From assembly GCA_965240135.1 (NCBI GenBank), contig CBDEJQ010000029.1:1592-65591 (forward strand): a stretch of 64,000 bases of DNA, read 5' to 3'. Shown here one piece after another: positions 1 through 64,000 of this stretch. Numbering within the stretch: position 1 is the stretch's first letter; every line of letters begins with the position of its first letter. This DNA is from an uncultured Candidatus Saccharibacteria bacterium (lineage in GTDB: Bacteria; Patescibacteriota; Saccharimonadia; Saccharimonadales; Saccharimonadaceae). The notes beneath the pieces were generated by a model that was not told the DNA's origin, did no database searches, and saw only the letters and a list, made by a program, of their open reading frames with translations. A program made the position numbers and the translations under genes.

Positions 1-710
1 TGTGTTGGCGCAACTTTTTCTGCCAATTCGCGCTGCAAGGCAATTGCTGGCTGCATCATCTGGTGAGCCCACGCCATAGCATCAACAATAACATCTTCCG
101 AAACTTCTTTAGCACCAGCCTCGACCATTGTTATACCGCTTTCAATACCAGCCACAACCAAATCAAGATCCGACTTTTCGCGCTCTTCCGGAGTCAAGAA
201 CGCCTTAAATTCGCCATTGACTCGACCCACGCGCAAACCAGCCACTGGACCATCAAACGGCGTACCAGTTAACATTAACGCACTAGACGCAGCAATCATC
301 GCAATCACATCTGGACGGAAACTCGGATCCATACTCAAAACAGTCGCGACGACTTGAATTTCCTGTCGATAACCTTTCGGGAAAAGCGGACGAATCGGAC
401 GATCAATCAATCGACCAATCAGCACAGCTTCATCGCTTGGGCGACCTTCGCGCTTAATAAATCGGCTGCCAGAAATCTTACCTGCTGCATAAAATTTTTC
501 TTCATAATCAATCGACAATGGAAAATAGTCCAATTGTACTGGACGCGGACTAACCTGAGCGCTACCCAAAACTACAGTGTCGCCGTAACGCACCAAAACG
601 CTACCAGTCGTCCTAAAACCGACGCGATTCACTTCTAAAGTCAGCGGCCGACCACAAAAATCAGTGGTAACACTAAAAATCTCCTTGCCGCTTGGATTGA
701 TAATACTCAT
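1..710 (-). CDS. pnp: polynucleotide phosphorylase, N-terminal part (gene runs off the window start)
   Basis: My own reverse-strand translation from ATG 710-708 gives MSIINPSGKEIFSVTTDFCGRPLTLEVNRVGFRTTGSVLVRYGDTVVLGSA...DYFPLSIDYEEKFYAAGKISGSRFIKREGRPSDEAVLIGRLIDRPIRPLFPKGY..., which is the first RNase PH domain of PNPase. AAAGGAG lies 6 nt upstream. It is absent from the ORF track because there is no stop in the window. Plus-strand ORFs 63-272 and 354-638 are its shadows. Confidence 0.9.
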   Translation of the reverse strand, partial: MSIINPSGKEIFSVTTDFCGRPLTLEVNRVGFRTTGSVLVRYGDTVVLGSAQVSPRPVQLDYFPLSIDYEEKFYAAGKISGSRFIKREGRPSDEAVLIGRLIDRPIRPLFPKGYRQEIQVVATVLSMDPSFRPDVIAMIAASSALMLTGTPFDGPVAGLRVGRVNGEFKAFLTPEEREKSDLDLVVAGIESGITMVEAGAKEVSEDVIVDAMAWAHQMMQPAIALQRELAEKVAPT

Positions 711-876
711 AAAGAGCTCCTTTCTTGCGGTAGTAACAGGGATGAAATTACTTGGCAATTTAGTCGTCTCATCTCTATCACTTCCGCGTTACAAATTGCT
801 CCTTATATTATACTAAAACCTCAGCCCAAACGCCAGCCGCGAGCGCGCTTAACATAACCTTATTAACAGATGGGTA

Positions 877-885
877 TGCTATAAT
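877..885 (+). promoter_or_regulatory. extended -10 element TGCTATAAT, exactly 6 nt before the sortase ATG (leaderless-type)
   Basis: Read directly from the sequence. No Shine-Dalgarno fits in the 6-nt gap before ATG 892. Confidence 0.5.
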
Positions 886-891
886 TTATTC

Positions 892-1500
892 ATGTCACTT
901 CAGCTAGATTCAGTAAAAAATCGCCAGAAAAGTTGGAAAAGCTATATCTTAACTATAATCGCAATCTTAATGATTCTTGGCGGAGTTTATTTGCTTGTTC
1001 TCATCGGCACGCCCCTTATTTTGTCGCAAAACATCAACCCAAAAGACAACCACACCACTCAGCTCATCACTAAAACTGAGAATAAAATTACCGAAAATCG
1101 ACTTTACATACCGAAAATCGATATAAATTTGCCCTACAGTACTGGCGGCGCCGAAACAATGGAACATGGCGCGTGGTGGCGTAAACCAGAAAACGGCAAC
1201 CCAAAAGATGGCGGCAATTTTGTCTTATCTGCACACCGCTTTATTATGGGCCTGACTCCTCAGCAGACGCTCAGAAAATCACCTTTTTATAATATCGACA
1301 AATTGACTGTCGGCGATGAAATTATCATTGACTATAACGGCGTGCGTTACAATTACGTCATCATCGAAAAACAAAGCGTTAAGCCAGACGCCGTGGAAAT
1401 CGAACAGCGCACAGATCAGCCGCAATTAACTCTTTATTCCTGCACTTTGGGCGGCGCAAACGACGGACGAGATGTGATTATCGCCAAATTGAAAAAATAG
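892..1500 (+). CDS. sortase family transpeptidase
   Basis: 202 aa. It has an N-terminal TM anchor (ILTIIAILMILGGVYLLVLIG), a catalytic His context LSAHRF, a TLxTC-type Cys motif LTLYSCT, and a downstream Arg (GRDVII). Confidence 0.85.
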   Translation: MSLQLDSVKNRQKSWKSYILTIIAILMILGGVYLLVLIGTPLILSQNINPKDNHTTQLITKTENKITENRLYIPKIDINLPYSTGGAETMEHGAWWRKPENGNPKDGGNFVLSAHRFIMGLTPQQTLRKSPFYNIDKLTVGDEIIIDYNGVRYNYVIIEKQSVKPDAVEIEQRTDQPQLTLYSCTLGGANDGRDVIIAKLKK

Positions 1501-1512
1501 CCAGAACAACAA

Positions 1513-1539
1513 AAATCCCCTTTTCGTCAAAGGGGATTT
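1513..1539. terminator. bidirectional intrinsic terminator between sortase (+) and rpsO (-)
   Basis: Perfect 11-bp stem AAATCCCCTTT / AAAGGGGATTT with loop TCGTC. A/T runs flank both sides. Confidence 0.7.
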
Positions 1540-1558
1540 AAGCAGTTTTTAACGTAAA

Positions 1559-1825
1559 TTATTTACGCAAACCTAATTTGGCAACAACTGCTTTGTAAGA
1601 CTCAAAATCAGTTCGCTCCAAATATTTCAGCAAACGCTTGCGCTTACCAACCATTTGGATCAAGCCGCGACGAGCCATGAAGTCGTGCTTATTCGCCTTC
1701 AAATGCTCTGTGACTTCTTTGATACGAGCCGTCAAAACTGACACCTGAGCTTGTGGGCTACCGACGTCGTTTTTATTGACCTGAGTCAAAGCAATTGCTT
1801 TCGCTTTATTCTCTTTGCTAATCAT
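1559..1825 (-). CDS. rpsO: 30S ribosomal protein S15
   Basis: 88 aa. It contains GSPQAQVSVLTARIKEVTEHLKANKHDFMARRGLIQMVGKRKRLLKYL, typical of S15. TTGCAA-N14-TGGTATAAT lies 9 nt upstream of the ATG. Confidence 0.95.
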   Translation of the reverse strand: MISKENKAKAIALTQVNKNDVGSPQAQVSVLTARIKEVTEHLKANKHDFMARRGLIQMVGKRKRLLKYLERTDFESYKAVVAKLGLRK

Positions 1826-1863
1826 AGCTCTGTAATTATACCAAGCTTCTCTGTTTTTTGCAA

Positions 1864-2520
1864 TTAGCTAGTAATTCCAAAGTCCGCCAGAGTCTTTGCC
1901 TCGTCGATGGAATAGTCGGCTATTTTTGTTCGACGCAAATTCTCACAATACGCACCCGTCCCTAATCTATCGCCAATATCCACCGCCAACGTTCGGATAT
2001 AAGTTCCGCTTGAAACGTGAGTTCTGATCTTTAATTTGGGATATTCGTATGCCAATAGCTCCAATGAGTAAATTTCTATTACGCGCTTAGGGATTTTAAC
2101 TTGTTTGCCTTCGCGCGCCAATCTATACGCTCTTTCACCGTTAATTTTTATTGCGCTAAAAATCGGCGGCGTCTGCTCAATTTTTCCCACAAATTGACTA
2201 ATCACCCGCTGAACTTCTTCCAAGCTTGGCTCACAATCAGAAACATCAGTAATTTCGCCTTCTGGGTCGCCCGTAGAGCTATTCTTGCCCAGAATAATTT
2301 CCGCCTCGTACCACTTATCTAACTTAGTGAAAGTTTCAGCTTCGCGGCATTTCTTTCCAGTCACAATAATCATTAGCCCCGTAGCGAACGGATCAAGCGT
2401 ACCCGTGTGGCCAACCTTTACCTTCTTTCCTACCTGATTAGATAAAACTCGTCGCAAGCGCGCCACCACCCCAAAGCTAGTCATTCCCTGAGGTTTGTCT
2501 ATGAGAATCACTTCGTCCAT
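1864..2520 (-). CDS. truB: tRNA pseudouridine(55) synthase
   Basis: GHTGTLDPFATGLMII catalytic Asp motif. The ORF-track start at 2523 is a TTG; the adjacent ATG at 2520 is the more likely start. Confidence 0.9.
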   Translation of the reverse strand: MDEVILIDKPQGMTSFGVVARLRRVLSNQVGKKVKVGHTGTLDPFATGLMIIVTGKKCREAETFTKLDKWYEAEIILGKNSSTGDPEGEITDVSDCEPSLEEVQRVISQFVGKIEQTPPIFSAIKINGERAYRLAREGKQVKIPKRVIEIYSLELLAYEYPKLKIRTHVSSGTYIRTLAVDIGDRLGTGAYCENLRRTKIADYSIDEAKTLADFGITS

Positions 2521-2523
2521 CAA

Positions 2524-4218
2524 CTATTGTCCTGGGATGTGGAATTGCGCTGGATTGAAATCTGCATTTTGAGCTGGCTGAGTTGGCATCGCGGTGATCG
2601 GCGCAGGCGCTGGAGCTTGCGGAGCGGCTACTGGCTCAGGAGCCACCCCTAGCGGTGCAATCTGTGGCAATCCATTTACATCAACACCTGTAGGCGCTGG
2701 CGGCATTGGTGGCAAAGCGCCGAAATCTGGCATTGCTGGCGGCATTGGTAAATCGAAACTTGGAATGCTATTTTCAGGATTTGTTATTGCTGGCTCAATT
2801 GGCGCAATCGGCTGACTCGGAGCTGGCACCACTGGATTATTCAATTGATTTGTGTCGTTGGTAATTGCCGAAATAATCGACTCTTCAGATTGCGGCGCAA
2901 CAGGTATCGTCGACAATTTTTGCTCAGCGGCATTAGTTGTCGCGAACGGATCAATCTTTGGTGGTTCATCAGACGCGCCCATCGCCGCATTTAACGGAGT
3001 ATCGCCAAACGACGGCGTATTATCACCCACATATTTACCGTGCGTTAAGATGGTTTTATTTTGATCGCTAGCCAATTCCCTAATCTTATCCTCGGCGGCC
3101 TGTGTAGTCGTTGCGTTCAGAGTGCCACCCATCAGCGGAGTTTCCTCAAAAGAAAGTTCGCCCTTTGAAACTATCTTTTCACTCGGCTTTTCTTCCTCGG
3201 CTTGTGGTTCTTCCTTTATCGGCTCAATTTTAGCCAATTTCTCTTCGGCAATCCTAGCAGACTCTTCTTGCTTTTCCTTCGCTGTTTGTTCAGCTACTTC
3301 ATCAACATCGCCCTTCTTTTCGTGACTAATCGACAAAGTTCCGTCCGCGTGTACGGTTTCCTCGTCTTTCTCTACTTCTTCAGTTTTATCCTCTGAAGTT
3401 TCTTCTTTTTCTGGAGATTTTTCTTCGATCTTTTCAATCTTCTGTGGCTCGTCCTCTACTTCACTCTCTGCAATCTTTGAAACCACCAATTGCTGATTTG
3501 CGCCAGCTGCCATAAGTTCTGCGGCCGTGGTCATAACCTTTGATGATGTATTTCCATTGCTAAACCTCTCAGTTACCGCCACAATTCCCGTAAGCAAAGC
3601 CGTCGCCATCTGTTCGTCCAGAGTTACTTTTGGCGTTTTCAGATCATCAAGCAATTCCACAACCATTTCACTCACACCGCTAGCATTAGATTCGTGCCAA
3701 TCAACAGAACCCAGACCACTCTTTACGTCGCCCGCTGTTATAGCCACAACCGTAGCATCGTGTAAAATCTTACCGTGCGCAGTCAAAGCCGTATCAATAC
3801 TTTCACTATTTTCAACATTTAGCGCCAAAACTAGCTCAACGTTATAATCACCCTGTGAAAATTCCAAGTCTTTATCGGTAATTGTCGTACGATATGGCGT
3901 AATAAAAATCTTCACCGCGTCATCAACAACTTTATAGCGCAAATGGTCAGCCTTTTCTTTATCCAAGGCAATAATAAAATCACGTAAAGAATCTGCAGTC
4001 TGCTCAAACGTTTTATCAGGATTCAAGAACGTAATTGCTGGCGGAATGTCGCCACTAAACACAGCCGTAGCGTGCTTCCCTAGCTTATTGAGGAAAATCG
4101 TCAATCCCAATGCTGCCGACAATTCGTCGACCGACGGGCTAGAACTCACCGTCACTAAAATATTAGTTACATCCTTGATGCTCTGGATTACTTTTTGCTT
4201 TGCTGATCCGTTTGACAT
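2524..4218 (-). CDS. DHH-fold (NrnA-like) protein with degenerate catalytic motifs and a long Glu/Lys- and Pro-rich C-terminal region
   Basis: The N-terminal ~240 aa align by eye to the DHH/DHHA1 layout (ILVTVSSSPSVDELSAALGL..., LLTGIVAVTERF). However, the His/Asp of motif I, the Asp of motif II and the DHH triplet (here ITAGD) are replaced. About 320 aa of low complexity follow (EEKSPEKEETSEDKTEEVEKDEE..., PPMPPAPTG...). The gene sits immediately upstream of truB. Confidence 0.6.
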   Translation of the reverse strand: MSNGSAKQKVIQSIKDVTNILVTVSSSPSVDELSAALGLTIFLNKLGKHATAVFSGDIPPAITFLNPDKTFEQTADSLRDFIIALDKEKADHLRYKVVDDAVKIFITPYRTTITDKDLEFSQGDYNVELVLALNVENSESIDTALTAHGKILHDATVVAITAGDVKSGLGSVDWHESNASGVSEMVVELLDDLKTPKVTLDEQMATALLTGIVAVTERFSNGNTSSKVMTTAAELMAAGANQQLVVSKIAESEVEDEPQKIEKIEEKSPEKEETSEDKTEEVEKDEETVHADGTLSISHEKKGDVDEVAEQTAKEKQEESARIAEEKLAKIEPIKEEPQAEEEKPSEKIVSKGELSFEETPLMGGTLNATTTQAAEDKIRELASDQNKTILTHGKYVGDNTPSFGDTPLNAAMGASDEPPKIDPFATTNAAEQKLSTIPVAPQSEESIISAITNDTNQLNNPVVPAPSQPIAPIEPAITNPENSIPSFDLPMPPAMPDFGALPPMPPAPTGVDVNGLPQIAPLGVAPEPVAAPQAPAPAPITAMPTQPAQNADFNPAQFHIPGQ

Positions 4219-4377
4219 GATTTTTCCTATGTTTGTTTTTTGTAATTACGCTTGGCATCACTATACCATAAGCAGTACCATAAAGTCAATATCTAAGCCA
4301 CCTCTTTACAATTTATGCTATTTTCTGTATAATTCTTCCTGATTAGCGATACAAATCTATAGAGGTAAAGGAGAAAC

Positions 4378-4728
4378 ATGCCAATCATCAAATCCGCCAT
4401 CAAGCGTGCTAAACAAACCCTAAAGCGCCGCGAGCGAAACATCAGCATTAAAAAAGACATCAAGACTGCTGTTAAAGCTTTCTCTGCAGAACCAAGCGCA
4501 AAGACTCTTGCTGCAGCACAAAGCGAAATTGACACCGCTGTTAAAAAAGGCTTGATTAAGAAAAATACCGCTGCTCGCCGAAAGAGCGCATTGAGCAAAA
4601 TTGCTAAAAAAGCAGGTGTTACATTAGAAGCTGCTAAAAAACCGGCCGCAAAGCCAGCAACAGCTAAGAAAACTGCTACTAAAAAAGCCCCAGCAAAGAA
4701 GCCAGCTGCTAAGAAAGCTGAAAAATAA
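4378..4728 (+). CDS. rpsT: 30S ribosomal protein S20 with Lys/Ala-rich C-terminal tail
   Basis: MPIIKSAIKRAKQTLKRRERNISIKKDIKTAVKAF is the classic S20 N-terminus. AAAGGAG SD is present. The tail reads AAKKPAAKPATAKKTATKKAPAKKPAAKKAEK. Confidence 0.93.
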   Translation: MPIIKSAIKRAKQTLKRRERNISIKKDIKTAVKAFSAEPSAKTLAAAQSEIDTAVKKGLIKKNTAARRKSALSKIAKKAGVTLEAAKKPAAKPATAKKTATKKAPAKKPAAKKAEK

Positions 4729-4745
4729 TCCATAAAGATTACTAG

Positions 4746-4778
4746 AAAATACCCCGGAATTAACTGGGGTATTTTTAT
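4746..4778. terminator. intrinsic terminator after rpsT, overlapping the holA stop
   Basis: Stem ATACCCC / GGGGTAT, extended by A/T pairs, followed by TTTTT. Confidence 0.55.
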
Positions 4779-5677
4779 TTTCCAATTCCAACCAGCGCCG
4801 TCTCCACGAGCAACCACGGATTTACAGAAGTTGTTTTCATTTGCAAGTCCGCCCGAAGTAGTGCCTCATTTATCCTTTTCAGTTTTTCCTTATCAACACC
4901 TTTTGCCGAAGACGCCAATTTTCGTAAAACATACGGATTAGCCGAAAAATCTGAAGCCACCGACTTACTATCACCGTCAGCTAAAACCAACGCCGTCAAG
5001 TTAGTTGTCTGCGAGGCAAGCAATCCCATTGTCTGGTAAGCGCCATCAACGCCACTTTCCGACTCCAAATAGCTAATTATATCGTGAACCTTATCATAAT
5101 CACCCGCCAGCGCCGAAACAAACAAATCAAACACATTCTCCGTCCTCGCCAGAGGTATGAAGTTGTCAATTAAATCATCCGTCACTTTTTCCGCCAGCGC
5201 CAATTGATCCAAAAAGTTACTCAGTCGCAACTGATCAAATCCCAAACGATCGACAATTATCTCTGCTTGACGATTCGTTAATTCACACTCGCGAACCTTC
5301 GCCTCCGCCACGCACCACTTTAAAAGCTGTGGTTTTTGACGATCACTAAGTGGTGAAAACTCCTGAACTTTGGCATTTTTCTGCAGCCACTTATACGTTT
5401 TTGTTCGCTTATCAATTTTATCTTCCACCAAAATAATCGTCCTGCCATCATCAAACTTCACATCTGGAAGCTGCGACCAAATCTCAGAATTTTCGCTCAA
5501 TTTTGAAATCAAATACACCGACGAGTTCATAAACAGCGTCTGCCCAATTGCTATTTTCTGCATTCCAACCAGCGTCAACTCTTCGCCATTATGTCGCGCC
5601 GCTTTTTCGTTGCCGATCAGCTTAGCAATTGCCCGCCGTTTCTCGAATTCATTTTCGCCGTAAAAAAGGTAAATCAC
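4775..5677 (-). CDS. holA: DNA polymerase III subunit delta
   Basis: IYLFYGENEFEKRRAI N-terminus and a length typical of HolA. The ORF-track start at 5704 is a TTG. GTG at 5677 is preceded by GGAGG-N4 and forms a GTGA overlap with the mutM stop. Confidence 0.7.
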   Translation of the reverse strand: MIYLFYGENEFEKRRAIAKLIGNEKAARHNGEELTLVGMQKIAIGQTLFMNSSVYLISKLSENSEIWSQLPDVKFDDGRTIILVEDKIDKRTKTYKWLQKNAKVQEFSPLSDRQKPQLLKWCVAEAKVRECELTNRQAEIIVDRLGFDQLRLSNFLDQLALAEKVTDDLIDNFIPLARTENVFDLFVSALAGDYDKVHDIISYLESESGVDGAYQTMGLLASQTTNLTALVLADGDSKSVASDFSANPYVLRKLASSAKGVDKEKLKRINEALLRADLQMKTTSVNPWLLVETALVGIGK

Positions 5678-6552
5678 TTCGCCTCCACTTGGCAAACTGG
5701 ACAAATATGCGTACCGCGTCCAGAAACTTTCATCTTTACAATCTCTTGATCAGGATGTCGATGGCACGGCTGACCTTCCCGGCGAAATACATGCGCAAAC
5801 GACAGATAATTGCCTTTTCTGCCTTCAGCGTCAACATAATTTTTATCCGTCGAGCCGCCCTGATCAATACTCAATTGCAAAATCTGACGCAGTTCGTTAA
5901 ACAAATTTTCCAATTGGTCATCACTAACATTCCTAACGCGCGTCTGAGGGTGAATTTTTGCAGCCCACAGAGCTTCATCGGCGTAAATATTGCCAACCCC
6001 TGCAATTACCGACTGATCAAGAAACGCCGGCTTTATCATCGAATTTTGCCGACGACGAATTCTCTTAATAAAATCCATCGCCTCAGTTTTTTTATCGAGC
6101 GGTTCCGGACCAACTTTCTGCATAAATGGCAAATTTTCTATCTCATCGGTCGGCATCAATTTCATCCAGCCGAACTTACGCTGATCATTGAAAAATAAGT
6201 GCGAACCATCCGTAAAATCAATTTGTACGCGTGTCGATCTATCTGGCAATTCACCAATCAAACTATCGTTCGGATGACCACCAGCAAAACTATTAGCCCC
6301 ACGAAAAATTAATTGCCCAGTCATCTTAAGATGTATCACCAGCGAATAACGCGTATCAAGATCAATCATCAGCACTTTTGCGCGACGTCGCACCGCCGTT
6401 ACATGCGCACCATATAAAAATTGCTGAACGTCAATTGGCGAATTCGGAAAGCTTTTTGGCGAATCAAATACCGTAGCTCGTACAACAGCCTGACCTGGTA
6501 ATAAATCCGCCAAACCGCGACGAACTGTCTCAACTTCGGGTAGCTCGGGCAT
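5674..6552 (-). CDS. mutM: formamidopyrimidine-DNA glycosylase
   Basis: MPELPEVETVRRGL N-terminus with catalytic Pro2/Glu3. A C-terminal zinc finger is present (CHRHPDQ...CPVC). Confidence 0.92.
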   Translation of the reverse strand: MPELPEVETVRRGLADLLPGQAVVRATVFDSPKSFPNSPIDVQQFLYGAHVTAVRRRAKVLMIDLDTRYSLVIHLKMTGQLIFRGANSFAGGHPNDSLIGELPDRSTRVQIDFTDGSHLFFNDQRKFGWMKLMPTDEIENLPFMQKVGPEPLDKKTEAMDFIKRIRRRQNSMIKPAFLDQSVIAGVGNIYADEALWAAKIHPQTRVRNVSDDQLENLFNELRQILQLSIDQGGSTDKNYVDAEGRKGNYLSFAHVFRREGQPCHRHPDQEIVKMKVSGRGTHICPVCQVEAK

Positions 6553-6562
6553 TCGGCGAGTC

Positions 6563-7210
6563 CTACAGCTTAAACAAAGCTTCTTCTTGACTTAGGCCAA
6601 TTCCAGCCGCCATTTTCTTACCGTCAGGAATTTGCTTCAAAAACATATCCAAAATCTCGTTTACATTAGCTTGTGCTGAGCCCTTAGAGCCGCTACAATC
6701 CGACGTCCACAAACTCTTCACAACGGAATTATCCTTCAAAGTTTCGAATTTGTAAATTTTACCGCTAGCACAAATCCCGCGCAAATCGTTTTGCTGCTCA
6801 GTCAGCGGCGTACCTTCCATCATTTTTCGCTTATCGAGCGCATAAACCAGCTCCGTATAAGCCTTGCTGTTATTGTCCAATTTTTTCTCTGCAATCGGCT
6901 TATCTAAATATCCCTCGTACGTCGTCATTTCGCGAGATTCTGGCGAAATAGTGATGCTATATGAGCGGAAATTCTCATTCGCTACAATTGGTCCGCGTAC
7001 TGTCAATCGAACCGCGCTTCCCGCGTCCGTCGACAACAAAGCAACTTGCCCTACGTTAACATTCTGATCCGTTGTTTGACCTGAATCGTTTTTGCCAAAT
7101 AATGCTCGACCAATCGCAATAACCGCTGCTACCGCCACAACCGTGATAACAATAACCAGCAAAATTGGTACAAATCGAGAAAATGAATTTCGTCGTTGAG
7201 TGTATTTCAT
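6563..7210 (-). CDS. hypothetical membrane-anchored protein
   Basis: 215 aa with a single N-terminal TM (FVPILLVIVITVVAVAAVIAIG). No recognisable family. Confidence 0.6.
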   Translation of the reverse strand: MKYTQRRNSFSRFVPILLVIVITVVAVAAVIAIGRALFGKNDSGQTTDQNVNVGQVALLSTDAGSAVRLTVRGPIVANENFRSYSITISPESREMTTYEGYLDKPIAEKKLDNNSKAYTELVYALDKRKMMEGTPLTEQQNDLRGICASGKIYKFETLKDNSVVKSLWTSDCSGSKGSAQANVNEILDMFLKQIPDGKKMAAGIGLSQEEALFKL

Positions 7211-7216
7211 GGCATA

Positions 7217-7225
7217 ATTATACCA
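7217..7225 (-). promoter_or_regulatory. extended -10 TGGTATAAT (minus-strand sense), 6 nt before ATG 7210
   Basis: Reverse complement of ATTATACCA. It lies in the short gap between the polA stop (7232) and the 7210 start. No SD is present. Confidence 0.45.
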
Positions 7226-7231
7226 TATTTT

Positions 7232-9769
7232 CTATACTTCACCCCAATTTACGCCCGTACCGACATCTACTTTCAATTTAATCGGCAATTCCGGACAAAC
7301 GCCTTCCATTTCCGCTTTCATAATCTCGCTGACTTTCTGGACGTCTTCAGGTTTGCATTCCACCAAAATCGAATCATGAACCTGTAAAATCGCGTCAGCC
7401 AAACCTGACAATTTATCCTCCAGCCGAATCATCGCCAATTTCATCAAATCCGCTTCCGTGCCTTGAATTGGCATATTCATCGCAGCTCTTTCCGCCGAAG
7501 ACCGAACCATAAAATTGCTCGATTTTACATCAGGCGTTGGTCGTCGCCTGCCGAAATACGTTTCAACAAATCCCTGTTCTCGCGCTTGAGTTAGAATTTT
7601 ATCCAAGTACTGACGAATCGGCTTTCGCACCTCAAAATAATGATCAATAAACTTTTTCGCCTCTGTAAATGACATTCCCGTAGCCGCCGCCAAACCGTGC
7701 GGGCTCATTCCGTAAAGTACACCAAAATTGATCACTTTCGCTGCTCGACGCTGAGATTTGCTTACTTCGTCAATCGACATTCCGTATGTTTCCGCCGCCG
7801 TTTTTGCGTGAATATCAACATCGCTATTAAAGTCTTCAATCAACTTCTCGTCACCCGCCAGCACAGCCGCCAGCCTCAATTCAAATTGTGAATAATCCGC
7901 GCCGACAAAAACTTTACCATCACTCGGAACAAACGCCTGGCGAATTTTCCTACCCAGTTCAGTCCGCACCGGAATATTCTGTAAATTCGGATTTGTACTG
8001 CTCAGCCGCCCCGTGCTGGTTACATCCTGATTAAACGTAGTGTGAATTCGCCCATCAGTCGCCATCAATTTTGGTAACGCCTCAATGTACGTGCTGATCA
8101 ATTTGGTCAATTCTCGATATCGCTCAATCAACTCGATAATCGGATGTTGTCCACGTAATTTGTCCAACTCTTTTTGACCTGTTGAATATCCAGTTTTTCC
8201 CTTTTTTATGCCCACGGTTGGTAATTGTAATTTGGTAAACAAAACCTCAGAAAGTTGCGCTGGACTAGACGCGTTAAACTCATATCCAGCCATGGAATAC
8301 ATTTGTTGTTCAAGCTCACGAACTTCCGCCGCCAGCTCATCGCCCATCTGTTTTAATAGCGTGTCGTCCAACTTCATCCCGCGTTTTTCCATCTGGAATA
8401 GCGCCCAAATTACTGGAAAATCAAACTCGTAAGCCACGCGCGCAATTTGCGAATTGTTTGACATGTAAACTTTTTGTTCACGATAAATTTTATGCAAGCG
8501 AGCCAATTGATAAGGCGCGGAATTGTCATCAGAAAAATCACCAGACAGCGCACTCAAACTACGATCGCGCTTCAGCGGATCAATCAAAAACGCCGCCTGT
8601 CCAACATCCCAAACTTCGTGAAAACGTGCCGCCACGCCATGATTATCCAACGCGTGATATAACCGTTTGACATCCGCCGCGATCACAATTCCCTGCGCCA
8701 ATAATTGCCATATAGATTGACTAGTTTCATCAATTTTCGCCGTCCACACTGACTCAGGATTTGAGCTTATGTAAATTACGTCAGGCTCCGACGAATCGAT
8801 ATATATTATATTTTCCGCCTCAAACATCGGCATATCGGGCAATTTTTCAATTCGTGGAATATCCAACTTCGGTTCTTCTTTTTTCTCATTTTCCGCCATT
8901 TGCATTGTTTTTGGCAATCGTCCAATCAGCGAATTAAACTCCAACTTCTGCAGAATTTCCGTTACTCGCGTAAAGTCGCAATCATTAACATCCGCCACAT
9001 CCCAGTCCAATTCAATCGGCGCGTCCGTCCAAATTTCCGCCACTTGCTTGGTCAAATATGCCGACTCACGACCATTTTCCAACTTCGTTCGCAAAGCGCC
9101 TTTTTGCTCGTCCAGATGCTCATAAACTCCGTCCAGAGTTTCATATTCTTGCAATAATTTCACCGCCGTTTTCTCACCAATTCCCGGCACGCCCGGCAAA
9201 TTGTCACTTGAATCACCCTTCAAAGCCTTCAGGTCTAAAAATTGCTCCGTCCGAATTCCGTATTTTTCTTCAAAATGTTCCGCCGTAAATTCCTCGATAT
9301 TCCTTAAACCATTTTTCATGGCGTAAACTTTGGTCATTGGTGATATCAATTGCAATGCGTCCAAATCCGACGTTATCAAGCACGTTTCAATTCCGCGAGA
9401 TTCCGCTTGCCTGGCAAATGCGCCCATAATATCATCCGCCTCGTAATCATCAATTTCATAAAGCGGCCAGCCAAACGCATCAAGCAACTCGTGTAAAATC
9501 GGAATTTGCTGGTAAAAATCATCTGGCGCTGGCTTGCGACCAGCTTTATATTCTGGATATAATTCCCGCCGCTTGCGAATATTCGTGCCTCGTTTATCCC
9601 AAGCTACCGCCACATAATCCGGCTCTAATTTCTTAATTAACTCAATTGCCAAACTTACAAATCCATACACACCACCAGTCGGAGTTCCGTCAGCCATCGA
9701 CAATCCCGGCATGGCATAATAACCTCGGTAAAACACCGACTTTCCATCAATAACCACTAGACGCTTCAT
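7232..9769 (-). CDS. polA: DNA polymerase I
   Basis: 845 aa. It has a 5'-nuclease domain (VIDGKSVFYRGYYA, GDSSDNLPGVPGIGEKTA) and a Pol A domain (RRAAKVINFGVLYG, QVHDSILVE). The central 3'-5' exonuclease region shows no obvious DxE motif. Confidence 0.95.
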   Translation of the reverse strand: MKRLVVIDGKSVFYRGYYAMPGLSMADGTPTGGVYGFVSLAIELIKKLEPDYVAVAWDKRGTNIRKRRELYPEYKAGRKPAPDDFYQQIPILHELLDAFGWPLYEIDDYEADDIMGAFARQAESRGIETCLITSDLDALQLISPMTKVYAMKNGLRNIEEFTAEHFEEKYGIRTEQFLDLKALKGDSSDNLPGVPGIGEKTAVKLLQEYETLDGVYEHLDEQKGALRTKLENGRESAYLTKQVAEIWTDAPIELDWDVADVNDCDFTRVTEILQKLEFNSLIGRLPKTMQMAENEKKEEPKLDIPRIEKLPDMPMFEAENIIYIDSSEPDVIYISSNPESVWTAKIDETSQSIWQLLAQGIVIAADVKRLYHALDNHGVAARFHEVWDVGQAAFLIDPLKRDRSLSALSGDFSDDNSAPYQLARLHKIYREQKVYMSNNSQIARVAYEFDFPVIWALFQMEKRGMKLDDTLLKQMGDELAAEVRELEQQMYSMAGYEFNASSPAQLSEVLFTKLQLPTVGIKKGKTGYSTGQKELDKLRGQHPIIELIERYRELTKLISTYIEALPKLMATDGRIHTTFNQDVTSTGRLSSTNPNLQNIPVRTELGRKIRQAFVPSDGKVFVGADYSQFELRLAAVLAGDEKLIEDFNSDVDIHAKTAAETYGMSIDEVSKSQRRAAKVINFGVLYGMSPHGLAAATGMSFTEAKKFIDHYFEVRKPIRQYLDKILTQAREQGFVETYFGRRRPTPDVKSSNFMVRSSAERAAMNMPIQGTEADLMKLAMIRLEDKLSGLADAILQVHDSILVECKPEDVQKVSEIMKAEMEGVCPELPIKLKVDVGTGVNWGEV

Positions 9770-9775
9770 ACTTCT

Positions 9776-9784
9776 ATTGTAGCA
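9776..9784 (-). promoter_or_regulatory. extended -10 TGCTACAAT (minus-strand sense), 6 nt before the polA ATG 9769
   Basis: Reverse complement of ATTGTAGCA. The gap is AGAAGT and there is no SD. Confidence 0.5.
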
Positions 9785-9785
9785 T

Positions 9786-10505
9786 TTAAGCGACTGCCGT
9801 CAGAGAGTTGATCGACGTAGCGCCTAGCTTTTGACACACTTTTTCTGAAAAAACCTTCTTCAAGCTCTCTTCTCTACCCTGATGTTTTATTCCTAACGAA
9901 GCTTTTTCTATCAAACTCTCCTCGTATTCTCTTACCTGATCGTGATAAATACAAATTGGAGGACTGTCGTCATTCAAAATCACATCAAGCAATATTGGCG
10001 TACCATGTTTATCATGACCAACTTCAAACTCGTAAGTTTTAGTAGAGTATTCCTTAAATATTCTGGAATAATCAAAATATGACGCATCATTCACGATAAC
10101 ATATTTAAAATCCATAGATAATTTTACCGCCGACCAAACAGTGGATATAGCAGCTTGTCCAAATTTTTTATATGCTTCTATAGTCGGATTCTTCGTATCG
10201 CCTTCATCCTCAAACATATCATCTTGTAGGATTGTGTATATCTGATAGCGACTTTTCGGATTAGATAGCGAAGCGGCAGGATTTTTCCAAATCATCCAAA
10301 TCTGCCCATATTGATCCTCTATAGGTTCGCTAATAAGCCTCTGCCATTTCTCGCTACCGTCTGGATTATGATCAAATTTTGACTCCAGCTCCTCAACCTG
10401 AGCCATTATCTTATAATTATTTGCTGGATTTTCTTGACCCTTAATATCAAGGTCAGAAGGAGAATTCTGAGGTAACTCTTCAGTATATCCATGAAGCGTT
10501 TCCAT
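9786..10505 (-). CDS. hypothetical acidic protein
   Basis: Long ORF with no recognisable motifs. The ORF-track start at 10586 would overlap the divergent gene, so the METLHGY start at 10505 is preferred. The start remains uncertain. Confidence 0.5.
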   Translation of the reverse strand: METLHGYTEELPQNSPSDLDIKGQENPANNYKIMAQVEELESKFDHNPDGSEKWQRLISEPIEDQYGQIWMIWKNPAASLSNPKSRYQIYTILQDDMFEDEGDTKNPTIEAYKKFGQAAISTVWSAVKLSMDFKYVIVNDASYFDYSRIFKEYSTKTYEFEVGHDKHGTPILLDVILNDDSPPICIYHDQVREYEESLIEKASLGIKHQGREESLKKVFSEKVCQKLGATSINSLTAVA

Positions 10506-10552
10506 AATACTTATCACAAACATACTCTCTATTTGGAAGAATGTCAACAAAT

Positions 10553-10561
10553 TGTTAAAAT
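10553..10561 (+). promoter_or_regulatory. extended -10 TGTTAAAAT, 6 nt before ATG 10568
   Basis: Read directly from the sequence. The gap is TAGTAC and there is no SD. Confidence 0.45.
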
Positions 10562-10567
10562 TAGTAC

Positions 10568-11155
10568 ATGACACAACCATATGCAAAAATTATCGCCCTG
10601 GTTGGATTGGCGGGCAGCGGCAAAAGTTCGGCTGTCGAATATTTGACAGAAAAAGGATTTCCAAAAATTTACTTCGGTGGCGTTATTTATAAAGCCATGG
10701 ACGAGGCTGGAATTGAAAAAACTTGGGACAATCAACAGCAATTTCGCGAAGAAATTCGTCGTCGCGAAGGCAAAGATTTCGTAATCAAACGCGTCATAAA
10801 AAACATCCACGACTTAATAAACGCCGGGCAAAATAAAATCGTTTTGGACGGATTATACACTTGGAGTGAATATAAACTCCTTAAGCACGAATTTCCTGGA
10901 CAAGTTGTCGTTATTGCTATTGTTACGCCGAAATACCTCCGTTATCAACGAATGGCTAAGCGCATAGAGCGCCCAATGCAACCGCACGAAGTTGATCAGC
11001 GCGACTGGTCAGAAATCGAGAATTTGGAAAAAGGTGGACCAATTGCTATTGCTGATTATTTCATCATTAACGACGGCAGCCTCGAGCAATTACACCAAAA
11101 AATAGACGCCGCAACTCACGACGCCCATTTTTGTAAATCGCCCGAACAGTGTTAA
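10568..11155 (+). CDS. P-loop nucleotide/nucleoside kinase (CoaE / dNMP-kinase-like)
   Basis: Walker A motif GLAGSGKSS at residues 13-21. Size is ~195 aa. The C-terminal IADYFIINDGSLEQL resembles dephospho-CoA-kinase-like kinases. The substrate cannot be assigned. Confidence 0.5.
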   Translation: MTQPYAKIIALVGLAGSGKSSAVEYLTEKGFPKIYFGGVIYKAMDEAGIEKTWDNQQQFREEIRRREGKDFVIKRVIKNIHDLINAGQNKIVLDGLYTWSEYKLLKHEFPGQVVVIAIVTPKYLRYQRMAKRIERPMQPHEVDQRDWSEIENLEKGGPIAIADYFIINDGSLEQLHQKIDAATHDAHFCKSPEQC

Positions 11156-12118
11156 TTAGTCCAGATATTCGTAAAGTTTTTTCGCATCTTTGTGCTTGCG
11201 AAGTTTTGCTAGCGCCTTAGCTTCAATCTGGCGGATTCGCTCACGCGTAACCGCAAATTCCTGACCAACTTCTTCCAAGGTGTGATTTTTTCCATTGTCC
11301 AAACCAAAACGCATTCGAACAATTTTCTGCTCGCGATCACTCAAACTTGATAGAATTTCCTGAACTTGCTCTTTTAATAATTGATTTGAAGCGGAATCTT
11401 CTGGCGAAACCGTATCTTCGTCAACGATAAAATCTTGCAACACAGAATCGTCATCTTCACCGTCACGACCAACACCAGCGTCCAAAGAAGAAATGTCTTG
11501 CTTGATCTTAATGACATATTCAATTTTCTCTGGTTCCATATCCAGCTCTTTAGACAATTCCTCAATTGTCGGCTCACGGTTCAATTCCTGAGTCATTCGT
11601 CGCTGAGTACGTAGCAATTTATTGATCGTTTCCACCATGTGAACTGGAATACGAATCGTTCGCGCTTGGTCAGCAATCGCACGCGTAATTGCCTGGCGAA
11701 TCCACCAAGTCGCATAAGTCGAGAACTTAAATCCCTTATCTGGATCAAACTTCTCAACCGCACGCAAAAGTCCAGTATTTCCTTCTTGAATCAAATCCAA
11801 AAAGTCCAAACCGCGACCAGAATAACGCTTAGCAATTGACACCACCAAACGCATATTCGCCTCAGCCATCTTATCCTTAGCCTTTTTATCGCCTTCAACA
11901 ATTCGGCGCGCCAAGTCCATTTCTTCTTCAGCGCTAAGTAGTGGAATTTTACCGATTTCCCGCAGATACAACCTGACCGAGTCATCCGACACGTCGTCCA
12001 AATATTGCCCAGTTGTCAACGAATCCAAATCTTCCGATTCTTCTTCGTCTATAAGCGTTGGATCAAAATCATCATCTTCGTTTAAGTTTACTGGCTTCGT
12101 CGTGATGTCGTCGCTCAC
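11156..12118 (-). CDS. rpoD: RNA polymerase sigma factor, primary sigma-70 type
   Basis: Region 2 reads [27 protein letters not shown]; region 4 reads [23 protein letters not shown]. The GTG start overlaps the dnaG stop (ATGTGA). Confidence 0.93.
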
Positions 12119-13848
12119 ATTTTCTCCTTAATCAGATTATTTAAGCTCTGGCGTAAATTCTGAGACAAAACCTCATCACCCGACGCCTCGGCATCTCTAA
12201 GCTGCGTTAATAATTGATTCTTTTTGTTTTCGCGATGTTTGATTGTTATCTGTCTGACTAGCCGAGCCATCTCTTCGTCCAAGCTTTTTTGCTCCCAATT
12301 GGCGTAACGACTTTCACTTTTCAACTGTACTATTTTCACATACTGTTCGATTTTTTGCAAGTCCAGCGGAACCTCGCCCAAATCCGCGTCTGGATTCTTT
12401 CGCAAATAGCCAATCAATTGCCGCGCGTTATCATCGTCCAACATTTCGCCAGAAACCACCGCCAACCAACGCCGCACGGATTTTTCACTCGCTGCCAGCC
12501 CCGCCAGCATATCCTCAGTTTCATCCTGAACTGGAGTCGGTTTTTCTTTTTCAATTTTCGCCTTTTTCAATTGGTGTTCAGCGACTTTTTCATTCGACAA
12601 TTTCGCCTTCAGCGCGGTAATTGACGCGCCAGTTTTTTCAGAAATTACCGACAAATAATGCTCTTGCTCCACCGGATCTTTCAAGCCTCGGACAATCCTC
12701 AGCGCAATAGTTGAGAATCGCCGTTTACCTTCCGCCGACTTCAAATTCTCCATTTCCGCGTACCTGGCAATCACCCAATCCACCGCTGGCTGAGATTGGT
12801 CAATCGCCGCTTGCCAAAGCGCTGGATCTTTTTGGATCAATTCGTCCGGATCTTTGACGCCATCAGGCAAACTCACGACTTCCAACTCCACGCCGACTTC
12901 CTGCGCCAAGTTGATTGCCCGCTCCGTTGCGTTAACTCCCGCTCGATCGCCATCAAACGCTAAGCGAATCCGCCCCGCCAATCGACTAAGCGACTTCAAA
13001 TGCTGAGTTGTCATCGCCGTTCCAGAGGTCGCAACCACGTTCTTGACACCCGCTTGATGACTGCTAATTACATCCAAATTGCCCTCAACAATCACTGCCA
13101 CATCGCTTTTTCGAATCGCTTCTTTGGCTTGATGCAAGCCAAAAATATGTCGCGATTTATCGAATAACAGCGTTTGCGGCGTGTTTAGATATTTTGGCGC
13201 GCGCGGATCGTCACGAATAATTCTGCCCGTAAATCCCACAACCTCGCCATTGCCGTCACTCAACGCCACCATCATTCGCCCACGAAACAAATCACCGCCA
13301 AACCTATTAGACAAGCCAGCGTCCGCCAATTCCTGCCTAGAAAATCCTCTTTTTTCCAACGCTTTCGTCAACGCGTCGCCATTCTCCGGCGCATAGCCAA
13401 TCAAAAAATCACCAATCGTCTGACGATTTAATCGCCGTTTTTTTACCACATAATTTAAGGCTGTCGAATTTTTTACCAAATTCTGCTGATAAAAATTAGC
13501 GGCTAATTTCAACGCTTCTCTAGCCCTGGCACGACGCTTGGCTGTTCGTCCGTCGCCGTTAGAAAACAAAGTCAGATCAACGCCCGCCTTCCGAGCCAAA
13601 TGTTCCAGTGATTGACGAAAATCCATTCCTTCCACCATCATCACAAACGTAAAAATATCGCCACCTTTTCCAGAAGAAAAATCATGCCAAATCTGCTTTT
13701 CTGGGCTAACCATAAAGCTTGGGGTTCGCTCGTCGGTAAACGGACTTAAACCCTTCAAATTGCGACCCGCTCGCTTCAACTGAACATACTCACCAATCAC
13801 ATCCTCGATGTTCAGTCGCGCCCGCACTTCTTCTTTGGCATCATTCAT
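12115..13848 (-). CDS. dnaG: DNA primase (zinc-ligand-less N-terminal domain)
   Basis: 577 aa with a TOPRIM core ([24 protein letters not shown]). In the N-terminal motif [13 protein letters not shown]...[11 protein letters not shown], Ser/Thr/Asp/Ser stand where the CHC2 zinc ligands normally sit. Confidence 0.9.
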
Positions 13849-13854
13849 ATTTTT

Positions 13855-13863
13855 ATTATATCA
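13855..13863 (-). promoter_or_regulatory. extended -10 TGATATAAT (minus-strand sense), 6 nt before the dnaG ATG 13848
   Basis: Reverse complement of ATTATATCA. The gap is AAAAAT and there is no SD. Confidence 0.5.
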
Positions 13864-13886
13864 CTCTTTACCTCTGTTATTGTTTG

Positions 13887-13895
13887 TGGTTAAAT
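13887..13895 (+). promoter_or_regulatory. extended -10-like TGGTTAAAT, 6 nt before ATG 13902
   Basis: Read directly from the sequence. It is divergent from the dnaG promoter. Confidence 0.4.
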
Positions 13896-13901
13896 AGAAA
13901 T

Positions 13902-14513
13902 ATGTATCCTGACAATTTGAATAACCAACCTCAAGGTATCGATTATCTGAATCAAATTGCCACACCTCCGCCAGCGGAAGGTTTTGATAAAAAAACCAAA
14001 ATCATCATCGCTATTTTGAGTTTTATCGGCTTGATAACCCTAATCGCGATATTCGTTTTTTCACAAGATTCTACGCCAAGCGCTAGTCCGTCACAAGTTG
14101 CATCACGCGTTAATAAGCTACTCACTATTTCCAAAAAATACAATAATAAGTTCCGCTCAACCAGTTTACAAACCACCAACAGTTCTCTGGTTGCAGTGCT
14201 GACTACTGCGGACGCCTCAATGGGCGAAGCGCTTCAAGCAACCGGCATCAATTATAAGGAAAAACAGAAGGATATCCTCGCTCTAGATCCGTCAGAAAAA
14301 TTAGAGAAAAAATTGGACGAAGCTCTTCTGAATACGCAATTGGATATTACCTATGCCCATGAGATGAATGTGCAAATAACAGATACAATCAACATGATGA
14401 AAAAGGTATATAAATCCACCAAGTCAAAAAAGATGCGCGAATGGCTAGTAAAAACTGCTGGCGACTTAGAGAATATCCAGAAGCAGATCAATCAAATTAT
14501 TAAAGCAGACTAA
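13902..14513 (+). CDS. hypothetical membrane-anchored protein
   Basis: The ORF-track start at 13884 is a TTG; ATG 13902 (MYPDNL) fits the promoter spacing. One TM is present (IIIAILSFIGLITLIAIFVF). Confidence 0.6.
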   Translation: MYPDNLNNQPQGIDYLNQIATPPPAEGFDKKTKIIIAILSFIGLITLIAIFVFSQDSTPSASPSQVASRVNKLLTISKKYNNKFRSTSLQTTNSSLVAVLTTADASMGEALQATGINYKEKQKDILALDPSEKLEKKLDEALLNTQLDITYAHEMNVQITDTINMMKKVYKSTKSKKMREWLVKTAGDLENIQKQINQIIKAD

Positions 14514-14848
14514 GCTTCCGAGACTAATCGATAGCTCAACCTCGCCAAATCAAAGACTTCTTCGTCAGTCAATTGACCTGAACAAATAATTGTATTCCAA
14601 TGCTTCTTGTTTAAGTGATAGCCTGGTAAAACCGTTTCGTATTTTTCTCGTAAATTCTGTGCCAACAACGGATCGCATTTTAGGCTTACTCTGAGCGGCT
14701 TTGAACCTTCCGTCACCAACGCCACCATTTTCCCTGCACCGTCATTATCTCGACCAAATTTATACACCGCAACATCCTCGCCAAACGGATAATCCAGCCA
14801 TACGCCCGGCAAGCTTAGGATAAATTCTTCAAATTGTTTATGTGTCAT
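14510..14848 (-). CDS. MmcQ/YjbR family DNA-binding protein
   Basis: 112 aa. LPGVWLDYPFGEDVAVYKF...LKCDP...LPGYHLNKKHWNTI matches the YjbR-family pattern. ATGA overlap with orn. Confidence 0.7.
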   Translation of the reverse strand: MTHKQFEEFILSLPGVWLDYPFGEDVAVYKFGRDNDGAGKMVALVTEGSKPLRVSLKCDPLLAQNLREKYETVLPGYHLNKKHWNTIICSGQLTDEEVFDLARLSYRLVSEA

Positions 14849-15396
14849 ACCTTTACCTTTTTCAGATAATATTCAAGTTCCATAATGCTGCCGCGGATGT
14901 CTTCCAGTGCTCGATGATCTTCTGGCTTGGCGAATTTCTTACCGTATTTACCTTCAAACACCACCTTCCACGCGCTCACATCCAACACACGATAATGTAG
15001 TCTTTTTGACAACATTGGCCACCATTGGTCAATAAATCGACGATCCTGATGGATTGAATTGCCCGCTAACAAAATCTTCGTTTCACCCGCAAAATGCTCA
15101 TCGCAAAACGCCAACAATTCGCGTTCTATTTCCGCCAAAGGCTTGCCCGATTCATTCTGCTCCTCCAGCCCGCGTCGCGCTTCCGGATGCTCATTCCAAA
15201 AACCAGCATTTCGGTCCAACAGCTTAGCCAACTTTTCCGAATCGTGACGAACAATTCCTTCATACGTCGCAATTTCCTTAAAATTCCAATCCGTCGCAAT
15301 TGCCGCCACTTCCAAAATCTCATCACGCACCGGATCCAGTCCAGTCATCTCCAAATCCACCCATAAAATCTTTTTCGGCTTAAAACTTGCTTTCAT
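14845..15396 (-). CDS. orn: oligoribonuclease
   Basis: ILWVDLEMTGLDPVRDEILEVAAI is the DEDDh exonuclease motif I. A further match is HRALEDIRGSI. Confidence 0.88.
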   Translation of the reverse strand: MKASFKPKKILWVDLEMTGLDPVRDEILEVAAIATDWNFKEIATYEGIVRHDSEKLAKLLDRNAGFWNEHPEARRGLEEQNESGKPLAEIERELLAFCDEHFAGETKILLAGNSIHQDRRFIDQWWPMLSKRLHYRVLDVSAWKVVFEGKYGKKFAKPEDHRALEDIRGSIMELEYYLKKVKV

Positions 15397-15402
15397 ATCT
15401 CT

Positions 15403-15411
15403 ATTTTACCA
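15403..15411 (-). promoter_or_regulatory. extended -10 TGGTAAAAT (minus-strand sense), 6 nt before the orn ATG 15396
   Basis: Reverse complement of ATTTTACCA. The gap is AGAGAT and there is no SD. Confidence 0.5.
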
Positions 15412-15424
15412 CTTCCATAAGGCG

Positions 15425-15433
15425 TGCTAAACT
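15425..15433 (+). promoter_or_regulatory. extended -10-like TGCTAAACT, 6 nt before the pyrH ATG 15440
   Basis: Read directly from the sequence. The gap is AAAATC and there is no SD. Confidence 0.45.
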
Positions 15434-15439
15434 AAAATC

Positions 15440-16144
15440 ATGACAAAACGCATCCTACTCAAATTATCAGGTGAACAACTTCAAGGCGAATTCGCCAGCG
15501 GCTTTGACCCAAAACGCGCTCGCTGGATTGCTGAACAAATTCGACCAGCGCTGGACGACGGGGCTGAAATTGTAATTATGGTTGGCGGCGGCAATTACGT
15601 TCGCGGCAATCAAATCATCGGTCATGGAATTCAACCTGTTTCCGCTCATAATATCGGCATGCTTTCTACGCTAATGAATGCCATTGCTTTGGCTGATGTA
15701 TTGAACGACGCAGGATTGCCAACTCGCGCATTGTCCACGGTCGAAGTCAATCAATTTATCGACCACTATACTTTCCGACGCGCAATTAGCCATATTAAGA
15801 AAAACCGCATTGTTATTGTGGCTTGTGGCACCGGCCGACCATTCCTGACTACTGATACTGCAGCGTTAAACTTAGCGCTAGAAATGCAGTGTGACGCCGT
15901 GGTTAAAACAACGAAAGTCGACGGAGTTTACGACAAAGATCCTATGAAATTCCCTGACGCCGTAAAAATTGATCATTTATCTTACCAAGAAGCCCTAACA
16001 AATCCTAATATTGCCGTTATGGATAAGGCAGCAATTGGGCTAGCTATGGACGAGCATATTCCAGTTATAATTTGTGATTTGCTCACAGACGGAAATATTC
16101 TCCGCGCAACCCGCGGAGAATCAGTAGGCACACTTATTAGTTAA
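15440..16144 (+). CDS. pyrH: UMP kinase
   Basis: ILLKLSGE...VGGGNYVRG...TTDTAAL and the 234-aa length are typical of PyrH. Confidence 0.9.
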   Translation: MTKRILLKLSGEQLQGEFASGFDPKRARWIAEQIRPALDDGAEIVIMVGGGNYVRGNQIIGHGIQPVSAHNIGMLSTLMNAIALADVLNDAGLPTRALSTVEVNQFIDHYTFRRAISHIKKNRIVIVACGTGRPFLTTDTAALNLALEMQCDAVVKTTKVDGVYDKDPMKFPDAVKIDHLSYQEALTNPNIAVMDKAAIGLAMDEHIPVIICDLLTDGNILRATRGESVGTLIS

Positions 16145-16147
16145 GAT

Positions 16148-16624
16148 TTAGTCCTTTTTCTTGTCTAATTTATCGAGTTTCAAGAAGTGAATGATTGCAT
16201 ATACAACAAATGCAACGGCTATCAACGTAATTAACGAACTAACGAACGCGCCGTATAAAAATTCGCCTTTACGTCCAGCAACTTCAACCGTAAATGAAGC
16301 TGATTGCAATCCTTGTTGAGAGCCAACGATCAACTGCACTAACGGGTCAATAAATGCCGTCACTAACTTTTTAACCGTATCGCCAGCTGCAGTACCAATT
16401 GCCAAACCTACAGCCAAACCAACAACACCCTGTTCACGGATAAAGTTTACAAACCCACCCATATGAGTATCTTTTATAGCTGCACTTACAATTTTCTTTT
16501 CTTTGATGGCAGCAATTTTTTTAGCAGCTTTAATGCTCTTAGGAGCTAGTTTTTTAGCTGATACTTTCGCTGCTTTTACGCCCTTATTTGTTGATTTTTT
16601 TGACTCAGTAGATTTCGCTACCAT
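16148..16624 (-). CDS. mscL: large-conductance mechanosensitive channel with Lys/Ala-rich N-terminal extension
   Basis: The core FVNFIREQGVVGLAVGLAIG...two TMs match MscL. ATG 16624 has a strong AAGGAG SD, so the 54-aa AKK-rich extension is probably translated. Confidence 0.8.
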   Translation of the reverse strand: MVAKSTESKKSTNKGVKAAKVSAKKLAPKSIKAAKKIAAIKEKKIVSAAIKDTHMGGFVNFIREQGVVGLAVGLAIGTAAGDTVKKLVTAFIDPLVQLIVGSQQGLQSASFTVEVAGRKGEFLYGAFVSSLITLIAVAFVVYAIIHFLKLDKLDKKKD

Positions 16625-16645
16625 AAAACTCCTTTTATTAGATAT

Positions 16646-17872
16646 TTATTCACTAATTTTACCACACGTGGCATCGCACGCAATCTCACCAGCAGTCTTC
16701 ATAGACCTCAGTAGCTTTTCGGCAGCCCTTAACTTCCCTACAGCCAAACTATCATACTTAGGTTTACTATTAATATTTTCCTTGTGCAACCTAATCGCCT
16801 CATTTAATAATTTGCTATTAATAATTTCTTTGTACAACCTAATCGCCTCATTCAATAAGTTAATATCCCTATCATGTTTAGCTACTTTACGCATAACATC
16901 AGGAAGAAACAGTCTGTTCTTTGAAGAATCTCCCGACAGCAAACTATCATTTACCGCAGACGCTACTTGAATAGCCAAATCCCCACTGTCTTGTTTTATT
17001 AATTCTCTACATAATTTACCCGCCTCTTCCAAGTTATTCCGAGGGTCAGTATCTAGATATATTCCTGACAAATCTTCTATTTTTCCCGCAGCCACCTCAT
17101 ATTGACCATTTAATAGATTAATTCTGGCACTATAATCATCCAGTAAAAGTAATCTACCTGGAATAGATGGAAACGTTAACATTTGTAAACGAGCAAACTT
17201 TCCATAACCATCTCTATAATCTCTTCTGTCAGGAAACATAAACCATGGACGCTTATCTATAAATTCAGCCCGGTTAACAGTCACTGGTAATTGTTTTAAT
17301 AACTCATCAGTTTTCAAACTATCTTGAGATTTCAATTCGCCGCAGGAAAATTTATCAAGCGGATGGCTCGACGTAAACCCAACGGCCGTAGTCATATCAC
17401 AACATAATTCCTTTGTCAGGACGTCTATCATAAACGACCTATCACTCTCACGATCAAATAAAGTAATGAACGAGTGTTGATTAGCATAACTAATAAAGTG
17501 CTCAATATTTAACTCTTCCAAACACTCAGATGCAACAATTGTATGTCCGTAACAGTTAGCAACTTCATATTTAGCGATATTCTCTGCGTTAAATTCTCGC
17601 GAGCTACTATCTGTAGACCTAAAATAAAGTGTTTCACGAACAAGTTCTGCAACAGATTTAGCAGCCTCCGCTATATCATCAAACGTCTTATCTGACTCTT
17701 CGTACGCATTTTTTATGCTACAAAGCTTCTCTGACTCTAACAAGAGTTCTCGCTTAATGCCTCTTTTCTCCGCTATATCACTTCTCGGAGTTAATAGCTG
17801 AGTAGATAAATATCGATCATAAAATGATGTATATGGTTGCTCATCTAATTGTTTACTCGGTCGTTCATTCAC
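16646..17872 (-). CDS. hypothetical protein, possible transglutaminase-like Cys-His-Asp fold, with an internal 16-aa tandem repeat
   Basis: 408 aa with a GTG start. NCYGHTIVASECL...NQHSFITLF...FMIDV resembles the Cys/His/Asp spacing of transglutaminase-like proteases. LLNEAIRLYKEIINSK is duplicated. Confidence 0.55.
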   Translation of the reverse strand: MNERPSKQLDEQPYTSFYDRYLSTQLLTPRSDIAEKRGIKRELLLESEKLCSIKNAYEESDKTFDDIAEAAKSVAELVRETLYFRSTDSSSREFNAENIAKYEVANCYGHTIVASECLEELNIEHFISYANQHSFITLFDRESDRSFMIDVLTKELCCDMTTAVGFTSSHPLDKFSCGELKSQDSLKTDELLKQLPVTVNRAEFIDKRPWFMFPDRRDYRDGYGKFARLQMLTFPSIPGRLLLLDDYSARINLLNGQYEVAAGKIEDLSGIYLDTDPRNNLEEAGKLCRELIKQDSGDLAIQVASAVNDSLLSGDSSKNRLFLPDVMRKVAKHDRDINLLNEAIRLYKEIINSKLLNEAIRLHKENINSKPKYDSLAVGKLRAAEKLLRSMKTAGEIACDATCGKISE

Positions 17873-17903
17873 GAATTCATATTATATACTAATACAGTAT
17901 ATT

Positions 17904-19535
17904 TTACAAGCGATCTGGCGCCACGATTCCCAAAATAGCCAGTCCAGCCTTAAGAATGTCGGCGTAAATTGCCACGATTCCTACGCGATGCGCCTCTTTG
18001 TCGCTACCAATAACCTGATTTTTCTCGTAATATCGATTAAATTCCTGTGCCAATTCAAACAAATATGTACAGATGTGATGAGGTTCCAGACTTTCCTTAG
18101 CACGATCAACCACGTCCACATACTCACTCAACTTTCTGACCAGCATCTTATCTTCGTCAAACAACTCTGTTGGAAAAGCAATTTCCTTGTCGGATTTAGC
18201 TAAAATACCTCGCGCTCGAGCGTGAGCGTATTGCAAGTAACTTCCCGTATTTCCCGTCAAACTTACCGCGTCGTTAATATCAAATATGACGTCGCCGCCG
18301 ATCTTCACTTTCAAGAATTGATAACGAAGCGCGCCAGCAATCACGTCGTCAGTTGGTTCACCGCCAGCATTTTCAATTGCCTTCTTAAACTCATCGAACA
18401 GCCAACCAATTGTAATAACCTCACCTGTTCGTGAACTCATTTTTCCAGTTGTCAATTTAACCAATCCAGTCGCGTAATTGAATAATTTTCCCTTCAAAGC
18501 CGGGATCGACAATTCACTAGCCGCGATCACGCCGCGGAAGTATGCTGCTTGCTCCTCGCCATTTACCGTAATCGACAAGTCCAAATTCGGGTAGTCCTTA
18601 TACTTCAACTGAATCAATCCCATATCATGCGCCCCATAAAGACCATTGCCGTGAGATCCAATAAACACGTTATCGAACGCGCCGTATTTGCTGCCCTTAA
18701 AAACGTACGCACCATCAGATTTGGTAAACACCTCTGGAGTTTTCTCTTTAATCAAAGATTTTCCTAATTCTTCAGTTTCGCTCTCAACGTAACGTCGCTC
18801 AATCGGCACGTTTCCAAGTCGCCCAACATTAGAGTCAATTTCGTCAAAACTCCAACTTTTACAGATTTCGTAAACTTGTTTATATAGCGGATCATCCAGA
18901 ACGAATGATTGCTTAGCTAGTTCATCAATTTCTGCCTTCGCCTCTGGAGATTCTTTCGCTGCACGCGCACCTTCAACGTACATGCGACTCATAAATTCAT
19001 TCCGCTTATCAGCTGGGATTTCGTTCAATTTATTTACATCGCCGTCAATCTCACGCAAAATCGCCCACATACTTTTACCAACATGCGTTCCGACATCACC
19101 GTGATAACTCACTCGATGCACAATTGCGCCATCAACTGCCAACAAATTAGCCATCGTGTCTGCCAAAATCGCATTCAAAGCGTGTCCGATGTGCATAGCC
19201 TTAAATGGATTCGGACAATTGGTTTCAATTACAACCGTCTGACCAGCGCGCTTCGTCGTTGGCTCTTTTTTCAAAGAATTTAGAACGGATTGATCGCTCA
19301 GTTTTACATTGATAAAACCTGGACCAGCCACGCTTACTTCGCTAAACTCCTCTTCCTTGCGCAGATTTCCAGCAATCATCTCCGCAATTTCACGCGGATT
19401 CTTCCCTAGCGGCTTAGCCAATTGCAACGCCACATTTGTAGCAAAGTCACCAAACTTCGGATCAGGACGCGTCAATTGTACCGATATATCTTGATCAAAA
19501 AGTTGCTTCACTACTTGAGAAATAATCTGTTCCAT
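17904..19535 (-). CDS. argS: arginine--tRNA ligase
   Basis: 543 aa. It has a HIGH-type motif (NPFKAMHIGHALN) and the Arg-tRNA synthetase N-terminal and DALR layout. Confidence 0.92.
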   Translation of the reverse strand: MEQIISQVVKQLFDQDISVQLTRPDPKFGDFATNVALQLAKPLGKNPREIAEMIAGNLRKEEEFSEVSVAGPGFINVKLSDQSVLNSLKKEPTTKRAGQTVVIETNCPNPFKAMHIGHALNAILADTMANLLAVDGAIVHRVSYHGDVGTHVGKSMWAILREIDGDVNKLNEIPADKRNEFMSRMYVEGARAAKESPEAKAEIDELAKQSFVLDDPLYKQVYEICKSWSFDEIDSNVGRLGNVPIERRYVESETEELGKSLIKEKTPEVFTKSDGAYVFKGSKYGAFDNVFIGSHGNGLYGAHDMGLIQLKYKDYPNLDLSITVNGEEQAAYFRGVIAASELSIPALKGKLFNYATGLVKLTTGKMSSRTGEVITIGWLFDEFKKAIENAGGEPTDDVIAGALRYQFLKVKIGGDVIFDINDAVSLTGNTGSYLQYAHARARGILAKSDKEIAFPTELFDEDKMLVRKLSEYVDVVDRAKESLEPHHICTYLFELAQEFNRYYEKNQVIGSDKEAHRVGIVAIYADILKAGLAILGIVAPDRL

Positions 19536-19580
19536 ACTGTCCAGTATACAACAGAGGTGGATTATTATCTAGCTAAATCC

Positions 19581-19739
19581 CTACGCTGTTTCGTCAAGCT
19601 CTTCCAGTTCCAGACTTAATTTCGTCGCCGAACTTGGGCTAGACCCTTTCACGTGTTGCAATACGTAAGTCAACGCCGACATATCGTCTCGACTCAATAC
19701 GCCTTCGGTAAGTCCGTGAATATCTTTTTCTTCAGCCAT
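19581..19739 (-). CDS. small hypothetical protein (52 aa)
   Basis: My own translation gives MAEEKDIHGLTEGVLSRDDMSALTYVLQHVKGSSPSSATKLSLELEELDETA. AAAGGAA lies upstream. It is below the ORF-track size cutoff and I have no homology evidence. Confidence 0.3.
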   Translation of the reverse strand: MAEEKDIHGLTEGVLSRDDMSALTYVLQHVKGSSPSSATKLSLELEELDETA

Positions 19740-19825
19740 TTTATTCCTTTTTGTTTTAATTTTTTATACAGTAAAATGATATCACATTATTTTTATTTTG
19801 TCAATAACTAGAGCCTTGCAACCAT

Positions 19826-20848
19826 TTACTTGGCTTTATTTTTGTCCGATCGGCGCTTATATTCTTCTGCTATAACCCTACCTATTTCGCTGTCTTTTAA
19901 GTACTCTTTACATGATGACAATAAACGCTCGGATGCATCGGAATCCTTCATCTTTAGCGCCTTCCTATATGAATTGCTAAACGCCGCAAACATACCGTCT
20001 TCATCTTCCATGATTCTAATAGTAAGCTTTTTATCTTCTGACGACACATAAACGAATATCAGGTCTGCGCCAGATTTCAATGCCGTATGAATCGCTGCAG
20101 AGCCCATTTCACTGCGAGGCTTTCGGCCTACTGAGTCATCCGCTGAATATCCAGCCAAAACCAAAGACCCACCATCCTCAACAAATTTAACCGCTTCTTC
20201 GTAATGGTCTGTTGAAAAGTGAACCGGTTTTTTACTCTTTTTATCTACCCATTCATATGGCACACCAAAAAAGTTTTTAGCGCCAAACGCAAGATACTGT
20301 ATAGCCTCTATGTTGATTCCGCCAACGCCCTTCTTAATCCAATCTCTATTAGTCGACGCTACGCCAATATTAATTTTGTTCAACAGAGACGCCAAATAAC
20401 TAGCCGTAGGAACATCTTCTCCATTGAAATGTGTTGGTGCTATAACACTTCCCTTGCCCTCTTCTTTGGCTTTTTTGGCGGCTTCAATTAAGATATCTTC
20501 GCCAATTACTTCAACTTCCTTTTTGCCATGCATTAAGCCCATCAGCAGTTTAAGTCCAGAGGAAAGCCGAACGTCTGTTTCTGGCAGTCCCAGCTCTTCT
20601 CCAGCTGCCTCAAGTTTTTCTACCGCCGAATTGTTAGTTAGTCCGAAAGGTTTGCTGTGATTTTCTCGTCTACCACGCACCCATTTCTTAAGAGAATCAA
20701 GCGCAACCGACAGAGAAAAACTTCCTCTCTGTAACTCTGATTCTTTTACGTCAATATCAGACTCTTCAGTGATGTCTGGATATAAAACTTTATTGAACAA
20801 TTCTTGCTCTTCTGGGGTTGGGATAAATTTATCTATTCCTGCAGTCAT
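19826..20848 (-). CDS. HX4D acyltransferase-like protein (PlsC/LPLAT-like), paralog 2
   Basis: EVEVIGEDIL...GSVIAPTHFNGEDVPT resembles LPLAT motif I (HX4D). It is paralogous to the upstream gene (IGVASTN, NFFGVPY). GGAGAG SD is present. Confidence 0.45.
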   Translation of the reverse strand: MTAGIDKFIPTPEEQELFNKVLYPDITEESDIDVKESELQRGSFSLSVALDSLKKWVRGRRENHSKPFGLTNNSAVEKLEAAGEELGLPETDVRLSSGLKLLMGLMHGKKEVEVIGEDILIEAAKKAKEEGKGSVIAPTHFNGEDVPTASYLASLLNKINIGVASTNRDWIKKGVGGINIEAIQYLAFGAKNFFGVPYEWVDKKSKKPVHFSTDHYEEAVKFVEDGGSLVLAGYSADDSVGRKPRSEMGSAAIHTALKSGADLIFVYVSSEDKKLTIRIMEDEDGMFAAFSNSYRKALKMKDSDASERLLSSCKEYLKDSEIGRVIAEEYKRRSDKNKAK

Positions 20849-20866
20849 TTTAGCTATCTCTCCTTA

Positions 20867-21769
20867 TCACGCAGCCAATGCCATATCATATTTATTACGC
20901 ATATACCCCAATATCGCCTTCCCGCCAAACGCCTCCAATATGCGACACTGCTCTTCACGAGCCGCCTTTGAGTAAGACGCTTCATGCGAAACATTGGCAT
21001 AAGCTTCAACTTCATCAGGACTAGGCTTAATAGTCTCACCAAATACCAGTCGCACAACTTTTTTACCCAAAAGCCACTTTAGATGTATCGCATTGTCATT
21101 GAGTTGATTAGGATTTCTCTTCTGACCCTCAACCTGCATAAGTACAGGAATTATGGTGGCACCCGTCGCCAGGCTTAGATGAGGAGCTAATTTACCCGCC
21201 TTTTCTGGCAGTTCACCGTCATTTTTTATCCCAATATTGCTCATCGGGTTATGTGCTGCAGTAATAATAGAAAGTCCACTATCTGTTATTTTTTCTTGCA
21301 GACCTAAGTAATCGTCACCATTAAACGGCAACGCGTACTTATTATCAATAGCACCTTTTTCCGCAGACGGATCTCTTCCATACGGAACCTGAAAAAAGTT
21401 ATCCATCCCAACAAGTTTATATGGTATCCTCTGATGCCAAAGACCCATATTAGTGGAGGCTACTGTCACGCCTATATGTCTAAGCCTAGAAGCTACGCTA
21501 GCAACAGTCGAAACATCAACGTCCGTTAGGTGACTCGTAGCAAATATAACACCCTTGTTTTCCTCGGTTTTCTCAGTTGCCTTCAGAAGATTACCAACCC
21601 CCTCAACGTCAACACCCACATTACCAAGAAGCAAATCAGTAACCAACTCAAGAGGAACGCGCAGTCTTCTTGGGCTCGGATCATACAGACCTTCAGATGC
21701 GCCCTTTTTAGCGCACTGTTTAATCTCTTCTATATCCTCAGATCCTGAAAAAGTCTCAATTTTTTTCAC
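20867..21769 (-). CDS. HX4D acyltransferase-like protein (PlsC/LPLAT-like), paralog 1
   Basis: VDVEGVGNL...GVIFATSHLTDVDVST (HX4D motif) and GATIIPVLMQV (motif IV-like). GTG start. Confidence 0.45.
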   Translation of the reverse strand: MKKIETFSGSEDIEEIKQCAKKGASEGLYDPSPRRLRVPLELVTDLLLGNVGVDVEGVGNLLKATEKTEENKGVIFATSHLTDVDVSTVASVASRLRHIGVTVASTNMGLWHQRIPYKLVGMDNFFQVPYGRDPSAEKGAIDNKYALPFNGDDYLGLQEKITDSGLSIITAAHNPMSNIGIKNDGELPEKAGKLAPHLSLATGATIIPVLMQVEGQKRNPNQLNDNAIHLKWLLGKKVVRLVFGETIKPSPDEVEAYANVSHEASYSKAAREEQCRILEAFGGKAILGYMRNKYDMALAA

Positions 21770-21797
21770 GATGCTCTTGATTATACAATATAAAACC

Positions 21798-23381
21798 CTA
21801 TTTTGTCAATATAGATCTAATCAAACCAAAGAACAACGGATGTGAACGAAACGGTCGTGACTTAAATTCTGGATGTGCTTGCGTTGCGACAAAATATCGA
21901 TGGTCTGGCGCCTCAACAAATTCTACTAACTTACCGTCTGGTGAAGTTCCAGAGACAACCAAACCTCCTCGTTCAATTTCTTGAATAAACTTTTGATTCA
22001 CTTCATATCGATGACGATGACGTTCAACTACTTCAGTTGCATCGTATGTCTTGGAAATAACGGAGCCTGGCTTTAGGTTGGCTACATAATCTCCAAGACG
22101 CATAGTCCCTCCTGTAGACTCTTTGCCTTGCTGCCCATCCATAATATACACTACGTTGTTATCAGAATCAGCGCCGAATTCTTCGCTATTAGCGTCTGTC
22201 AAACCTCCCAAACGCGCCGCAGCAATAACTGCAACCTGCATTCCCAAACAAATACCCAAATATGGTTTATTTTTCATTAAGCAATACTTTACAGCAGCAA
22301 TCTTACCTTCTATACCTCGAGACCCAAATCCCCCCGGAACAACAATAGCATCAACACTGTCAAAATCTGCTTCATTTGCAGTCTCAGCATTAATCCATTT
22401 TATAGATATTTCACTTTTATTTGCCCAAGCCGCAGACTTAAGTGCCTCTGTTACAGATAAATATGTGTCGGAATTGTCTATATATTTAGCAACCAAACCT
22501 ACCGTAACACGCTTAGCATACTCTGATGTATCTCGTTTGGCTAAATGTTGCCAACGTCGTAAATCTGGCTCAACCGAATTATTAGTAAATTCGCCGAGTA
22601 ACTTGCCTAAGTCGCGGTACACTGTTAGTGGAACTTCATATACAGTATCGACATTTGGCATCATTACGATTCCTTCGCTGCGAATACCAGACGAAATAGA
22701 AATTTTCTCACCAATACTACGCGGCGGTTTATCGTGACCTTCCGTACGAACTGCCACGACATCGGGCATAATTCCAAAACCACGCAAATCAGCCAAGGCG
22801 TTTTGAGCGGGTTTTGTCTTATATTCATGCGACGCCTCTAAGAACGGTACATATACGACATGAACAAATAGACAATTTTCGCGACCAACGTCTAGGGCGA
22901 ATCCTCGAATAGCCTCAATAAAACTGAGCCCTTCATAATCGCCGACCGTGCCGCCGATCTCTACGATATGAACATCACCCTCAGCAGCCAGATGAATGGC
23001 TTTCTTAATAGAATTGGTTAAATGAGGGACCATTTGTACTGTTTGACCGCCAAATTTACCAGCTCTCTCGTCCGCAATCAAATCACGCAATAATCGGCCG
23101 GATAATGTTGCATTTTTTTGCGTCAATTCCAAATCCAAAAAACGCTCATAATGACCCAAATCTAAGTCAGTTTCAGCACCGTCTTTTGTCACAAAACATT
23201 CGCCATGCTCTTTTGGGTTCAATAGTCCAGCATCAACATTCAAATATGGATCACATTTTTGAACAGAAACAGAAACACCCTTAGCTTGAAGGACAGCGCC
23301 AATACTAGCAGCAGTAATTCCCTTGCCTACACCAGACAATACACCACCCGTAACAAATATATATTTGCGCGGTGACGACAT
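21798..23381 (-). CDS. pyrG: CTP synthase
   Basis: KYIFVTGGVLSGVGKGI N-terminus. The glutamine amidotransferase motif is PYLGICLGMQ. The ORF-track start at 23399 is a GTG; ATG 23381 (MSSPRKYIFV) is the more likely start. Confidence 0.95.
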   Translation of the reverse strand: MSSPRKYIFVTGGVLSGVGKGITAASIGAVLQAKGVSVSVQKCDPYLNVDAGLLNPKEHGECFVTKDGAETDLDLGHYERFLDLELTQKNATLSGRLLRDLIADERAGKFGGQTVQMVPHLTNSIKKAIHLAAEGDVHIVEIGGTVGDYEGLSFIEAIRGFALDVGRENCLFVHVVYVPFLEASHEYKTKPAQNALADLRGFGIMPDVVAVRTEGHDKPPRSIGEKISISSGIRSEGIVMMPNVDTVYEVPLTVYRDLGKLLGEFTNNSVEPDLRRWQHLAKRDTSEYAKRVTVGLVAKYIDNSDTYLSVTEALKSAAWANKSEISIKWINAETANEADFDSVDAIVVPGGFGSRGIEGKIAAVKYCLMKNKPYLGICLGMQVAVIAAARLGGLTDANSEEFGADSDNNVVYIMDGQQGKESTGGTMRLGDYVANLKPGSVISKTYDATEVVERHRHRYEVNQKFIQEIERGGLVVSGTSPDGKLVEFVEAPDHRYFVATQAHPEFKSRPFRSHPLFFGLIRSILTK

Positions 23382-23382
23382 A

Positions 23383-23562
23383 TTATTCGCAACCGTCACA
23401 AATAGTCAAACTTGCTGGGTCAACTGGTGCCGCAACAGTGCCGTTCGACTTTGCTTGATCATCAGCCGCTTCCTGCGCCGCTTTAAGAGCTGCGTCAATG
23501 GCACTCAATTTTTCTTCCAAAGTCATGTCATCAGTAATAATCTGATTTGCGTTCATTTTCAT
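23383..23562 (-). CDS. small hypothetical protein (59 aa) translationally coupled to pyrG
   Basis: My own translation gives MKMNANQIITDDMTLEEKLSAIDAALKAAQEAADDQAKSNGTVAAPVDPASLTICDGCE. AGGGGAAA SD is present. The stop TAA is 1 nt before the pyrG ATG (TAATATG). Confidence 0.45.
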   Translation of the reverse strand: MKMNANQIITDDMTLEEKLSAIDAALKAAQEAADDQAKSNGTVAAPVDPASLTICDGCE

Positions 23563-23613
23563 TTTCCCCTATATTTAGTAGTTACTTAACTAATTTTACG
23601 CTAGATATAGTGC

Positions 23614-24024
23614 TTATGCAATAAAATGCAGCCAATTGCCCGTTGTAGTTTTTTCATCAAGTTCACCAATTGGCGCAACGTATATTTGCGGATTTTCACA
23701 GTGTGGCATAAAATCAGCCAACTTCTCTTTATAAGCTGCCATTGCCGCCTCTTTCTCAGATTCTGGAAGTTCAGTCACGTTAGTTTTTAAGAAAACTGCT
23801 CGCTTTTTATCATCCCAAACCACAAATTCCGCCTTACCGTTTCGAAACGCATTTTCTGAATGGCGCGCAGTCGGCTCTGATATCCAAATTATAGAATTGC
23901 CAAAACGCGCAAAGTGCAGCGGCGTCACCAAAGGAGTTCTATCAACATTCACCGTTGCCAACGCACCAACTTCGACTGTATCTAATATTTCTTTCGCTAA
24001 TTCATTCATATCATCAACTCCCAT
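23614..24024 (-). CDS. pyridoxamine 5'-phosphate oxidase family (FMN-binding split barrel) protein
   Basis: 136 aa. GALATVNVDRTPLVTPLHFARFGNSIIWISEPTARHSEN matches the PNPOx-like pattern. Confidence 0.65.
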   Translation of the reverse strand: MGVDDMNELAKEILDTVEVGALATVNVDRTPLVTPLHFARFGNSIIWISEPTARHSENAFRNGKAEFVVWDDKKRAVFLKTNVTELPESEKEAAMAAYKEKLADFMPHCENPQIYVAPIGELDEKTTTGNWLHFIA

Positions 24025-25001
24025 TACTTCGTGGTATTAACCTCGTAACTAGTGTTTGTACTTTCGAAGAAATTCACCAATTCCAGCGTATCGTTGGCGG
24101 CTGCCATCCATTTGGCTGGATTTGGCACGTTATATTCAGGCTCAAAACCCAACTCCTGCAAGCGTCGGTCGGTCATATGCATAACGTACTGGTTAACATA
24201 ATCAGCATTCAATCCCAAAATTCCCTTTGGTAACATATCCTTATTGTAAGCCTTCTCAAGCTCCACCGCCTGCAGAATCAAGCCACGGATTTCTTCTGCG
24301 AATTCCTGCGTTTGCAATTCTGGATTTTCGTCCAAAATTGTCAAAAGCAAATTGATACCAAACGTCAAGTGAAGATTTTCATCGCGAGTAATCCAGTCCA
24401 GCAGTGAGCCAACATTGCGCAACAAATTACGCTGGCGGAAGCTCATGCCAACCATAAAGCCTGAATAGAACCAAATTCCCTCAAGCACAATGTTATACGC
24501 CACCAAAGATCTAACGAAGTCCTTCTTGCCTTCCAGCGAATAAATATCCAAATTCGGATCAAGCATCACGTCCAAATGTTTATTCTGGAAGTCAGCCTTA
24601 TCCGCCAATGATTTTTTACCAAATCCCGCAGCATAAATTTCCTCGCGATCAAATGGAAATGTCTCAATAATGTATTCAAACGTCATGAAGTGGTTGGCTT
24701 CTTCCCACATCTGTTTTGACAAATATAGTTGAGCTTCCGCCGCGTTCACATATGGATAAATACCGAATGCCAATGATTTATTGATCAATAATTCGTTTGG
24801 ATTCAAGTAGCTAATAACTGTTTTTAAGGCGTGTTTTTCGTCGTCTGACAATTTTTCAAAATCCGCCAAATCCTGCACTAATTGGACTTCGTTTGGAAAC
24901 CACGTGTTAGCCACTGCTTGATTATAAAGATCATACGCCCAAGGGTAACGAATTGGGTGAAGTGACAATCCATCACGTAATCCTGAACCTAAAATTCCCA
25001 T
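24024..25001 (-). CDS. nrdB: ribonucleotide reductase class I beta subunit
   Basis: Di-iron ligand contexts are present (MWEEANHFMTFEYI, VLEGIWFYSGF, RDENLHL). AAGGAGG SD. Confidence 0.92.
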   Translation of the reverse strand: MGILGSGLRDGLSLHPIRYPWAYDLYNQAVANTWFPNEVQLVQDLADFEKLSDDEKHALKTVISYLNPNELLINKSLAFGIYPYVNAAEAQLYLSKQMWEEANHFMTFEYIIETFPFDREEIYAAGFGKKSLADKADFQNKHLDVMLDPNLDIYSLEGKKDFVRSLVAYNIVLEGIWFYSGFMVGMSFRQRNLLRNVGSLLDWITRDENLHLTFGINLLLTILDENPELQTQEFAEEIRGLILQAVELEKAYNKDMLPKGILGLNADYVNQYVMHMTDRRLQELGFEPEYNVPNPAKWMAAANDTLELVNFFESTNTSYEVNTTK

Positions 25002-25015
25002 CTTAATTTCCTCCT

Positions 25016-27418
25016 TTATTTATTAATTTTCGCAAATCCAAATCCGCGCACTTTACTATTTGTGCGGACTTTTTGCTCTGCAATTTTATCAACTGAAACT
25101 GTTGTCTGCTCCGACTGATGACGCGGCTTAACGTGCAGATAATATGTCGTCTTCAAGCCACGCTTCCACGCTTCCGAATAAATCTTCACATATTCATCAA
25201 TATCTCGCGTCTCCAGGTACATATTTCGAGAAATCGCCTGATCGACCCACTTCTGAGCCCTAGCCGCCACCTCAATAAACGCATACGGACTGAGCTGGAA
25301 ACTTGTTTTATAAACATCCTTGATATTCTGAGGAATACCGTCAATATCTTGAATATCGCCTTGCGCCGCAAAAATCTCATCTTTCAAATTATCCCATAAA
25401 CCAAGCTTCTTCAAATCGCGAACTAAATTATGGTTCACTTCCAAAAACTTACCGTTCAAAGTCGAGCGACTGAAAATCTGCGCAAATTGCGGATCAATTC
25501 CAGGAGTCGTTCCCGCCACGTGACCAATGTTAGCCGTCGGCGCAATCGCCATAAGAGTCGCATTTCGCATCCCCTTCTTCACCTTCTTTCGCAAACTGTC
25601 CCAATCCAGTCGCGTCTTTTGGTCTATTTTCACCTTCACGCCGCGATCTTTTGATAGCTTATCAACCGTATCAATTGGAAGAAGACCCTTGCTCCAGCCA
25701 CTGCCCGCAAATGCTGGATAGCTGCCCAATTGCTTTGCCAAATCAGCCGACTGGTCAATCGCGTGATAGCTAATAAACTCTGTCAATTGATCAACCAAAT
25801 CGTACGCTTCTTTCGATTCGTAGCAATAGCCCAACTTTTCCAACACGTCAGAAAGACCCATAATCCCGAGGCCAATCGCTCGAGTTTGCTGATTCGAATG
25901 CATCGCTTCTGGAATTGGCGTTTGAGTGATGTCGCACAAATTATCCAATTGTCGCACCGCCGCACGGGCCGCCTCTTTCAATCTATCCCAATCCCAAGTC
26001 TTATCCTCGCTAAGAAACGCTGACAAATTGATACTCACCAAATTACACGTCGCAATGTTGTTTTTATCCTGCGGCAATGTAATTTCCGTACACAAGTTAC
26101 TGAGATGAATTGTGCCCGTATTATTATTTAATGCTCGCACGTTAATCGTGTCTTTCCAAGTCAGCCACGGATGTGATGTCGCCTGCAAACTGGTCAAAAT
26201 GCGCTTAAATTGCTGACGAGCTGGAACTTTATCAAATGTTCGCAACTTCCCAGCTTCCGCCATCTTGATATATTCTTTATATCGCGCCGAAAATTCTTCG
26301 CCGTATAGTTCTGTCAAATCTGGAGTTTCTGCTGGATCAAACAAATACCAATCTTGATCTTTTTCTACTCGCTTCATAAATTCGTCAGAGATAAATACCG
26401 CAGTATTCGCAAATCTGGTTCTTAGATATGGGTCACCAGAGTTTTGGCGAAGGTCAACAAATTGATCAAAATTAAGGTGCCAGTTTTCCATGTAAATTGC
26501 AGCTGCACCAGCCTTTTTACCCTTACGAGAAACCGCAAAAAGCGCCGTATCAATCATCTTCATAAATGGAATTGGGCCAGTCGATTCAGTGTTGGTGGTT
26601 TTAACTGGACTGCCCGCTGCACGTAGCTTTGTAAAACCAATGCCAATTCCGCCCGTACCTTTAGCAATCCACATTGTGTCGCGAACAGCCTTAGCAATTG
26701 ACTCCATGTCATCATCGACATTAAGCAAGAAACAGTTACTGAGTTGCGGGAACGAGCCGCCAGCATTAACTCGCGTTGATCCACCCGGAACGTACTCCAA
26801 ATTGCTCATGTGATTATAAAACTCAATCGCTGCAGTCGTTGGGTCAGATTCGTTATAACTAAGCCCCATAGCAATTCGCATGTGCGTAAACTGAGGTGTT
26901 TCAATTGGCGAGCCGTTTTGCTTGCGAAGAGCGTAGCGATTTTTATTGGTCACCACACCCAAATATTTACTCAAATCATCACGTGCTGGATCAAGTTCTG
27001 CCGCCAGCTTTTTCAGATCAAATCGACCGTCAGTCATGCGCTTATCCAACAGCCCTTCTTTCACCGCCGCCTTAACGAACTTCGGAAATTCGCGCGCATG
27101 AAGCTTTTTCAATTCTTCCGCCGTCTCATAATCGCCCAAAATCTGCTTATAGACAGTTTTTAGTAGCAATCGTGCCGCGATTTTATCGTAATCTGGATCG
27201 TCTTTAACATTTTGGAGTACCGTTTGAATAACCGCCTCGTCCAACTGCTCGGTCGTAATTCCATCAAATAATGTCAATTGCAATTCAGTCGCAACTTGAA
27301 CGACCTTAGAGATTTGGTCCGGCAAACCTTCGCACGCCTTTAAAATAGCCGCGTTAATTTTATTAGCATCAAACGGTTCTTTCGTTCCGTCGCGTTTGAC
27401 TACGTTAATTTCTTTCAC
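25016..27418 (-). CDS. nrdA: ribonucleotide reductase class Ia alpha subunit (with ATP-cone)
   Basis: 800 aa. The N-terminal ATP-cone reads VVKRDGTKEPFDANKI. The active-site region is LSNLCTEITL. AAGGAGGG SD. Confidence 0.95.
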   Translation of the reverse strand: MKEINVVKRDGTKEPFDANKINAAILKACEGLPDQISKVVQVATELQLTLFDGITTEQLDEAVIQTVLQNVKDDPDYDKIAARLLLKTVYKQILGDYETAEELKKLHAREFPKFVKAAVKEGLLDKRMTDGRFDLKKLAAELDPARDDLSKYLGVVTNKNRYALRKQNGSPIETPQFTHMRIAMGLSYNESDPTTAAIEFYNHMSNLEYVPGGSTRVNAGGSFPQLSNCFLLNVDDDMESIAKAVRDTMWIAKGTGGIGIGFTKLRAAGSPVKTTNTESTGPIPFMKMIDTALFAVSRKGKKAGAAAIYMENWHLNFDQFVDLRQNSGDPYLRTRFANTAVFISDEFMKRVEKDQDWYLFDPAETPDLTELYGEEFSARYKEYIKMAEAGKLRTFDKVPARQQFKRILTSLQATSHPWLTWKDTINVRALNNNTGTIHLSNLCTEITLPQDKNNIATCNLVSINLSAFLSEDKTWDWDRLKEAARAAVRQLDNLCDITQTPIPEAMHSNQQTRAIGLGIMGLSDVLEKLGYCYESKEAYDLVDQLTEFISYHAIDQSADLAKQLGSYPAFAGSGWSKGLLPIDTVDKLSKDRGVKVKIDQKTRLDWDSLRKKVKKGMRNATLMAIAPTANIGHVAGTTPGIDPQFAQIFSRSTLNGKFLEVNHNLVRDLKKLGLWDNLKDEIFAAQGDIQDIDGIPQNIKDVYKTSFQLSPYAFIEVAARAQKWVDQAISRNMYLETRDIDEYVKIYSEAWKRGLKTTYYLHVKPRHQSEQTTVSVDKIAEQKVRTNSKVRGFGFAKINK

Positions 27419-27512
27419 ATACCCTCCTTAATTTCCCCTCTTAAAAACAAACCACCAACACCTCATCTGGTGGCTTATCTTTGCAGCTTGTGTTTTTGTT
27501 TATTTATGGGCT

Positions 27513-27561
27513 CGCTATATATATAGCGTACAATAATAACTATAGCCGCTATATCTAGTGT
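27513..27561. promoter_or_regulatory. two NrdR-box-like palindromes upstream of nrdAB
   Basis: CGCTATATATATAGCG at 27513-27528 is a perfect 16-bp palindrome. A partial second copy, CCGCTATATCTAGTGT, lies at 27546-27561. The centres are about 33 bp apart. Confidence 0.55.
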
Positions 27562-27568
27562 TTTGCAA
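27539..27568 (-). promoter_or_regulatory. candidate sigma-70 promoter of nrdAB (TTGCAA-N18-TATAGT)
   Basis: In the minus-strand sense: TTGCAA (27568-27563), an 18-nt spacer containing box 2, then TATAGT (27544-27539). Box 1 lies just downstream. Confidence 0.4.
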
Positions 27569-27630
27569 GCTATTTAGTAAAAATTACAACCTATTTATTT
27601 CGTGATCAGATAGAAATGCTTTTCTAATTA

Positions 27631-27662
27631 AAAAATACCGACAAGCTCTACGTCCTGTCGGT
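27631..27662 (-). terminator. intrinsic terminator downstream of tRNA-Ser(GGA)
   Basis: Stem ACCGACA / TGTCGGT, followed on the minus strand by a T-run (plus-strand AAAAAT at 27631-27636). Confidence 0.55.
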
Positions 27663-27674
27663 TTATTATTCTCT

Positions 27675-27764
27675 TGGCGGAAGGAGAGGGATTCGAACCC
27701 TCGAACAGATTGCTCCGTTACACGCGTTCCAGGCGTGCCAGTTCAACCACTCCTGCACCCTTCC
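27675..27764 (-). tRNA. tRNA-Ser (anticodon GGA)
   Basis: Reverse complement GGAAGGGTGCAGGAGTGGTTGAACTGGCACGCCTGGAACGCGTG...GAGGGTTCGAATCCCTCTCCTTCCGCCA. The anticodon loop is CTGGAAC. It has a long variable arm and an encoded CCA. Confidence 0.9.
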
Positions 27765-27842
27765 TTGTTGATAATTATACCACAACTTTATTGCCCCTTA
27801 TGGTTGCACTTACTGACGTTCATTCTCTATAATAAGTCAAAG

Positions 27843-28637
27843 ATGAAAGAAACTATTCCACCACGCATTAGGCTTGTTAATGTCACCAAAAAATTCGGCT
27901 TTGGTGATGCTGAGATTCGCGCCTTAGATAACGTCGATTTAACCGTTAAAAAGGGCGAGTTTATTGCTATTATGGGCCCAAGTGGTTGCGGAAAAACTAC
28001 TTTATTAAACACCCTTGGACTATTAGACCAGCCATCAGAAGGTGAATACTATCTGGACGATGTCGCTGTCGACAATCTCAGCTCACGACGACGCGCCAAA
28101 ATTCGCTCCAAACACATCGGCTTCGTTTTTCAGAATTTCAATCTTATCCCTCGCCTGACTGTAATTGAAAACGTAGCGTTGCCGTTAACATATAAAGGAC
28201 TCGGAAAGGTTAAACGACTCCAAGAAGCTAGCCGCATTCTGAAAACTTTTCATCTGGGACAGCGCGAATATTACATGCCGCATCAATTATCTGGCGGTCA
28301 GGTTCAGCGCGTAGCAATTGCCAGAGCGTTGGTTAATAGTCCGTCAATTATCTTAGCCGACGAGCCAACAGGAAACTTAGACAGCAAGTCGAGTCATCTT
28401 ATTATGGAAGAATTGTCCGACCTACATCGTCGCGGCAATACTATAATTATGGTTACCCACAATCCAGAATTGACTCATTACGCCAGTCGCGTCATCACTA
28501 TGTTGGACGGAAAAATCGATACCGACGAGCATAAGGAAAAGCGCAAGTTCACTAAGAAGTTAATTGTAGACGACGAAAAAGAAGAAAAACCTAAGAAGCA
28601 AAAATCTTCAAAGAAATCGAGGGCGAAAAAATCGTGA
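27843..28637 (+). CDS. ABC transporter ATP-binding protein (MacB/LolD-type) with Lys-rich C-terminal tail
   Basis: Walker A GPSGCGKTT, signature LSGGQVQRVAIARAL, Walker B ILADEPTGNLD. The start is taken at MKETIPP, because the ORF-track N-terminus overlaps the tRNA. Confidence 0.9.
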   Translation: MKETIPPRIRLVNVTKKFGFGDAEIRALDNVDLTVKKGEFIAIMGPSGCGKTTLLNTLGLLDQPSEGEYYLDDVAVDNLSSRRRAKIRSKHIGFVFQNFNLIPRLTVIENVALPLTYKGLGKVKRLQEASRILKTFHLGQREYYMPHQLSGGQVQRVAIARALVNSPSIILADEPTGNLDSKSSHLIMEELSDLHRRGNTIIMVTHNPELTHYASRVITMLDGKIDTDEHKEKRKFTKKLIVDDEKEEKPKKQKSSKKSRAKKS

Positions 28638-29845
28638 AAATATTAGTAAAAAATCATTTTGAGAACGCTACTCAGGCGCTACGAGCTAATCGTGGGCGAA
28701 CATTCTTGACAATTGTAGGCGTAGCTATTGGAATCGCCAGCATCACCATGGTTCTATCTTTAACTGGCGGATTTAATCACCTATTCGGCGACAATTCCAA
28801 TCAATCATCCGCCCCTGTTGCCATCGTTAAATCTGGCAATCAAAAAGCCGTCCCGAATCTGCTGACTGAATCCGACAACACGACGACAGTCAACACATTG
28901 ACTGAAACGGACGCCAGGGATATAGGAAAAATTGCCAATACGAAAGCCGCGCCAATTGCATTTCTGCACGCCGAACTGCGCGCCCGCGAAGGTAAAATCG
29001 ATATCCAAAACGCCGCGTTAATCGGTAGTACGGAATCGCTAAAAGACGTCGCTAATTTGCAAATTGCTACTGGGCAATTTATTAACGACATCGGCGGAGT
29101 TGTCGTCGGTCAGCAATTGTCGGTCGATTTGTTCGGCACCGAAAGATCCATCGGAAACGTTATTTACATCCGAAATCAGCCGTTAACTGTTGTTGGCGTG
29201 TTAAAAAATATTGAAAATCCAGCCAGTTATTTGGACGTGAATTTTAATAACGCCGCGATTATTCCATTGTCCGTTATTAAAAAATTCACCCAAGGAACGC
29301 CGCAAATTCAGCAAATTATCGTAACTACTAAAGATCATAAAAATCTCAATTCAGTCATAAAATCGGCTGACGATATTTTGAAGAAGAATCATGATAGCGA
29401 TAAGAACTATCGAATCGTTTCTGGCGAAGAAATAAATGAAAAGAAGTCTAATGTCGCGAAGTTCCTCTCGATAATCTTAACTGTCATCGGCATTATTTCT
29501 CTGTTAATCGGTGGAATAGGCGTTATGAACGTGATGCTTGTCAATGTCGCCGAGCGTCAGCGTGAAGTCGGCGTCAGACGAGCCGTCGGCGCCACGGGCT
29601 GGGACATCATCAATCAATTCTTAATCGAGGCAGCAATCATCGGATTCCTCGGCGGAATATTGGGCTACGGCTTAGGCTTGGCGGGAGCTTATATTGCCAG
29701 CTTATACTTGCCACTCACGCCTTATATTTATTGGCAAACAGCCGTCTTATCAATTGGACTATCAATAATCATCGGCGTAATTTCTGGCGTATATCCAGCA
29801 GCCCGCGCCACCAGACGCGACCCAATCGAATCTCTACGATATTAA
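28634..29845 (+). CDS. ABC transporter permease, MacB-like (FtsX family)
   Basis: 403 aa. It has an N-terminal TM, a large periplasmic-type domain and a C-terminal FtsX-type 3-TM bundle (GGIGVMNVMLVNVAERQREVGVRRAVGA). ATGA-type overlap with the ATPase gene. Confidence 0.88.
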   Translation: MKILVKNHFENATQALRANRGRTFLTIVGVAIGIASITMVLSLTGGFNHLFGDNSNQSSAPVAIVKSGNQKAVPNLLTESDNTTTVNTLTETDARDIGKIANTKAAPIAFLHAELRAREGKIDIQNAALIGSTESLKDVANLQIATGQFINDIGGVVVGQQLSVDLFGTERSIGNVIYIRNQPLTVVGVLKNIENPASYLDVNFNNAAIIPLSVIKKFTQGTPQIQQIIVTTKDHKNLNSVIKSADDILKKNHDSDKNYRIVSGEEINEKKSNVAKFLSIILTVIGIISLLIGGIGVMNVMLVNVAERQREVGVRRAVGATGWDIINQFLIEAAIIGFLGGILGYGLGLAGAYIASLYLPLTPYIYWQTAVLSIGLSIIIGVISGVYPAARATRRDPIESLRY

Positions 29846-29846
29846 A

Positions 29847-30887
29847 TTAACTAAGTTCCGCTTTCAATTTTTCAATCAACTGAACTGGACCAGGATTGAC
29901 TCCATTAAGAATAGCTGTGTAAATACTAGCCGCGTCAGCCAGCACCAAACCCCACAGTAATTGTTCCATAAGCGTTTTTCCTCGAAGCTCCAGCACGTGC
30001 GCCTTTGGTCGCTTGCCACTTAACAATCGGTCGCTAAGCTCCATTCGTTCGCGGATTCTGTCGTGTTCCAAATTGCTACGAATATCAAAAACCGTAAATG
30101 GCTTCTCCACAGGATGTGACGACCAGCCGATAAACTCGTTATGATTAAATTCTGGATATTGATTCGAGAACGCCAAATTCTTCGCCGATTCATTCCAGCT
30201 AATTTTCCACTTATACGCCAGCGGCCAAGTCAATTCACCACCAAAAACAACCAGCGTCTTGCCAATTGTTAGTTTCGCAATCTGCTTCGCCAAATTATCA
30301 GCTTCTGGCGTTTTGGCTGTCCAATTAGATATTTCGCCCGCCAACCAATCAGCACTATTTTTCACCTGATCGTACAAGTCATTATCAATCACCCAAAAAT
30401 GTTGTAATAATTTCAATAATCCTCGCAAATGGTAAACCGTCGACATTCGTGGCTGCGCGCCAGCTGGAACTTGGGCGTAAGTTACGTTGTCATTCTTCGC
30501 TCGCTCAATCAACGCTCCACCAGTCGACATAGCCGCCAGACACGCCTTCTTCTCCAGTGCTTGCTGATAACAACTCAGAGTTTCCTCAGTATTGCCCGAA
30601 TGACTAACCGCAATAACCAACGTTTCCTCGCCCACAAATCCCGGTAAATCATAACCCTTCACCACTTCAAGCGGAATATGCAACCAGCCCGCGGTCAGAA
30701 CTCGAACCATATCAGCCGCTAAAGCCGAACCGCCCATTCCCGCGATCACGATATTCTTAAAATCTCGACGCTGATTCGCACCTTCGTGAATCGACACTTC
30801 ATATCGAGCTTGTTCTGGAATATTCAAAACGCCGCTTAAAACGTCGCCTGGATCATATTGCTTTATCACATTCATATCATCTAACAT
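29847..30887 (-). CDS. bifunctional phosphoglucose/phosphomannose isomerase (SIS domain)
   Basis: 346 aa with SIS motifs (IAGMGGSALAAD, VIAVSHSGNTEETL). AAGGAG SD. Confidence 0.7.
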   Translation of the reverse strand: MLDDMNVIKQYDPGDVLSGVLNIPEQARYEVSIHEGANQRRDFKNIVIAGMGGSALAADMVRVLTAGWLHIPLEVVKGYDLPGFVGEETLVIAVSHSGNTEETLSCYQQALEKKACLAAMSTGGALIERAKNDNVTYAQVPAGAQPRMSTVYHLRGLLKLLQHFWVIDNDLYDQVKNSADWLAGEISNWTAKTPEADNLAKQIAKLTIGKTLVVFGGELTWPLAYKWKISWNESAKNLAFSNQYPEFNHNEFIGWSSHPVEKPFTVFDIRSNLEHDRIRERMELSDRLLSGKRPKAHVLELRGKTLMEQLLWGLVLADAASIYTAILNGVNPGPVQLIEKLKAELS

Positions 30888-30964
30888 CTTGCACTCCTTG
30901 ATTAACTCATGTTATAGTGTAACATATATAAGCTTAAACAATTTAATATATAAGGTGGGTTATA

Positions 30965-31474
30965 ATGGATTCTCAAGCTAATCAATCATTCAGTGACGAC
31001 CAAGAACTGGCTAAGGTATTAGCTGGCGTGTCACAAGGTACAGACAATAATTTACAATTCGAAGAAACAAATGCTACAGCTTCACCTGTAATTAATCCTG
31101 CAACCATCTCACCGGACCCTGTCGCTACAGATCAGAACGATGAGCCTGCTACTGACATAACGAAGCCTACTGCTCCAGAGCCAGTTGCGCCAACTCCATC
31201 AGTCAGCACTCCAGCTCCAGCTACAGCCACAGATCCTGCGCTTGATACGATTAAGCAAACTGCCTTGAACGAGTTGCGTCCATTAGTCGACAAGCTGGAC
31301 GTTTCTCCAGAAGAAAAGTTTGATACTTACCTATTACTTCTTCGCTCTACGGACGATAAAACTCTGATCGCGCCAGCACACGACGCTGCCGTAGCTATTG
31401 TTGACGAAGCTCGCCGCGCTCAGGCTCTCCTGGATATCATTAAAGAAATCGACTATTTCTCAAATCCTCGTTAA
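30965..31474 (+). CDS. hypothetical Pro/Thr/Ala-rich protein
   Basis: 169 aa with AAGGTGG SD. No recognisable domain. Confidence 0.55.
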   Translation: MDSQANQSFSDDQELAKVLAGVSQGTDNNLQFEETNATASPVINPATISPDPVATDQNDEPATDITKPTAPEPVAPTPSVSTPAPATATDPALDTIKQTALNELRPLVDKLDVSPEEKFDTYLLLLRSTDDKTLIAPAHDAAVAIVDEARRAQALLDIIKEIDYFSNPR

Positions 31475-31487
31475 GCCATTTCTCCAA

Positions 31488-31520
31488 AATAAAAACCCGC
31501 CATTTTCGGCGGGATTTTTA
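31488..31520. terminator. bidirectional intrinsic terminator between the 30965 gene (+) and groEL (-)
   Basis: Stem CCCGCC / GGCGGG with loop ATTTTC. An A-run lies upstream and a T-run downstream. Confidence 0.7.
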
Positions 31521-31535
31521 TTGCTCGGGGCAGAT

Positions 31536-33179
31536 TTACATCATACCCATTCCCGGCATACCACCAGGAGCAGCTGCAACTTCAGCCTCCGGAATGTCAA
31601 CCACCAAAGCGCCCATAGTTGCCGCAATTGACGCAATTGACACTGCATTTTGAACAGCTTCTTTAGTCACGCGAGCTGGGTCAATAACGCCAGCCTTCTT
31701 CACGTCAATCAGACCATCTTCTGGCTTCATAACGTTAACGCCGAATCCAGGTTTGCCAGATTCAACTTGAGCAAGCAACGCGTCGGCATTCAACCCAGCA
31801 TTTTTCATAATCTGCAAGAACGGTTGCTTCAGAGCGTCTTTTAGGATTTGTCGACCAACCGACAAACTCTCCGCGCCGCTAACTTTTAGATTGCCAGCCA
31901 AATTGACCAAAGTTACGCCACCACCAGCGACAATTCCCTCAGCCAAAGCCGCCTTAGTAGCCGCCACAGCATCATCAACGCGGAATTTCTTTTCATCAAT
32001 TTCCGTCTCAGTCGCGCCACCAACCTTAATAACCGCAACCTTGCCAGACAATGCCGCGGCACGCTTGTCGAATTGCTCTTTCTCATACTCACTAGAAGCA
32101 TTTTCCGAAAGCGACTTAATCTCAGCAATTCGCTCCTTCACACCTGAAGGTTTGCCTGCGCCTTCGATAATTGTCGTTTCGTCTTTTCCGACAATCACCT
32201 TGCGCGCCGAACCCAAAACTTCTAAGCCAGCGTTTTCGAATGTCAATCCGTGATCTTCAGAAATCACAGTTGCGCCAGTCAGCACAGCGATATCACGAAG
32301 AACATCCTTGCGACGGTCGCCGAAACTTGGCGCCTTAACGGCTACAGTATTGAATACGCCCTTCAATTTGTTCAAGACCAAAATACTCAATGCTTCGCCT
32401 TCAACTTCATCAGCAATCAGAACAACGTCCTTTTTACCGCTTTGTGCCAATTTTTCCAACATTGGCAAGAATTCCTGCACGCTAGAAATCTTCTTATCAG
32501 TGATTAGAATTGCTGGCTTTTCGTACACAGCTTCCTGGCGACCCGCGTCAGTAACAAAGAATGGACTCACCCAACCCTTGTCCAAGCTAAAACCTTCGAC
32601 AACTTCAGCTTCCAGCTCCAAACCTTGACCAGCCTCAACAGTAACCACGCCGTCTTTGCCAACTTTCTCGATTACGCCAGCGATCAATTTACCAATTTCC
32701 GCATCTCCCGCCGAAATCGTAGCAACTTCAGCCACGCGGTCAGACTTGCCTTCAATCGGCTCAGCCAATTTGTTCAACTCTTTAACAATTTCCGCGCCAG
32801 CTTGCTCGATGCCTTTCCTAAGTTCCATCGGATTATGTCCAGCCGCAATCAATCGATTCGCCTCTTTCAAAATTGAATACGTCAACACCGTTACAGTCGT
32901 CGTGCCGTCGCCTGCTTGCTTGTTCAAATTCTTAGCGGCTTGCTTGATTAAATCAGTACCGACTTTGTAGCCCAGCGTTTCGTCATCGTTTTCTGGCAAT
33001 TCAATTCCTTCAGCCACAGTTACGCCGTCATGAGTAACCGTTGGACCGCCAAAACCCTTCGCAATCACAACGTTGCGACCCTTCGGACCGTAAGTTACTT
33101 TAACTGCGTCATATAGCGATTTAGCTCCGCCAAGCACGCGATTTCGCGCATCGTCATCATAAAAAACTTTTTTTGCCAT
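31536..33179 (-). CDS. groL: chaperonin GroEL
   Basis: MAKKVFYDDDARNRVLGG...AGDGTTT... with a C-terminal GGMPGMGMM tail. The start at 33179 has an AAGGGGAG SD. The ORF-track start at 33206 would overlap groES. Confidence 0.97.
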   Translation of the reverse strand: MAKKVFYDDDARNRVLGGAKSLYDAVKVTYGPKGRNVVIAKGFGGPTVTHDGVTVAEGIELPENDDETLGYKVGTDLIKQAAKNLNKQAGDGTTTVTVLTYSILKEANRLIAAGHNPMELRKGIEQAGAEIVKELNKLAEPIEGKSDRVAEVATISAGDAEIGKLIAGVIEKVGKDGVVTVEAGQGLELEAEVVEGFSLDKGWVSPFFVTDAGRQEAVYEKPAILITDKKISSVQEFLPMLEKLAQSGKKDVVLIADEVEGEALSILVLNKLKGVFNTVAVKAPSFGDRRKDVLRDIAVLTGATVISEDHGLTFENAGLEVLGSARKVIVGKDETTIIEGAGKPSGVKERIAEIKSLSENASSEYEKEQFDKRAAALSGKVAVIKVGGATETEIDEKKFRVDDAVAATKAALAEGIVAGGGVTLVNLAGNLKVSGAESLSVGRQILKDALKQPFLQIMKNAGLNADALLAQVESGKPGFGVNVMKPEDGLIDVKKAGVIDPARVTKEAVQNAVSIASIAATMGALVVDIPEAEVAAAPGGMPGMGMM

Positions 33180-33195
33180 AGTTAAACTCCCCTTT

Positions 33196-33477
33196 TTATC
33201 CAACAACCGTTGCTAAAATATCTTCTTCGCGAACAACCAAATATTCCGTGCCGTCAATTTTCAAATCCGTAGTCGAATATTCTTTGTAGACAATCCGATC
33301 ACCGACTTTGACGTTCTTCACGTCGCCGCCAACTGCTTTAACTTCCGCAACTACTGGCTTTTCTTTAGCGTTATCAGGCAAGTAAATTCCGCTCGCTGTC
33401 TGAGTCTTTGCTTCTTCACGCACCGCTACAACACGATCGCCAAGAGGCTTAATAGGTGTACTCACGTTATCCTCCAT
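33196..33477 (-). CDS. groS: co-chaperonin GroES
   Basis: IKPLGDRVVAVREEAKTQTASGIYLP matches GroES. The ORF-track start at 33525 lies inside the CIRCE operator and is rejected. The start is either ATG 33477 or GTG 33465, which is preceded by GGAGGA. Confidence 0.93.
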   Translation of the reverse strand: MEDNVSTPIKPLGDRVVAVREEAKTQTASGIYLPDNAKEKPVVAEVKAVGGDVKNVKVGDRIVYKEYSTTDLKIDGTEYLVVREEDILATVVG

Positions 33478-33511
33478 TTCGTTAACAACGTATCTATTGT
33501 AACGCACTAAT

Positions 33512-33538
33512 TTAGCACTCGTCAAGTGTGAGTGCTAA
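33512..33538. promoter_or_regulatory. CIRCE operator (HrcA binding site) of groES-groEL
   Basis: TTAGCACTC-GTCAAGTGT-GAGTGCTAA is a perfect match to the consensus TTAGCACTC-N9-GAGTGCTAA. In the minus-strand sense, TTGACG in the spacer and TACAAT 18 nt downstream form an overlapping promoter. Confidence 0.92.
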
Positions 33539-33637
33539 TTATCTCCTACGCCTCGACTTTCTAGATTTTTTACAACGGTCGTGGTAATATTCACACAGAA
33601 GTAGGTAGCGCCACCCGTATTGAATGGGAAAGCGGAC

Positions 33638-34546
33638 CTACTTCTTTTTATGACAACTGACTTCTTTCCTAACTATTTTTTCAAGTTCTGTCTCATAAAA
33701 TGAACACACCCTTTTAACAGCTTTGTTGCTCGGCATTAAATTATCTTCATAAAAACCAAAGTCACCCCGTCTATGATCGAAACCAGACCAAATAGCGCGA
33801 TATCCCTCATCACGGTCGCTATTATTAGCATTCCGCGCAGAGTCTGGCGTTGATTTTACATCAAGACCAATTATATGTTCACCACCATAATTATCCTTAT
33901 ACTCAACTATAAGATCTCTTCCAGAGAGATCACCGTCAATGCCAGTCGCATAAACAGCCCGCACTCCCTTAGTTTTCCTTAAAGCTATTTCAGCGGCGAT
34001 TTCGTGACGCATGCCATTGATCACGTGAGCTAAGAATTTATATGCATTTTCAATTTCCTCATCGCCATAGCCAAGACAATCCATAGCGCCCTGAACATCC
34101 GATATAAGTTCTGATTTGCGAGTATATTGTCCTTCGCTAATTATGTCTCGTACAACCTTATTAAAAGCTACAACTGTCTCTTTTTCTCTTATCTTATTAT
34201 TGCGCTCATAAAATACCCCATTCCTATAAGATTCAAGTTTTTCTTCCGCTCGAATCCAATAAGGCATGACTCGTATTAATTCCAGTATTTTATCTTCCGG
34301 TGCTTTATCTGTGTCACCTCTCTCTTTTAAAATATCATCCGCAACACCTGACGCAACATATCTATCCACTAATCGATATGAACTTTCCGGATTAAACTCT
34401 CTGGTTGCAGCTCGCCCTATTCCTAATACAATTTCACGCAGTCTTTCTTGATATTTGGAAGATTCAACAATCTCCCAAGCAACCTCAGCTACTCCTGATC
34501 CTCTAGCAATCTCCATACAATAGTTGATATAATACCATAAAATCAT
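33638..34546 (-). CDS. hypothetical protein, possible PD-(D/E)xK nuclease-like core
   Basis: About 300 aa. MRHEIAAEIAL ... GRDLIVEY ... IGLDVKST resembles the E / D / (D/E)xK arrangement. The start is uncertain (ATG 34546 or 34516). Confidence 0.5.
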   Translation of the reverse strand: MILWYYINYCMEIARGSGVAEVAWEIVESSKYQERLREIVLGIGRAATREFNPESSYRLVDRYVASGVADDILKERGDTDKAPEDKILELIRVMPYWIRAEEKLESYRNGVFYERNNKIREKETVVAFNKVVRDIISEGQYTRKSELISDVQGAMDCLGYGDEEIENAYKFLAHVINGMRHEIAAEIALRKTKGVRAVYATGIDGDLSGRDLIVEYKDNYGGEHIIGLDVKSTPDSARNANNSDRDEGYRAIWSGFDHRRGDFGFYEDNLMPSNKAVKRVCSFYETELEKIVRKEVSCHKKK

Positions 34547-34588
34547 TAAAAATGCAACCTCAACCCTTCTCCCTACTATTCCTCAATC

Positions 34589-34597
34589 TGTTATAAT
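34589..34597 (+). promoter_or_regulatory. extended -10 TGTTATAAT, 6 nt before the murF ATG 34604
   Basis: Read directly from the sequence. The gap is AACTCC and there is no SD. Confidence 0.5.
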
Positions 34598-34603
34598 AAC
34601 TCC

Positions 34604-35893
34604 ATGCAATTATTCAAACATCTCTTAGAAACAATTCTCGGTTCTTATGTAAAAAAATATCTTAAATCTCATCCTGACACCAAACTAATTGCCGTAGTCG
34701 GCAGCGTTGGTAAAACTAGCGTAAAATCAGCAACCGCCACTGTTCTATCAGAAAAATTCACCGTGCGCCATAGTCGTGGCAATTTAAACACAACCTTAAG
34801 TGCGCCGCTGGAAATCTTAGGCGTAGACGGGCCAAAAAACGCCAAATCTCCCCTAGCCTGGCTAAAAGTCTTCTTCGCAGCACACGCCAGCGTAAAAAAC
34901 CCCGAATCGCCAGATATAATTATTCAAGAATGCGGCATTGATTGTCCTGGTGAAATGGCTACTTTTATGCGCTATATTCAACCCGACATTGCCATAATTA
35001 CCTCTGTTGCTCCTGAGCATATGGAGTTTTTCAAAAATATGGATACGGTAGCTCATGAGGAATTGTCTATTAGTCAAGTCGCTAAAAAAACCATCTTCAA
35101 CCTTCACGATATCGATGAAAAATATCATAATCTCATAGTTGGAAATCGCGTGAGTTACGGCGACGAATCCGCTGATGTTTTCCTGGAAATTAAAAAAACT
35201 ACAGACACTGGTTGTATTGTCAATCTGAAACACTCCGAAAAAACTTCTCAGGATATAAATATTTCTGTATTAGGCAAACACAATATTCGCTCAATCACTG
35301 GCGCAGCGGCGGCGGGGTTAGCTTGCGGAATGAATATTGAAGAAGTTGCGGCAGCCTTAACAAAAATCAGACCAGTTTCAGGAAGAATGAATATTTTACG
35401 TGGCATACGCGGCTGCACATTACTGGACGACACTTACAACGCCAGCCCTATTGCCATGGAAAATTCGTTAAAAACGCTCTATTCCATCTCTGCCAATCAC
35501 AAGATTGCCGTGTTGGGCGATATGAATGAATTGGGTGAAACATCCGAATCGGAGCATAAAAAAATCGGTGAAATTTGTGACCCTAAACAGTTAGAATTGC
35601 TCATCACCGTCGGTAAAATGGCTAAAAAACACCTCGCACCAATTGCTGAAAAAAATGGCTGTAAAGTAATCTCTTTTGACACAGCGCTTGAAGCTGGAGA
35701 ATTCCTGAAAAATAGCGACATTAAAGATACAACAATTCTATTCAAAGGCTCGCAGGGCGGCATTTACCTTGAAGACGCCGTGAAAGAACTATTACTCAAC
35801 CCAAGCGATGCAGAAAAATTAGTTCGTCAATCACAAAGCTGGAAACAGATTAAAGCGAAATTTTACGACTCTTTTTCTCAATCTCAGAAATAA
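34604..35893 (+). CDS. murF: UDP-N-acetylmuramoyl-tripeptide--D-alanyl-D-alanine ligase
   Basis: Mur ligase P-loop VVGSVGKTSVK, plus LLDDTYNASP and GDMNELG motifs. Confidence 0.85.
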   Translation: MQLFKHLLETILGSYVKKYLKSHPDTKLIAVVGSVGKTSVKSATATVLSEKFTVRHSRGNLNTTLSAPLEILGVDGPKNAKSPLAWLKVFFAAHASVKNPESPDIIIQECGIDCPGEMATFMRYIQPDIAIITSVAPEHMEFFKNMDTVAHEELSISQVAKKTIFNLHDIDEKYHNLIVGNRVSYGDESADVFLEIKKTTDTGCIVNLKHSEKTSQDINISVLGKHNIRSITGAAAAGLACGMNIEEVAAALTKIRPVSGRMNILRGIRGCTLLDDTYNASPIAMENSLKTLYSISANHKIAVLGDMNELGETSESEHKKIGEICDPKQLELLITVGKMAKKHLAPIAEKNGCKVISFDTALEAGEFLKNSDIKDTTILFKGSQGGIYLEDAVKELLLNPSDAEKLVRQSQSWKQIKAKFYDSFSQSQK

Positions 35894-37166
35894 TTTCCTG
35901 AACGACCTTCTTGTCGTTCCACGGAATTCGCTTGCCATTTACAATTCGGTACTGCTCATGACCCATGCCAGTAATCAGAATCGTATCGCCACGAACAGCC
36001 GACTTCAAAGCCTGATAAATCGCCTGTTTCCGATCAGCAATTTCCGTCATCTTATGAGCCTTTTTCGTTCGCTCAATTCCCTGACGAATCATTGCCCGAA
36101 TTTCATCTGGATTTTCGTTATAGCTTTCCTCGTCAGTTAGGAAAATCCTATCCGCCAAATTAGCCGCCAGCTCGCCCATAATCGGTCGCTTTGTCTTATC
36201 TCTGTCACCACACGCACCAAACACCAAAGTTAATCGCCCTTTGGTAATTTTATGAGTGGTTTTTAGCAATTTTTCCAACGCGTCTGGCGTGTGAGCATAA
36301 TCCACAATAATATCAATTCCAAGCTTATTTTCTACTCGCTCGAATCTTCCAGGAATCGCTTCCAAATTCGCCACGCCCTCTTGGATATCTTCCAACTTTA
36401 TTCCCAACAAATACGCCAACGACACCGCAGCCGACATATTCATCACGTTAAATTCGCCAGGCAAATTAGTCGCCAACTCCAAATGAGTTTGATGATCAAT
36501 TAACAAACTCGCCTCTGTTCCCTTTTTATATAACTTAACGTGCGTTAAGTGAGCTTCAGCTTCCGGATTTGTTCCGTAAGTCATTTTCTCGCCAGAAGCC
36601 GTAAACTTGTCAAAGTATTCAAACCACTCGTCATCACGATTCAGCACGATATATTTCGGCTTTTTCTCAAACAGTTTAGCCTTAGCCGCCGCGTAAGCTT
36701 CCATCGTTTTGTGATAATCCAAATGGTCTTGAGTCAAATTAGTCATCACCGCCGCCTCAATTGGCACGCCGTCAAATTTATGCTGCGACAGAGCGTGACT
36801 TGTCGCCTCTAAAATCACATATTCCGCACCTTCGCGCTGAGCTGTCTGGAAAAAGCTAAACAGCCTCGCCACAGTCGGAACCGTCGCATTCAAATCATTT
36901 ATCTTTTCCTTGCCAGCAATTTCAATCACCGCCGTCGTAAATAATGCAGTCTTAAAGCCAGCCTCTTTCAAGATCTCATTGATATAACAAGCGGTCGTAG
37001 TTTTCCCGTTCGTCCCTGTTACTGCGATAATTCTCAAGCCACGAGCTGGATTGCCATATCTTAGGCTAATCATCTTCGTGCGCGCAACTCTATAGGCGTT
37101 TTCGGTTTTTTCCAAAGCTCCTTGAGGTAGCGTTTTTCTAGCAATTTTTACCAACTCGTTTTTCAT
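35850..37166 (-). CDS. murE: UDP-N-acetylmuramoyl-L-alanyl-D-glutamate--(L-Lys or meso-DAP) ligase
   Basis: Mur ligase P-loop AVTGTNGKTTT, plus DYAHTPDALE. The start is taken at MKNELV (37166), which is 7 nt after TGGTAAAAT. The longer ORF-track N-terminus would overlap tsaD. Confidence 0.85.
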   Translation of the reverse strand: MKNELVKIARKTLPQGALEKTENAYRVARTKMISLRYGNPARGLRIIAVTGTNGKTTTACYINEILKEAGFKTALFTTAVIEIAGKEKINDLNATVPTVARLFSFFQTAQREGAEYVILEATSHALSQHKFDGVPIEAAVMTNLTQDHLDYHKTMEAYAAAKAKLFEKKPKYIVLNRDDEWFEYFDKFTASGEKMTYGTNPEAEAHLTHVKLYKKGTEASLLIDHQTHLELATNLPGEFNVMNMSAAVSLAYLLGIKLEDIQEGVANLEAIPGRFERVENKLGIDIIVDYAHTPDALEKLLKTTHKITKGRLTLVFGACGDRDKTKRPIMGELAANLADRIFLTDEESYNENPDEIRAMIRQGIERTKKAHKMTEIADRKQAIYQALKSAVRGDTILITGMGHEQYRIVNGKRIPWNDKKVVQEIISEIEKKSRKISL

Positions 37167-37173
37167 AATACCC

Positions 37174-37199
37174 ATTTTACCACTTATATTTGCTATAAT
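37174..37199. promoter_or_regulatory. back-to-back extended -10 elements for murE (-) and tsaD (+)
   Basis: On the minus strand, TGGTAAAAT (37182-37174) lies 7 nt before ATG 37166. On the plus strand, TGCTATAAT (37191-37199) lies 8 nt before ATG 37208. Confidence 0.45.
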
Positions 37200-37207
37200 A
37201 AAAACAA

Positions 37208-38278
37208 ATGAGGATTTTGGGAATTGAATCCAGTTGCGACGAAACAGCGGCGTCAATAGTTGAAGATGGCGAACGCTTGCTTTCAAATGTCGTCAATTCA
37301 CAAATCGATATTCACGCAGAATACGGCGGAGTTATTCCAGAAATTGCCGCTCGCAGCCACTTGGAAGTTGTAAATCCCGTCATTAAAAAAGCCTTGTCTG
37401 ACGCAAATTGCACTTGGGATGATATCGACGCCATCGCCGTTACTTACGCGCCGGGACTTATTGGCTCGCTATTAATCGGCACTCTCGCCGCCAGAACTCT
37501 CGCTATTATTCACAATAAGCCGCTCTTTAAGATTCATCACGTAGAAGCTCACGTGTACGCCAATTTTATCAATAAGCAGGCCGACAATTTATCTCTAACA
37601 TTGCCGAAACAACAGCCGTCATTCCCTATGCTTTCGTTGATCGTTTCAGGCGGGCATTCACAACTTGTCCTATTTAAAAATCACTGTAATTATCAACTTA
37701 TTGGACAAACTCAAGACGACGCGGTTGGCGAAGCGTTTGATAAAGTTGCTAAAATCATCGGCTTACCTTATCCTGGCGGCCCAGCCATTGCTAAAGTCGC
37801 TGAACTTGGCGATCCGCACGCGTTCCACTTACCTATCGCCAAATTATCCGGCGAATACGATTTTTCCTTCTCTGGGCTTAAGACAGCCGTTTTGAGAGCC
37901 GTTCAGCACGAAGTCGGTAAAGACTTCACTTTTCCCTCTCATGAGCTTCCAGCGCTCGTAGATGACGAATTACGACGTAATATGGCGGCGAGTTTCCAAT
38001 ATACAGCCATAAAAACTCTCGTAAATAAAACAAAGAAGGCGTTTGACAATTTCCAGCCAGCCTCTGTCGTAATCGCTGGCGGAGTCGCAGCTAATCAAGA
38101 ATTGCGCCGTCAATTACGCGAAGCTTTGCCAATTGACATCGAATATGCCCCTATCCAACTCTGTACAGATAACGCCGCGATGATTGCTACTCTCGGTTAT
38201 TTCAGATCTCAAATTGACGAACCGACAGATCCATACGACCTGGAAGTTCAGCCAAGTTTATCAATGACAGCAATATAA
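37208..38278 (+). CDS. tsaD: tRNA N6-adenosine threonylcarbamoyltransferase
   Basis: MRILGIESSCDETAASIV N-terminus. Also HVEAHVYANF and SGGVAAN-type motifs. Confidence 0.93.
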   Translation: MRILGIESSCDETAASIVEDGERLLSNVVNSQIDIHAEYGGVIPEIAARSHLEVVNPVIKKALSDANCTWDDIDAIAVTYAPGLIGSLLIGTLAARTLAIIHNKPLFKIHHVEAHVYANFINKQADNLSLTLPKQQPSFPMLSLIVSGGHSQLVLFKNHCNYQLIGQTQDDAVGEAFDKVAKIIGLPYPGGPAIAKVAELGDPHAFHLPIAKLSGEYDFSFSGLKTAVLRAVQHEVGKDFTFPSHELPALVDDELRRNMAASFQYTAIKTLVNKTKKAFDNFQPASVVIAGGVAANQELRRQLREALPIDIEYAPIQLCTDNAAMIATLGYFRSQIDEPTDPYDLEVQPSLSMTAI

Positions 38279-38296
38279 CGTTGTGAGGATTACAAC

Positions 38297-39223
38297 ATGA
38301 ATCAACATTTTCTACAATCATCAGCTTGGGAAAAATTTCAACAATCGCTCGGTCGAAAAGTCTTTCACAACATAGGTGAAGGATGGGAATATTTCGCAAT
38401 ATTAGAGCGCGGCACAGGCAATTCCCGCTTATATTGCCCCTTCGGTCCAACCGCTATTAACGAAGAAACATTACGATTAGCACTAAAAGACTTAGCAGAG
38501 CTCGGCAAAAAACTTGGCGTTACTTTCCTTAGAGTCGGACCAATTAAACCCACCTTTTCTAAGGTATTATCTGATGAGCATTGGAAGAAAGCCACTTACG
38601 TCCATTTACAGCCAGAACATACGCACGTTATCAACCTCCAACAACCAGAGGAAGAAATCATAGCAAGTATGGCGCAACCTGTAAGGAATTGTTATAGGAA
38701 TTATCACAAAAAAGGCGTAACGGTTCATCAATCTCAAAACCCAGACGATATTAAATATTTCCTAGAATTGATACACGAAGTTGCCAAACGAACTGGCATG
38801 TCGCCGCACCCAGATTCATATTTTCATAAGCAAGCTAGCTCCCTGCTACCATCAAAGGACGCTTCATTTTGGTACGCGACATACGACAATAAAGTAATTG
38901 CTACTGCCCTATTTTTCGACTCAAAAACAACTCGAATTTACGCACATGCAGCAGCAAATTCTACGCCAGAATATCGCAAACTTAACGCTGGAACCGCCCT
39001 GCTCACCGAAGCGATAATCGATGCAAAACATCGCCAAATGGAGAAAGTCGATTTATACGGAATTGCGCCTGAAAACGCACCAAAAAATCACCCGTGGGCT
39101 GGCTTTACGAAGTTTAAGCGATCGTTCGGCGGCGAAGACGTCTATTCTGGGTCAACCTGGGAACTTCCCTTAAAGCCACTTCAATATTGGCTATATCGAG
39201 CATATCAAACGATTAGAAAATAA
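38297..39223 (+). CDS. FemAB-family peptidoglycan interpeptide-bridge aminoacyltransferase
   Basis: 308 aa. The FLQSSAWEKFQQSLGRKVF N-terminus and the C-terminal acyl-CoA N-acyltransferase-like half (GLYGIAP...GFTKFKRSFGG) are typical of this family. Confidence 0.7.
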   Translation: MNQHFLQSSAWEKFQQSLGRKVFHNIGEGWEYFAILERGTGNSRLYCPFGPTAINEETLRLALKDLAELGKKLGVTFLRVGPIKPTFSKVLSDEHWKKATYVHLQPEHTHVINLQQPEEEIIASMAQPVRNCYRNYHKKGVTVHQSQNPDDIKYFLELIHEVAKRTGMSPHPDSYFHKQASSLLPSKDASFWYATYDNKVIATALFFDSKTTRIYAHAAANSTPEYRKLNAGTALLTEAIIDAKHRQMEKVDLYGIAPENAPKNHPWAGFTKFKRSFGGEDVYSGSTWELPLKPLQYWLYRAYQTIRK

Positions 39224-39385
39224 CCTTATTTCATCCATCACACCACATAAATTTGTGGTATAATTAAGATGTAATATAAACATGTGGAGAAATTAGAAGA
39301 TTACATGAATAAGGGCTTTTGCACGTGAAAAGCTACTTTGTTTTCTTTTGTCTTTTTTCACATGAAAAAAACCATGGAATAACTT

Positions 39386-41941
39386 ATGCAGCTAGCTAAA
39401 CAATACATACCAAACGATTACGAACCGAATATTTATGCCCTATGGGAAACCAGTGATGCATTAGATCCAACAGGGGTAGGCAAGCCATATTCAATCATTA
39501 TGCCGCCACCTAACGCCAACGGTAATCTTCATATTGGGCACGCACTCGATATGAACCTGAAGGATATCCTGATTCGCTATCACCGAATGAAGGGTGACGA
39601 CGCCGTATTTATTCCAGGCGCCGACCACGCTGGGTTTGAAACTTGGGTTGTGTATGAAAGAGAATTAACGAAGCAAGGGAAGAGTCGCTTCGATTTTTCA
39701 CGTGACCAATTGTATAGTCAAGTTTGGAATTTTGTACAAGAAAAACGTGGCAATATGGAGCTGCAATTGCGCGCGTTAGGTGTTAGTGCGTCATGGAAGC
39801 ATTTGACATTCACTCTGGACGACAAAGTTATCAACACTGTATATGATACGTTTAAGAAAATGTGGGACGACAATTTGGTCTACAGAGGTGAGCGAATTGT
39901 CAATTATTGCACCAAACACCAAACCAGCTTTGCTGACATCGAGGTAGAACATAAGAATGAAAAAGGGAAGTTGTGGAAAATAGCCTACCCGACATTAGAT
40001 AAAATTGGCGAGATTATCATAGCTACTACGCGTCCAGAAACTATGCTCGGCGACGTTGCCGTGGCGGTTCATCCAGACGATGAGCGATACAAAAAATTGA
40101 TTGGAACTCGCATTTTACTGCCAATTGTTGATAAGGAAATTCCTATCATCGCAGACGAATATGTCGACATGAGCTATGGCACCGGTGCGGTTAAGATTAC
40201 GCCAGCGCACGACCCGAACGACTTTGAAATTGCAAAACGCCACGATTTACCTATAGAGTCAATCATCAGTCCAGAAGGGAAGATGATAAACGTGCCAGCG
40301 CAGTTCTTAGGATTAACGCCAATAGAAGCTCGCGCTCGAGTTTTGGAAGCACTGGAAGCACTGGAGCTACGCCGCGGCGAAACCGAGATTGAACACGCAG
40401 TTGGACATTGCTATAAGTGTGGCAGCGTGATTGAGCCAATGATTAAAGAGCAGTGGTTTATTAAAACACAATCACTCGCGCAGCCAGCAATTGATGCGCT
40501 TAAAAAAGAAGAAATTACTTTTTATCCAGCATCCAAGCGCAAAGAACTCATCGCATATCTTGAGCAATTGAAGGACTGGAATATTTCACGACAGATTCCA
40601 TGGGGAATACCAATTCCTGCGTTTGTAAATGAAAACGACCCTAAGGATTGGATATTTGATACTCGCACCAACGAGCAGAGTATTGTTGTAAATGGCACAA
40701 CATATATCAGGGAAGAGGATACCTTTGATACTTGGTTCTCATCTGGTCAATGGCCATACATCGTAACAGATTACTTAACCGGCGGCGATTTAGCTAATTA
40801 TTTCCCAACTGACATGATGGAAACCGGTATGGATATTATGCGCGCATGGGTTTCTCGAATGATCATGCTTAGTCTATACCGAACAGGGAAGTTGCCGTTC
40901 AAAGAAGTTTATCTACATGGAATGGTTAATGATGAACACAATCAAAAAATGTCCAAATCTAAGGGTAACGTTATCAATCCAATGGAATTGGTTGCGGAAT
41001 TCGGATCTGACGCAACGCGTATGGGAGTTATCGCTGGACGGGCGCCGGCTCAAAGCCAAGCCTTCAACAAGGGATCAGTTATTGCGGCACGCAACTTCTG
41101 CAATAAGCTATGGAATATTGCCAGGTTTGTCGAGGCGCAAATTGGTGATAATCACCAAATTGTCGACTTAGAGCCACAAACTCCGGCCGACCATTGGATC
41201 ATTCGCCAACTGAACGACGCTGCCAACAACATTGCCGTTAGAATAGAACAATATCGCTTCTCAGAGGCATCAGAAACTGTTTACCACACTATTTGGGACG
41301 ACGTGGCTGACTGGTACATTGAATCATCTAAAACTGCAATCAATCGTCCGTTGTTATCTTGGGTTTTGGCAACTTCTTTGAAAATCGCTCATCCGTTTGC
41401 GCCGTTCGTTACAGAAACAATTTGGCAAACGCTTAATTACACCGACGGCATTTTGATGCGTGAAGCTTGGCCAACCCCAGAGAAGTTTGATCCGATTGCC
41501 GCTGAACAATTCGAGCAACTTAAACTTCTGGTCGCTGAAGGTCGCTGGGTGATTGCCGAGCTGCCAGGGAATAAGAAATATCGATTACTATACGGCAACG
41601 ATAGTCTTATCGCCGACAATCAAGACACGATTAAGCATCTCATGCGGCTTGAGGTAATTGAACATACAGATCAACCGCGTGGACTGAGATTAGCAGCAGC
41701 AAACAGGGAAGCATGGCTAGATATTGATAGTGAAACTTTATACCAACATCAGGAAAATCTGGAAATGCGCCTAGCCGAAGCACGTCAGAAATTGGCGGGA
41801 TTAAAGAAGCGCCTGGAAAATCCGACTTACATTGAGAAGGCGCCAGCCCACCTTGTCGAGGAAACTCGTGAGCAATTAGCCGAGCAAGAAAAAATCATTA
41901 CTCGGCTTGTTTCGGAACTGGAAGTGATTAGCTTGAAATAG
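39386..41941 (+). CDS. valS: valine--tRNA ligase
   Basis: 851 aa. HIGH motif PPPNANGNLHIGHAL, KMSKS motif KMSKSKGN, and a C-terminal coiled coil. Confidence 0.96.
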   Translation: MQLAKQYIPNDYEPNIYALWETSDALDPTGVGKPYSIIMPPPNANGNLHIGHALDMNLKDILIRYHRMKGDDAVFIPGADHAGFETWVVYERELTKQGKSRFDFSRDQLYSQVWNFVQEKRGNMELQLRALGVSASWKHLTFTLDDKVINTVYDTFKKMWDDNLVYRGERIVNYCTKHQTSFADIEVEHKNEKGKLWKIAYPTLDKIGEIIIATTRPETMLGDVAVAVHPDDERYKKLIGTRILLPIVDKEIPIIADEYVDMSYGTGAVKITPAHDPNDFEIAKRHDLPIESIISPEGKMINVPAQFLGLTPIEARARVLEALEALELRRGETEIEHAVGHCYKCGSVIEPMIKEQWFIKTQSLAQPAIDALKKEEITFYPASKRKELIAYLEQLKDWNISRQIPWGIPIPAFVNENDPKDWIFDTRTNEQSIVVNGTTYIREEDTFDTWFSSGQWPYIVTDYLTGGDLANYFPTDMMETGMDIMRAWVSRMIMLSLYRTGKLPFKEVYLHGMVNDEHNQKMSKSKGNVINPMELVAEFGSDATRMGVIAGRAPAQSQAFNKGSVIAARNFCNKLWNIARFVEAQIGDNHQIVDLEPQTPADHWIIRQLNDAANNIAVRIEQYRFSEASETVYHTIWDDVADWYIESSKTAINRPLLSWVLATSLKIAHPFAPFVTETIWQTLNYTDGILMREAWPTPEKFDPIAAEQFEQLKLLVAEGRWVIAELPGNKKYRLLYGNDSLIADNQDTIKHLMRLEVIEHTDQPRGLRLAAANREAWLDIDSETLYQHQENLEMRLAEARQKLAGLKKRLENPTYIEKAPAHLVEETREQLAEQEKIITRLVSELEVISLK

Positions 41942-41942
41942 C

Positions 41943-42284
41943 CTAACTCATACCTTCAAAATCAAGGTGATATCCGTCAAAAGTATGTTGACCACGAGCG
42001 GCATATTTTTGACGCAATCGCTTCTTATCGTTGTTGCGAGGCGTAGTTCGCGGTCGCGCTGAACCTTCTTTCAACACATTTGACAATTGAGCATGTTCTG
42101 GATGAGTATGGGGCTTTGTTTCTGGCATTTTTATTTCATCCTCAACGTTACTTTGAACGCTATATGTTTTCCAAGATGATAAAAATGCTTTATCAACGTT
42201 GGTATCGTGCAGCAGCACGCCAAACGCTACATTCAAACTGACAAGCATAGTTGTAACGGTGAAAAACTGTTGTACTAAATTCAT
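41943..42284 (-). CDS. hypothetical protein with N-terminal hydrophobic segment
   Basis: 113 aa ORF, convergent with valS. No recognisable domain and a weak SD. Confidence 0.4.
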   Translation of the reverse strand: MNLVQQFFTVTTMLVSLNVAFGVLLHDTNVDKAFLSSWKTYSVQSNVEDEIKMPETKPHTHPEHAQLSNVLKEGSARPRTTPRNNDKKRLRQKYAARGQHTFDGYHLDFEGMS

Positions 42285-42404
42285 TTTTGTTCTTTCTTTT
42301 TGTATCTATTTTTAGAATACTGATTACAATGTTAGCATAAGCTTTGTTTTTTGTCAAGTATATTTCCCAGCATAGAAATAGTCATCCTGAATTTTACAGA
42401 GAAA

Positions 42405-43508
42405 ATGTTTAGTATAATGGAGTTTATGGGATACCTAATTTCCATTAAGGTCGCGCTGATACTTTTTCCAATTTTGGCTTTTCTTATCACGTTGCCATAT
42501 ATGATTGCGAACTATCGAAAATACGGCTCCGTCAATAAGTTGCGGACTTTGATTTTCTATTCCTTTATTCTGTATTTATTAACCGTATATTTCTTAGTTA
42601 TTTTACCGTTACCAAATCCAGAATCCGTTCACACAACTTACGCAGAAAATCTGAATTTAATTCCGTTTTCATTCGTCGCAGATTTTATAAAGAACAATCC
42701 ACTTGTATTAACAGATAGTTCAACTTGGATTACGGCGATAAAACATCCCACTTTTTATGTTCCTGCTTTCAACGTTTTAATGCTCATTCCGTTCGGAATT
42801 TACCTGCGCTACTATTTCAAATGTAGCCTTAAAAAGACATTGTTATTGACAACTATTTTAAGTTTATTCTTTGAACTAACTCAATTATCTGGACTTTATT
42901 TCATCTATTCAGGACCTTACCGATTAGCCGACGTCGATGATATCATCCAGAACACGATAGGTGGATGTGTCGGTTACTTTCTGGGCTGGTTTGCGACATG
43001 GCTACTTCCGTCCAGGGAAGAAATAGATGAAAAATCCCTTGAGGCTGGCTCACGAGTTTCTGCAGTCCGCGTTAGTTTATCTCTAATAATCGACGCTGTT
43101 ATCATCCGTATTCCTTACACCTTATCAAAAACCCAACTTCCGTTTTCGCTATTTTTAGCCCTCTATTTTAGCCTAATTCCTCTACTGAATGGTAAAACTT
43201 TTGGTAGCGCATTATTAAAGTTTGGACTAACATTTGAAAATAAAAAATGGATTCGCACAATTTTCAGAGGAACCTTACTCACGATATATTTTCGCATCAT
43301 TCCCGCAGGCTTTTTTTACCTAGCGAATGAATTTAATAAGGAAGCAGATTCGCTACTGTTTCTCTGCCTATTCGCAATTGCGTTATTAGTATTCATATTA
43401 TTCGTATTAATTACAATTGCCGTAGCGTTATTTAACCGACGTTTTATGTTCGATCGTCTATCTGGCACAAGTTATAAAAGTACAATTCAAGCCAAACAAG
43501 AGAAATAA
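42405..43508 (+). CDS. VanZ-family / RDD-domain fusion membrane protein
   Basis: The VanZ part reads NLIPFSF...NVLMLIPFGIYL...DVDDIIQNTIGGCVGY. The RDD-like part reads RVSLSLIIDAVII...LNGKTFGSALLKFGL...FMFDRLSGTSY. Alternative starts are 42417 or 42426; the latter is 7 nt after TATAAT. Confidence 0.7.
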   Translation: MFSIMEFMGYLISIKVALILFPILAFLITLPYMIANYRKYGSVNKLRTLIFYSFILYLLTVYFLVILPLPNPESVHTTYAENLNLIPFSFVADFIKNNPLVLTDSSTWITAIKHPTFYVPAFNVLMLIPFGIYLRYYFKCSLKKTLLLTTILSLFFELTQLSGLYFIYSGPYRLADVDDIIQNTIGGCVGYFLGWFATWLLPSREEIDEKSLEAGSRVSAVRVSLSLIIDAVIIRIPYTLSKTQLPFSLFLALYFSLIPLLNGKTFGSALLKFGLTFENKKWIRTIFRGTLLTIYFRIIPAGFFYLANEFNKEADSLLFLCLFAIALLVFILFVLITIAVALFNRRFMFDRLSGTSYKSTIQAKQEK

Positions 43509-43562
43509 AAAAATAGGAAACTCGCACGAATCTCCTATTTTTCAAATTCAATAGCACTATTT

Positions 43563-43652
43563 TGGCGGAAGGGGAGGGATTCGAACCCTCGGTACGTTTT
43601 ACCGCACGCCGGTTTTCAAGACCGGTACCTTCAACCACTCGGTCACCCTTCC
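43563..43652 (-). tRNA. tRNA-Ser (anticodon UGA)
   Basis: Reverse complement GGAAGGGTGACCGAGTGGTTGAAGGTACCGGTCTTGAAAACCGG...GAGGGTTCGAATCCCTCCCCTTCCGCCA. The anticodon loop is CTTGAAA and the variable arm is long. Confidence 0.9.
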
Positions 43653-43669
43653 GTACTATCTCTGAATTT

Positions 43670-43762
43670 TGGCGGAGGAGGGGGGATTCGAACCCCCGCT
43701 ACAGATCTCTCCATACTAACGATTTAGCAAACCGTCCCCTTCAGCCACTTGGGTACTCCTCC
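43670..43762 (-). tRNA. tRNA-Ser (anticodon GCU)
   Basis: Reverse complement GGAGGAGTACCCAAGTGGCTGAAGGGGACGGTTTGCTAAATCGT...GCGGGGGTTCGAATCCCCCCTCCTCCGCCA. The anticodon loop is TTGCTAA and the variable arm is long. Confidence 0.88.
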
Positions 43763-43834
43763 AAATTCACTATTTAGTGTACCATAGAAGTGTAATTATT
43801 AATAGCTTTATCGTAAATAGGGTATAATAGAATT

Positions 43835-44242
43835 ATGGTAAAAGGATATATTTCTAAAATTATAACAGGATTACTTACAATCGGATTCGGCGTAGCTTTA
43901 GTAACGGCTCCAGTTTCTGCATTAGGTGAGGGCGGTGCGCCAGCCGGAATTAACGCGGCACGCGGCGACAATACGCCGTCCAACTTGGCTAATGGCGATT
44001 CATCAATCGTAAGGCGAGCCATCAACATTATGCTATTCGGCGTCGGCGTCTTAAGCGTCGTTATGCTGATCTTCGGCGGTTTCCGCTACGTAATATCTGG
44101 CGGTAAAAAAGAATCTGTCACAAACGCCAAAAACACAATTTTATATGCAATCATCGGTCTATTAGTCGCAGTCTTTGCCTACGCCATAATCAACTTCATC
44201 CTTGGCGCAGCTTTAAGCGGCGGATCAACCACTAACGTTTAA
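43835..44242 (+). CDS. VirB2/TrbC-like (T4SS pilin-like) small membrane protein, paralog 1 (outlier copy)
   Basis: 135 aa. It has a signal peptide (…APVSALGEG) and then the family core INIMLFGVGVLSVVMLIFGGFRYVISGGKKESVTNAKNTILYAIIGLLVAVFAYAIINFILG. This is two TM helices flanking an S-G-G/D..K..AK loop. TATAAT lies 6 nt before the ATG. Confidence 0.65.
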   Translation: MVKGYISKIITGLLTIGFGVALVTAPVSALGEGGAPAGINAARGDNTPSNLANGDSSIVRRAINIMLFGVGVLSVVMLIFGGFRYVISGGKKESVTNAKNTILYAIIGLLVAVFAYAIINFILGAALSGGSTTNV

Positions 44243-44262
44243 TTGTTCACTAATTCTCATCG

Positions 44263-44271
44263 TGATATACT
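44263..44271 (+). promoter_or_regulatory. extended -10 TGATATACT, 6 nt before ATG 44278
   Basis: Read directly from the sequence. The gap is AACGTC and there is no SD. Confidence 0.45.
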
Positions 44272-44277
44272 AACGTC

Positions 44278-44796
44278 ATGAACGATAGTCCAGAAAACCA
44301 AGGCTTTGAAACGCTAGCACCCGACAGGATTGATTTAACCGAGCCAATAGCCTGGAACGCACCAGAAGGCGTGCAGGTTCAACGCGGTAAATTGTGGTAC
44401 GTGTTTTTTGTCATTGTGTTGATAGGATTAATGGCTTTGGCTATTTTGGTGTTCAAGAACTGGACTTTCGCAGTTTTGTTGCCAATTATGGCTGTAGCCT
44501 TGTTTGTATTATCAAACAAAACCCCACAAGTAATAAACTACGCGATTAGCCCCAAAGGCATTTACATCGCCGATATTTTACACGATTTTAGCGAATTTCG
44601 CGCGTTTGGATTAATTCACGAAAACAACCAACATTCGATTCTATTATTGCCAGTAAAACGATTTTCGCCAGGTTTAACTATTTACTTTTCCGAGACAGAA
44701 GGCGAAAGAATCGTCGACATGCTCGGAGCGCGCCTACCAATGCAAGAAATTAAACCAGACGCCTTAGAGAAATTTATTCGGCTGATAAAGCTATAG
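44278..44796 (+). CDS. hypothetical two-TM membrane protein
   Basis: 172 aa. A hairpin of TMs (LWYVFFVIVLIGLMALAILVF, FAVLLPIMAVALFVL) is followed by a ~90-aa soluble domain. Confidence 0.6.
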   Translation: MNDSPENQGFETLAPDRIDLTEPIAWNAPEGVQVQRGKLWYVFFVIVLIGLMALAILVFKNWTFAVLLPIMAVALFVLSNKTPQVINYAISPKGIYIADILHDFSEFRAFGLIHENNQHSILLLPVKRFSPGLTIYFSETEGERIVDMLGARLPMQEIKPDALEKFIRLIKL

Positions 44797-44903
44797 CTTG
44801 ATTGACTATATTTTATGTGGTAGAATACAAAAGTTCAGTGCTTTATAGCAATGAAAGTACTTTACATTTTTATTATGGCCAATCGATTTTCGAAAGGCTG
44901 TAT

Positions 44904-44980
44904 GCACCCGTAGCTCAGCTGGATAGAGCGCTGGCTTGCGGAGCCAGAGGTCGTAAGTTCGAATCTTGCCGGGTGTACCA
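44904..44980 (+). tRNA. tRNA-Arg (anticodon GCG)
   Basis: GCACCCGTAGCTCAGCTGGATAGAGCGCTGGCTTGCGGAGCCAGAGGTCGTAAGTTCGAATCTTGCCGGGTGTACCA. The anticodon stem is CTGGC/GCCAG and the loop is TTGCGGA. Confidence 0.88.
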
Positions 44981-44998
44981 ATTAACCTAAGGAGGGGT

Positions 44999-45232
44999 AT
45001 GAATTTTATTAAGTACGTAAAATATGCACTTTTAACAATTGCCACGATTCTCGTAACCGCCATTTCAGTCTTGTTAGCAGCAGTAATTATTGAAATGATA
45101 ACTTGGAATGAAGCTGGTAAATGGATTATTTCATTCTTTGAACTGGCAGGCATTAGTTTACTATTGAGTGTTATCTGGATCGCTATCGGCACCACAATTG
45201 CCAAAGATTCAAAGAAAACTGATAAAAAATAA
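44999..45232 (+). CDS. small hypothetical membrane protein (77 aa) between two tRNA genes
   Basis: A strong AAGGAGGGG SD lies 3 nt before ATG 44999. Two predicted TMs. The ORF-track N-terminus (44966) reads out of the tRNA and is trimmed. Confidence 0.6.
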   Translation: MNFIKYVKYALLTIATILVTAISVLLAAVIIEMITWNEAGKWIISFFELAGISLLLSVIWIAIGTTIAKDSKKTDKK

Positions 45233-45253
45233 TTTCCCAAATTAGTTAGATAC

Positions 45254-45341
45254 GGAGAGGTGCAGGAGTGGTTGAACTGGCCGCTCTCGAAAAGCGGTAT
45301 GGGGCAACTCATCGAGGGTTCGAATCCCTCTCTCTCCGCCA
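45254..45341 (+). tRNA. tRNA-Ser (anticodon CGA)
   Basis: GGAGAGGTGCAGGAGTGGTTGAACTGGCCGCTCTCGAAAAGCGG...GAGGGTTCGAATCCCTCTCTCTCCGCCA. The anticodon loop is CTCGAAA and the variable arm is long. Confidence 0.9.
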
Positions 45342-45349
45342 TAGATATT

Positions 45350-45802
45350 ATGAAAATCACCATTATAACAATCGGAAAAAAGAATGAAGCCTGGGTTCAA
45401 CCAGGCGTTTCTCGTTTTTTAGAGCGTCTACGAGCACCTTTTGCTGCGGAAATGATTATTCTACCGCATTCAAGCTTTGAAGGCGACAGAGCGCGCCAGG
45501 AAGAGTCTGAGCGTATTTTTTCACGCCTTAATTCAGATGACTTCGTTATTTTGCTTGATGAGCGCGGTAAAAACTTATCATCACCGGAATTATCCGACCT
45601 AATAACCGAACATATCGACAAACACATTGTCTTCATCATCGGTGGCGCTTACGGAGTTACTAGCGACTTGCGCCAAAAATCTAACGTCGTCTGGTCGTTA
45701 TCAAACTTAGTGTTTCCGCACCAATTAGTTCGTCTTATTTTAGCTGAGCAATTATACCGCGCCCAAGAAATCTATCGCGGCAGTCATTATCATCACTCAT
45801 AG
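45350..45802 (+). CDS. rlmH: 23S rRNA (pseudouridine1915-N3)-methyltransferase
   Basis: 150 aa from MKITIITIGKK. SPOUT-type C-terminus: IVFIIGGAYGV...LSNLVFPHQLVRLILAEQLYRA. The ORF-track N-terminus overlaps the tRNA and is trimmed. Confidence 0.88.
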   Translation: MKITIITIGKKNEAWVQPGVSRFLERLRAPFAAEMIILPHSSFEGDRARQEESERIFSRLNSDDFVILLDERGKNLSSPELSDLITEHIDKHIVFIIGGAYGVTSDLRQKSNVVWSLSNLVFPHQLVRLILAEQLYRAQEIYRGSHYHHS

Positions 45803-46471
45803 CTTCGGGCGCCCGTGCCTGGCAATAACCGCAATTTCCACGTGTTTGACGCCATTTTTCTTCAAACATTCCGCCGCCGCCAACACAGTTGAGCCAGTCG
45901 TAAAGATATCGTCAATAATGATATATCGCTTATTTTTATCAACTTTACCCGCAATTTCAAAAAACTCCTTTGCTTGACGTTTTCTCTGGGCGGAAGACTT
46001 TGTAAAGTGCTGAGTTACGTTATTTCTGCGCCGGAGCAGGGAACGGCACTCTATTTTTCTACGTCGAGATAATTTAATAGCAATTTTTCGGATATGATCA
46101 AATCCACGACGCCGAATATTCTTAGAAATTGTAGGAATTGGTACGATTACTGTATCTGGCGGCAATTCAGGCAGGGCTTCGTCTAAGAACTCGCTTAGTA
46201 AATCAGCCGCTGCCTGAACGCGGTTAAACTTATAATCATCAATAATCTTTGCAACAACACCCGTACGTCGTGAAAAACACCAGATCATATCACAGGGGAG
46301 CTTATGCTTTTTACATAAATTGCCATTCTCCAATAAATCACCACATAATACACACATATCATACTTCCGACTGATGATGTATTTTTTACAATCTAAGCAT
46401 AAAATATCACCCGTTTTACCACACTTATAACAGTGGTGAGGAGCGATGATCGATAATAGCGTGTCAAACAT
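45797..46471 (-). CDS. comF: ComF family protein (ComFC-like phosphoribosyltransferase fold)
   Basis: N-terminal Cys4 clusters (CYKCGK...CLDC, CVLCGD...C) and a PRT motif YIIIDDIFTTGST. Confidence 0.8.
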   Translation of the reverse strand: MFDTLLSIIAPHHCYKCGKTGDILCLDCKKYIISRKYDMCVLCGDLLENGNLCKKHKLPCDMIWCFSRRTGVVAKIIDDYKFNRVQAAADLLSEFLDEALPELPPDTVIVPIPTISKNIRRRGFDHIRKIAIKLSRRRKIECRSLLRRRNNVTQHFTKSSAQRKRQAKEFFEIAGKVDKNKRYIIIDDIFTTGSTVLAAAECLKKNGVKHVEIAVIARHGRPKL

Positions 46472-46575
46472 TGTAATTTTTACGTTTTAAGCCTTTCTCT
46501 GTTGATTATAACGCACATTACAGTTATACTAATAAAGACTTTGTCAATGAGCCTATTATAAAAGTGGAGGAAATT

Positions 46576-47070
46576 ATGGCCCGAAAGCAAGATGATACAT
46601 TACTAACAGAACAGGAATTGGCAGCGGCGTTTATTGATGATGATAACGACGATCTGCTACCTGGTTTTAACGACGACAATAGTAGAAACAACAGCACACC
46701 AGCAACACGATCCGATGACAACTGGGAAGACGAGGCTGATGATGCAATGGGTCAATTGGCTGTTGACGTTTTTGAGACAGAAAACAACCTAGTTATCAAA
46801 GCTCGTACTGCTGGCGTAGATCGAAACGACCTAGACGTAAGCATTTCTGACGGCATCTTAACAATTAGCGGCACACTGTCTAGTGGTGACGAAGCAGATG
46901 TTCGCCAATGGCACATTCAGGAATGTTACTGGGGCGAATTCAGCCGTACATTAGCATTGCCAACCGCTGTGAATGAAGAAGGCGTTAAGGCAGAATTAAA
47001 AGATGGCGTTTTGACAATTACTTTCGAAAAGATAAAGCAAGAAAGAGCAAAGAAGATTCAAGTTCTGTAA
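46576..47070 (+). CDS. Hsp20/alpha-crystallin family small heat-shock protein
   Basis: Alpha-crystallin domain: AVDVFETENNLVIKARTAGVDRNDLDVSISDGILTISG...FSRTLALP...AELKDGVLTITFEK. GGAGG SD lies before ATG 46576. Confidence 0.88.
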   Translation: MARKQDDTLLTEQELAAAFIDDDNDDLLPGFNDDNSRNNSTPATRSDDNWEDEADDAMGQLAVDVFETENNLVIKARTAGVDRNDLDVSISDGILTISGTLSSGDEADVRQWHIQECYWGEFSRTLALPTAVNEEGVKAELKDGVLTITFEKIKQERAKKIQVL

Positions 47071-47123
47071 AAAACCATTTTACAGAAAATACCGTCACAA
47101 GTTGGCGGTATTTTTTTAACCAT

Positions 47124-47158
47124 AAAAAAAAGAGCCTCGCTGATGAGGCTCTTTTTTA
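47124..47158. terminator. bidirectional intrinsic terminator between hsp20 (+) and the pilin-like operon (-)
   Basis: A-run, then 8-bp stem AGAGCCTC / GAGGCTCT with loop GCTGAT, then a T-run. Confidence 0.8.
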
Positions 47159-47171
47159 TTAATAGGAAAGA

Positions 47172-47555
47172 TTATGATCCTGATGCAATCTTACCAATAA
47201 CCATATTGACGATTGCGTATGCCAAAATTGCAACCACCAAACCAACAATTGCGTACAAAACTGTATTCTTAGCCGCCTGAACCTTATTACTATCACCGGC
47301 TGAAGTAGTGTAACGAATACCACCCCAGATAAGCATAATAACGCTCAATGCACCAACAGCAAACAAGAATATGTTCACAAACTGCTTAACTAAAGATTCA
47401 GGGTCTGTAGATACCTGATCAACTCCCGTTCCTTGCGCGCTACTAACACCACCCTTTAGAGTAAAGTCTCCTTCAGCGCTTGCAGCTGGAGCTACAGCCA
47501 AAGCAACAGTTGGTACTACCAGTAGTCCTGCCAAGATTAATTTTAATTTATTCAT
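47172..47555 (-). CDS. VirB2/TrbC-like pilin-like protein, paralog 2
   Basis: 127 aa. Signal peptide (…APAASAEGD). Core: NIFLFAVGALSVIMLIWGGIRYTTSAGDSNKVQAAKNTVLYAIVGLVVAILAYAIVNMVIG. AAGGAG SD. Confidence 0.65.
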   Translation of the reverse strand: MNKLKLILAGLLVVPTVALAVAPAASAEGDFTLKGGVSSAQGTGVDQVSTDPESLVKQFVNIFLFAVGALSVIMLIWGGIRYTTSAGDSNKVQAAKNTVLYAIVGLVVAILAYAIVNMVIGKIASGS

Positions 47556-47631
47556 TGTTATTTTCTCCTTGTTTAATGATATTACTATTATATATTTTTA
47601 TCTGTTATTTGTAAAACTAATTATGGATTTA

Positions 47632-48009
47632 TCATAGTCGCTTTATAACCATATTGACAATCGCCCATGCCATAATAGCCACAATTAACCCAACTACTGA
47701 ATATATAAGTGTACTCTGAGCAGATTTTGTCTTTGAAGCGTCACCAGATGAAGTAATGTAACGAAAACCGCTAAAAATAATCATAATAACAGACAAAATA
47801 CCCACAGCCCAAAGTAAAATATTAACTACTGTTTTTATTAGACCGCTATCACCGTCAATACTTTTGCCTTGCATTTCCGATGTTGTAGCCGTATCAATTC
47901 CTTTAGATACCTGAGCAGAAACACTGCCTGACAGGGAAGCGGTAGATAAAACCGACGCCCCAAACACCGCACATGTCATAATTGCTATTGATATTATTGA
48001 TTTTTTCAT
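47632..48009 (-). CDS. VirB2/TrbC-like pilin-like protein, paralog 3
   Basis: 125 aa. Signal peptide. Core: NILLWAVGILSVIMIIFSGFRYITSSGDASKTKSAQSTLIYSVVGLIVAIMAWAIVNMVIK. AGGAG SD. Confidence 0.65.
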   Translation of the reverse strand: MKKSIISIAIMTCAVFGASVLSTASLSGSVSAQVSKGIDTATTSEMQGKSIDGDSGLIKTVVNILLWAVGILSVIMIIFSGFRYITSSGDASKTKSAQSTLIYSVVGLIVAIMAWAIVNMVIKRL

Positions 48010-48017
48010 ATTTTCTC

Positions 48018-48398
48018 CTAATTAAACCTATTAAATACAAAATTAACAATTGCCGATGCGAATAACGATACAGCTAAACCGACTACCGCATATAAAACAG
48101 TATTCCTGGCTTTTGCAGCTTTTTGGGCGTCACCACTAGAAAGTGCAAACATAATACCGCCAATAACTATCATAATAATCGAAATAGCACCAACGGCCGT
48201 AAGTAGAACTTCAACGATAGTTTTTATAATACCGTTAACTTGAGTCTCACCACTGCCCCTATTTTTACAATAGACAGAGTTTTCATTTCCATTTGAGCAA
48301 ATATTAATACCGTTAGCTGCGGATGCCGCTGGAGCAAACACGCCAAGGAGACCAACCATTAACATTCCAGCAGTCAGAATTTTCGTAAAAATCTTCAT
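48018..48398 (-). CDS. VirB2/TrbC-like pilin-like protein, paralog 4
   Basis: 126 aa. Signal peptide and a Cys pair (NICSNGNENSVYCKN). Core: VLLTAVGAISIIMIVIGGIMFALSSGDAQKAAKARNTVLYAVVGLAVSLFASAIVNFVFN. Confidence 0.65.
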   Translation of the reverse strand: MKIFTKILTAGMLMVGLLGVFAPAASAANGINICSNGNENSVYCKNRGSGETQVNGIIKTIVEVLLTAVGAISIIMIVIGGIMFALSSGDAQKAAKARNTVLYAVVGLAVSLFASAIVNFVFNRFN

Positions 48399-48399
48399 C

Positions 48400-48684
48400 T
48401 TAAACCTTTCCTATAATATACTTTGTTATAGCAATCGCACTAGCAGCAATAACCAGACCAATGACTGAATATAAAATAGCATTCTTTGCGCTGGCGGTTT
48501 TGGACGGATCGCCAGAGGACAGGGAATAATTTATTCCAGCAATAATCACCACAATAACAGCTATAATACCAGCCACCCAAAGCGCCAGATCAACAAACTT
48601 CATAATATCTACATCGTTATTCTTTGGCACGCCAAGATCACCTGCCTCTCCTAATAATCCAGCAAAAAATTCTATATATCTCAT
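48400..48684 (-). CDS. VirB2/TrbC-like pilin-like protein, paralog 5 (no obvious signal peptide)
   Basis: 94 aa. Core: LALWVAGIIAVIVVIIAGINYSLSSGDPSKTASAKNAILYSVIGLVIAASAIAITKYIIG. A short non-hydrophobic N-terminus precedes it. Confidence 0.6.
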   Translation of the reverse strand: MRYIEFFAGLLGEAGDLGVPKNNDVDIMKFVDLALWVAGIIAVIVVIIAGINYSLSSGDPSKTASAKNAILYSVIGLVIAASAIAITKYIIGKV

Positions 48685-48685
48685 T

Positions 48686-49123
48686 TTATACCCCTATCTT
48701 TGATGATATAAAGTTGACTAGCGCAACAGAGGCTAGAGCGATGACTAAACCAATCGCTGCGCTCATAATAGTTTTTCGTCCATGAGCAGCCTTATCTGGA
48801 GCGCCGTTACTGGTCATCATCAAGAAACCACCGTACATGATATATCCAACAGTCACATAGCCAATAAGTTGCAGCAAATCATCAACGATATTAAGCGCGA
48901 TTTTCCAAATATAGTTAGCTTGAGAATTAGTATCTGCGCCTGGACTTTTAAGGGAACAGTTATGGTCATTATTAGTTAAGCCGCTATACCATGGTTTTAA
49001 CGTTAAAATCTTTCCCTTATTAGAGCATGCATCATCTTCCGCAAAAGAAATGCCCGGGAAAGTTACACTCGCCCCAAACGACCCCATAATCATTAAAGAC
49101 ATCGCTATTATAATCTTTTTCAT
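48686..49123 (-). CDS. VirB2/TrbC-like pilin-like protein, paralog 6
   Basis: 145 aa. Signal peptide and a Cys pair (ACSNKG...HNCSLK). Divergent core: LIGYVTVGYIMYGGFLMMTSNGAPDKAAHGRKTIMSAAIGLVIALASVALVNFISS. AGGAGG SD. Confidence 0.6.
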   Translation of the reverse strand: MKKIIIAMSLMIMGSFGASVTFPGISFAEDDACSNKGKILTLKPWYSGLTNNDHNCSLKSPGADTNSQANYIWKIALNIVDDLLQLIGYVTVGYIMYGGFLMMTSNGAPDKAAHGRKTIMSAAIGLVIALASVALVNFISSKIGV

Positions 49124-49494
49124 TAATCGAAAACTCCTCCTGGAATAATAAAGTTGGTAATTGCCACCATAAACGCAAACATTATTACCCCAATGACAGT
49201 ATTCGTCCAGACTTCACGTGCTTTTTTTATCTTATCAGGGCTTCCTTCGGAAGTAGTATATAAGAATGCCCCATATATAACAGCACCAACCGCCGCAACT
49301 CCAATACCAGCAGTTAAAATCTTAATGACTTGCTTTATTATATTAATGATTGCTGTACTGCCCTTACCTTCACAAGAAATAATAGAGGTTTCCGCACCAC
49401 CACACTCAATAGCCAAAGCTATTCTGGGTATAAAAATACTTCCTGCGATTACTGTTGCGATGAATATACTGATTACAATATTTCTTTTTGTCAT
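49123..49494 (-). CDS. VirB2/TrbC-like pilin-like protein, paralog 7 (first gene of the operon)
   Basis: 123 aa. Signal peptide and a Cys pair (IECGGAETSIISCEG). Core: GIGVAAVGAVIYGAFLYTTSEGSPDKIKKAREVWTNTVIGVIMFAFMVAITNFIIP. Confidence 0.6.
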   Translation of the reverse strand: MTKRNIVISIFIATVIAGSIFIPRIALAIECGGAETSIISCEGKGSTAIINIIKQVIKILTAGIGVAAVGAVIYGAFLYTTSEGSPDKIKKAREVWTNTVIGVIMFAFMVAITNFIIPGGVFD

Positions 49495-49597
49495 AAAATT
49501 TTCTCTTATACCTAAATTGTAAAATAGTCAAGCGAAAAAAGCAAACATTTTCCTTGAAAAGACAGAAGTAATCTGATAATATAAGGGATATTGATAT

Positions 49598-49675
49598 GCG
49601 CTCGTAGTGAAGTTGGCCTATCACGCCTCCCTGTCACGGAGGAGATCGCCGGTTCGAATCCGGTCGAGCGCGCCA
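49598..49675 (+). tRNA. tRNA-Asp (anticodon GUC)
   Basis: GCGCTCGTAGTGAAGTTGGCCTATCACGCCTCCCTGTCACGGAGGAGATCGCCGGTTCGAATCCGGTCGAGCGCGCCA. The anticodon loop is CTGTCAC. Confidence 0.9.
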
Positions 49676-49684
49676 CAGATAATT

Positions 49685-49709
49685 CACCCCCCTGGCAGGG
49701 TGTTTTTTT
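49685..49709 (+). terminator. intrinsic terminator after tRNA-Asp
   Basis: Stem CACCC / GGGTG, followed by TTTTTTT. Confidence 0.6.
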
Positions 49710-49838
49710 ATGAAAAAATATTCCACATTTATTGCATTTATGTACAATTTATGTTATGATATCGCCAATTGGACTGAAAAGTCTAAGGAGTTTTACAATA
49801 AAATACCTGACAATGTCAGAGAAAGGACCCCAAGCGTT

Positions 49839-50942
49839 ATGGTTTATAACCCTAATAACCCAAGCGGTTCATCAAAAGAAATACCTAGGAGGAGGTTCCT
49901 GCTAGGAGCAGGCGTAATCGCCACAGCAACAGCACTTATGCTGGGTGGCTGCGGAGAACAACAAGACAGTCCACAACCTACATATAGCAGCTCAGAAGAA
50001 GCAAGCACTCCTACCCCTACTTCAACCGAATCAACGCCAACGGCACGTCGTACTCCAGAGGAAATAAAAAATTTAGAGTTCACAGGATTACCTGAATTAG
50101 TTAGTACAATAAACGATTTAGATCCGAAAAAAGATCACAATAAAACACGTGAAGCTTTAATTGAGTTTATAAATGAGAACATAAAGGATGATTCCGCAAG
50201 AATAGATATAGATGAATATGGAAGAGTCTACACTTCTAAAGAAAATATTCCTGAAACTATGAAAAAAGTGGGAATGAATACAGTGCAAGGCTTATCTATA
50301 ATATCAAAACTATATGGAAGCAGTGTTCAATATGATTATCCTCTGCAAAAAAAAGATGCCGAAAAAATAATGGATGCATATGTTGAAAACTTTACGGTAG
50401 GATCAGGAAGAAAATCCCTAAATGATCTGATACCTAGTATAGCAAGTTATCCTATGAATCAAGGAAATAAACTATTTAAGCAGCTTGAGGTAGGTGCAGC
50501 TCTAACGCCTATATACGAAGCTGAACCAAAGGATGAAAAAGGCTCTTCTGTCATCTTTCGACGCAATAATCTTAATACTACAGAGGGCGAAACAAAAGAT
50601 CTACTACATAGCGATGGCTTAAACTGGACTAGTACATTTGCATATCAGGGATTTTTCCCTAAAGGTACTACCCCAGAAATATCAGGAGATACATTAACAG
50701 AAGTGGTTGTATTTGCAAGAACCACTAAAGAGAATGACCCTACATTATTAAATACTCCCGCAACAGAACAACAGGGAAATGCTACTCTATATGAGACAGA
50801 TGAGGGAATGTATATTACAGGAGTAATCGGAGCCATCAGAGATGTGAGCCAAGACAGTAAAATACCAACTCTCGTAAAGGGACAAGAGGTTCCAGCTAGT
50901 CAAGTTCCTCAGATAGAAAACTATTTTAAGTCTATAAAGTAA
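49839..50942 (+). CDS. putative lipoprotein, first gene of the T4SS-like operon
   Basis: From MVYNPNNPSGSSKEIPRRRFLLGAGVIATATALMLGGCGEQQ. It has a positively charged n-region with RRRF, a hydrophobic core and a lipobox L-G-G-C, followed by a Ser/Thr/Pro linker. An alternative upstream ATG at 49710 abuts the terminator and lacks an SD. Confidence 0.6.
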   Translation: MVYNPNNPSGSSKEIPRRRFLLGAGVIATATALMLGGCGEQQDSPQPTYSSSEEASTPTPTSTESTPTARRTPEEIKNLEFTGLPELVSTINDLDPKKDHNKTREALIEFINENIKDDSARIDIDEYGRVYTSKENIPETMKKVGMNTVQGLSIISKLYGSSVQYDYPLQKKDAEKIMDAYVENFTVGSGRKSLNDLIPSIASYPMNQGNKLFKQLEVGAALTPIYEAEPKDEKGSSVIFRRNNLNTTEGETKDLLHSDGLNWTSTFAYQGFFPKGTTPEISGDTLTEVVVFARTTKENDPTLLNTPATEQQGNATLYETDEGMYITGVIGAIRDVSQDSKIPTLVKGQEVPASQVPQIENYFKSIK

Positions 50943-50963
50943 ACTAAAAAACAGATCTTGCAT

Positions 50964-50997
50964 AAACACCTTCATATATGATTAAATGAAGGTGTTT
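50964..50997 (+). other. perfect 12-bp hairpin between the lipoprotein gene and the first VirB6-like gene
   Basis: AAACACCTTCAT-ATATGATTAA-ATGAAGGTGTTT, followed by ATGTTTATT. The 3' arm carries the GAAGGTG SD for ATG 50998. Confidence 0.6.
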
Positions 50998-53508
50998 ATG
51001 TTTATTAGTGGGTGTGGTAGCAAATATAATTCTAAAAAAATAATTGCTTATTTGTTTATAAGTATTTTATTTATTATGTCAGCATCTATATCTATTATGT
51101 CTAAATCTGCGCTTGCTGAGGATATAGGAAAGAAAATAGAAAATGGCACCGCTTCATGTAAGGATGCGTCTAAAGGGGCTGGCGGCAAATCATGGAGAGA
51201 AACCAGAACTTTACATGGAAACCAAGGTTGGTGGTGGTGCGAATCATCAAGCGGCGAACGATTTCGACTAGATGAAATCCTATGCGCCGCAGGATATGAT
51301 ATAGAAGATAAAACCGAGGACTACAGGTCTCACTCATACAGAAAAACTCGTTGCATCAAAAAAACAGAAAACTCTAATAAAACTAGTACTATAGATAAAA
51401 GAGCTATAGCGCTAGCTAACACAGCAGGGCAATCAAAACTAGAGGGTGTCATACTTCCGAAAATTACAGACACACCATGGTTTAAGACGCTATCGGATAA
51501 AGATAAGCTAGATTCTGGATGCGTGGATAGCGGTGGCGGTAAAATCACTTGCGACGAACATGCTAAGATTACTTTGACAAAAGGATTAGTGGGCACATGT
51601 ATAGCTAGCGCTCGCACAACCGTTGCAAATCGTCCAGACGGACAAGATAAAAGTAATGAACAAATAGATAAAGCTTTTACCGACTGTATAACTGGAAATT
51701 CTGGACTAGACAAAGATACGGTAAATAATAATAAAACACCTATTGCTTGGAACGACATAGATAGTTATATAAGGGAAGAAGACAAAAAAGAAGCAGAAGC
51801 AACCGAAAAAAGTAAAGCTGATGAAGCAAAAAACTCATGCGGCATCGGTGGAATGGGATGGCTTATTTGTCCTCTAATGACTTTTATGGGGGAAATTGCT
51901 GATGCTTCTTATTCTGTAATATCACAGTTTCTTAATATTAACCCTGCTATCTTCGGTGAAGGATCCGACGCGGTAGGAGCAAAACAGGCATGGAACTTCT
52001 TTCGTGATATAGCAAACGTCATATTTGTATTACTGTTTTTATGGGTAATTTTCTCACAAGTCAGTAGTATTGGCATAAGTAATTACGGCATTAAAAAAAT
52101 CTTACCAAAATTAATAGTGGGAGCTATATTAGTAAACTTATCGTTTTATATATGTCAATTAGCCGTCGACTTATCCAACATCCTTGGCTTTACACTAAAA
52201 GAAGCTCTTGAAGGATCAGTATCTAGAGTTGGTGGATCGTCTTCAAATTCAGAAATATTGAGTGGTCTCGGCGCAGCAGTTGCTGGTATTCTAGTTCTTA
52301 CAGGAACAGTGCTATTTGCAGCGCTTGCAGTCAGTATACCAACACTACTATCTCTGATGTTAGTGCTGCTTGTCGTGCTTGTCATACTAATAGTTAGACA
52401 AGCAGCTATAGTGCTCCTAATATCAATTGCGCCCCTAGCATTTGCAGCTTGGCTCCTGCCAAACACCGAAAGTTTATTTAAAAAATGGGTATCGATGTTT
52501 AGGGGACTACTGATGGTTTTTCCTATAATATCTCTTTTGTATGGAGCTGGTAAATTAGCAGGGGCAATATTGGCGACAACAGCCACAAGTGACTCAAATG
52601 ACACTGCGATAACTATGCAGTTTGCAGCCTTGGCGGCGTCTATACTTCCATTAGGCGCTACGCCTTTCGTGCTAAAGAGCTCCCTAAATTCATTGGGCAG
52701 TATTGGCGCAAAGATAGGAAAAATGAGCGCCAATGCACACGGTCGATTCGCTGGAAATGTAAAGGGTGTAGCGAAAAGACGTGTTGACAATTCTGTTATT
52801 GGTGATACAAAAAGAAAATACTCAGACTTCATGGATAGAAAACGCGCAAGCATGCGAACGGGTAAATTTGCGACGTGGAGAGACAACAGTCCAGTCGGTC
52901 GATTCATGGGCTGGGATAAAGGTGGAGCACGCGCCCGCGCAACTGTAGCTAAAGCGTTCGAAAGTGATGTTGAAAACGCATCCACAATGTTACAAGGCAA
53001 GACATCGAAAGAGATATCCGATATAGCCAACGGCACAAACACAAATGCCTCAAAAGCTATGCGCGCGGCGGCTATTGATCATACTATGGCTAATGGTAGT
53101 TTTGAAGAACGTATGAATGTATTGAGTAGTCTAAAAGGTGCAGATACCTCTATAAAACAACGAGCAATTAAAGCTGCATACGCAAAGAAGGATAATAATA
53201 TCATAGGAAATGGATTAGGAGATGCTATACTCAAAGATGAAGTTGGAAATATGACTGATCTAGAGAATATGATGATAGATAATGCCGCATCTGGAAACTT
53301 ACAACCAGAACACCTAGTGCAAAACGCAGCGGCTACCAAATGGATAGTCGACACATCGGTTAAATCATATACAAATAATCTGGATAAACAAGCTAAGAAA
53401 GCCCTGAATAACTTTATAAGCACCGCTAAGGCTGCTAGGTCTAATCCAAACACTGCAAAAAATATAAACGGAAAAATAGATAGCACATTCCGTAAAGTTG
53501 GCGCTTGA
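50998..53508 (+). CDS. VirB6/TrbL-like large polytopic membrane protein, paralog A
   Basis: About 836 aa. It has a signal/TM segment, a ~290-aa Cys-rich ectodomain, the conserved motif SCGIGGMGWLICP, at least 6 TM helices (…SSIGISNYGIKKILPKLIVGAILVNLSFYICQLAVDLSNI…) and a ~290-aa basic C-terminal domain. The family assignment rests on topology and operon position only. Confidence 0.5.
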   Translation: MFISGCGSKYNSKKIIAYLFISILFIMSASISIMSKSALAEDIGKKIENGTASCKDASKGAGGKSWRETRTLHGNQGWWWCESSSGERFRLDEILCAAGYDIEDKTEDYRSHSYRKTRCIKKTENSNKTSTIDKRAIALANTAGQSKLEGVILPKITDTPWFKTLSDKDKLDSGCVDSGGGKITCDEHAKITLTKGLVGTCIASARTTVANRPDGQDKSNEQIDKAFTDCITGNSGLDKDTVNNNKTPIAWNDIDSYIREEDKKEAEATEKSKADEAKNSCGIGGMGWLICPLMTFMGEIADASYSVISQFLNINPAIFGEGSDAVGAKQAWNFFRDIANVIFVLLFLWVIFSQVSSIGISNYGIKKILPKLIVGAILVNLSFYICQLAVDLSNILGFTLKEALEGSVSRVGGSSSNSEILSGLGAAVAGILVLTGTVLFAALAVSIPTLLSLMLVLLVVLVILIVRQAAIVLLISIAPLAFAAWLLPNTESLFKKWVSMFRGLLMVFPIISLLYGAGKLAGAILATTATSDSNDTAITMQFAALAASILPLGATPFVLKSSLNSLGSIGAKIGKMSANAHGRFAGNVKGVAKRRVDNSVIGDTKRKYSDFMDRKRASMRTGKFATWRDNSPVGRFMGWDKGGARARATVAKAFESDVENASTMLQGKTSKEISDIANGTNTNASKAMRAAAIDHTMANGSFEERMNVLSSLKGADTSIKQRAIKAAYAKKDNNIIGNGLGDAILKDEVGNMTDLENMMIDNAASGNLQPEHLVQNAAATKWIVDTSVKSYTNNLDKQAKKALNNFISTAKAARSNPNTAKNINGKIDSTFRKVGA

Positions 53509-53554
53509 CACCTTCTCTTGACTTTTTCCATCAAAAATGCTAATATAACCATGA

Positions 53555-56071
53555 ATGGAGTGGTTAATTTTATACAGGCAACTCCTTAGTGCGAAGTTGC
53601 GTTGGTTTATATTGCTGATAGCAGGATTGCTGGTGAGCATTTTTTTCAGCACTTTCTTACATTCCACCTCTGTTTATGCCGCAGATGCAAAATGGGATGG
53701 TCATGATTTAACCTATTCTAATAAAAAATATACCAGGCTAACAGATAATAACAAAGTCAAGAAGTTTAATTTACCTGATAATTCGCTTGTTTATATCAAT
53801 GAAGATAAAAATAAAAAAGAAGTTAAAGTTATTTACTTCCCATCAGGCGAAATATCTTCACTAAGTTCCGCAACCTATGCGGTTTATTCTTTTACACCAC
53901 CAGATACTTATGATCAAACCGATACTTCAACTATTTCAATTGACCCTCCCTCAGAGAATTCAACCAGCACTTCCTGTGATGTACAGGGAATAGGTTGGTT
54001 TATCTGTCCAGTTTCTAACTGGCTGGCTGATGGTATTGATTTTATGTACAGTGCGCTTCAGCAATTCTTAAAAACTAAGCCATTAGAAACAACCAACCAA
54101 AATAGCGGAATTTATCTGGCGTGGGTCATTATGCGAAACATTAGCAACGTGGCGTTTATCGTGGCGTTTTTGGTGATTATCTACTCACAATTGACCTCTG
54201 TAGGAATTAGCAATTACGGCGTTAAAAAAATGCTCCCTAGGTTAGTGATTGCAGCGGTGTTAGTCAACTTATCATTTACGATTTGTGCTATTTTGCTTGA
54301 TTTATCAAACATAGCCGGCTACGCTTTCCAGGATGCCTTCATGGGAATTAAGAATACCATATCCACCGTAGGAGAAAATACAAGTACATGGACATGGTCG
54401 GAAGTTATCAGTACAGCACTGTCAAATGGAGCGCTGGCGGTAGGAGCAGGATACGCCGTATCGCTAGCACTTACTACGGAATTATTACCAATGCTAGTAC
54501 CTGCCGCGGCATTAGCTGGCTTAACTTTACTCCTCATACTCCTAATCATGGCCGCTCGTCAAGCGCTCATTATTATATTAATCATAATTTCACCTTTAGC
54601 CTTCGTTTGTTATTTACTTCCTGGCACAGAAAAGTGGTTTAAAAAATGGCGAGATTTATTCTTAACAATGCTAGTATTTTTCCCAGCATTCGCTGTAGTA
54701 TTCGGTGGAGCTCAACTGGCGGGAATAATAATTATACAAAATGCCTCTGGTCCAAATGGCGCAATAATGCATGTACTAGGCATGCTGGTTCAAATAATAC
54801 CTTTGGCTATAACTCCCCTAATTATGAAGTTCAGCGGTGGAGTATTAGGTAAGTTCGCTGGATTTGTTAACGATAAGAATAAGGGCTGGTACGACAGGAC
54901 TAAGAACTGGTCTAAAGATCGCCGTGAGACCATTAAAAACAAGAAGTTGGCTAACCCCAATATGGCGCGATTCAATCCAAATCGTTTACGCCGTTGGGCA
55001 GATCATAACAGTAGATTACGTAAAAAAAATCTGGAAACTTCGCAGAAAAATGCCGAGAATTCATTTAGAGATACAGCCAGGTATAAGAAGTCAGACTTAG
55101 ACGCCAGACAGGCTTCCAGGCGTGCAGATCTGTTATCCGCACAAGATGACAATCGCTACACCGAAGCTACGCTGGGTCACACACCAACTGATACGTATGG
55201 AAAGTACGATCGTGCTCTACGAGCTAAGTTCACTAAATATTCAAATTGGCGAGACGCGCAACAAGCTCAATTTATGTCAGACATTAAAGACCTAGAAACC
55301 GAAATTGCAACAGCAGGTCTGATTAAGAATAATGCTCAACGTCAGCAGCATAGTGAATTTGCAGAGCAATTGATAAACAGCAAGGAACTTCGAGAGAAGG
55401 CTGGCGGCAATGTATTCAAAGACGAGAATGGCAACCTAATTGGAGCAAATGCCGCTCTAGCTTCAGCCATAGCAACCAGCCGTAGCGAATACGCTAAGTC
55501 GGTCGACGAAGCTCGCCAAATTATAAAGCACTACAAATTGGATGCAAAACAGAGGCAGGGATTAGCCCTGAACAAGAAATCTATACCCCTTCCTGGTGGA
55601 GTTAATTTATCTGGAGATAGTATATTCGTACGTGAAGCTGCAATTGAAGAACAGATTAAATACGGTACCGCAACGGAAGTTGCCGAGCTTCTTAGTGAAT
55701 TGCCACCAGAATTCTACTCTTCTGCAGCCTCAGCACTAGCAGAATCTGGCGTAAAGAATAAAGCGTCATTCTTGGGCGGTAAACTTGTCGATGATATGCT
55801 GAAAGGTGATATTAATAACAGAAGTGACCTCATGAATTACTTTGCCAATTGGCTAGAGGGTGGTAAATATAAACCAGAAACTTTAGCGACTACGGATGCT
55901 GACGCTGTTAAGTTATTGATGGAAGCTGTAAATACCACCTCTGTGATTAGTAATAAAAAACGTCAAGATCTTAAGAAAGTTATCAACACAATTCTTACCG
56001 ATAAGAGGTTGTCAGCCAATGCAACTGATGCAACTAAAGAGCAATTTGAAATTTTCCGCAACATGCTATAA
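53555..56071 (+). CDS. VirB6/TrbL-like large polytopic membrane protein, paralog B
   Basis: 838 aa with the same architecture. Motif SCDVQGIGWFICP. TM block …TSVGISNYGVKKMLPRLVIAAVLVNLSFTICAILLDLSNI… is clearly paralogous to the upstream gene. The cytoplasmic C-terminal domain is long. Confidence 0.5.
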   Translation: MEWLILYRQLLSAKLRWFILLIAGLLVSIFFSTFLHSTSVYAADAKWDGHDLTYSNKKYTRLTDNNKVKKFNLPDNSLVYINEDKNKKEVKVIYFPSGEISSLSSATYAVYSFTPPDTYDQTDTSTISIDPPSENSTSTSCDVQGIGWFICPVSNWLADGIDFMYSALQQFLKTKPLETTNQNSGIYLAWVIMRNISNVAFIVAFLVIIYSQLTSVGISNYGVKKMLPRLVIAAVLVNLSFTICAILLDLSNIAGYAFQDAFMGIKNTISTVGENTSTWTWSEVISTALSNGALAVGAGYAVSLALTTELLPMLVPAAALAGLTLLLILLIMAARQALIIILIIISPLAFVCYLLPGTEKWFKKWRDLFLTMLVFFPAFAVVFGGAQLAGIIIIQNASGPNGAIMHVLGMLVQIIPLAITPLIMKFSGGVLGKFAGFVNDKNKGWYDRTKNWSKDRRETIKNKKLANPNMARFNPNRLRRWADHNSRLRKKNLETSQKNAENSFRDTARYKKSDLDARQASRRADLLSAQDDNRYTEATLGHTPTDTYGKYDRALRAKFTKYSNWRDAQQAQFMSDIKDLETEIATAGLIKNNAQRQQHSEFAEQLINSKELREKAGGNVFKDENGNLIGANAALASAIATSRSEYAKSVDEARQIIKHYKLDAKQRQGLALNKKSIPLPGGVNLSGDSIFVREAAIEEQIKYGTATEVAELLSELPPEFYSSAASALAESGVKNKASFLGGKLVDDMLKGDINNRSDLMNYFANWLEGGKYKPETLATTDADAVKLLMEAVNTTSVISNKKRQDLKKVINTILTDKRLSANATDATKEQFEIFRNML

Positions 56072-56100
56072 TTATCATATTTTGATATAATATAAGCAGT

Positions 56101-57012
56101 ATGTCGGTGTATAAAGTTCCTCAAGACGTCGAGGCGGAGGACAAACTGCTCGGGCCGTTTAGTTTCCGGCAGTTTGTGTTCTTAATTATAGCTGTTATCG
56201 GAATCGCTATTGCATACGGTTTGAGTACAATTTTTCTACCTTTGGCAATAATTCCTGTACCGATAATTTTATTCTTTGGAGCGCTAGCTTTACCTCTTAA
56301 AAAAGACCAGCCAATGGAAGTTTATTTGGCGGCAGTTATTTCTTTTATGCTAAAACCAAAAAAGCGTCTATGGCAGCCTGATGGAATTGAAAGATTGGTC
56401 GAAGTTATCGCGCCAAAAGTCGAGGAAAAGACTTACGGCAATAACTACGATCAAGCCGAAGTCCAGCGAAGATTGTCATATTTGGCGAACCTGGTAGACA
56501 GTCAGGGTTGGTCAATTCGTGGCGTCAATAATCCGAATAGCTCAATGCGTGCCGATTTATTCAACGAAGGACAGGCAGCTAATGACATATTGGATGAAAA
56601 TAGCACTACGGCGCAAAATATCAATCACTTAATAAATCAGTCCGATGTTCGTAGGCGACAAGAAGTTATCCAAAAGATGCAAACAGAGCAATCTGCTACG
56701 CCGCCTCCTACGCAAACACCCCAATCATCTCAACCAGATAATCCTACTCCAGCCACACCGCTACAAATGAATCCGTACCCAACAATGCGTCAATCTGTAT
56801 TAAATCCAGCGTCCGAACGGCCTGCCGCGAGCGCTCCAGCTCAAACTCGACCGACAACTACGCCGCAAACTAGCGTAAACGAGGTGTCACCTGCTATAAT
56901 AGAACTGGCAAATAACCGCGACCTCTCGATTGAAACGATTGCGCGTGAGGCAAATCGAATTCAGCAAGAAAATAAATTATCAGATGAGGAAGTGGTGATT
57001 TCACTACGTTAG
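56101..57012 (+). CDS. PrgI/TcpE-like (VirB3-analogous) membrane protein
   Basis: The N-terminus is MSVYKVPQDVEAEDKLLGPFSFRQFVFLIIAVIGIAIAYGL, followed by a second TM. This pattern is characteristic of PrgI-family proteins encoded just upstream of VirB4. The tail is Pro/Thr/Gln-rich. Confidence 0.55.
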   Translation: MSVYKVPQDVEAEDKLLGPFSFRQFVFLIIAVIGIAIAYGLSTIFLPLAIIPVPIILFFGALALPLKKDQPMEVYLAAVISFMLKPKKRLWQPDGIERLVEVIAPKVEEKTYGNNYDQAEVQRRLSYLANLVDSQGWSIRGVNNPNSSMRADLFNEGQAANDILDENSTTAQNINHLINQSDVRRRQEVIQKMQTEQSATPPPTQTPQSSQPDNPTPATPLQMNPYPTMRQSVLNPASERPAASAPAQTRPTTTPQTSVNEVSPAIIELANNRDLSIETIAREANRIQQENKLSDEEVVISLR

Positions 57013-57021
57013 GTGGGGTTT

Positions 57022-57897
57022 ATGCAACCAGAGTTACAAAATCAACAATCTTATCAGCAGGTTCCGCAAACCAATGCGGCTCTTCCTGGTGTCCCTCAGC
57101 AGCCATCAGTAGCAATTGGTTCGGGACCAAATCCAACCACACCATCTCCAGATAAAACCCCTGACGACAAGAAGCAAAAAGGACCAATTAGCACTCAGAA
57201 TACGCTACTTTTCTCTGAAATGCGCGAAAATATGATTATCATGAGCGATGGCAGTTTTCGGGCGGTAGTGGAATGTGAATCAATTAACTTCGACCTTATG
57301 AGTTCACGCGAAAGAGAGGGGATTGAGTTCAGTTATCAAAACTTCATCAACTCTCTATATTTCCCAATTCAAGTTCTTATTCGTTCACGCCGCGTGGATA
57401 TCGGTCCGTATCTGGACAGATTGGCTGAAATTCGCCGCAATCAAGACAATATGCTTCTCAACGTCCTAATGGACGATTATATGGATTTTATTGATATTCT
57501 GGCACAAGAAGCAAATATTATGGATAAGAGTTTTTATGTTGTCGTTCCGTATTATCCAGCTGGCGAGGAAAATGCTTTCAAACAACAGACTAAGGGATTA
57601 TTCAATAGCTTCTTCAGCGGAAAAAAAGAGGCAACCGTAACAAAAATTGACCAAGTTACTTACACCAAAGCCAAAGATGAAATTAAAAACCGCGTCGATT
57701 CGGTTATGAACGGACTATTCCAAATGGGCGTAAAAAGTTGGCAATTAAATACCAGGCAACTGGGTGAGTTGTTCTACACTTCATATAATCCCGACACGTC
57801 GTCACGTGAATCGCTAGAAGGAATTGACCCGAGCGAGCTTACGACCACTTATGTAACTAAGGGAACTGGTCCATCACCGAGAGGAGGAAGGTTATAA
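57022..57897 (+). CDS. VirB4 N-terminal-domain-like protein (separate ORF)
   Basis: A Q/P-rich leader precedes LLFSEMRENMIIMSDGSFRAVVECESINFDLMSSREREGIEFSYQNFINSLYFPIQVLIRSRRVDIGPYL. This resembles the extreme N-terminal region of Gram-positive VirB4 ATPases. The stop overlaps the next ATG (ATAATGG). ATG 57022 has an AGGTGGGG SD. Confidence 0.5.
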   Translation: MQPELQNQQSYQQVPQTNAALPGVPQQPSVAIGSGPNPTTPSPDKTPDDKKQKGPISTQNTLLFSEMRENMIIMSDGSFRAVVECESINFDLMSSREREGIEFSYQNFINSLYFPIQVLIRSRRVDIGPYLDRLAEIRRNQDNMLLNVLMDDYMDFIDILAQEANIMDKSFYVVVPYYPAGEENAFKQQTKGLFNSFFSGKKEATVTKIDQVTYTKAKDEIKNRVDSVMNGLFQMGVKSWQLNTRQLGELFYTSYNPDTSSRESLEGIDPSELTTTYVTKGTGPSPRGGRL

Positions 57898-59756
57898 TGG
57901 CAAAGAAGAAATTAGATGCCGTTGATATTGCCGCTCAGCAACGAGCTCGTGAACAAGCCGAAGTCGAACAGGCCTTCTTAACCGGCGTTCGAACTCTGCG
58001 TGATTTTATCGCGCCAAGTAGTATTGAGCTTCATTCTGACCATTTTCGACTTGGCTCAAAATATGGTCGCACGATGTATGTTTATGGCTATCCTCGTCAG
58101 ATCTACACCGGTTGGCTTAGCTCAATCATTAACATCGACGAAGTGCTGGATATCAGTATGTTTATTTATCCAGTCGATACGCAAATTGTCCTGAATAACC
58201 TGCGCAAAAAAGTTACTCAGCTGGAAGCAACCATGAATATCAACATGGAAAAAGGAAAGGTGCGCGATCCAGGCTTGGAGGCAGCATTGCAAGACGCCGA
58301 AGAATTGCGCGACCAGCTGCAAATTGGCGCCGAAAAGTTCTTCCGCTATGGCTTATATATTACGCTTTACGCCGACAGTTTGGATGAATTGAATTTTATC
58401 CAGCATAAAATTGAAACTATTTTTGGTCAGCAATTGGTGTTCTCAAAAGTGGCCTCCAGCCAGCAGGAACAGGGATTGAATAGCTCTATTCCACAATTGA
58501 CCGATGAACTACAGATTCGCCGCAACATGAACACTGGCGCAATTTCAACCAGCTTCCCGTTCACTTCAGCCGATTTAACGGACAATAAGGGCGTACTTTA
58601 CGGAATTAATATGCATAATAATGGCTTGGTGATTTTTGACAGATTCTCTCTGGAAAACGCCAATATGGTCGTGTTCGCTAAGTCTGGTGCTGGTAAATCA
58701 TTTACCGTTAAGTTGGAAGCTTTAAGAAGTATGATGGTTGGGGCTGACATTGTGATTATTGACCCAGAAAACGAGTACCAAAAACTATGCGACGCGGTTG
58801 GTGGCAGTTATATTCGATTGAGCTTAAGTAGCGACACGAGGATTAATCCGTTTGATTTGCCGCGTGTGATTGACACTGATGAGGCAGATGACGCACTGCG
58901 AGCCAACTTAGTTACTCTACACGGACTACTCAGGCAAATGCTGGGCGGCGCAGGAGTAGGAGTTGGCGGGCAAGTCGTAGCAGGATTATCACCAGCGGAA
59001 GAAGCTGATATTGATCAAGCGTTAATCGACACTTACGCGCGCGTTGGCATTACTTCAGATCCATTGACGCACAATTCTACGCCACCGACGATTTCCGACC
59101 TATACGACACCTTGCTTCACATGGGCGGAACTGGCCCAAGTCTGGCTCAGCGACTCCGCAAATTTACCTCTGGAACGTTTGCGGGAATATTTTCACAACA
59201 GAGTAACATTGACATTAATAATAATATGGTTGTCTTTAACATTCGCGACTTGGAAGATGAACTGCGACCAACAGCGATGTATATTGTTCTGAATCATATC
59301 TGGAATATTACGCGCACCGACCAGAGAAAGCGTATGTTGATTGTTGACGAGGCTTGGCAATTAATGAAATATGACGATTCTGCCAACTTCTTATTCTCAT
59401 TAGCCAAGCGCGCCCGCAAATATCAATTAGGATTAACGACAATCACGCAGGACGTGGAAGACTTCGTCGGAAGTAAAATGGGGCGAGCAATCGTTTCCAA
59501 CTCCTCAATGCAACTACTTTTGAAGCAGTCTGCCAGCGCCGTTGACGTTTTAGCGCAAGTGTTTAAATTGACAGATGAAGAGCAGAAACGACTAGCTAAT
59601 TTCCCGGTTGGACAAGGTTTATTCTTTGCTGGACAAAATCACGTTCACATCCAGATTCAGGCTAGCGATACCGAATATAATTTGATCAATACAAATCCCG
59701 TATCACAACAAATAAAACCGTCAGATTCACCGATCGGCGGCTATGGAGCGGTGTAG
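57897..59756 (+). CDS. virB4: VirB4-family T4SS ATPase (middle and C-terminal ATPase part)
   Basis: 619 aa. It contains YGYPRQIYTGWLSSII (VirB4 mid-region), Walker A FAKSGAGKSF and Walker B MLIVDEAWQLM, plus downstream KYQLGLTTITQD. Confidence 0.8.
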   Translation: MAKKKLDAVDIAAQQRAREQAEVEQAFLTGVRTLRDFIAPSSIELHSDHFRLGSKYGRTMYVYGYPRQIYTGWLSSIINIDEVLDISMFIYPVDTQIVLNNLRKKVTQLEATMNINMEKGKVRDPGLEAALQDAEELRDQLQIGAEKFFRYGLYITLYADSLDELNFIQHKIETIFGQQLVFSKVASSQQEQGLNSSIPQLTDELQIRRNMNTGAISTSFPFTSADLTDNKGVLYGINMHNNGLVIFDRFSLENANMVVFAKSGAGKSFTVKLEALRSMMVGADIVIIDPENEYQKLCDAVGGSYIRLSLSSDTRINPFDLPRVIDTDEADDALRANLVTLHGLLRQMLGGAGVGVGGQVVAGLSPAEEADIDQALIDTYARVGITSDPLTHNSTPPTISDLYDTLLHMGGTGPSLAQRLRKFTSGTFAGIFSQQSNIDINNNMVVFNIRDLEDELRPTAMYIVLNHIWNITRTDQRKRMLIVDEAWQLMKYDDSANFLFSLAKRARKYQLGLTTITQDVEDFVGSKMGRAIVSNSSMQLLLKQSASAVDVLAQVFKLTDEEQKRLANFPVGQGLFFAGQNHVHIQIQASDTEYNLINTNPVSQQIKPSDSPIGGYGAV

Positions 59757-59773
59757 AAAAATAGCGAGAAAAT

Positions 59774-62700
59774 ATGGCACGAGTTGATTACACGACGGAT
59801 TCCGAAACTGACAGCAGATTAAATCCTGCTGAGCAGGCTAAGTTTGATCAAATCTCGGCTGGTTCTGACAGTGGGTCAGAGTTAAGTGATCGCGAAAAAG
59901 ATGTCATAAACGACCTTGAATCTCAGTTTGACAATAAAGATTCGGACTTAAATCCTAGCCAAAACGATTCCGCCAGCGCTGCCGTTAATAACCAAGAATC
60001 TTCCGTTCCAGGCAACGGTTTTTATCAGCCGTCTGCGGGAAAGAAGAAAAGTCCAGTAACATTCAAGTCTTTGCTGAAAAAACGCGGACCAATTGCAGCC
60101 ATTGCTGGAACACTGGGACTAGGTGGTGGAATTATGGGAATATTTCTTAGTCCAGCAACGATGTTGCAAAATATAATGGAAAACTTTACCCAAAAAAACG
60201 ACTCCGCCTCAATTGTTAAAGAAGTTCGCATGAAAAAGGTCATGAATAAAATGATTGACGCCGGCGATGATGCGGGAATTTGTAAAAGTAAAAAAATACG
60301 CTGCAAAACAGGACGACTTTCCAACAGAGCTCTTAAGAAATTCAAGAAATCCGGATTAATACCAGTTGATGCTAATGGTAAAGAAATGGACGTAAAAGGA
60401 AGAGGATATCCAGAAAAAAACCCAACTCACTGGAAAATAGAAGGAGTAAACGACGGAAAGCCTATCGAAGCATCGAAATTAAAAGACGAATTGCTCAAAA
60501 AAGAGAATCGTAAAATTGCCAGTAAAGTCTATGGAAGGGCAGGCTTATTTAATATGCGTTTTCGTTCCTGGACAGGAAAACATATAAGTAGGCTTTACAG
60601 TAAATTCAACCTTAAAAGAAATAGTGCCATTTCAAAAATTGATAAAAAACTTGGGATAAAAGAAAGAAGAGAGAAATTAAAAGAAAAGCTTCCAAAGTTC
60701 GAAGAAGGGCGTGCTATTGGAAATATTAGAGAAGGTGTTAACAAATTAGGAGGTAAATTAAAAAAGGGAGGCTTAGCCTATACTATTAGCGCAGGAGCTT
60801 GTGCTGCAGTAAAAATTCCAAATCTTATTGCGGCAGGCGTAGCAGCAATTCAGTTAGCTCCACTATTAGGTCTAGTTATGGATGTTGTCCTATCCCCTGG
60901 ATCACAAGCTAAGGCCTCTGGTCTAGGTAACCAGCCTGTTACGGCGTTATTATTCGGGCAAAAAGCTCTAGCTGCCGAATCTACAGGAGGCAGTGGATTC
61001 TCTCAAGAAACGATGGAGACAATCGGTACAATGCTAACCGAAAGAGGTAAAATGGAAGGGTCTGAAAATACCGAAGGATCAGCCCTAGATTCTCCTTATC
61101 TTCTAGCAGCAATGGGAGTTAATAGTAATAAGCCGGGAATCGCCAAAAATTATATTCCAGGATATTCGGTAGCTACGAATCCTATAGTCCAAGGCTTCAA
61201 TGAAGTTAAAAAGGCTACTGACGGTGTATGTGATTATATATTAAGTCCAGTTGCCATGTATGCCTCTATGGCAATAGAAGCAGCAGTCTCAGCCTCTACT
61301 GGTGGTATAAGTGCAATAATTAGCTGGGTTGGTAAGGCAGCGCTATCTGAAGTGATTAAAAAAGTACTCGAATATGCAGTTGGCGAGCAGGTAAAAAATA
61401 TCCTCACAGAATTAGCAAAAAGTCTCCTTACGCCAGACAAGGCTCAATACAAAGACCTGGGAGATGCACTCGGCGTTGGTGCTGCAGCATTCTTTTCAGC
61501 AGGCTCTATGGGACAGATGCTACCAGGACTTAAAATGAGCCAATTGGCAGAATTCAATGGAATCCAAATAGCAAATGAAGAGTTCCAAAAAGAAATGGAC
61601 ATTGCTTCGTTAAGTCCATTTGATACATCAAGTAGGTATACATTCTTAGGCAGTATATTCCATAATATGGGTAATATGATGATGGCTAATGGGACTTATA
61701 GCAAAACTCCAGTAGCAATGCTGTCCAATATTCTCAGGCTACCTTCTATGGCACTATCTTATTCATCCACTGCAAAAGCAGCAAGCGGTATGTATTCTGA
61801 TAAATATTGCGGATACGCAAAAGACTTTTCTATGGGTAGCGGATCATCGGAAGATCCAGCAATAAACTTAGCTGGTATGCCATGTAGTGGTATTACAAAG
61901 AGTCAAGCCAACATGTCAGTAGAAGAAGCTATTCAAATCGCCGAAGACGAAGGATGGATAAAGAAAGATACAGATATTCCAGATGGTGCAGATATATCCG
62001 ATCTCATGACTAGCGGATATATAGTTAAGGATACACCTCTTTACGATTTCATTGAAGATTGTAGCACTGCAGAAAAAGGTGAATATTGGTTCAATAGTGG
62101 CGGATGTACAGCACCAACAGATTCGACACAGACAACATCATCTACCGCACCAACATATAAAGATAATGAAAATAAAGATATTACTGACCAATCTTTCGGA
62201 GCTGATAATTCCGCCAAACAATACGACGACAAGAAGCTTTCCGCAATGTCAGTATTACTAATCGACTTCCAGATTGCCCAATCAATTAATGGCGAAGATG
62301 ACGAAGAAGAAGCTCCTTCAACCACAGCTAAAGCTCCAGATAATGGCGAGGCAATTGGCGAACCACAATTAGAGGAAGCACAACAAGACGGATGGGGAGG
62401 CCATAGTAACGGAGAAATTCCAGATTCAGAATTGCAAACTCTATCTTTCTCGCCAGGCAATAAAATGAATAAGAAAGCTGCGGCGGCCATGGAAGAAATG
62501 AATAAAGCGTACAAAGCTGATAACGGGTCAGACTTAACAATTAATGAAGCGTATCGAGATTGTGCAACACAAATTAGATATAGAAAAGAACTAGGGGAAA
62601 AAGCAGCTCCAGCTCCTCCATGTATATCAAACCACGGCTGGGGTCTTGCTGCAGATATTGAAGTTGGCGCGTTTGGGTCTTCTACATACAATTGGCTGAA

Positions 62701-62800
62701 GGCTAACGCTCATAAATACGGATATGTACATCCTGCCTGGGCTGAACCAGGTAGAAGAAATCCCGAACAGTGGCACTGGGAGTATGCAAGGAAGGTCTAA
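59774..62800 (+). CDS. large polytopic protein with C-terminal M15 (VanY-like, LAS-family) peptidoglycan peptidase domain
   Basis: 1008 aa. It has an acidic disordered N-terminus and several hydrophobic segments. The C-terminus carries SNHGWGLAAD (SxHxxGxAxD) and PEQWHWEY (ExWH). This is the position occupied by the cell-wall hydrolase in Gram-positive T4SS operons. Confidence 0.65.
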   Translation: MARVDYTTDSETDSRLNPAEQAKFDQISAGSDSGSELSDREKDVINDLESQFDNKDSDLNPSQNDSASAAVNNQESSVPGNGFYQPSAGKKKSPVTFKSLLKKRGPIAAIAGTLGLGGGIMGIFLSPATMLQNIMENFTQKNDSASIVKEVRMKKVMNKMIDAGDDAGICKSKKIRCKTGRLSNRALKKFKKSGLIPVDANGKEMDVKGRGYPEKNPTHWKIEGVNDGKPIEASKLKDELLKKENRKIASKVYGRAGLFNMRFRSWTGKHISRLYSKFNLKRNSAISKIDKKLGIKERREKLKEKLPKFEEGRAIGNIREGVNKLGGKLKKGGLAYTISAGACAAVKIPNLIAAGVAAIQLAPLLGLVMDVVLSPGSQAKASGLGNQPVTALLFGQKALAAESTGGSGFSQETMETIGTMLTERGKMEGSENTEGSALDSPYLLAAMGVNSNKPGIAKNYIPGYSVATNPIVQGFNEVKKATDGVCDYILSPVAMYASMAIEAAVSASTGGISAIISWVGKAALSEVIKKVLEYAVGEQVKNILTELAKSLLTPDKAQYKDLGDALGVGAAAFFSAGSMGQMLPGLKMSQLAEFNGIQIANEEFQKEMDIASLSPFDTSSRYTFLGSIFHNMGNMMMANGTYSKTPVAMLSNILRLPSMALSYSSTAKAASGMYSDKYCGYAKDFSMGSGSSEDPAINLAGMPCSGITKSQANMSVEEAIQIAEDEGWIKKDTDIPDGADISDLMTSGYIVKDTPLYDFIEDCSTAEKGEYWFNSGGCTAPTDSTQTTSSTAPTYKDNENKDITDQSFGADNSAKQYDDKKLSAMSVLLIDFQIAQSINGEDDEEEAPSTTAKAPDNGEAIGEPQLEEAQQDGWGGHSNGEIPDSELQTLSFSPGNKMNKKAAAAMEEMNKAYKADNGSDLTINEAYRDCATQIRYRKELGEKAAPAPPCISNHGWGLAADIEVGAFGSSTYNWLKANAHKYGYVHPAWAEPGRRNPEQWHWEYARKV

Positions 62801-63258
62801 TGAATAAAGAAAATAAAGTCATATTAATATCATCCGTATTATTTTTAGTAAGTATTACGGTAACTTTCCTTATTGTTAAAAACCCTGACAGTAGTCAATA
62901 CACAACTATTCTGTCATCATCTCAAAATGCCAACGAGAGCTCAAATAGTCAAAATAATACTCACGGGCAATCTTCAGAGCAAAAAGCTATCATCGAATTG
63001 CTAAACTCTACTTCCAGTACCTACGGTAATCGTGAATTAAAAAAATACTCAATAGTAAAAGAACAGGGCGAATTTAAGTTGGTTACTTTAGAAATTTATA
63101 GCGAGAAAATTAAATCTACTTATGACGTATACGCAATTCTAAGAAATAATTCGGTCGTAACGGGTGTTAATGATAGAAAATCCTCAGACGCCTTAAAAAA
63201 TATTGGTGTTCCCACAGATATTATAAACGAATATAAAAGGAACCAGTCTGATGTATAA
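62800..63258 (+). CDS. small bitopic membrane protein (in the VirB8/PrgL position of the operon)
   Basis: 152 aa from MNKENKVILISSVLFLVSITVTFLIV. AAGGAAGG SD. The ATG overlaps the upstream TAA. The functional guess rests on synteny only. Confidence 0.55.
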   Translation: MNKENKVILISSVLFLVSITVTFLIVKNPDSSQYTTILSSSQNANESSNSQNNTHGQSSEQKAIIELLNSTSSTYGNRELKKYSIVKEQGEFKLVTLEIYSEKIKSTYDVYAILRNNSVVTGVNDRKSSDALKNIGVPTDIINEYKRNQSDV

Positions 63259-64000
63259 AAAGCTATCTATCGTTCTTTGCTTTGCTGTATCTTTTGCTAT
63301 TACTATGCAACCAGTATCTTTGGCGGCAGAATATCCCGATTCGTATGTAACAAACGATATTCTTTGGTATAAAGAAAATGATTCAACAACTTGTTCCGGA
63401 TCATCTTCTAATGGAGTGTCAGGATCTGATAATCAAGAGAAGATTTGGGGGTATTTACGCAACGCAGGATTAAGCGCTGAACAAACAGCTGGCGTGATGG
63501 CTAATATTCAAGCAGAATCCGGATTTAGTCCCACTAGACACGAAGTAGGCCAAGGATGGGAGTCTGGAGGTTGGGGACTCGCCCAGTGGACGTTCGGAAG
63601 ACGAACGCAGATAGCTAATAAAATACCATCTGAATTAAAAAAATATTACAGCCAAGAATATGGTGGTGCGCCTAACGACAAGGGTATGGTCGATTCTATT
63701 CCAGTAGAAGATAATGACAAACTATTAATCTTCGAATTAGAGTATTTAGTGCAAGAGGGAAAGGAAAGACCGGTCACAGCTTCTGGATTTGGTACAGCTT
63801 CGAACTCATGGGAATTGTTAAAAACCCTGAAGACAGTTGATGACGCCACTGTTTTTTGGCATGACGATTTTGAAAAATCAGCCATGACAAAAGAGCAGGT
63901 TAAAAATATACGCGGTACCGCCGCTCAAAAAATCTATGAAAGATTTAATGGTACAGGCGGAAGCGGAGGAGGATGCTCTTCATCAAATGGTGGTGACTTT
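63251..64000 (+). CDS. secreted phage-tail-lysozyme-like peptidoglycan hydrolase (3' end beyond the window)
   Basis: My own translation gives MYKKLSIVLCFAVSFAITMQPVSLAAEYPD...EKIWGYLRNAGLSAEQTAGVMANIQAESGFSPTRHE...GGWGLAQWTFGRR. It has a signal peptide and the ..N.QAESGF..GWGLAQW pattern of tail-tip lysozyme domains. ATGTATAA overlap with the upstream gene. Confidence 0.6.
   Translation, partial: MYKKLSIVLCFAVSFAITMQPVSLAAEYPDSYVTNDILWYKENDSTTCSGSSSNGVSGSDNQEKIWGYLRNAGLSAEQTAGVMANIQAESGFSPTRHEVGQGWESGGWGLAQWTFGRRTQIANKIPSELKKYYSQEYGGAPNDKGMVDSIPVEDNDKLLIFELEYLVQEGKERPVTASGFGTASNSWELLKTLKTVDDATVFWHDDFEKSAMTKEQVKNIRGTAAQKIYERFNGTGGSGGGCSSSNGGDF

Follow-up and report, generated by a model that had tools for sequence, protein, structure and literature searches.

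Seven paralogous genes in the window, the whole 64,000-nucleotide stretch of DNA analysed here, very probably encode VirB2-like pilin subunits (PF18895) of the chromosomal, monoderm-type T4SS of its source, a Nanosynbacter-type oral Saccharibacterium (TM7). All seven belong to this pilin family, six of them form an operon divergent from T4SS genes, and the arrangement of six genes plus one is that of the array in Ca. Southlakia epibionticum. They are the array already published in human-oral Saccharibacteria (TM7) as VirB2-like 'conjugative-type' pilins of a chromosomal T4SS. New here are the promoter-like site and terminator of the last array gene, the rates and dN/dS of the variable segments, and the hypervariability of a neighbouring lipoprotein-like protein and VirB6. 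We name the array genes P1 to P6, in operon order on the minus strand, and the solitary plus-strand copy P7 (Table 1).

A family of seven probable VirB2-type pilins

The seven open reading frames that a first-pass annotation had grouped as pilin-like proteins with two transmembrane segments were all found, on the coordinates and strands of Table 1. A profile HMM of the seven, searched against the window in six-frame translation, recovers its members at E values of 1e-31 to 1e-50 and the next-best ORF at only 5e-4; thus the window holds exactly seven copies and no eighth, and the family relationship is far beyond chance. The shared core aligns in all seven, with 26-44% identity to P7 (alignment A1) and 24-49% to mature P6 (alignment A2). 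P6 is the closest paralog of P7 (44-46% identity), and residues G71, S88, G90, G108 and A117 (P7 numbering) are invariant. The motif proposed at first does not hold strictly: P2 has M for Y/F and G-R for A-K/R, and the C-terminal ends read ITKY in P3 and ITNF in P1.

All seven proteins score above the curated cut-off (26.6 bits) of the Pfam family T4SS_pilin, PF18895, at 29-48 bits. Sub-threshold matches to TrbC/VirB2 (PF04956) occur in P2-P6, five of the seven, with E values of 8e-4 (P6) to 0.07. The NCBIfam model for the Mbov_0395 family pilin-like conjugal transfer protein (NF045849) is matched by P6 over nearly its full length at 38.8 bits (E=5e-10), just under the equivalog cut-off of 40 bits, and by P2 at E 1e-6. 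The type IV pilus pilin signature was absent from the seven, with neither an N-methylation/class III signal motif nor such a Pfam match at E<=1. The proteins are conjugative, VirB2-type pilins and do not belong with those of type IV pili. PF18895 membership and the adjoining T4SS operon thus bear out the first description; that operon had been overlooked and is the key to identifying the family. NCBI names an ortholog of P6 'pilin', and 1025 blocks of the sequence collection hold a protein identical to P6.

Table 1. Pilin genes, expression signals and divergent T4SS operon in the window
Feature	Coordinates	Strand	Length (aa)	PF18895 (bits)	Remarks
P1	49123..49494	-	123	29.0	first pilin-operon gene; signal peptide (likely cleavage ALA/I); Cys31/Cys41; two-helix core
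P2	48686..49123	-	145	36.1	longest variable segment (residues 29-73); Cys33/Cys56; SD GGAGGA
P3	48400..48684	-	94	48.1	short; no signal peptide
P4	48018..48398	-	126	38.1	signal peptide (ASA/A); Cys34/Cys44
P5	47632..48009	-	125	41.2	signal peptide (VSA/Q)
P6	47172..47555	-	127	46.8	final gene of array; candidate major subunit
P7	43835..44242	+	135	37	solitary seventh pilin
Sigma-70-like promoter site	47587..47615	-			TTTACA-17-TATAAT in 76-nt P5-P6 gap, then SD AAGGAG
Intrinsic-terminator-like hairpin and T-run	47126..47157	-			directly 3' of P6
Exported lipoprotein-like protein	49710..50942	+	410		opens divergent T4SS operon; no Pfam family
VirB6/TrbL-like polytopic protein a	50986..53508	+	840		PF19590 TrbL_3 recorded on orthologs
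VirB6/TrbL-like polytopic protein b	53555..56071	+	838		PF19590 TrbL_3 recorded on orthologs
PrgI/VirB3-like protein	56101..57012	+	303		PF12666 PrgI E=3.8e-14
TrsD-like protein, resembles VirB4 N-terminal part	57013..57897	+	294		NF041427 TrsD E=4.5e-4; NF045975 VirB4 N-terminal part E=4.1e-5
VirB4 ATPase, monoderm CD1110 type	57897..59756	+	619		NF045971 E=1e-114, 384 bits (cut-off 325); PF19044
VanY/M15 peptidase-domain protein	59774..62800	+	1008		C-terminal domain PF02557 E=1.1e-11

By hydropathy, P1 and P4-P7 have an N-terminal hydrophobic signal-like segment followed by two hydrophobic helices. Of these three segments P2 has the first and the last above threshold, its first core helix falling below, and P3 has the two helices and nothing more. 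P3 has no room for a signal peptide, as first noted, because its stop-to-stop frame reaches just 3 codons upstream; this frame measures 97 codons in nearly all loci, and the short form is kept at array position 3. The variable segments carry a Cys pair in three copies (P1, P2 and P4), again as described. An AlphaFold2 model of mature P6 places helices at residues 25-57 and 62-98 (pLDDT 66), in agreement with hydropathy on a predicted helical hairpin.

Homology to bona fide VirB2 received weak support when tested directly. In hhalign the seven aligned in register with seven MPF-T VirB2/TrbC proteins at a level that was not significant (P=0.0085, probability 4.7%), scoring 20.6 versus 12.6-13.5 for reversed-sequence controls. 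Foldseek of the medium-confidence model returned generic helical hairpins (best E 0.94), with an archaeal conjugation pilin at rank 8 (E 2.1), and solved structures gave no sequence match for the pilins. A two-helix hairpin is a very simple fold, and the many unrelated hairpins from Foldseek, together with several weak Pfam matches to unrelated membrane families, could mean that these are small membrane proteins with no part in secretion, such as holins or bacteriocin immunity proteins, which look pilin-like by hydrophobic composition. The first-pass annotation had itself named such a family as the outcome that would overturn its reading, and the searches do not overturn it. We consider this alternative highly improbable: the curated PF18895 cut-off is passed by every copy, PHROGs holds no match to a holin, lysis or other phage family, the surroundings are housekeeping and T4SS genes with no phage or bacteriocin genes found, and linkage of such arrays to virB4 is conserved across Patescibacteria (Quiñonero-Coronel 2025).

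The adjoining T4SS operon and expression signals

Divergent from the pilin operon is an operon for a monoderm-type T4SS. It encodes two proteins like VirB6/TrbL, one each like PrgI/VirB3 and TrsD, the ATPase VirB4 and a peptidase of the cell wall. Orthologs of the TrsD-like protein carry a record of PF26593 (TraC-like), VirB4 also matches the Mycoplasma ICE VirB4 model (E=4e-82), and the 1008-aa peptidase protein probably takes the VirB1/PrgK cell-wall hydrolase role. Between strains, the lipoprotein-like protein and the ectodomain of the first VirB6 vary far more than the pilins. In the former, residues 120-410 are ~24-30% identical between strains that share 98-99% LeuRS identity, and the N-terminal ~280 aa of VirB6/TrbL-like protein a are hypervariable in the identity profile; protein b is 78-100% identical across strains.

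P1-P6 are apparently co-transcribed as one tightly packed operon, with a 1-nt overlap and then gaps of 1, 1, 8 and 76 nt, the spacing given in the first-pass annotation. An SD for each gene, also claimed there, is clear for P2, P4, P5 and P6, weak for P1 and P3, and absent from P7. The putative promoter between P5 and P6 is the top scorer of a 6.3-kb region, with 11/12 positions matched; the gap is conserved genus-wide and the 3' end of P5 is not. The hairpin that follows P6 is maintained across loci, with compensatory stem changes. Read from sequence, this conserved promoter-like site and terminator of its own would fit a major subunit. P7 lies 2.9 kb off the array, between two tRNA-Ser genes and tRNA-Arg/tRNA-Ser, in keeping with its earlier placement some 3 kb away among tRNA genes. 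Its mRNA is probably leaderless, since it has no SD and a TATAAT box (43823-43828) ends 6 nt upstream of the ATG.

Conservation and selection

Essentially all full-length Nanosynbacter loci have the six-plus-one layout, and the pilins have one-to-one positional orthologs genus-wide. Deeper in the class, the array order (P1-P2-P3 through P7) is recognisable at ~62% LeuRS identity, and the positional ortholog of P1 is retained out to such loci. The paralogs are ancient, with positional one-to-one orthologs across Saccharibacteria. Conservation is highest in P7. Within the array, P6 combines the most conserved signal peptide and core with the most variable exposed N-terminal segment.

Antigenic variation, suggested in the first-pass annotation, would make the paralogs an antigenic or host-range repertoire: interchangeable occupants of one pilin position under positive selection, as proposed for Bartonella/Anaplasma VirB2 and raised by Quiñonero-Coronel 2025. 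Nonsynonymous change in the variable segments is indeed ~3x that of the cores and ~15-19x that of LeuRS. Strains fall into two allele classes of P5 (94-100% vs 61-66% identity), P4 and P5 have length variants, and some strains carry P4 alleles with a 15-aa C-terminal extension. Synonymous divergence, too, is higher in the variable segments than in LeuRS, a hint of allele exchange. However, dN/dS is ~0.2 in these N-terminal segments and exceeds 1 in 0/690 strain pairs (the cores, at ~0.1, are under purifying selection), so that selection of the antigenic-variation type is not supported. In addition, each ancient paralog has its fixed-position ortholog genus-wide and beyond, the array genes share one tight operon, every copy is full length with no truncated silent cassette, and all six counterparts in S. 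epibionticum are individually essential (PMC10633639), which argues against redundancy. We regard such a repertoire as unlikely. Major and minor subunits, the other suggestion made at first, fit the old paralogs, the tight operon, the essentiality in S. epibionticum and the signals of P6; the initial interpretation is thus partly supported.

Comparison with known systems

Ca. Southlakia epibionticum ML1 likewise has six tandem PF18895 genes divergent from a VirB6...PrgI-VirB4-peptidase operon, with a short third member (SEML1_0016, 312 nt) as in P3. Beyond the array lie Hsp20, a ComF-type gene, tRNA-Ser and then a solitary opposite-strand pilin, SEML1_0024, the P7 counterpart in position and strand; the peptidase M15B homolog SEML1_0007 is placed as the 1008-aa protein. 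S. epibionticum belongs to another genus, its pilins measure 132, 185, 103, 126, 127, 138 and 144 aa, and the two loci are compared by layout. In this related species, growth on the host bacterium requires the array (Wang 2023, Cell, PMC10633639): SEML1_0014-0019 are each essential, SEML1_0024 is non-essential, and the pilins have structure matches to TrbC/VirB2 with TM up to ~0.75 (Tables S1/S2). Essentiality was measured in S. epibionticum, whereas the window genes are known from sequence. Tn-seq essentiality in a tightly packed operon may partly be a polar effect.

An array of small signal-peptide proteins related to VirB2 was described in Nanosynbacter lyticus TM7x and other G1 Saccharibacteria (McLean 2018, 10.1101/258137) and appears as the 'Sec secreted array' in PMC12102498. 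It shares its genus-level lineage and its syntenic locus beside VirB4/VirB6/PrgI with the window, but 4-6 genes were counted there, against six plus one here, one lacking a signal peptide. The products could instead be Sec-secreted effectors, delivered to or acting on the host bacterium, and not structural parts of the T4SS. A TM7x transcriptome study labels six array genes 'putative effector genes', half of which rise in stable symbiosis; the first description speaks of small signal-peptide proteins, no more; and the N-terminal segments differ between strains. Yet the mature proteins are mostly two long hydrophobic helices, a build that suits a subunit embedded in a membrane or polymer rather than a soluble effector, PF18895 takes in all of them, P3 has no signal peptide, and the cores are the conserved part, so we judge effectors very unlikely. 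The T4SS-pilin reading is supported by literature that includes a FEMS review (2025), and Quiñonero-Coronel 2025 reported 441 arrays of 2-11 pilins each.

Diderm VirB2/TrbC/TraA proteins (PF04956; T-pilus, F-pilus) share with the window proteins a cleaved signal peptide, two hydrophobic helices with a short charged loop between them, similar size and a gene beside virB3/virB4/virB6. In contrast, the window proteins fall below the PF04956 cut-off, the profile comparison is not significant, the host is monoderm and lacks VirB5, VirB7, VirB9 and VirB10, and six or seven divergent subunits stand against one major pilin. The VirB2-like PrgF of Enterococcus pCF10 is required for conjugation and has been modelled on a VirB6 pentamer (ter Beek et al. 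2025, 10.64898/2025.12.18.695078). PrgF and its Gram-positive plasmid counterparts share the monoderm MPF-FATA-type T4SS, CD1110-family VirB4 and PrgI, the topology outside-membrane-inside-membrane-outside and the predicted stacking on the VirB6 pentamer; unlike the array, PrgF is a single 75-aa gene without signal peptide or PF18895 match (hhalign P=0.026 vs the seven), in a plasmid-borne, conjugative system with relaxase and coupling protein. The Mbov_0395 family of Mycoplasma ICEs resembles the window in the P6, P2 and VirB4 matches but is on a mobile element, and P6 stays below its model's cut-off. Bartonella/Anaplasma T4SS also have several divergent VirB2-type genes in tandem, but they are diderm, target host cells and are thought to vary antigenically, whereas the copies in the window are ancient, keep a fixed order and evolve under purifying selection.

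A proposed role for the pilins

As VirB2-like subunits, six of the seven pilins would be exported by Sec and cleaved by signal peptidase I at AxA-type sites. Each would then sit in the membrane as a helical hairpin, with its conserved S-x-G-D-x-x-K...A-K/R-N loop on the cytoplasmic side and both the C-terminus and the variable N-terminal segment exposed outside. P3, with its short, net acidic N-tail, would insert without a signal peptide. VirB4 may power extraction of subunits from the membrane, and the VirB6 platform may be where they polymerise into a short pilus or a conduit through the wall. In this polymer the charged loop would line the lumen, and the variable N-terminal segments, some of them disulfide-bonded, would lie on the outside. 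A pilus of these proteins has so far not been observed in any Patescibacterium.

The six operon products would be non-redundant parts of one structure. P6 is a candidate for the bulk subunit, since it has its own promoter-like site, strong SD and terminator; P1-P5 would be minor or specialised subunits, and P7 a dispensable extra copy related to P6. Contact or exchange with the actinobacterial host cell is the most likely function of such a structure.

Results

The seven pilin-like open reading frames (ORFs) reported in the first-pass annotation are all present at exactly the coordinates it claimed (table below). Six lie in tandem (P1 to P6, in operon order) and the seventh, P7, is solitary and on the opposite strand. 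The tandem genes are as tightly packed as described, with a 1-nt overlap at the first junction and then gaps of 1, 1, 8 and 76 nt; P7 is indeed an outlier, 2.9 kb off amid tRNA-Ser and tRNA-Arg genes. All seven proteins share a common core, with 26-44% identity to P7 in one alignment (A1) and 24-49% to mature P6 in another (A2), and five residues are invariant. The core motif originally drawn for the family was too strict: a shared core exists, but it is looser in P1, P2 and P3. A profile of the seven copies, a check proposed with that motif, recovered its own members at E values of 1e-31 to 1e-50 among all six-frame ORFs of the window. Because no further ORF scored better than 5e-4, there is no eighth copy by this measure and the copy number in the window is exactly seven.

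Six of the seven proteins have a signal peptide, then two hydrophobic helices with a short charged loop, as judged from hydropathy, alignment and an AlphaFold2 hairpin; the exception is P3. By hydropathy, P1 and P4-P7 have a signal-like N-terminal segment and two long hydrophobic helices, the first core helix of P2 is under the threshold, and P3 has two helices without the signal-like segment. The earlier remark that one copy lacks a signal peptide is upheld, as the P3 reading frame is too short to house one, and the cysteine pairs noted in three copies are located in P1, P2 and P4.

Coordinates of the pilin-like genes, their putative expression signals and other features of the window
Feature	Position	Strand	Description
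P1	49123-49494	-	tandem pilin-like gene
P2	48686-49123	-	tandem pilin-like gene
P3	48400-48684	-	tandem pilin-like gene
P4	48018-48398	-	tandem pilin-like gene
P5	47632-48009	-	tandem pilin-like gene
P6	47172-47555	-	tandem pilin-like gene
P7	43835-44242	+	solitary pilin-like gene
P5-P6 gap	47556-47631		76 nt
Sigma-70-like site in P5-P6 gap	47615..47587	-	TTTACA-17-TATAAT
Terminator hairpin after P6	47126-47157		conserved
Stretch with promoter-like site of P7	43799-43837	+	TTAATA-18-TATAAT
Five tRNA genes	43563-45341 and 49598-49675		Ser-TGA, Ser-GCT, Arg-GCG, Ser-CGA, Asp-GTC; interleaved with pilin genes
Lipoprotein-like protein	49710-50942	+	410 aa
First VirB6-like protein	50986-53508	+	
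TrsD-like protein	57013-57897	+	294 aa
VirB4 ATPase	57897-59756	+	619 aa; 1-nt overlap with TrsD-like gene
ORF without Pfam family at E<=1e-5	2524-4218	-	564 aa
ORF without Pfam family at E<=1e-5	16646-17872	-	408 aa

The label 'pilin-like' was correct in kind, and we tested it through the Pfam family PF18895 (T4SS_pilin). All seven proteins score 29.0-48.1 bits against this family, above its curated whole-protein gathering score of 26.6 bits. None reaches the gathering score of PF04956 (TrbC/VirB2), which is 27.9 bits and which Agrobacterium VirB2, run as a control, passes at 63 bits. P2-P6 give sub-threshold matches of 13.7-20 bits, the best being P6 (20.0 bits, E=8e-4), and P1 and P7 give no PF04956 match. 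P6 comes close to the cut-off of the NCBIfam model for a Mycoplasma ICE pilin-like conjugal transfer protein (38.8 bits against 40, E 5e-10), and P2 matches the same model at E 1e-6. Against seven MPF-T VirB2/TrbC proteins, a comparison set rebuilt from plasmid records, A1 aligned weakly in hhalign (P=0.0085, probability 4.7%), with the helices in register and reversed controls lower. The match to PrgF of pCF10 was also weak (P=0.026, probability 1.9%), and PrgF has no match to PF18895; at the level of sequence, PrgF and the window pilins are not detectably related.

AlphaFold2 modelled mature P6 as a clean hairpin at a pLDDT of only 66, from an input alignment of the seven paralogs alone. When this model was compared with the PDB by Foldseek, the matches were generic hairpins and none reached E<=0.001; in eighth place was the Aeropyrum conjugation pilin 8dfu (E 2.1, TM 0.46/0.54). 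A search of solved structures with the seven-member profile gave a chance match alone (ubiquinol oxidase, E 0.21). The predicted model and its matches neither support nor refute a VirB2 fold.

Two other identities were considered and rejected. Pilins of type IV pili have a class III signal peptide with a G|F-x-x-x-E N-methylation motif, and the N-termini here (MVKGY, MNKLK, MKKSI, MKIFT, MRYIE, MKKII and MTKRN) carry none; no N_methyl-type Pfam family matches any of the seven at E<=1. Against a holin or phage lysis protein, PHROGs yielded no more than two marginal matches (E about 0.007), neither of which is to a holin, and the neighbouring genes encode a type IV secretion system (T4SS) and housekeeping functions. 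The seven genes are members of PF18895 and form a Patescibacterial pilin array. Because direct evidence for classical VirB2 homology is weak, we file them there and not under PF04956: they are VirB2-like in architecture and context only.

The pilin array and the T4SS operon are divergent, with a tRNA-Asp gene in the region between them. The operon, on the + strand, encodes the 410-aa exported protein, a pair of VirB6/TrbL_3-like polytopic proteins (~840 aa each), PrgI/VirB3, a TrsD-like protein similar to the VirB4 N-terminus, a CD1110-family VirB4 (E 1e-114; E 4e-82 against the VirB4 model of Mycoplasma ICEs) and a protein of 1008 aa that carries a VanY/M15 peptidase domain. VirB4 function appears to be split between the TrsD-like protein and the VirB4 ATPase. 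Among Patescibacterial T4SS components, TrsD is reported to be the most abundant (Quiñonero-Coronel 2025). Housekeeping genes fill the remainder of the window (PolA, DnaG, ArgRS, CTP synthase, ribonucleotide reductase, GroEL, Mur ligases and leucyl-tRNA synthetase, LeuRS), and neither a coupling protein nor a relaxase was seen among the window ORFs tested. Given this gene content and these surroundings, the locus encodes a T4SS of monoderm type that is chromosomal and has VirB2-like pilins.

The region's best sigma-70-like site, which is close to consensus, lies in the gap between P5 and P6 along with a strong Shine-Dalgarno sequence (SD), AAGGAG. Throughout its length this gap is kept across the genus, unlike the adjoining 3' end of P5, and the terminator hairpin after P6 shows compensatory stem changes. 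On account of its promoter-like site, strong SD, conserved gap and terminator, P6 is the leading candidate for the bulk subunit. The first-pass annotation gave each gene of the array its own SD; those of P1 and P3 are weak, and the solitary P7 has none. As the TATAAT box of P7 ends 6 nt upstream of the ATG and no SD follows, the P7 mRNA is probably leaderless.

A protein identical to P6 is found in 1025 blocks of the public assembly collection, on contigs of about 730 kb derived from human oral metagenomes, and one of these loci (L005) equals the window in 19 of 19 proteins compared. A protein homology search returned 1392 relatives, the matches listed all being near-identical orthologs (84-99%). 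Species-representative genomes with close relatives are named Candidatus Nanosynbacter or Saccharibacteria, and in complete genomes 10-30 kb separate the locus from the record start. The 6+1 layout is found in almost all full-length Nanosynbacter loci, with orthologs one-to-one by position. The order P1, P2, short P3 and on to P6, with a solitary P7 on the opposite strand, is still recognisable in Saccharibacteria at a LeuRS identity of ~62%. P1, P2 and P3 are distinct old lineages, and P4-P7 form a closer subgroup. A tblastn search of 72,556 plasmids with P6 gave one marginal, unannotated match (a Priestia megaplasmid), so at this sensitivity the family is not common on sequenced plasmids. 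Four loci with P6 relatives (L049, L081, L082 and L084) come from bins labelled Erysipelotrichaceae or Gammaproteobacteria; L049 is probably a mis-binned Saccharibacterial contig, since it is 87% identical over 90 residues to the Nanosynbacter protein.

Strain variation was compared across 40 loci carrying all seven genes, in strain pairs with a LeuRS dS of 0.1-0.6, using pairwise Nei-Gojobori estimates per gene and concatenated. LeuRS, the yardstick of divergence, had a dN of 0.006-0.008 (dN/dS 0.02), the pilin cores 0.035 (0.11) and the variable segments 0.11 (0.20). Surface or antigenic variation had been suggested for this repertoire, with dN/dS as a check. The variable segments are fast-evolving, but dN/dS exceeded 1 in 0 of 690 pairs and, for the pilins, neither per gene nor concatenated; they are under net purifying selection, without net positive selection, and the suggestion is not supported. 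Synonymous divergence in the variable segments exceeds that of LeuRS, and P5 falls into two allele classes, 94-100% and 61-66% identical to the window copy. Together these hint at allele exchange between strains. The allele classes do not track LeuRS divergence, and some P4 and P5 alleles carry 15-16 additional C-terminal residues (loci L014, L015, L021, L026, L031 and others).

Two proteins of the T4SS operon vary far more. Between strains with LeuRS 98-99% identical, residues 120-410 of the lipoprotein-like protein are only ~24-30% identical, and the N-terminal ~280 residues of the first VirB6-like protein ~30%. Conservation is far higher in the VirB6 membrane core (65-83% identical), in PrgI and in the second VirB6-like protein. 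Variation between strains is much greater in these two proteins than in the pilins, and the lipoprotein-like protein and the first VirB6 ectodomain are better candidates for determinants of host-strain specificity.

Discussion

The locus is already known, being another strain's copy of one described in 2018, 2023 and 2025, and it is no new kind of element. McLean et al. 2018 (10.1101/258137) described an array related to VirB2 adjoining VirB4, VirB6 and PrgI. In S. epibionticum, six tandem PF18895 genes (SEML1_0014-0019) are all essential and the third is the short one; after the array come Hsp20, a ComF-type gene, tRNA-Ser and then a solitary, opposite-strand 'pilin', SEML1_0024, which is non-essential (Wang et al. 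2023, PMC10633639). In a comparison of gene order, layout and neighbours match the window gene for gene. Quiñonero-Coronel et al. 2025 defined an array as at least two PF18895/PF04956 genes, in tandem or one gene apart, near virB4; their count came to 441, spread over 383 Patescibacteria assemblies, with 2-11 genes per array and a mean within-array identity of 25%. The window falls under this definition: it has six tandem genes with virB4 8.4 kb away, in a Patescibacterium with a chromosomal MPF-FATA-like T4SS (VirB4, TrsD, PrgI and VirB6) and a housekeeping context.

The matches of P6, P2 and VirB4 to Mycoplasma ICE models suggest that monoderm MPF-FATA systems may have PF18895-type pilins of their own, and that borrowing from a diderm T4SS need not be assumed, a possibility left open by the 2025 survey (Quiñonero-Coronel 2025).

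The most likely mode of action of these pilins can be outlined. They would be exported by Sec and cleaved by signal peptidase I at AxA-type sites, which we assigned by eye. Each would then form a membrane hairpin with its variable N-terminal segment and C-terminus outside and its conserved, net-basic loop on the cytoplasmic side. VirB4 would drive extraction, and the subunits, stacked on VirB6, would form a pilus or conduit that spans the wall, its lumen lined by the loop and its surface carrying the variable segments. A December 2025 preprint (10.64898/2025.12.18.695078) reports that VirB2-like PrgF is needed for pCF10 conjugation and, in its model, PrgF stacks onto a pentamer of VirB6. The six operon genes are old, fixed in order and, in S. 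epibionticum, each essential, which points to non-redundant roles in one structure. Tentatively, and as a proposal we consider unlikely to hold, these genes would build one heteropolymeric conjugative-type pilus in a cell with no outer membrane. P6, with its own internal promoter, would supply the bulk, signal-less P3 and Cys-paired P1, P2 and P4 would be fixed-position base, adaptor or tip subunits, and which host strains a Saccharibacterium can live on would be decided by its strain-variable outer N-segments together with the hypervariable lipoprotein and first VirB6 ectodomain.

Epibiotic growth requires the Saccharibacterial T4SS, whose function is described in the field as 'completely unknown' (PMC11665869). 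The finding itself is not new, and the biology of this system remains an interesting question. Several comparative points could inform experiment design: the 6+1 order over deep divergence, the conserved signal-less member, the promoter-like site and terminator of P6, the net purifying selection on the variable segments, and the much stronger variation among strains of the lipoprotein and VirB6 ectodomain. A 2025 review takes the array as the reason to think that a Gram-positive-type T4SS might build a pilus, and it is chiefly this array that raises the suspicion that a monoderm T4SS can do so.

Follow-up and report, generated by a model that had tools for sequence, protein, structure and literature searches.

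Gene Content of the Locus

The window, i.e., the whole 64-kb stretch of DNA analyzed, contains a T4SS locus in two divergent parts: a plus-strand operon that starts at 49839 and runs past 64000, and six T4SS_pilin genes on the minus strand at 47172–49494. Within the operon, genes for a lipoprotein, two VirB6-like paralogs, a PrgI/VirB3-like protein, a TrsD-like protein, VirB4, an M15 peptidase, a 152-aa bitopic protein and a lysozyme follow one another. The ORFs listed in the initial annotation all exist where they were placed and the operon members it named are real; a 291-aa TrsD-like gene between PrgI and VirB4 had been omitted. The pilins and the operon do share an intergenic region, as proposed, and this region also contains tRNA-Asp(GTC) (49598–49675, plus strand; ARAGORN; Rfam tRNA, 64 bits), which is not part of the machine and has its own terminator-like hairpin just 3′ of it (49685–49702).

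The core is of the Gram-positive type (MPF-FATA-like): besides the VirB4 ATPase it has the PrgI/VirB3-like protein, the pair of VirB6-like proteins and, as a separate protein, the TrsD-like one. It is accompanied by two or three cell-wall hydrolases, including the M15 peptidase and a tail-type lysozyme, and by seven VirB2-like pilin genes in the window, the array of six and an orphan.

The VirB2-Like Pilins

From first to last, the minus-strand array consists of pilin F (49123–49494, 123 aa; PF18895 E 1.1e-6, 29.0 bits, cut-off 26.6), pilin E (48686–49123, 145 aa, with a longer variable region containing Cys; PF18895 E 7e-9, and alignment), pilin D (48400–48684, 94 aa; PF18895 E 1.2e-12), pilin C (48018–48398, 126 aa; PF18895 E 1.6e-9, NF045849 E 3e-7), pilin B (47632–48009, 125 aa; PF18895 E 1.7e-10, NF045849 E 2e-9) and pilin A (47172–47555, 127 aa; PF18895 E 3e-12, TrbC/VirB2 E 8e-4). 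All six exceed the gathering score of the Pfam family PF18895, T4SS_pilin (E 1e-6 to 1e-12), as does the orphan (43835–44242, plus strand, 135 aa; PF18895 E 3.7e-9, NF045849 E 9e-5), a seventh family member outside the range first annotated. Their layout is of the VirB2 type: a signal peptide, a variable stretch, and two transmembrane helices with a conserved S-x-G-D/x-x-x-K loop. The description of the six as signal-peptide proteins with two transmembrane segments thus holds except for pilin D, which has no N-terminal signal peptide, only two hydrophobic segments and a 94-aa length that is invariant between strains.

Pilin A, with a signal peptide, two transmembrane segments and an NF045849 score of 38.8 bits (cut-off 40), is a candidate major pilin. 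A promoter-like site at 47615–47587 matches at 11 of 12 positions, and directly 3′ of the pilin A stop codon a terminator-like hairpin (47126–47157, minus strand; a 13-pair stem followed by a T run, a consensus match only) ends the array. The orphan was found in seven of eight near-identical strains examined, with no call in L093; judged by position, it is probably the counterpart of TM7x_00135, called virB2 in TM7x.

In the original TM7x proposal, the T4SS would export the six small proteins as secreted effectors or toxin subunits, in the manner of Bordetella ptx/ptl; it drew its analogy from the signal peptides and the gene arrangement (McLean et al., 2020; PMC7427843), and a TM7x transcriptome preprint also treats the small proteins as effectors. 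Against this, all of them match the pilin family with a VirB2 layout, and the matches of five of the six array pilins to PF04956 (TrbC/VirB2; none to pilin F) and of all seven to NF045849, each sub-threshold, point the same way. The identity to pertussis toxin S1 was itself quoted as 11% (PMC7427843), and later papers call such proteins pilins (Wang et al., 2023, PMC10633639; the 2025 FEMS review; and Quinonero-Coronel et al., 2025, PMC12102498). An effector role is therefore very unlikely, and the small proteins are read here as pilins.

The VirB4 ATPase and Its Membrane Partners

VirB4 (57897–59756, plus strand, 619 aa) matches the TraG P-loop (E 8e-28) and scores 384 bits against a cut-off of 325 for NCBIfam conju_CD1110, the family that NCBI gives pCF10 PrgJ; its translation contains both annotated motifs, Walker A GAGKSF and Walker B LIVDEAW. 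The protein is without the usual N-terminal domain: the conju_CD1110 match spans profile positions 166–751, and the alignment with PrgJ covers PrgJ residues 223–772 (E 3e-42). Among solved structures, the Thermoanaerobacter VirB4 C-terminal domain comes closest (4AG5, E 2e-49), and TrwK is also matched (E 1e-5). Just upstream, the 291-aa TrsD-like protein (57022–57897, plus strand) matches two NCBIfam models, TrsD (E 4e-4) and VirB4_plasma (E 4e-5), in each case far under the cut-off, and an identical protein has a precomputed match to PF26593 (TraC-like). Its relatives fall into 2090 clusters; the 150 listed are 93–478 aa long and include no full-length VirB4. Kinship with the N-terminal domain of VirB4 is likely, by a weak link; an hhalign comparison with the N-terminus of PrgJ returned a probability of 0.15%.

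The PrgI/VirB3-like protein (56101–57012, plus strand, 303 aa) consists of a transmembrane hairpin and a long low-complexity tail, and its annotation as PrgI-like is borne out by Pfam PrgI (E 3.8e-14; 53 bits, cut-off 27). VirB6-like proteins a (50986–53508, 840 aa) and b (53555–56071, 838 aa), both on the plus strand, are paralogs, as annotated (32% identity over 468 aa, E 9e-56). Their assignment to VirB6 follows from a weak local Pfam TrbL/VirB6 match to protein a (E 0.08) and from precomputed matches to PF19590 (TrbL_3) on the near-identical protein a and the identical protein b of locus L002. Protein b, the conserved paralog, has seven hydrophobic segments and is 84–96% identical between strains.

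Hydrolases and a Small Bitopic Protein

Downstream of VirB4 lies a membrane-anchored 1008-aa protein (59774–62800, plus strand) with a C-terminal M15 (VanY-type) peptidoglycan peptidase (Pfam VanY E 1.1e-11, residues 896–1005; PDB matches to D-Ala-D-Ala carboxypeptidases, E 0.01). The M15 end was correctly annotated, but “polytopic” is generous for a protein with only two clear hydrophobic segments. Its middle region is swapped in some strains. The last gene (63251–64000, plus strand), cut at the window end, encodes a phage-tail-type lysozyme of 405 aa in full; Phage_lysozyme2 (E 5e-25) agrees with its description as a lysozyme-like hydrolase. The enzyme is complete in L002 and aligns with PrgK residues 497–677 (E 1.6e-5); in other strains, an SLT+CHAP enzyme replaces it.

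Between the two hydrolase genes, an accessory gene (62800–63258, plus strand) present in 14 of 48 loci encodes the 152-aa bitopic protein with one transmembrane segment. Its AlphaFold model (pLDDT about 90 at residues 60–150) gave SnoaL/NTF2-like proteins as top Foldseek PDB matches (E 0.03; none at or below 1e-3), and no similarity to PrgL was detected. The VirB8-like label given to it is therefore unsupported; of the proposed prgH–prgL-type order, the part that stands is VirB6-VirB3-VirB4-hydrolase, as in pCF10 prgH–prgK. No VirB8-like component was identified in the T4SS locus, and no pilus-tip (VirB5-like) protein is known.

A Hypervariable Cassette

The operon begins with a sharply bounded hypervariable cassette: the lipoprotein (49839–50942, plus strand) and VirB6-like protein a. 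Among 22–23 loci in which at most 3 of the 619 VirB4 residues depart from the window's, the cassette has nine allele classes. Between most strains with 99.5–100% identical VirB4, the lipoprotein, hypervariable in its mature part, is 27–36% and VirB6-like a 35–69% identical, and across 49880–50940 nucleotide similarity between strains was undetectable. An RR-type signal and an LGGC lipobox are seen in the lipoprotein translation (Pfam TAT_signal is weak, E 0.03); a fold search with its AlphaFold model (pLDDT 51) gave no match. VirB6-like a has a Cys-rich hydrophilic N-terminal domain, a polytopic core and a hydrophilic C-terminal domain. The lipoprotein and the N-terminal domain of VirB6-like a are probably surface-exposed, and we infer that the cassette is the strain-specific part of the machine. 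No description of it was found in the literature searched, which included sections of Quinonero-Coronel et al. (2025).

Conservation and Genomic Setting

The remainder of the window is housekeeping DNA, and the GC content of the T4SS locus is the same as that of its surroundings. Beyond 64000, where the initial annotation allowed that a relaxase, VirD4 and integrase might lie, the next 10 kb contain instead the remaining part of the lysozyme gene and a pair of small genes, then dnaN, dnaA, rnpA and yidC: the operon leads into dnaN-dnaA, and the T4SS is fixed in position, about 9 kb away from dnaA. No relaxase, coupling protein (T4CP/VirD4) or integrase is present in the 64-kb window or these 10 kb, in keeping with the annotated housekeeping setting without a DNA-processing module.

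A search based on 566 candidate stretches with a relative in GTDB species-representative genomes kept 80 loci, nearly all labelled Saccharibacteria or Saccharimonadales. The layout is retained in all 48 full-length loci from different Saccharimonadales species, with PrgI, TrsD and VirB6 in 48/48, dnaN within 10 kb downstream in 47 and dnaA in 46; the locus is fixed rather than patchy, and its description as chromosomally fixed is upheld. An assembly collection has the identical VirB4 in 468 of its indexed blocks, and a near-identical 733-kb contig also exists. Across about 15 loci, virB4 diverges by about 6% in nucleotides (mostly about 100–118 of 1857 positions, range 78–186) with 0–3 amino-acid changes. 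In the nine distant loci shown in full, VirB4 is 84–95% identical and DnaA, lower in each locus, 62–94%; in the seven most distant, the values are 84–87% and 62–66%. By these comparisons VirB4 is under extreme purifying selection.

These data bear on a rival reading in which the machine serves cell-to-cell DNA transfer and its genes belong to an integrated conjugative element, intact or as a remnant. In its favor, Gram-positive conjugative elements have VirB4, PrgI and hydrolases of these families, and all seven pilins resemble a Mycoplasma ICE pilin-like protein, NF045849. Yet the missing relaxase, coupling protein and integrase, the native GC content and the extreme purifying selection on VirB4, conserved above DnaA, argue against mobility; relaxases were found in only 103 Patescibacteria genomes, according to a survey (PMC12102498); and the dnaN/dnaA synteny in 46–47 of 48 species-level loci comes close to refuting this idea, which has hardly any probability left. 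Instead, the locus is very probably a chromosomal, vertically inherited T4SS of Saccharibacteria, here in an oral (human mouth) Candidatus Nanosynbacter strain. The proposal of a fixed contact or filament apparatus rather than a plasmid-transfer machine is supported.

Possible Mode of Action

From what is known of these families, PrgI would anchor VirB4 and the TrsD-like protein to the membrane, VirB4 would power a VirB6-based channel, the hydrolases would open the peptidoglycan, and the pilins would be extracted from the membrane and polymerized into a short pilus or conduit reaching the Actinobacteria host cell. Since the locus is without a coupling protein or relaxase, protein export to the host is slightly favored over DNA transport. 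A distant coupling protein may exist, because the window is only 64 kb and Quinonero-Coronel et al. (2025, PMC12102498) report that many Patescibacteria genomes have VirD4-like genes at other places.

The machine might also work inward, taking up host DNA or nutrients like H. pylori ComB or archaeal Ced. About 700 bp separate comFC from the pilin array, and the comFC-hsp20-pilin arrangement recurs in distant Saccharimonadales and in Southlakia epibionticum; yet comFC (SEML1_0021) was non-essential in a Tn-seq table (PMC10633639). These bacteria are unable to make nucleotides or amino acids (PMC10633639), and the absence of a coupling protein and relaxase is expected of a non-conjugative system. 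VirB4 resembles CedB weakly, at the P-loop level (43 bits against a cut-off of 700). According to the 2025 FEMS review, which cites Wang et al. (2023), comEC deletion ends competence and not viability, whereas an essential role falls to the T4SS, which ComEC-mediated DNA uptake therefore cannot account for. Uptake is on the whole unlikely, though the likeliest of the three alternatives.

Comparison With Known Systems

pCF10 of Enterococcus faecalis, the MPF-FATA prototype, shares the gene order prgH (VirB6), prgI (VirB3), prgJ (VirB4, CD1110) and prgK (tail-lysozyme hydrolase) with the window. Unlike the window locus, it has the coupling protein PcfC, a relaxase, the adhesins PrgB/PrgC and PrgL, and its PrgJ keeps the N-terminal domain in one polypeptide. 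A Gram-positive-type core does adjoin a multigene VirB2-like family in the window, as annotated: the PF18895 array lies beside a VirB4 of the CD1110/PrgJ kind. A 2025 preprint (bioRxiv 10.64898/2025.12.18.695078), in which pCF10 PrgF is VirB2-like, challenges the accompanying premise that Gram-positive T4SSs are without VirB2; similarity of PrgF to the window pilins is undetectable. In Mycoplasma ICEs, the Mbov_0395 pilin-like family NF045849 is matched by all seven window pilins (E 5e-10 to 4e-4; 20–39 bits against a cut-off of 40) and the Mbov_0397 VirB4 family NF045975 by the window VirB4 (276 bits against 590). With all scores under the curated cut-offs, these are relatives, not family members, and the matches imply that in a wall-less monoderm element, too, a VirB4 of MPF-FATA type occurs together with a VirB2-like protein. 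The Mycoplasma genes sit in a mobile element, unlike the window locus.

The window T4SS with its pilin array is the previously described system that oral Saccharibacteria carry near the replication origin (McLean et al., 2020; Wang et al., 2023; further accounts are the 2025 FEMS review and Quinonero-Coronel et al., 2025). The latter survey (PMC12102498) reports an MPF-FATA-related VirB4 with adjoining TrsD, PrgI/VirB3, VirB6, arrays of 2–11 VirB2 genes that are about 25% identical to one another, no relaxase and dnaA nearby; the window shows all of these features, and nothing essential differs. TM7x (Nanosynbacter lyticus; PMC7427843), of the same genus-level group, has VirB4, VirB6 and PrgI-type genes and an array of six small signal-peptide proteins, in a region conserved across Saccharibacteria; these were read as possible effectors by analogy to pertussis toxin, whereas the window evidence supports pilins.

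In S. epibionticum ML1, of another genus, the locus likewise comprises six divergent PF18895 pilins, two VirB6-like proteins, PrgI, a protein of about 290 aa, a VirB4 of about 612 aa, a protein of about 1100 aa with a DD-peptidase domain at its end, a tail-lysozyme protein and a pair of small exported proteins, followed by dnaN/dnaA, with hsp20 and comFC on the pilin side. ML1 differs in a longer lysozyme protein, in recF between dnaN and the T4SS locus, and in the place of its RR-signal protein, the NTF2-like and non-essential SEML1_0012, which is encoded between the VirB6-like pair rather than first. SEML1_0004-0019, with pilins and without a coupling protein or relaxase, is essential for epibiotic growth, pilins included, except for SEML1_0012; SEML1_0013 was called non-essential at the first time point (Tn-seq; Wang et al., 2023, PMC10633639). 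The T4SS locus is biologically important and was shown essential in a relative by this earlier work, and the conclusion that it is a fixed apparatus is not new: it is essentially that of Wang et al. (2023) and Quinonero-Coronel et al. (2025).

Architecture of the Plus-Strand Operon

The T4SS operon opens with a lipoprotein gene encoding an RR-type signal (49839-50942, plus strand), followed by genes for two paralogous proteins, VirB6a (50986-53508, plus) and VirB6b (53555-56071, plus), which are 32% identical over 468 aa (E 9e-56). On the same strand follow a PrgI family protein (56101-57012; Pfam PrgI, E 4e-14), a TrsD-like protein of 291 aa (57022-57897), the VirB4 ATPase (57897-59756), a membrane-anchored protein of 1008 aa with a C-terminal VanY/M15 domain (59774-62800), a bitopic protein of 152 aa (62800-63258) and a Phage_lysozyme2 protein (63251-64000, running past the window end; 405 aa in full). 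All ORFs listed in the initial annotation are present in the sequence; the TrsD-like gene is one that it overlooked. The VirB6 labels are based on a local Pfam TrbL match (E 0.08) and on precomputed TrbL_3 (PF19590) matches on proteins of L002, a related locus near-identical to the window. The two Pfam sources disagree: a local scan of 50986-56071 and 57022-57897 at E <= 10 returned neither PF19590 nor PF26593 (TraC-like), both of which are recorded as precomputed matches on identical or near-identical L002 proteins, so that these two assignments come from the precomputed table.

Between the pilin array and the operon, directly upstream of a hypervariable cassette, lies a tRNA-Asp(GTC) gene that ends in a terminator-like hairpin of its own (49598-49702). 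An alternative lipoprotein start, the ATG at 49710, would stand directly 3' of this hairpin and is thus unlikely, which favours the originally proposed start at 49839. A 185-aa minus-strand ORF (44806-45363) is spurious, as it overlaps the genes for tRNA-Arg (44904-44980) and tRNA-Ser (45254-45341).

The Pilin Array

Six pilin genes encoding 94-145 aa lie side by side on the minus strand, read from 49494 to 47172. All six, together with one orphan, score above the gathering threshold of Pfam family PF18895 (T4SS_pilin), and their identity to pilin A, encoded by the last gene (47172-47555), is 24-44%. Five of the six array genes also match TrbC/VirB2 (PF04956) at 13.7-20.0 bits, below its gathering score of 27.9 bits, and the Pfam scan gave no PF04956 match for the first gene (49123-49494). 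By sequence, the array pilins are members of PF18895, a sister family of PF04956, and have the same layout yet fall outside PF04956 itself. In this layout, seen in the alignment and in agreement with a hydropathy scan, a signal peptide leads into a variable stretch, after which come two hydrophobic helices with a conserved S-x-G-D/x-x-x-K loop between them. The description of the array as six VirB2-like proteins, each with a signal peptide and two transmembrane segments, thus stands in family and layout, except that the 94-aa member has no signal peptide.

The last gene is set apart from the rest of the array by a 76-bp gap, inside which lies a near-consensus promoter-like site (47587-47615; 11/12 positions); a strong terminator-like hairpin (47126-47157) follows the gene. 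Both signals are consensus matches only. Since these signals suggest that 47172-47555 may be expressed separately and highly, its product is a candidate major pilin. The low identity of pilins A and B in a first synteny table was an artefact of the 10-kb flank limit; in loci centred on hsp20 they are 95-100% conserved.

The orphan seventh pilin gene (43835-44242; 135 aa, T4SS_pilin) is followed by a gene for a 172-aa single-TM protein, and of the 8 near-identical strains compared, 7 have both genes of this pair (43835-44796) called; in the locus L093 the 172-aa gene is called and the orphan is not. All seven pilins resemble the NCBIfam pilin-like conjugal transfer protein of Mycoplasma ICEs (E 5e-10 to 4e-4, just or well below cut-off), in line with a preprint report that PrgF of the Enterococcus faecalis conjugation system pCF10 is VirB2-like. 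A direct comparison of the pilins with pCF10 PrgF detected no similarity (hhalign probability 1.9%).

VirB4 and the TrsD-Like Protein

VirB4 matches the NCBIfam model conju_CD1110, in which NCBI also places pCF10 PrgJ, at 384 bits against a cut-off of 325. The match covers profile positions 166-751 only and the alignment to PrgJ residues 223-772 only, which means that this VirB4 lacks the usual N-terminal domain. Among solved structures, its best relative is the C-terminal domain of Thermoanaerobacter VirB4 (4AG5, E 2e-49), followed by R388 TrwK (E 1e-5). From these similarities we infer that VirB4 belongs to the MPF-FATA-related Patescibacteria clade.

The TrsD-like protein matches NCBIfam TrsD (E 4e-4) and, weakly, the N-terminal part of a Mycoplasma VirB4 profile, and carries the precomputed Pfam label PF26593 'TraC-like'. 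These signals match the statement of a phylum survey that TrsD, the most frequent T4SS component in Patescibacteria, has a remote relationship to the N-terminus of VirB4 (Quinonero-Coronel 2025, PMC12102498). Attempts to strengthen the identification of the protein as a VirB4 N-domain homologue failed, leaving the weak NCBIfam matches and the precomputed label as its support. A PDB sequence search and local Pfam gave no match, and a 31-sequence profile compared with the PrgJ N-terminus reached a probability of 0.15%, with a plausible alignment register. In a HMMER search of 1.84 billion representatives, the best 150 hits are all 93-478 aa long.

A Chromosomally Fixed Locus Near dnaA

The rest of the window is housekeeping DNA, encoding PolA, sigma-70, primase, ArgRS, CTP synthase, ribonucleotide reductase, GroEL, Mur ligases, TsaD, ValRS, ComFC and Hsp20. 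In the assembly collection, 468 indexed blocks contain a VirB4 identical to this one, and a contig of 733 kb is almost the same in sequence as the window. On this contig, the sequence past 64000 holds the remainder of the lysozyme gene, two small genes and then dnaN, dnaA, rnpA and yidC, with dnaA starting about 9 kb after virB4. The place where a relaxase, VirD4 and an integrase would have betrayed an ordinary mobile element is thus occupied by chromosomal genes. Neither a relaxase nor a coupling protein of the VirD4/PcfC type was found in the scanned window ORFs or among the genes called in the 10 kb downstream, and no integrase in the window or the 10 kb downstream, as expected from the initial annotation of an apparatus in housekeeping surroundings with no DNA-processing module.

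Among GTDB species-representative genomes, 566 candidate stretches encode a VirB4 relative. Of these, 80 loci were retained, almost all of them under the labels Saccharibacteria, Saccharimonadales or Nanosynbacter; their VirB4 is 82-100% identical to that of the window. PrgI, TrsD-like and VirB6-like genes adjoin virB4 in all 48 loci with full flanks, and dnaN (47/48) and dnaA (46/48) lie within 10 kb downstream, a distribution that is not patchy. GC content is 0.37-0.44 in the locus and 0.38-0.46 elsewhere in the window. Judged by integrase, patchy distribution and deviating composition, the locus is not an integrative and conjugative element.

Compared with about 15 related loci, virB4 differs at some 100-118 of 1857 nt in most (range 78-186, ~6%), and the protein differs at 0-3 amino acids. 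Across nine distant loci examined in full, the identity of VirB4 is 84-95% and always exceeds that of DnaA; for the seven furthest away, the values are 84-87% for VirB4, 62-66% for DnaA and 46-61% for DnaN. virB4 belongs to the vertically inherited core genes, is very strongly constrained and is not part of a mobile element. Such extreme purifying selection, as read from the sequence, is consistent with a role required for epibiotic growth.

The sign of the GC skew flips near 49.5 kb, and the divergent promoter region there was considered as a replication origin. A DnaA-box cluster is absent from this region (~49500); instead, three TTTTCCACA sites are clustered in the dnaA-rnpA spacer (L002 20577-20672, beyond the window), and the flip is therefore better explained by the switch of coding strand. 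If the origin lies in the dnaA-rnpA spacer, the whole T4SS operon would be transcribed towards it, head-on to replication. In Southlakia epibionticum, the T4SS operon is likewise convergent with dnaA-dnaN (Wang 2023, PMC10633639).

A Hypervariable Lipoprotein/VirB6a Cassette

Within this conserved locus, the lipoprotein and VirB6a coding regions (49880-53500) are swapped as blocks between conserved anchors at 49877/49893, 50940-51018 and ~53450-53510. DNA identity is 93-97% up to 49877-49893, after which the mature lipoprotein region shows no detectable similarity; the stretch 50940-51018, with the lipoprotein stop and the VirB6a start, is again conserved; VirB6a DNA shows no similarity or about 70%, and identity returns to 85-95% from ~53450-53510. 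The boundaries of the cassette are thus sharp at the DNA level. When the window was compared with seven other loci, five had ValRS and TsaD 98-100%, the six array pilins 88-100% and the orphan pilin 93-100% identical to those of the window; in the same five, identity is 30-36% for the lipoprotein and 40-61% for VirB6a. VirB6b is 87-96% identical in all seven. Among 22-23 loci whose VirB4 differs from that of the window at no more than 3 of 619 residues, each of the two genes has at least nine deeply diverged allele classes, which for the most part vary together, although some are reshuffled. Database matches to the lipoprotein are distributed bimodally, with a class at 83-100% identity and then a drop to 28-30%. 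Alternative forms also exist of the 1008-aa protein and of the hydrolase module.

This pattern fits block replacement by homologous recombination combined with diversifying or frequency-dependent selection on an exposed end of the machine. Tentatively, and with rather more doubt than confidence, the lipoprotein and VirB6a could be viewed as a swappable specificity cassette that forms the host-contacting or antigenic end. If so, the cassette would determine the host strains open to parasitism, or would let the epibiont evade phages or antibodies; the variation may reflect host specificity, phage pressure or host immunity. According to one earlier paper, which says nothing further on the cassette, the more variable core genes in these strains include one for a T4SS-related protein. 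The cassette is the sole part of the locus for which no prior description was found in the literature searched. The cassette points to a possible seat of host or immune specificity and, with Saccharibacteria now genetically tractable, offers a concrete target for allele swaps.

Alternative Hydrolases and the VirB8 Question

Two hydrolase modules occupy the same position at the end of the operon: the 152-aa gene with the Phage_lysozyme2 enzyme, as in the window (62800-64000), or an SLT+CHAP/NlpC-P60 enzyme with no 152-aa gene (L003 14883-16825; L004 14879-16809). The SLT+CHAP enzyme, of the classical Gram-positive VirB1 type, replaces the lysozyme in other strains, in which the middle of the 1008-aa M15 protein is replaced too.

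The 152-aa protein had been labelled VirB8-like. Its AlphaFold model shows a helix and a four-stranded sheet (ectodomain pLDDT ~90), and Foldseek returns weak SnoaL/NTF2-like matches (E 0.03). In Foldseek, no PDB entry reached E <= 1e-3, no VirB8 family was matched, and comparison with pCF10 PrgL yielded an hhalign probability of 0.6%. The weak fold matches, the negative PrgL comparison and the absence of the gene beside the SLT+CHAP hydrolase leave a VirB8-like identity unsupported; the gene is accessory. The Gram-positive-type order of the initial annotation holds for VirB6-VirB3-VirB4-hydrolase, as in pCF10 prgH-prgK.

A VirB8-like component was not identified among the proteins of the locus. 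The lipoprotein was considered as a possible NTF2-like counterpart of SEML1_0012 of S. epibionticum, with which it has an RR-type signal in common; its AlphaFold model has a pLDDT of 51, a quality at which Foldseek and hhalign were uninformative. The structure 4EC6 is the VirB8-like domain of pIP501 TraM. SEML1_0012 is listed as NTF2-like, with an ECOD match to 4EC6 (Wang 2023, PMC10633639).

Possible Mode of Action

From what is known of these families, PrgI would tether VirB4 and the TrsD-like protein to a channel based on VirB6, the M15 peptidase and lysozyme would open the peptidoglycan, and the pilins would polymerise into a filament or conduit towards the host. By analogy with S. epibionticum, in which Tn-seq found nearly all T4SS genes essential, with SEML1_0012 an exception and SEML1_0013 non-essential at the first time point, the system is probably needed for epibiotic growth (Wang 2023, PMC10633639).

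The comFC-hsp20 pair beside the pilin array (45797-47070) is kept in S. epibionticum and in distant Saccharimonadales (loci L026, L059, L068, L075, L078 and L081-L083); comFC is non-essential in the published Tn-seq (Wang 2023, PMC10633639). The conserved comFC neighbourhood makes an import role for the machine conceivable. According to a 2025 FEMS review, however, cells survive the deletion of comEC, whereas the T4SS is essential, so DNA uptake via ComEC cannot be the essential function.

Relation to Known Systems

The T4SS gives one of few molecular entry points to the life of ultrasmall Patescibacteria on other bacteria. It is the first T4SS reported to be essential to its bearer, and has contributed to the idea that T4SSs of monoderms may build pili. 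The system had been described before, and the initial annotation is a correct rediscovery, its observation confirmed and its interpretation supported. The region was described in Nanosynbacter lyticus TM7x, where the six small signal-peptide proteins were likened to pertussis toxin subunits (McLean 2020, PMC7427843); the window is a further copy of this published locus, from a close relative of TM7x. In S. epibionticum, SEML1_0006-0019 were annotated as a T4SS closest to Gram-positive conjugative systems, in which the pilin genes are essential and a coupling protein and a relaxase are lacking (Wang 2023, PMC10633639). The phylum survey, which already reports every feature inferred in the initial annotation, describes a VirB4 related to MPF-FATA alongside TrsD, PrgI and VirB6, arrays of 2-11 divergent VirB2 genes, an almost complete lack of relaxases and dnaA nearby (Quinonero-Coronel 2025, PMC12102498). 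The FEMS review regards the system as a distinctive newcomer to the T4SS superfamily. The quantitative additions made here are the conservation of VirB4 above DnaA in every distant locus examined and the bounded lipoprotein/VirB6 cassette within the operon.

The premise that Gram-positive systems lack VirB2, against which the array had seemed unusual, is challenged by a December 2025 preprint, in which pCF10 PrgF is a VirB2-like pilus protein and nearly every one of over 1000 Gram-positive conjugative plasmids analysed has a VirB2-like protein (bioRxiv 10.64898/2025.12.18.695078). With pCF10-type MPF-FATA systems, the window shares the order VirB6 (PrgH)-VirB3 (PrgI)-VirB4-hydrolase; in contrast to them, no coupling protein or relaxase was found at the locus (window and 10 kb downstream). 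It matches the Patescibacteria-type T4SS in the kind of VirB4, the presence of TrsD, PrgI and VirB6, the PF18895 array, the lack of a relaxase or coupling protein and the proximity of dnaA. The S. epibionticum T4SS has the same genes in the same relative order, and hsp20/comFC and dnaN/dnaA flank both loci.
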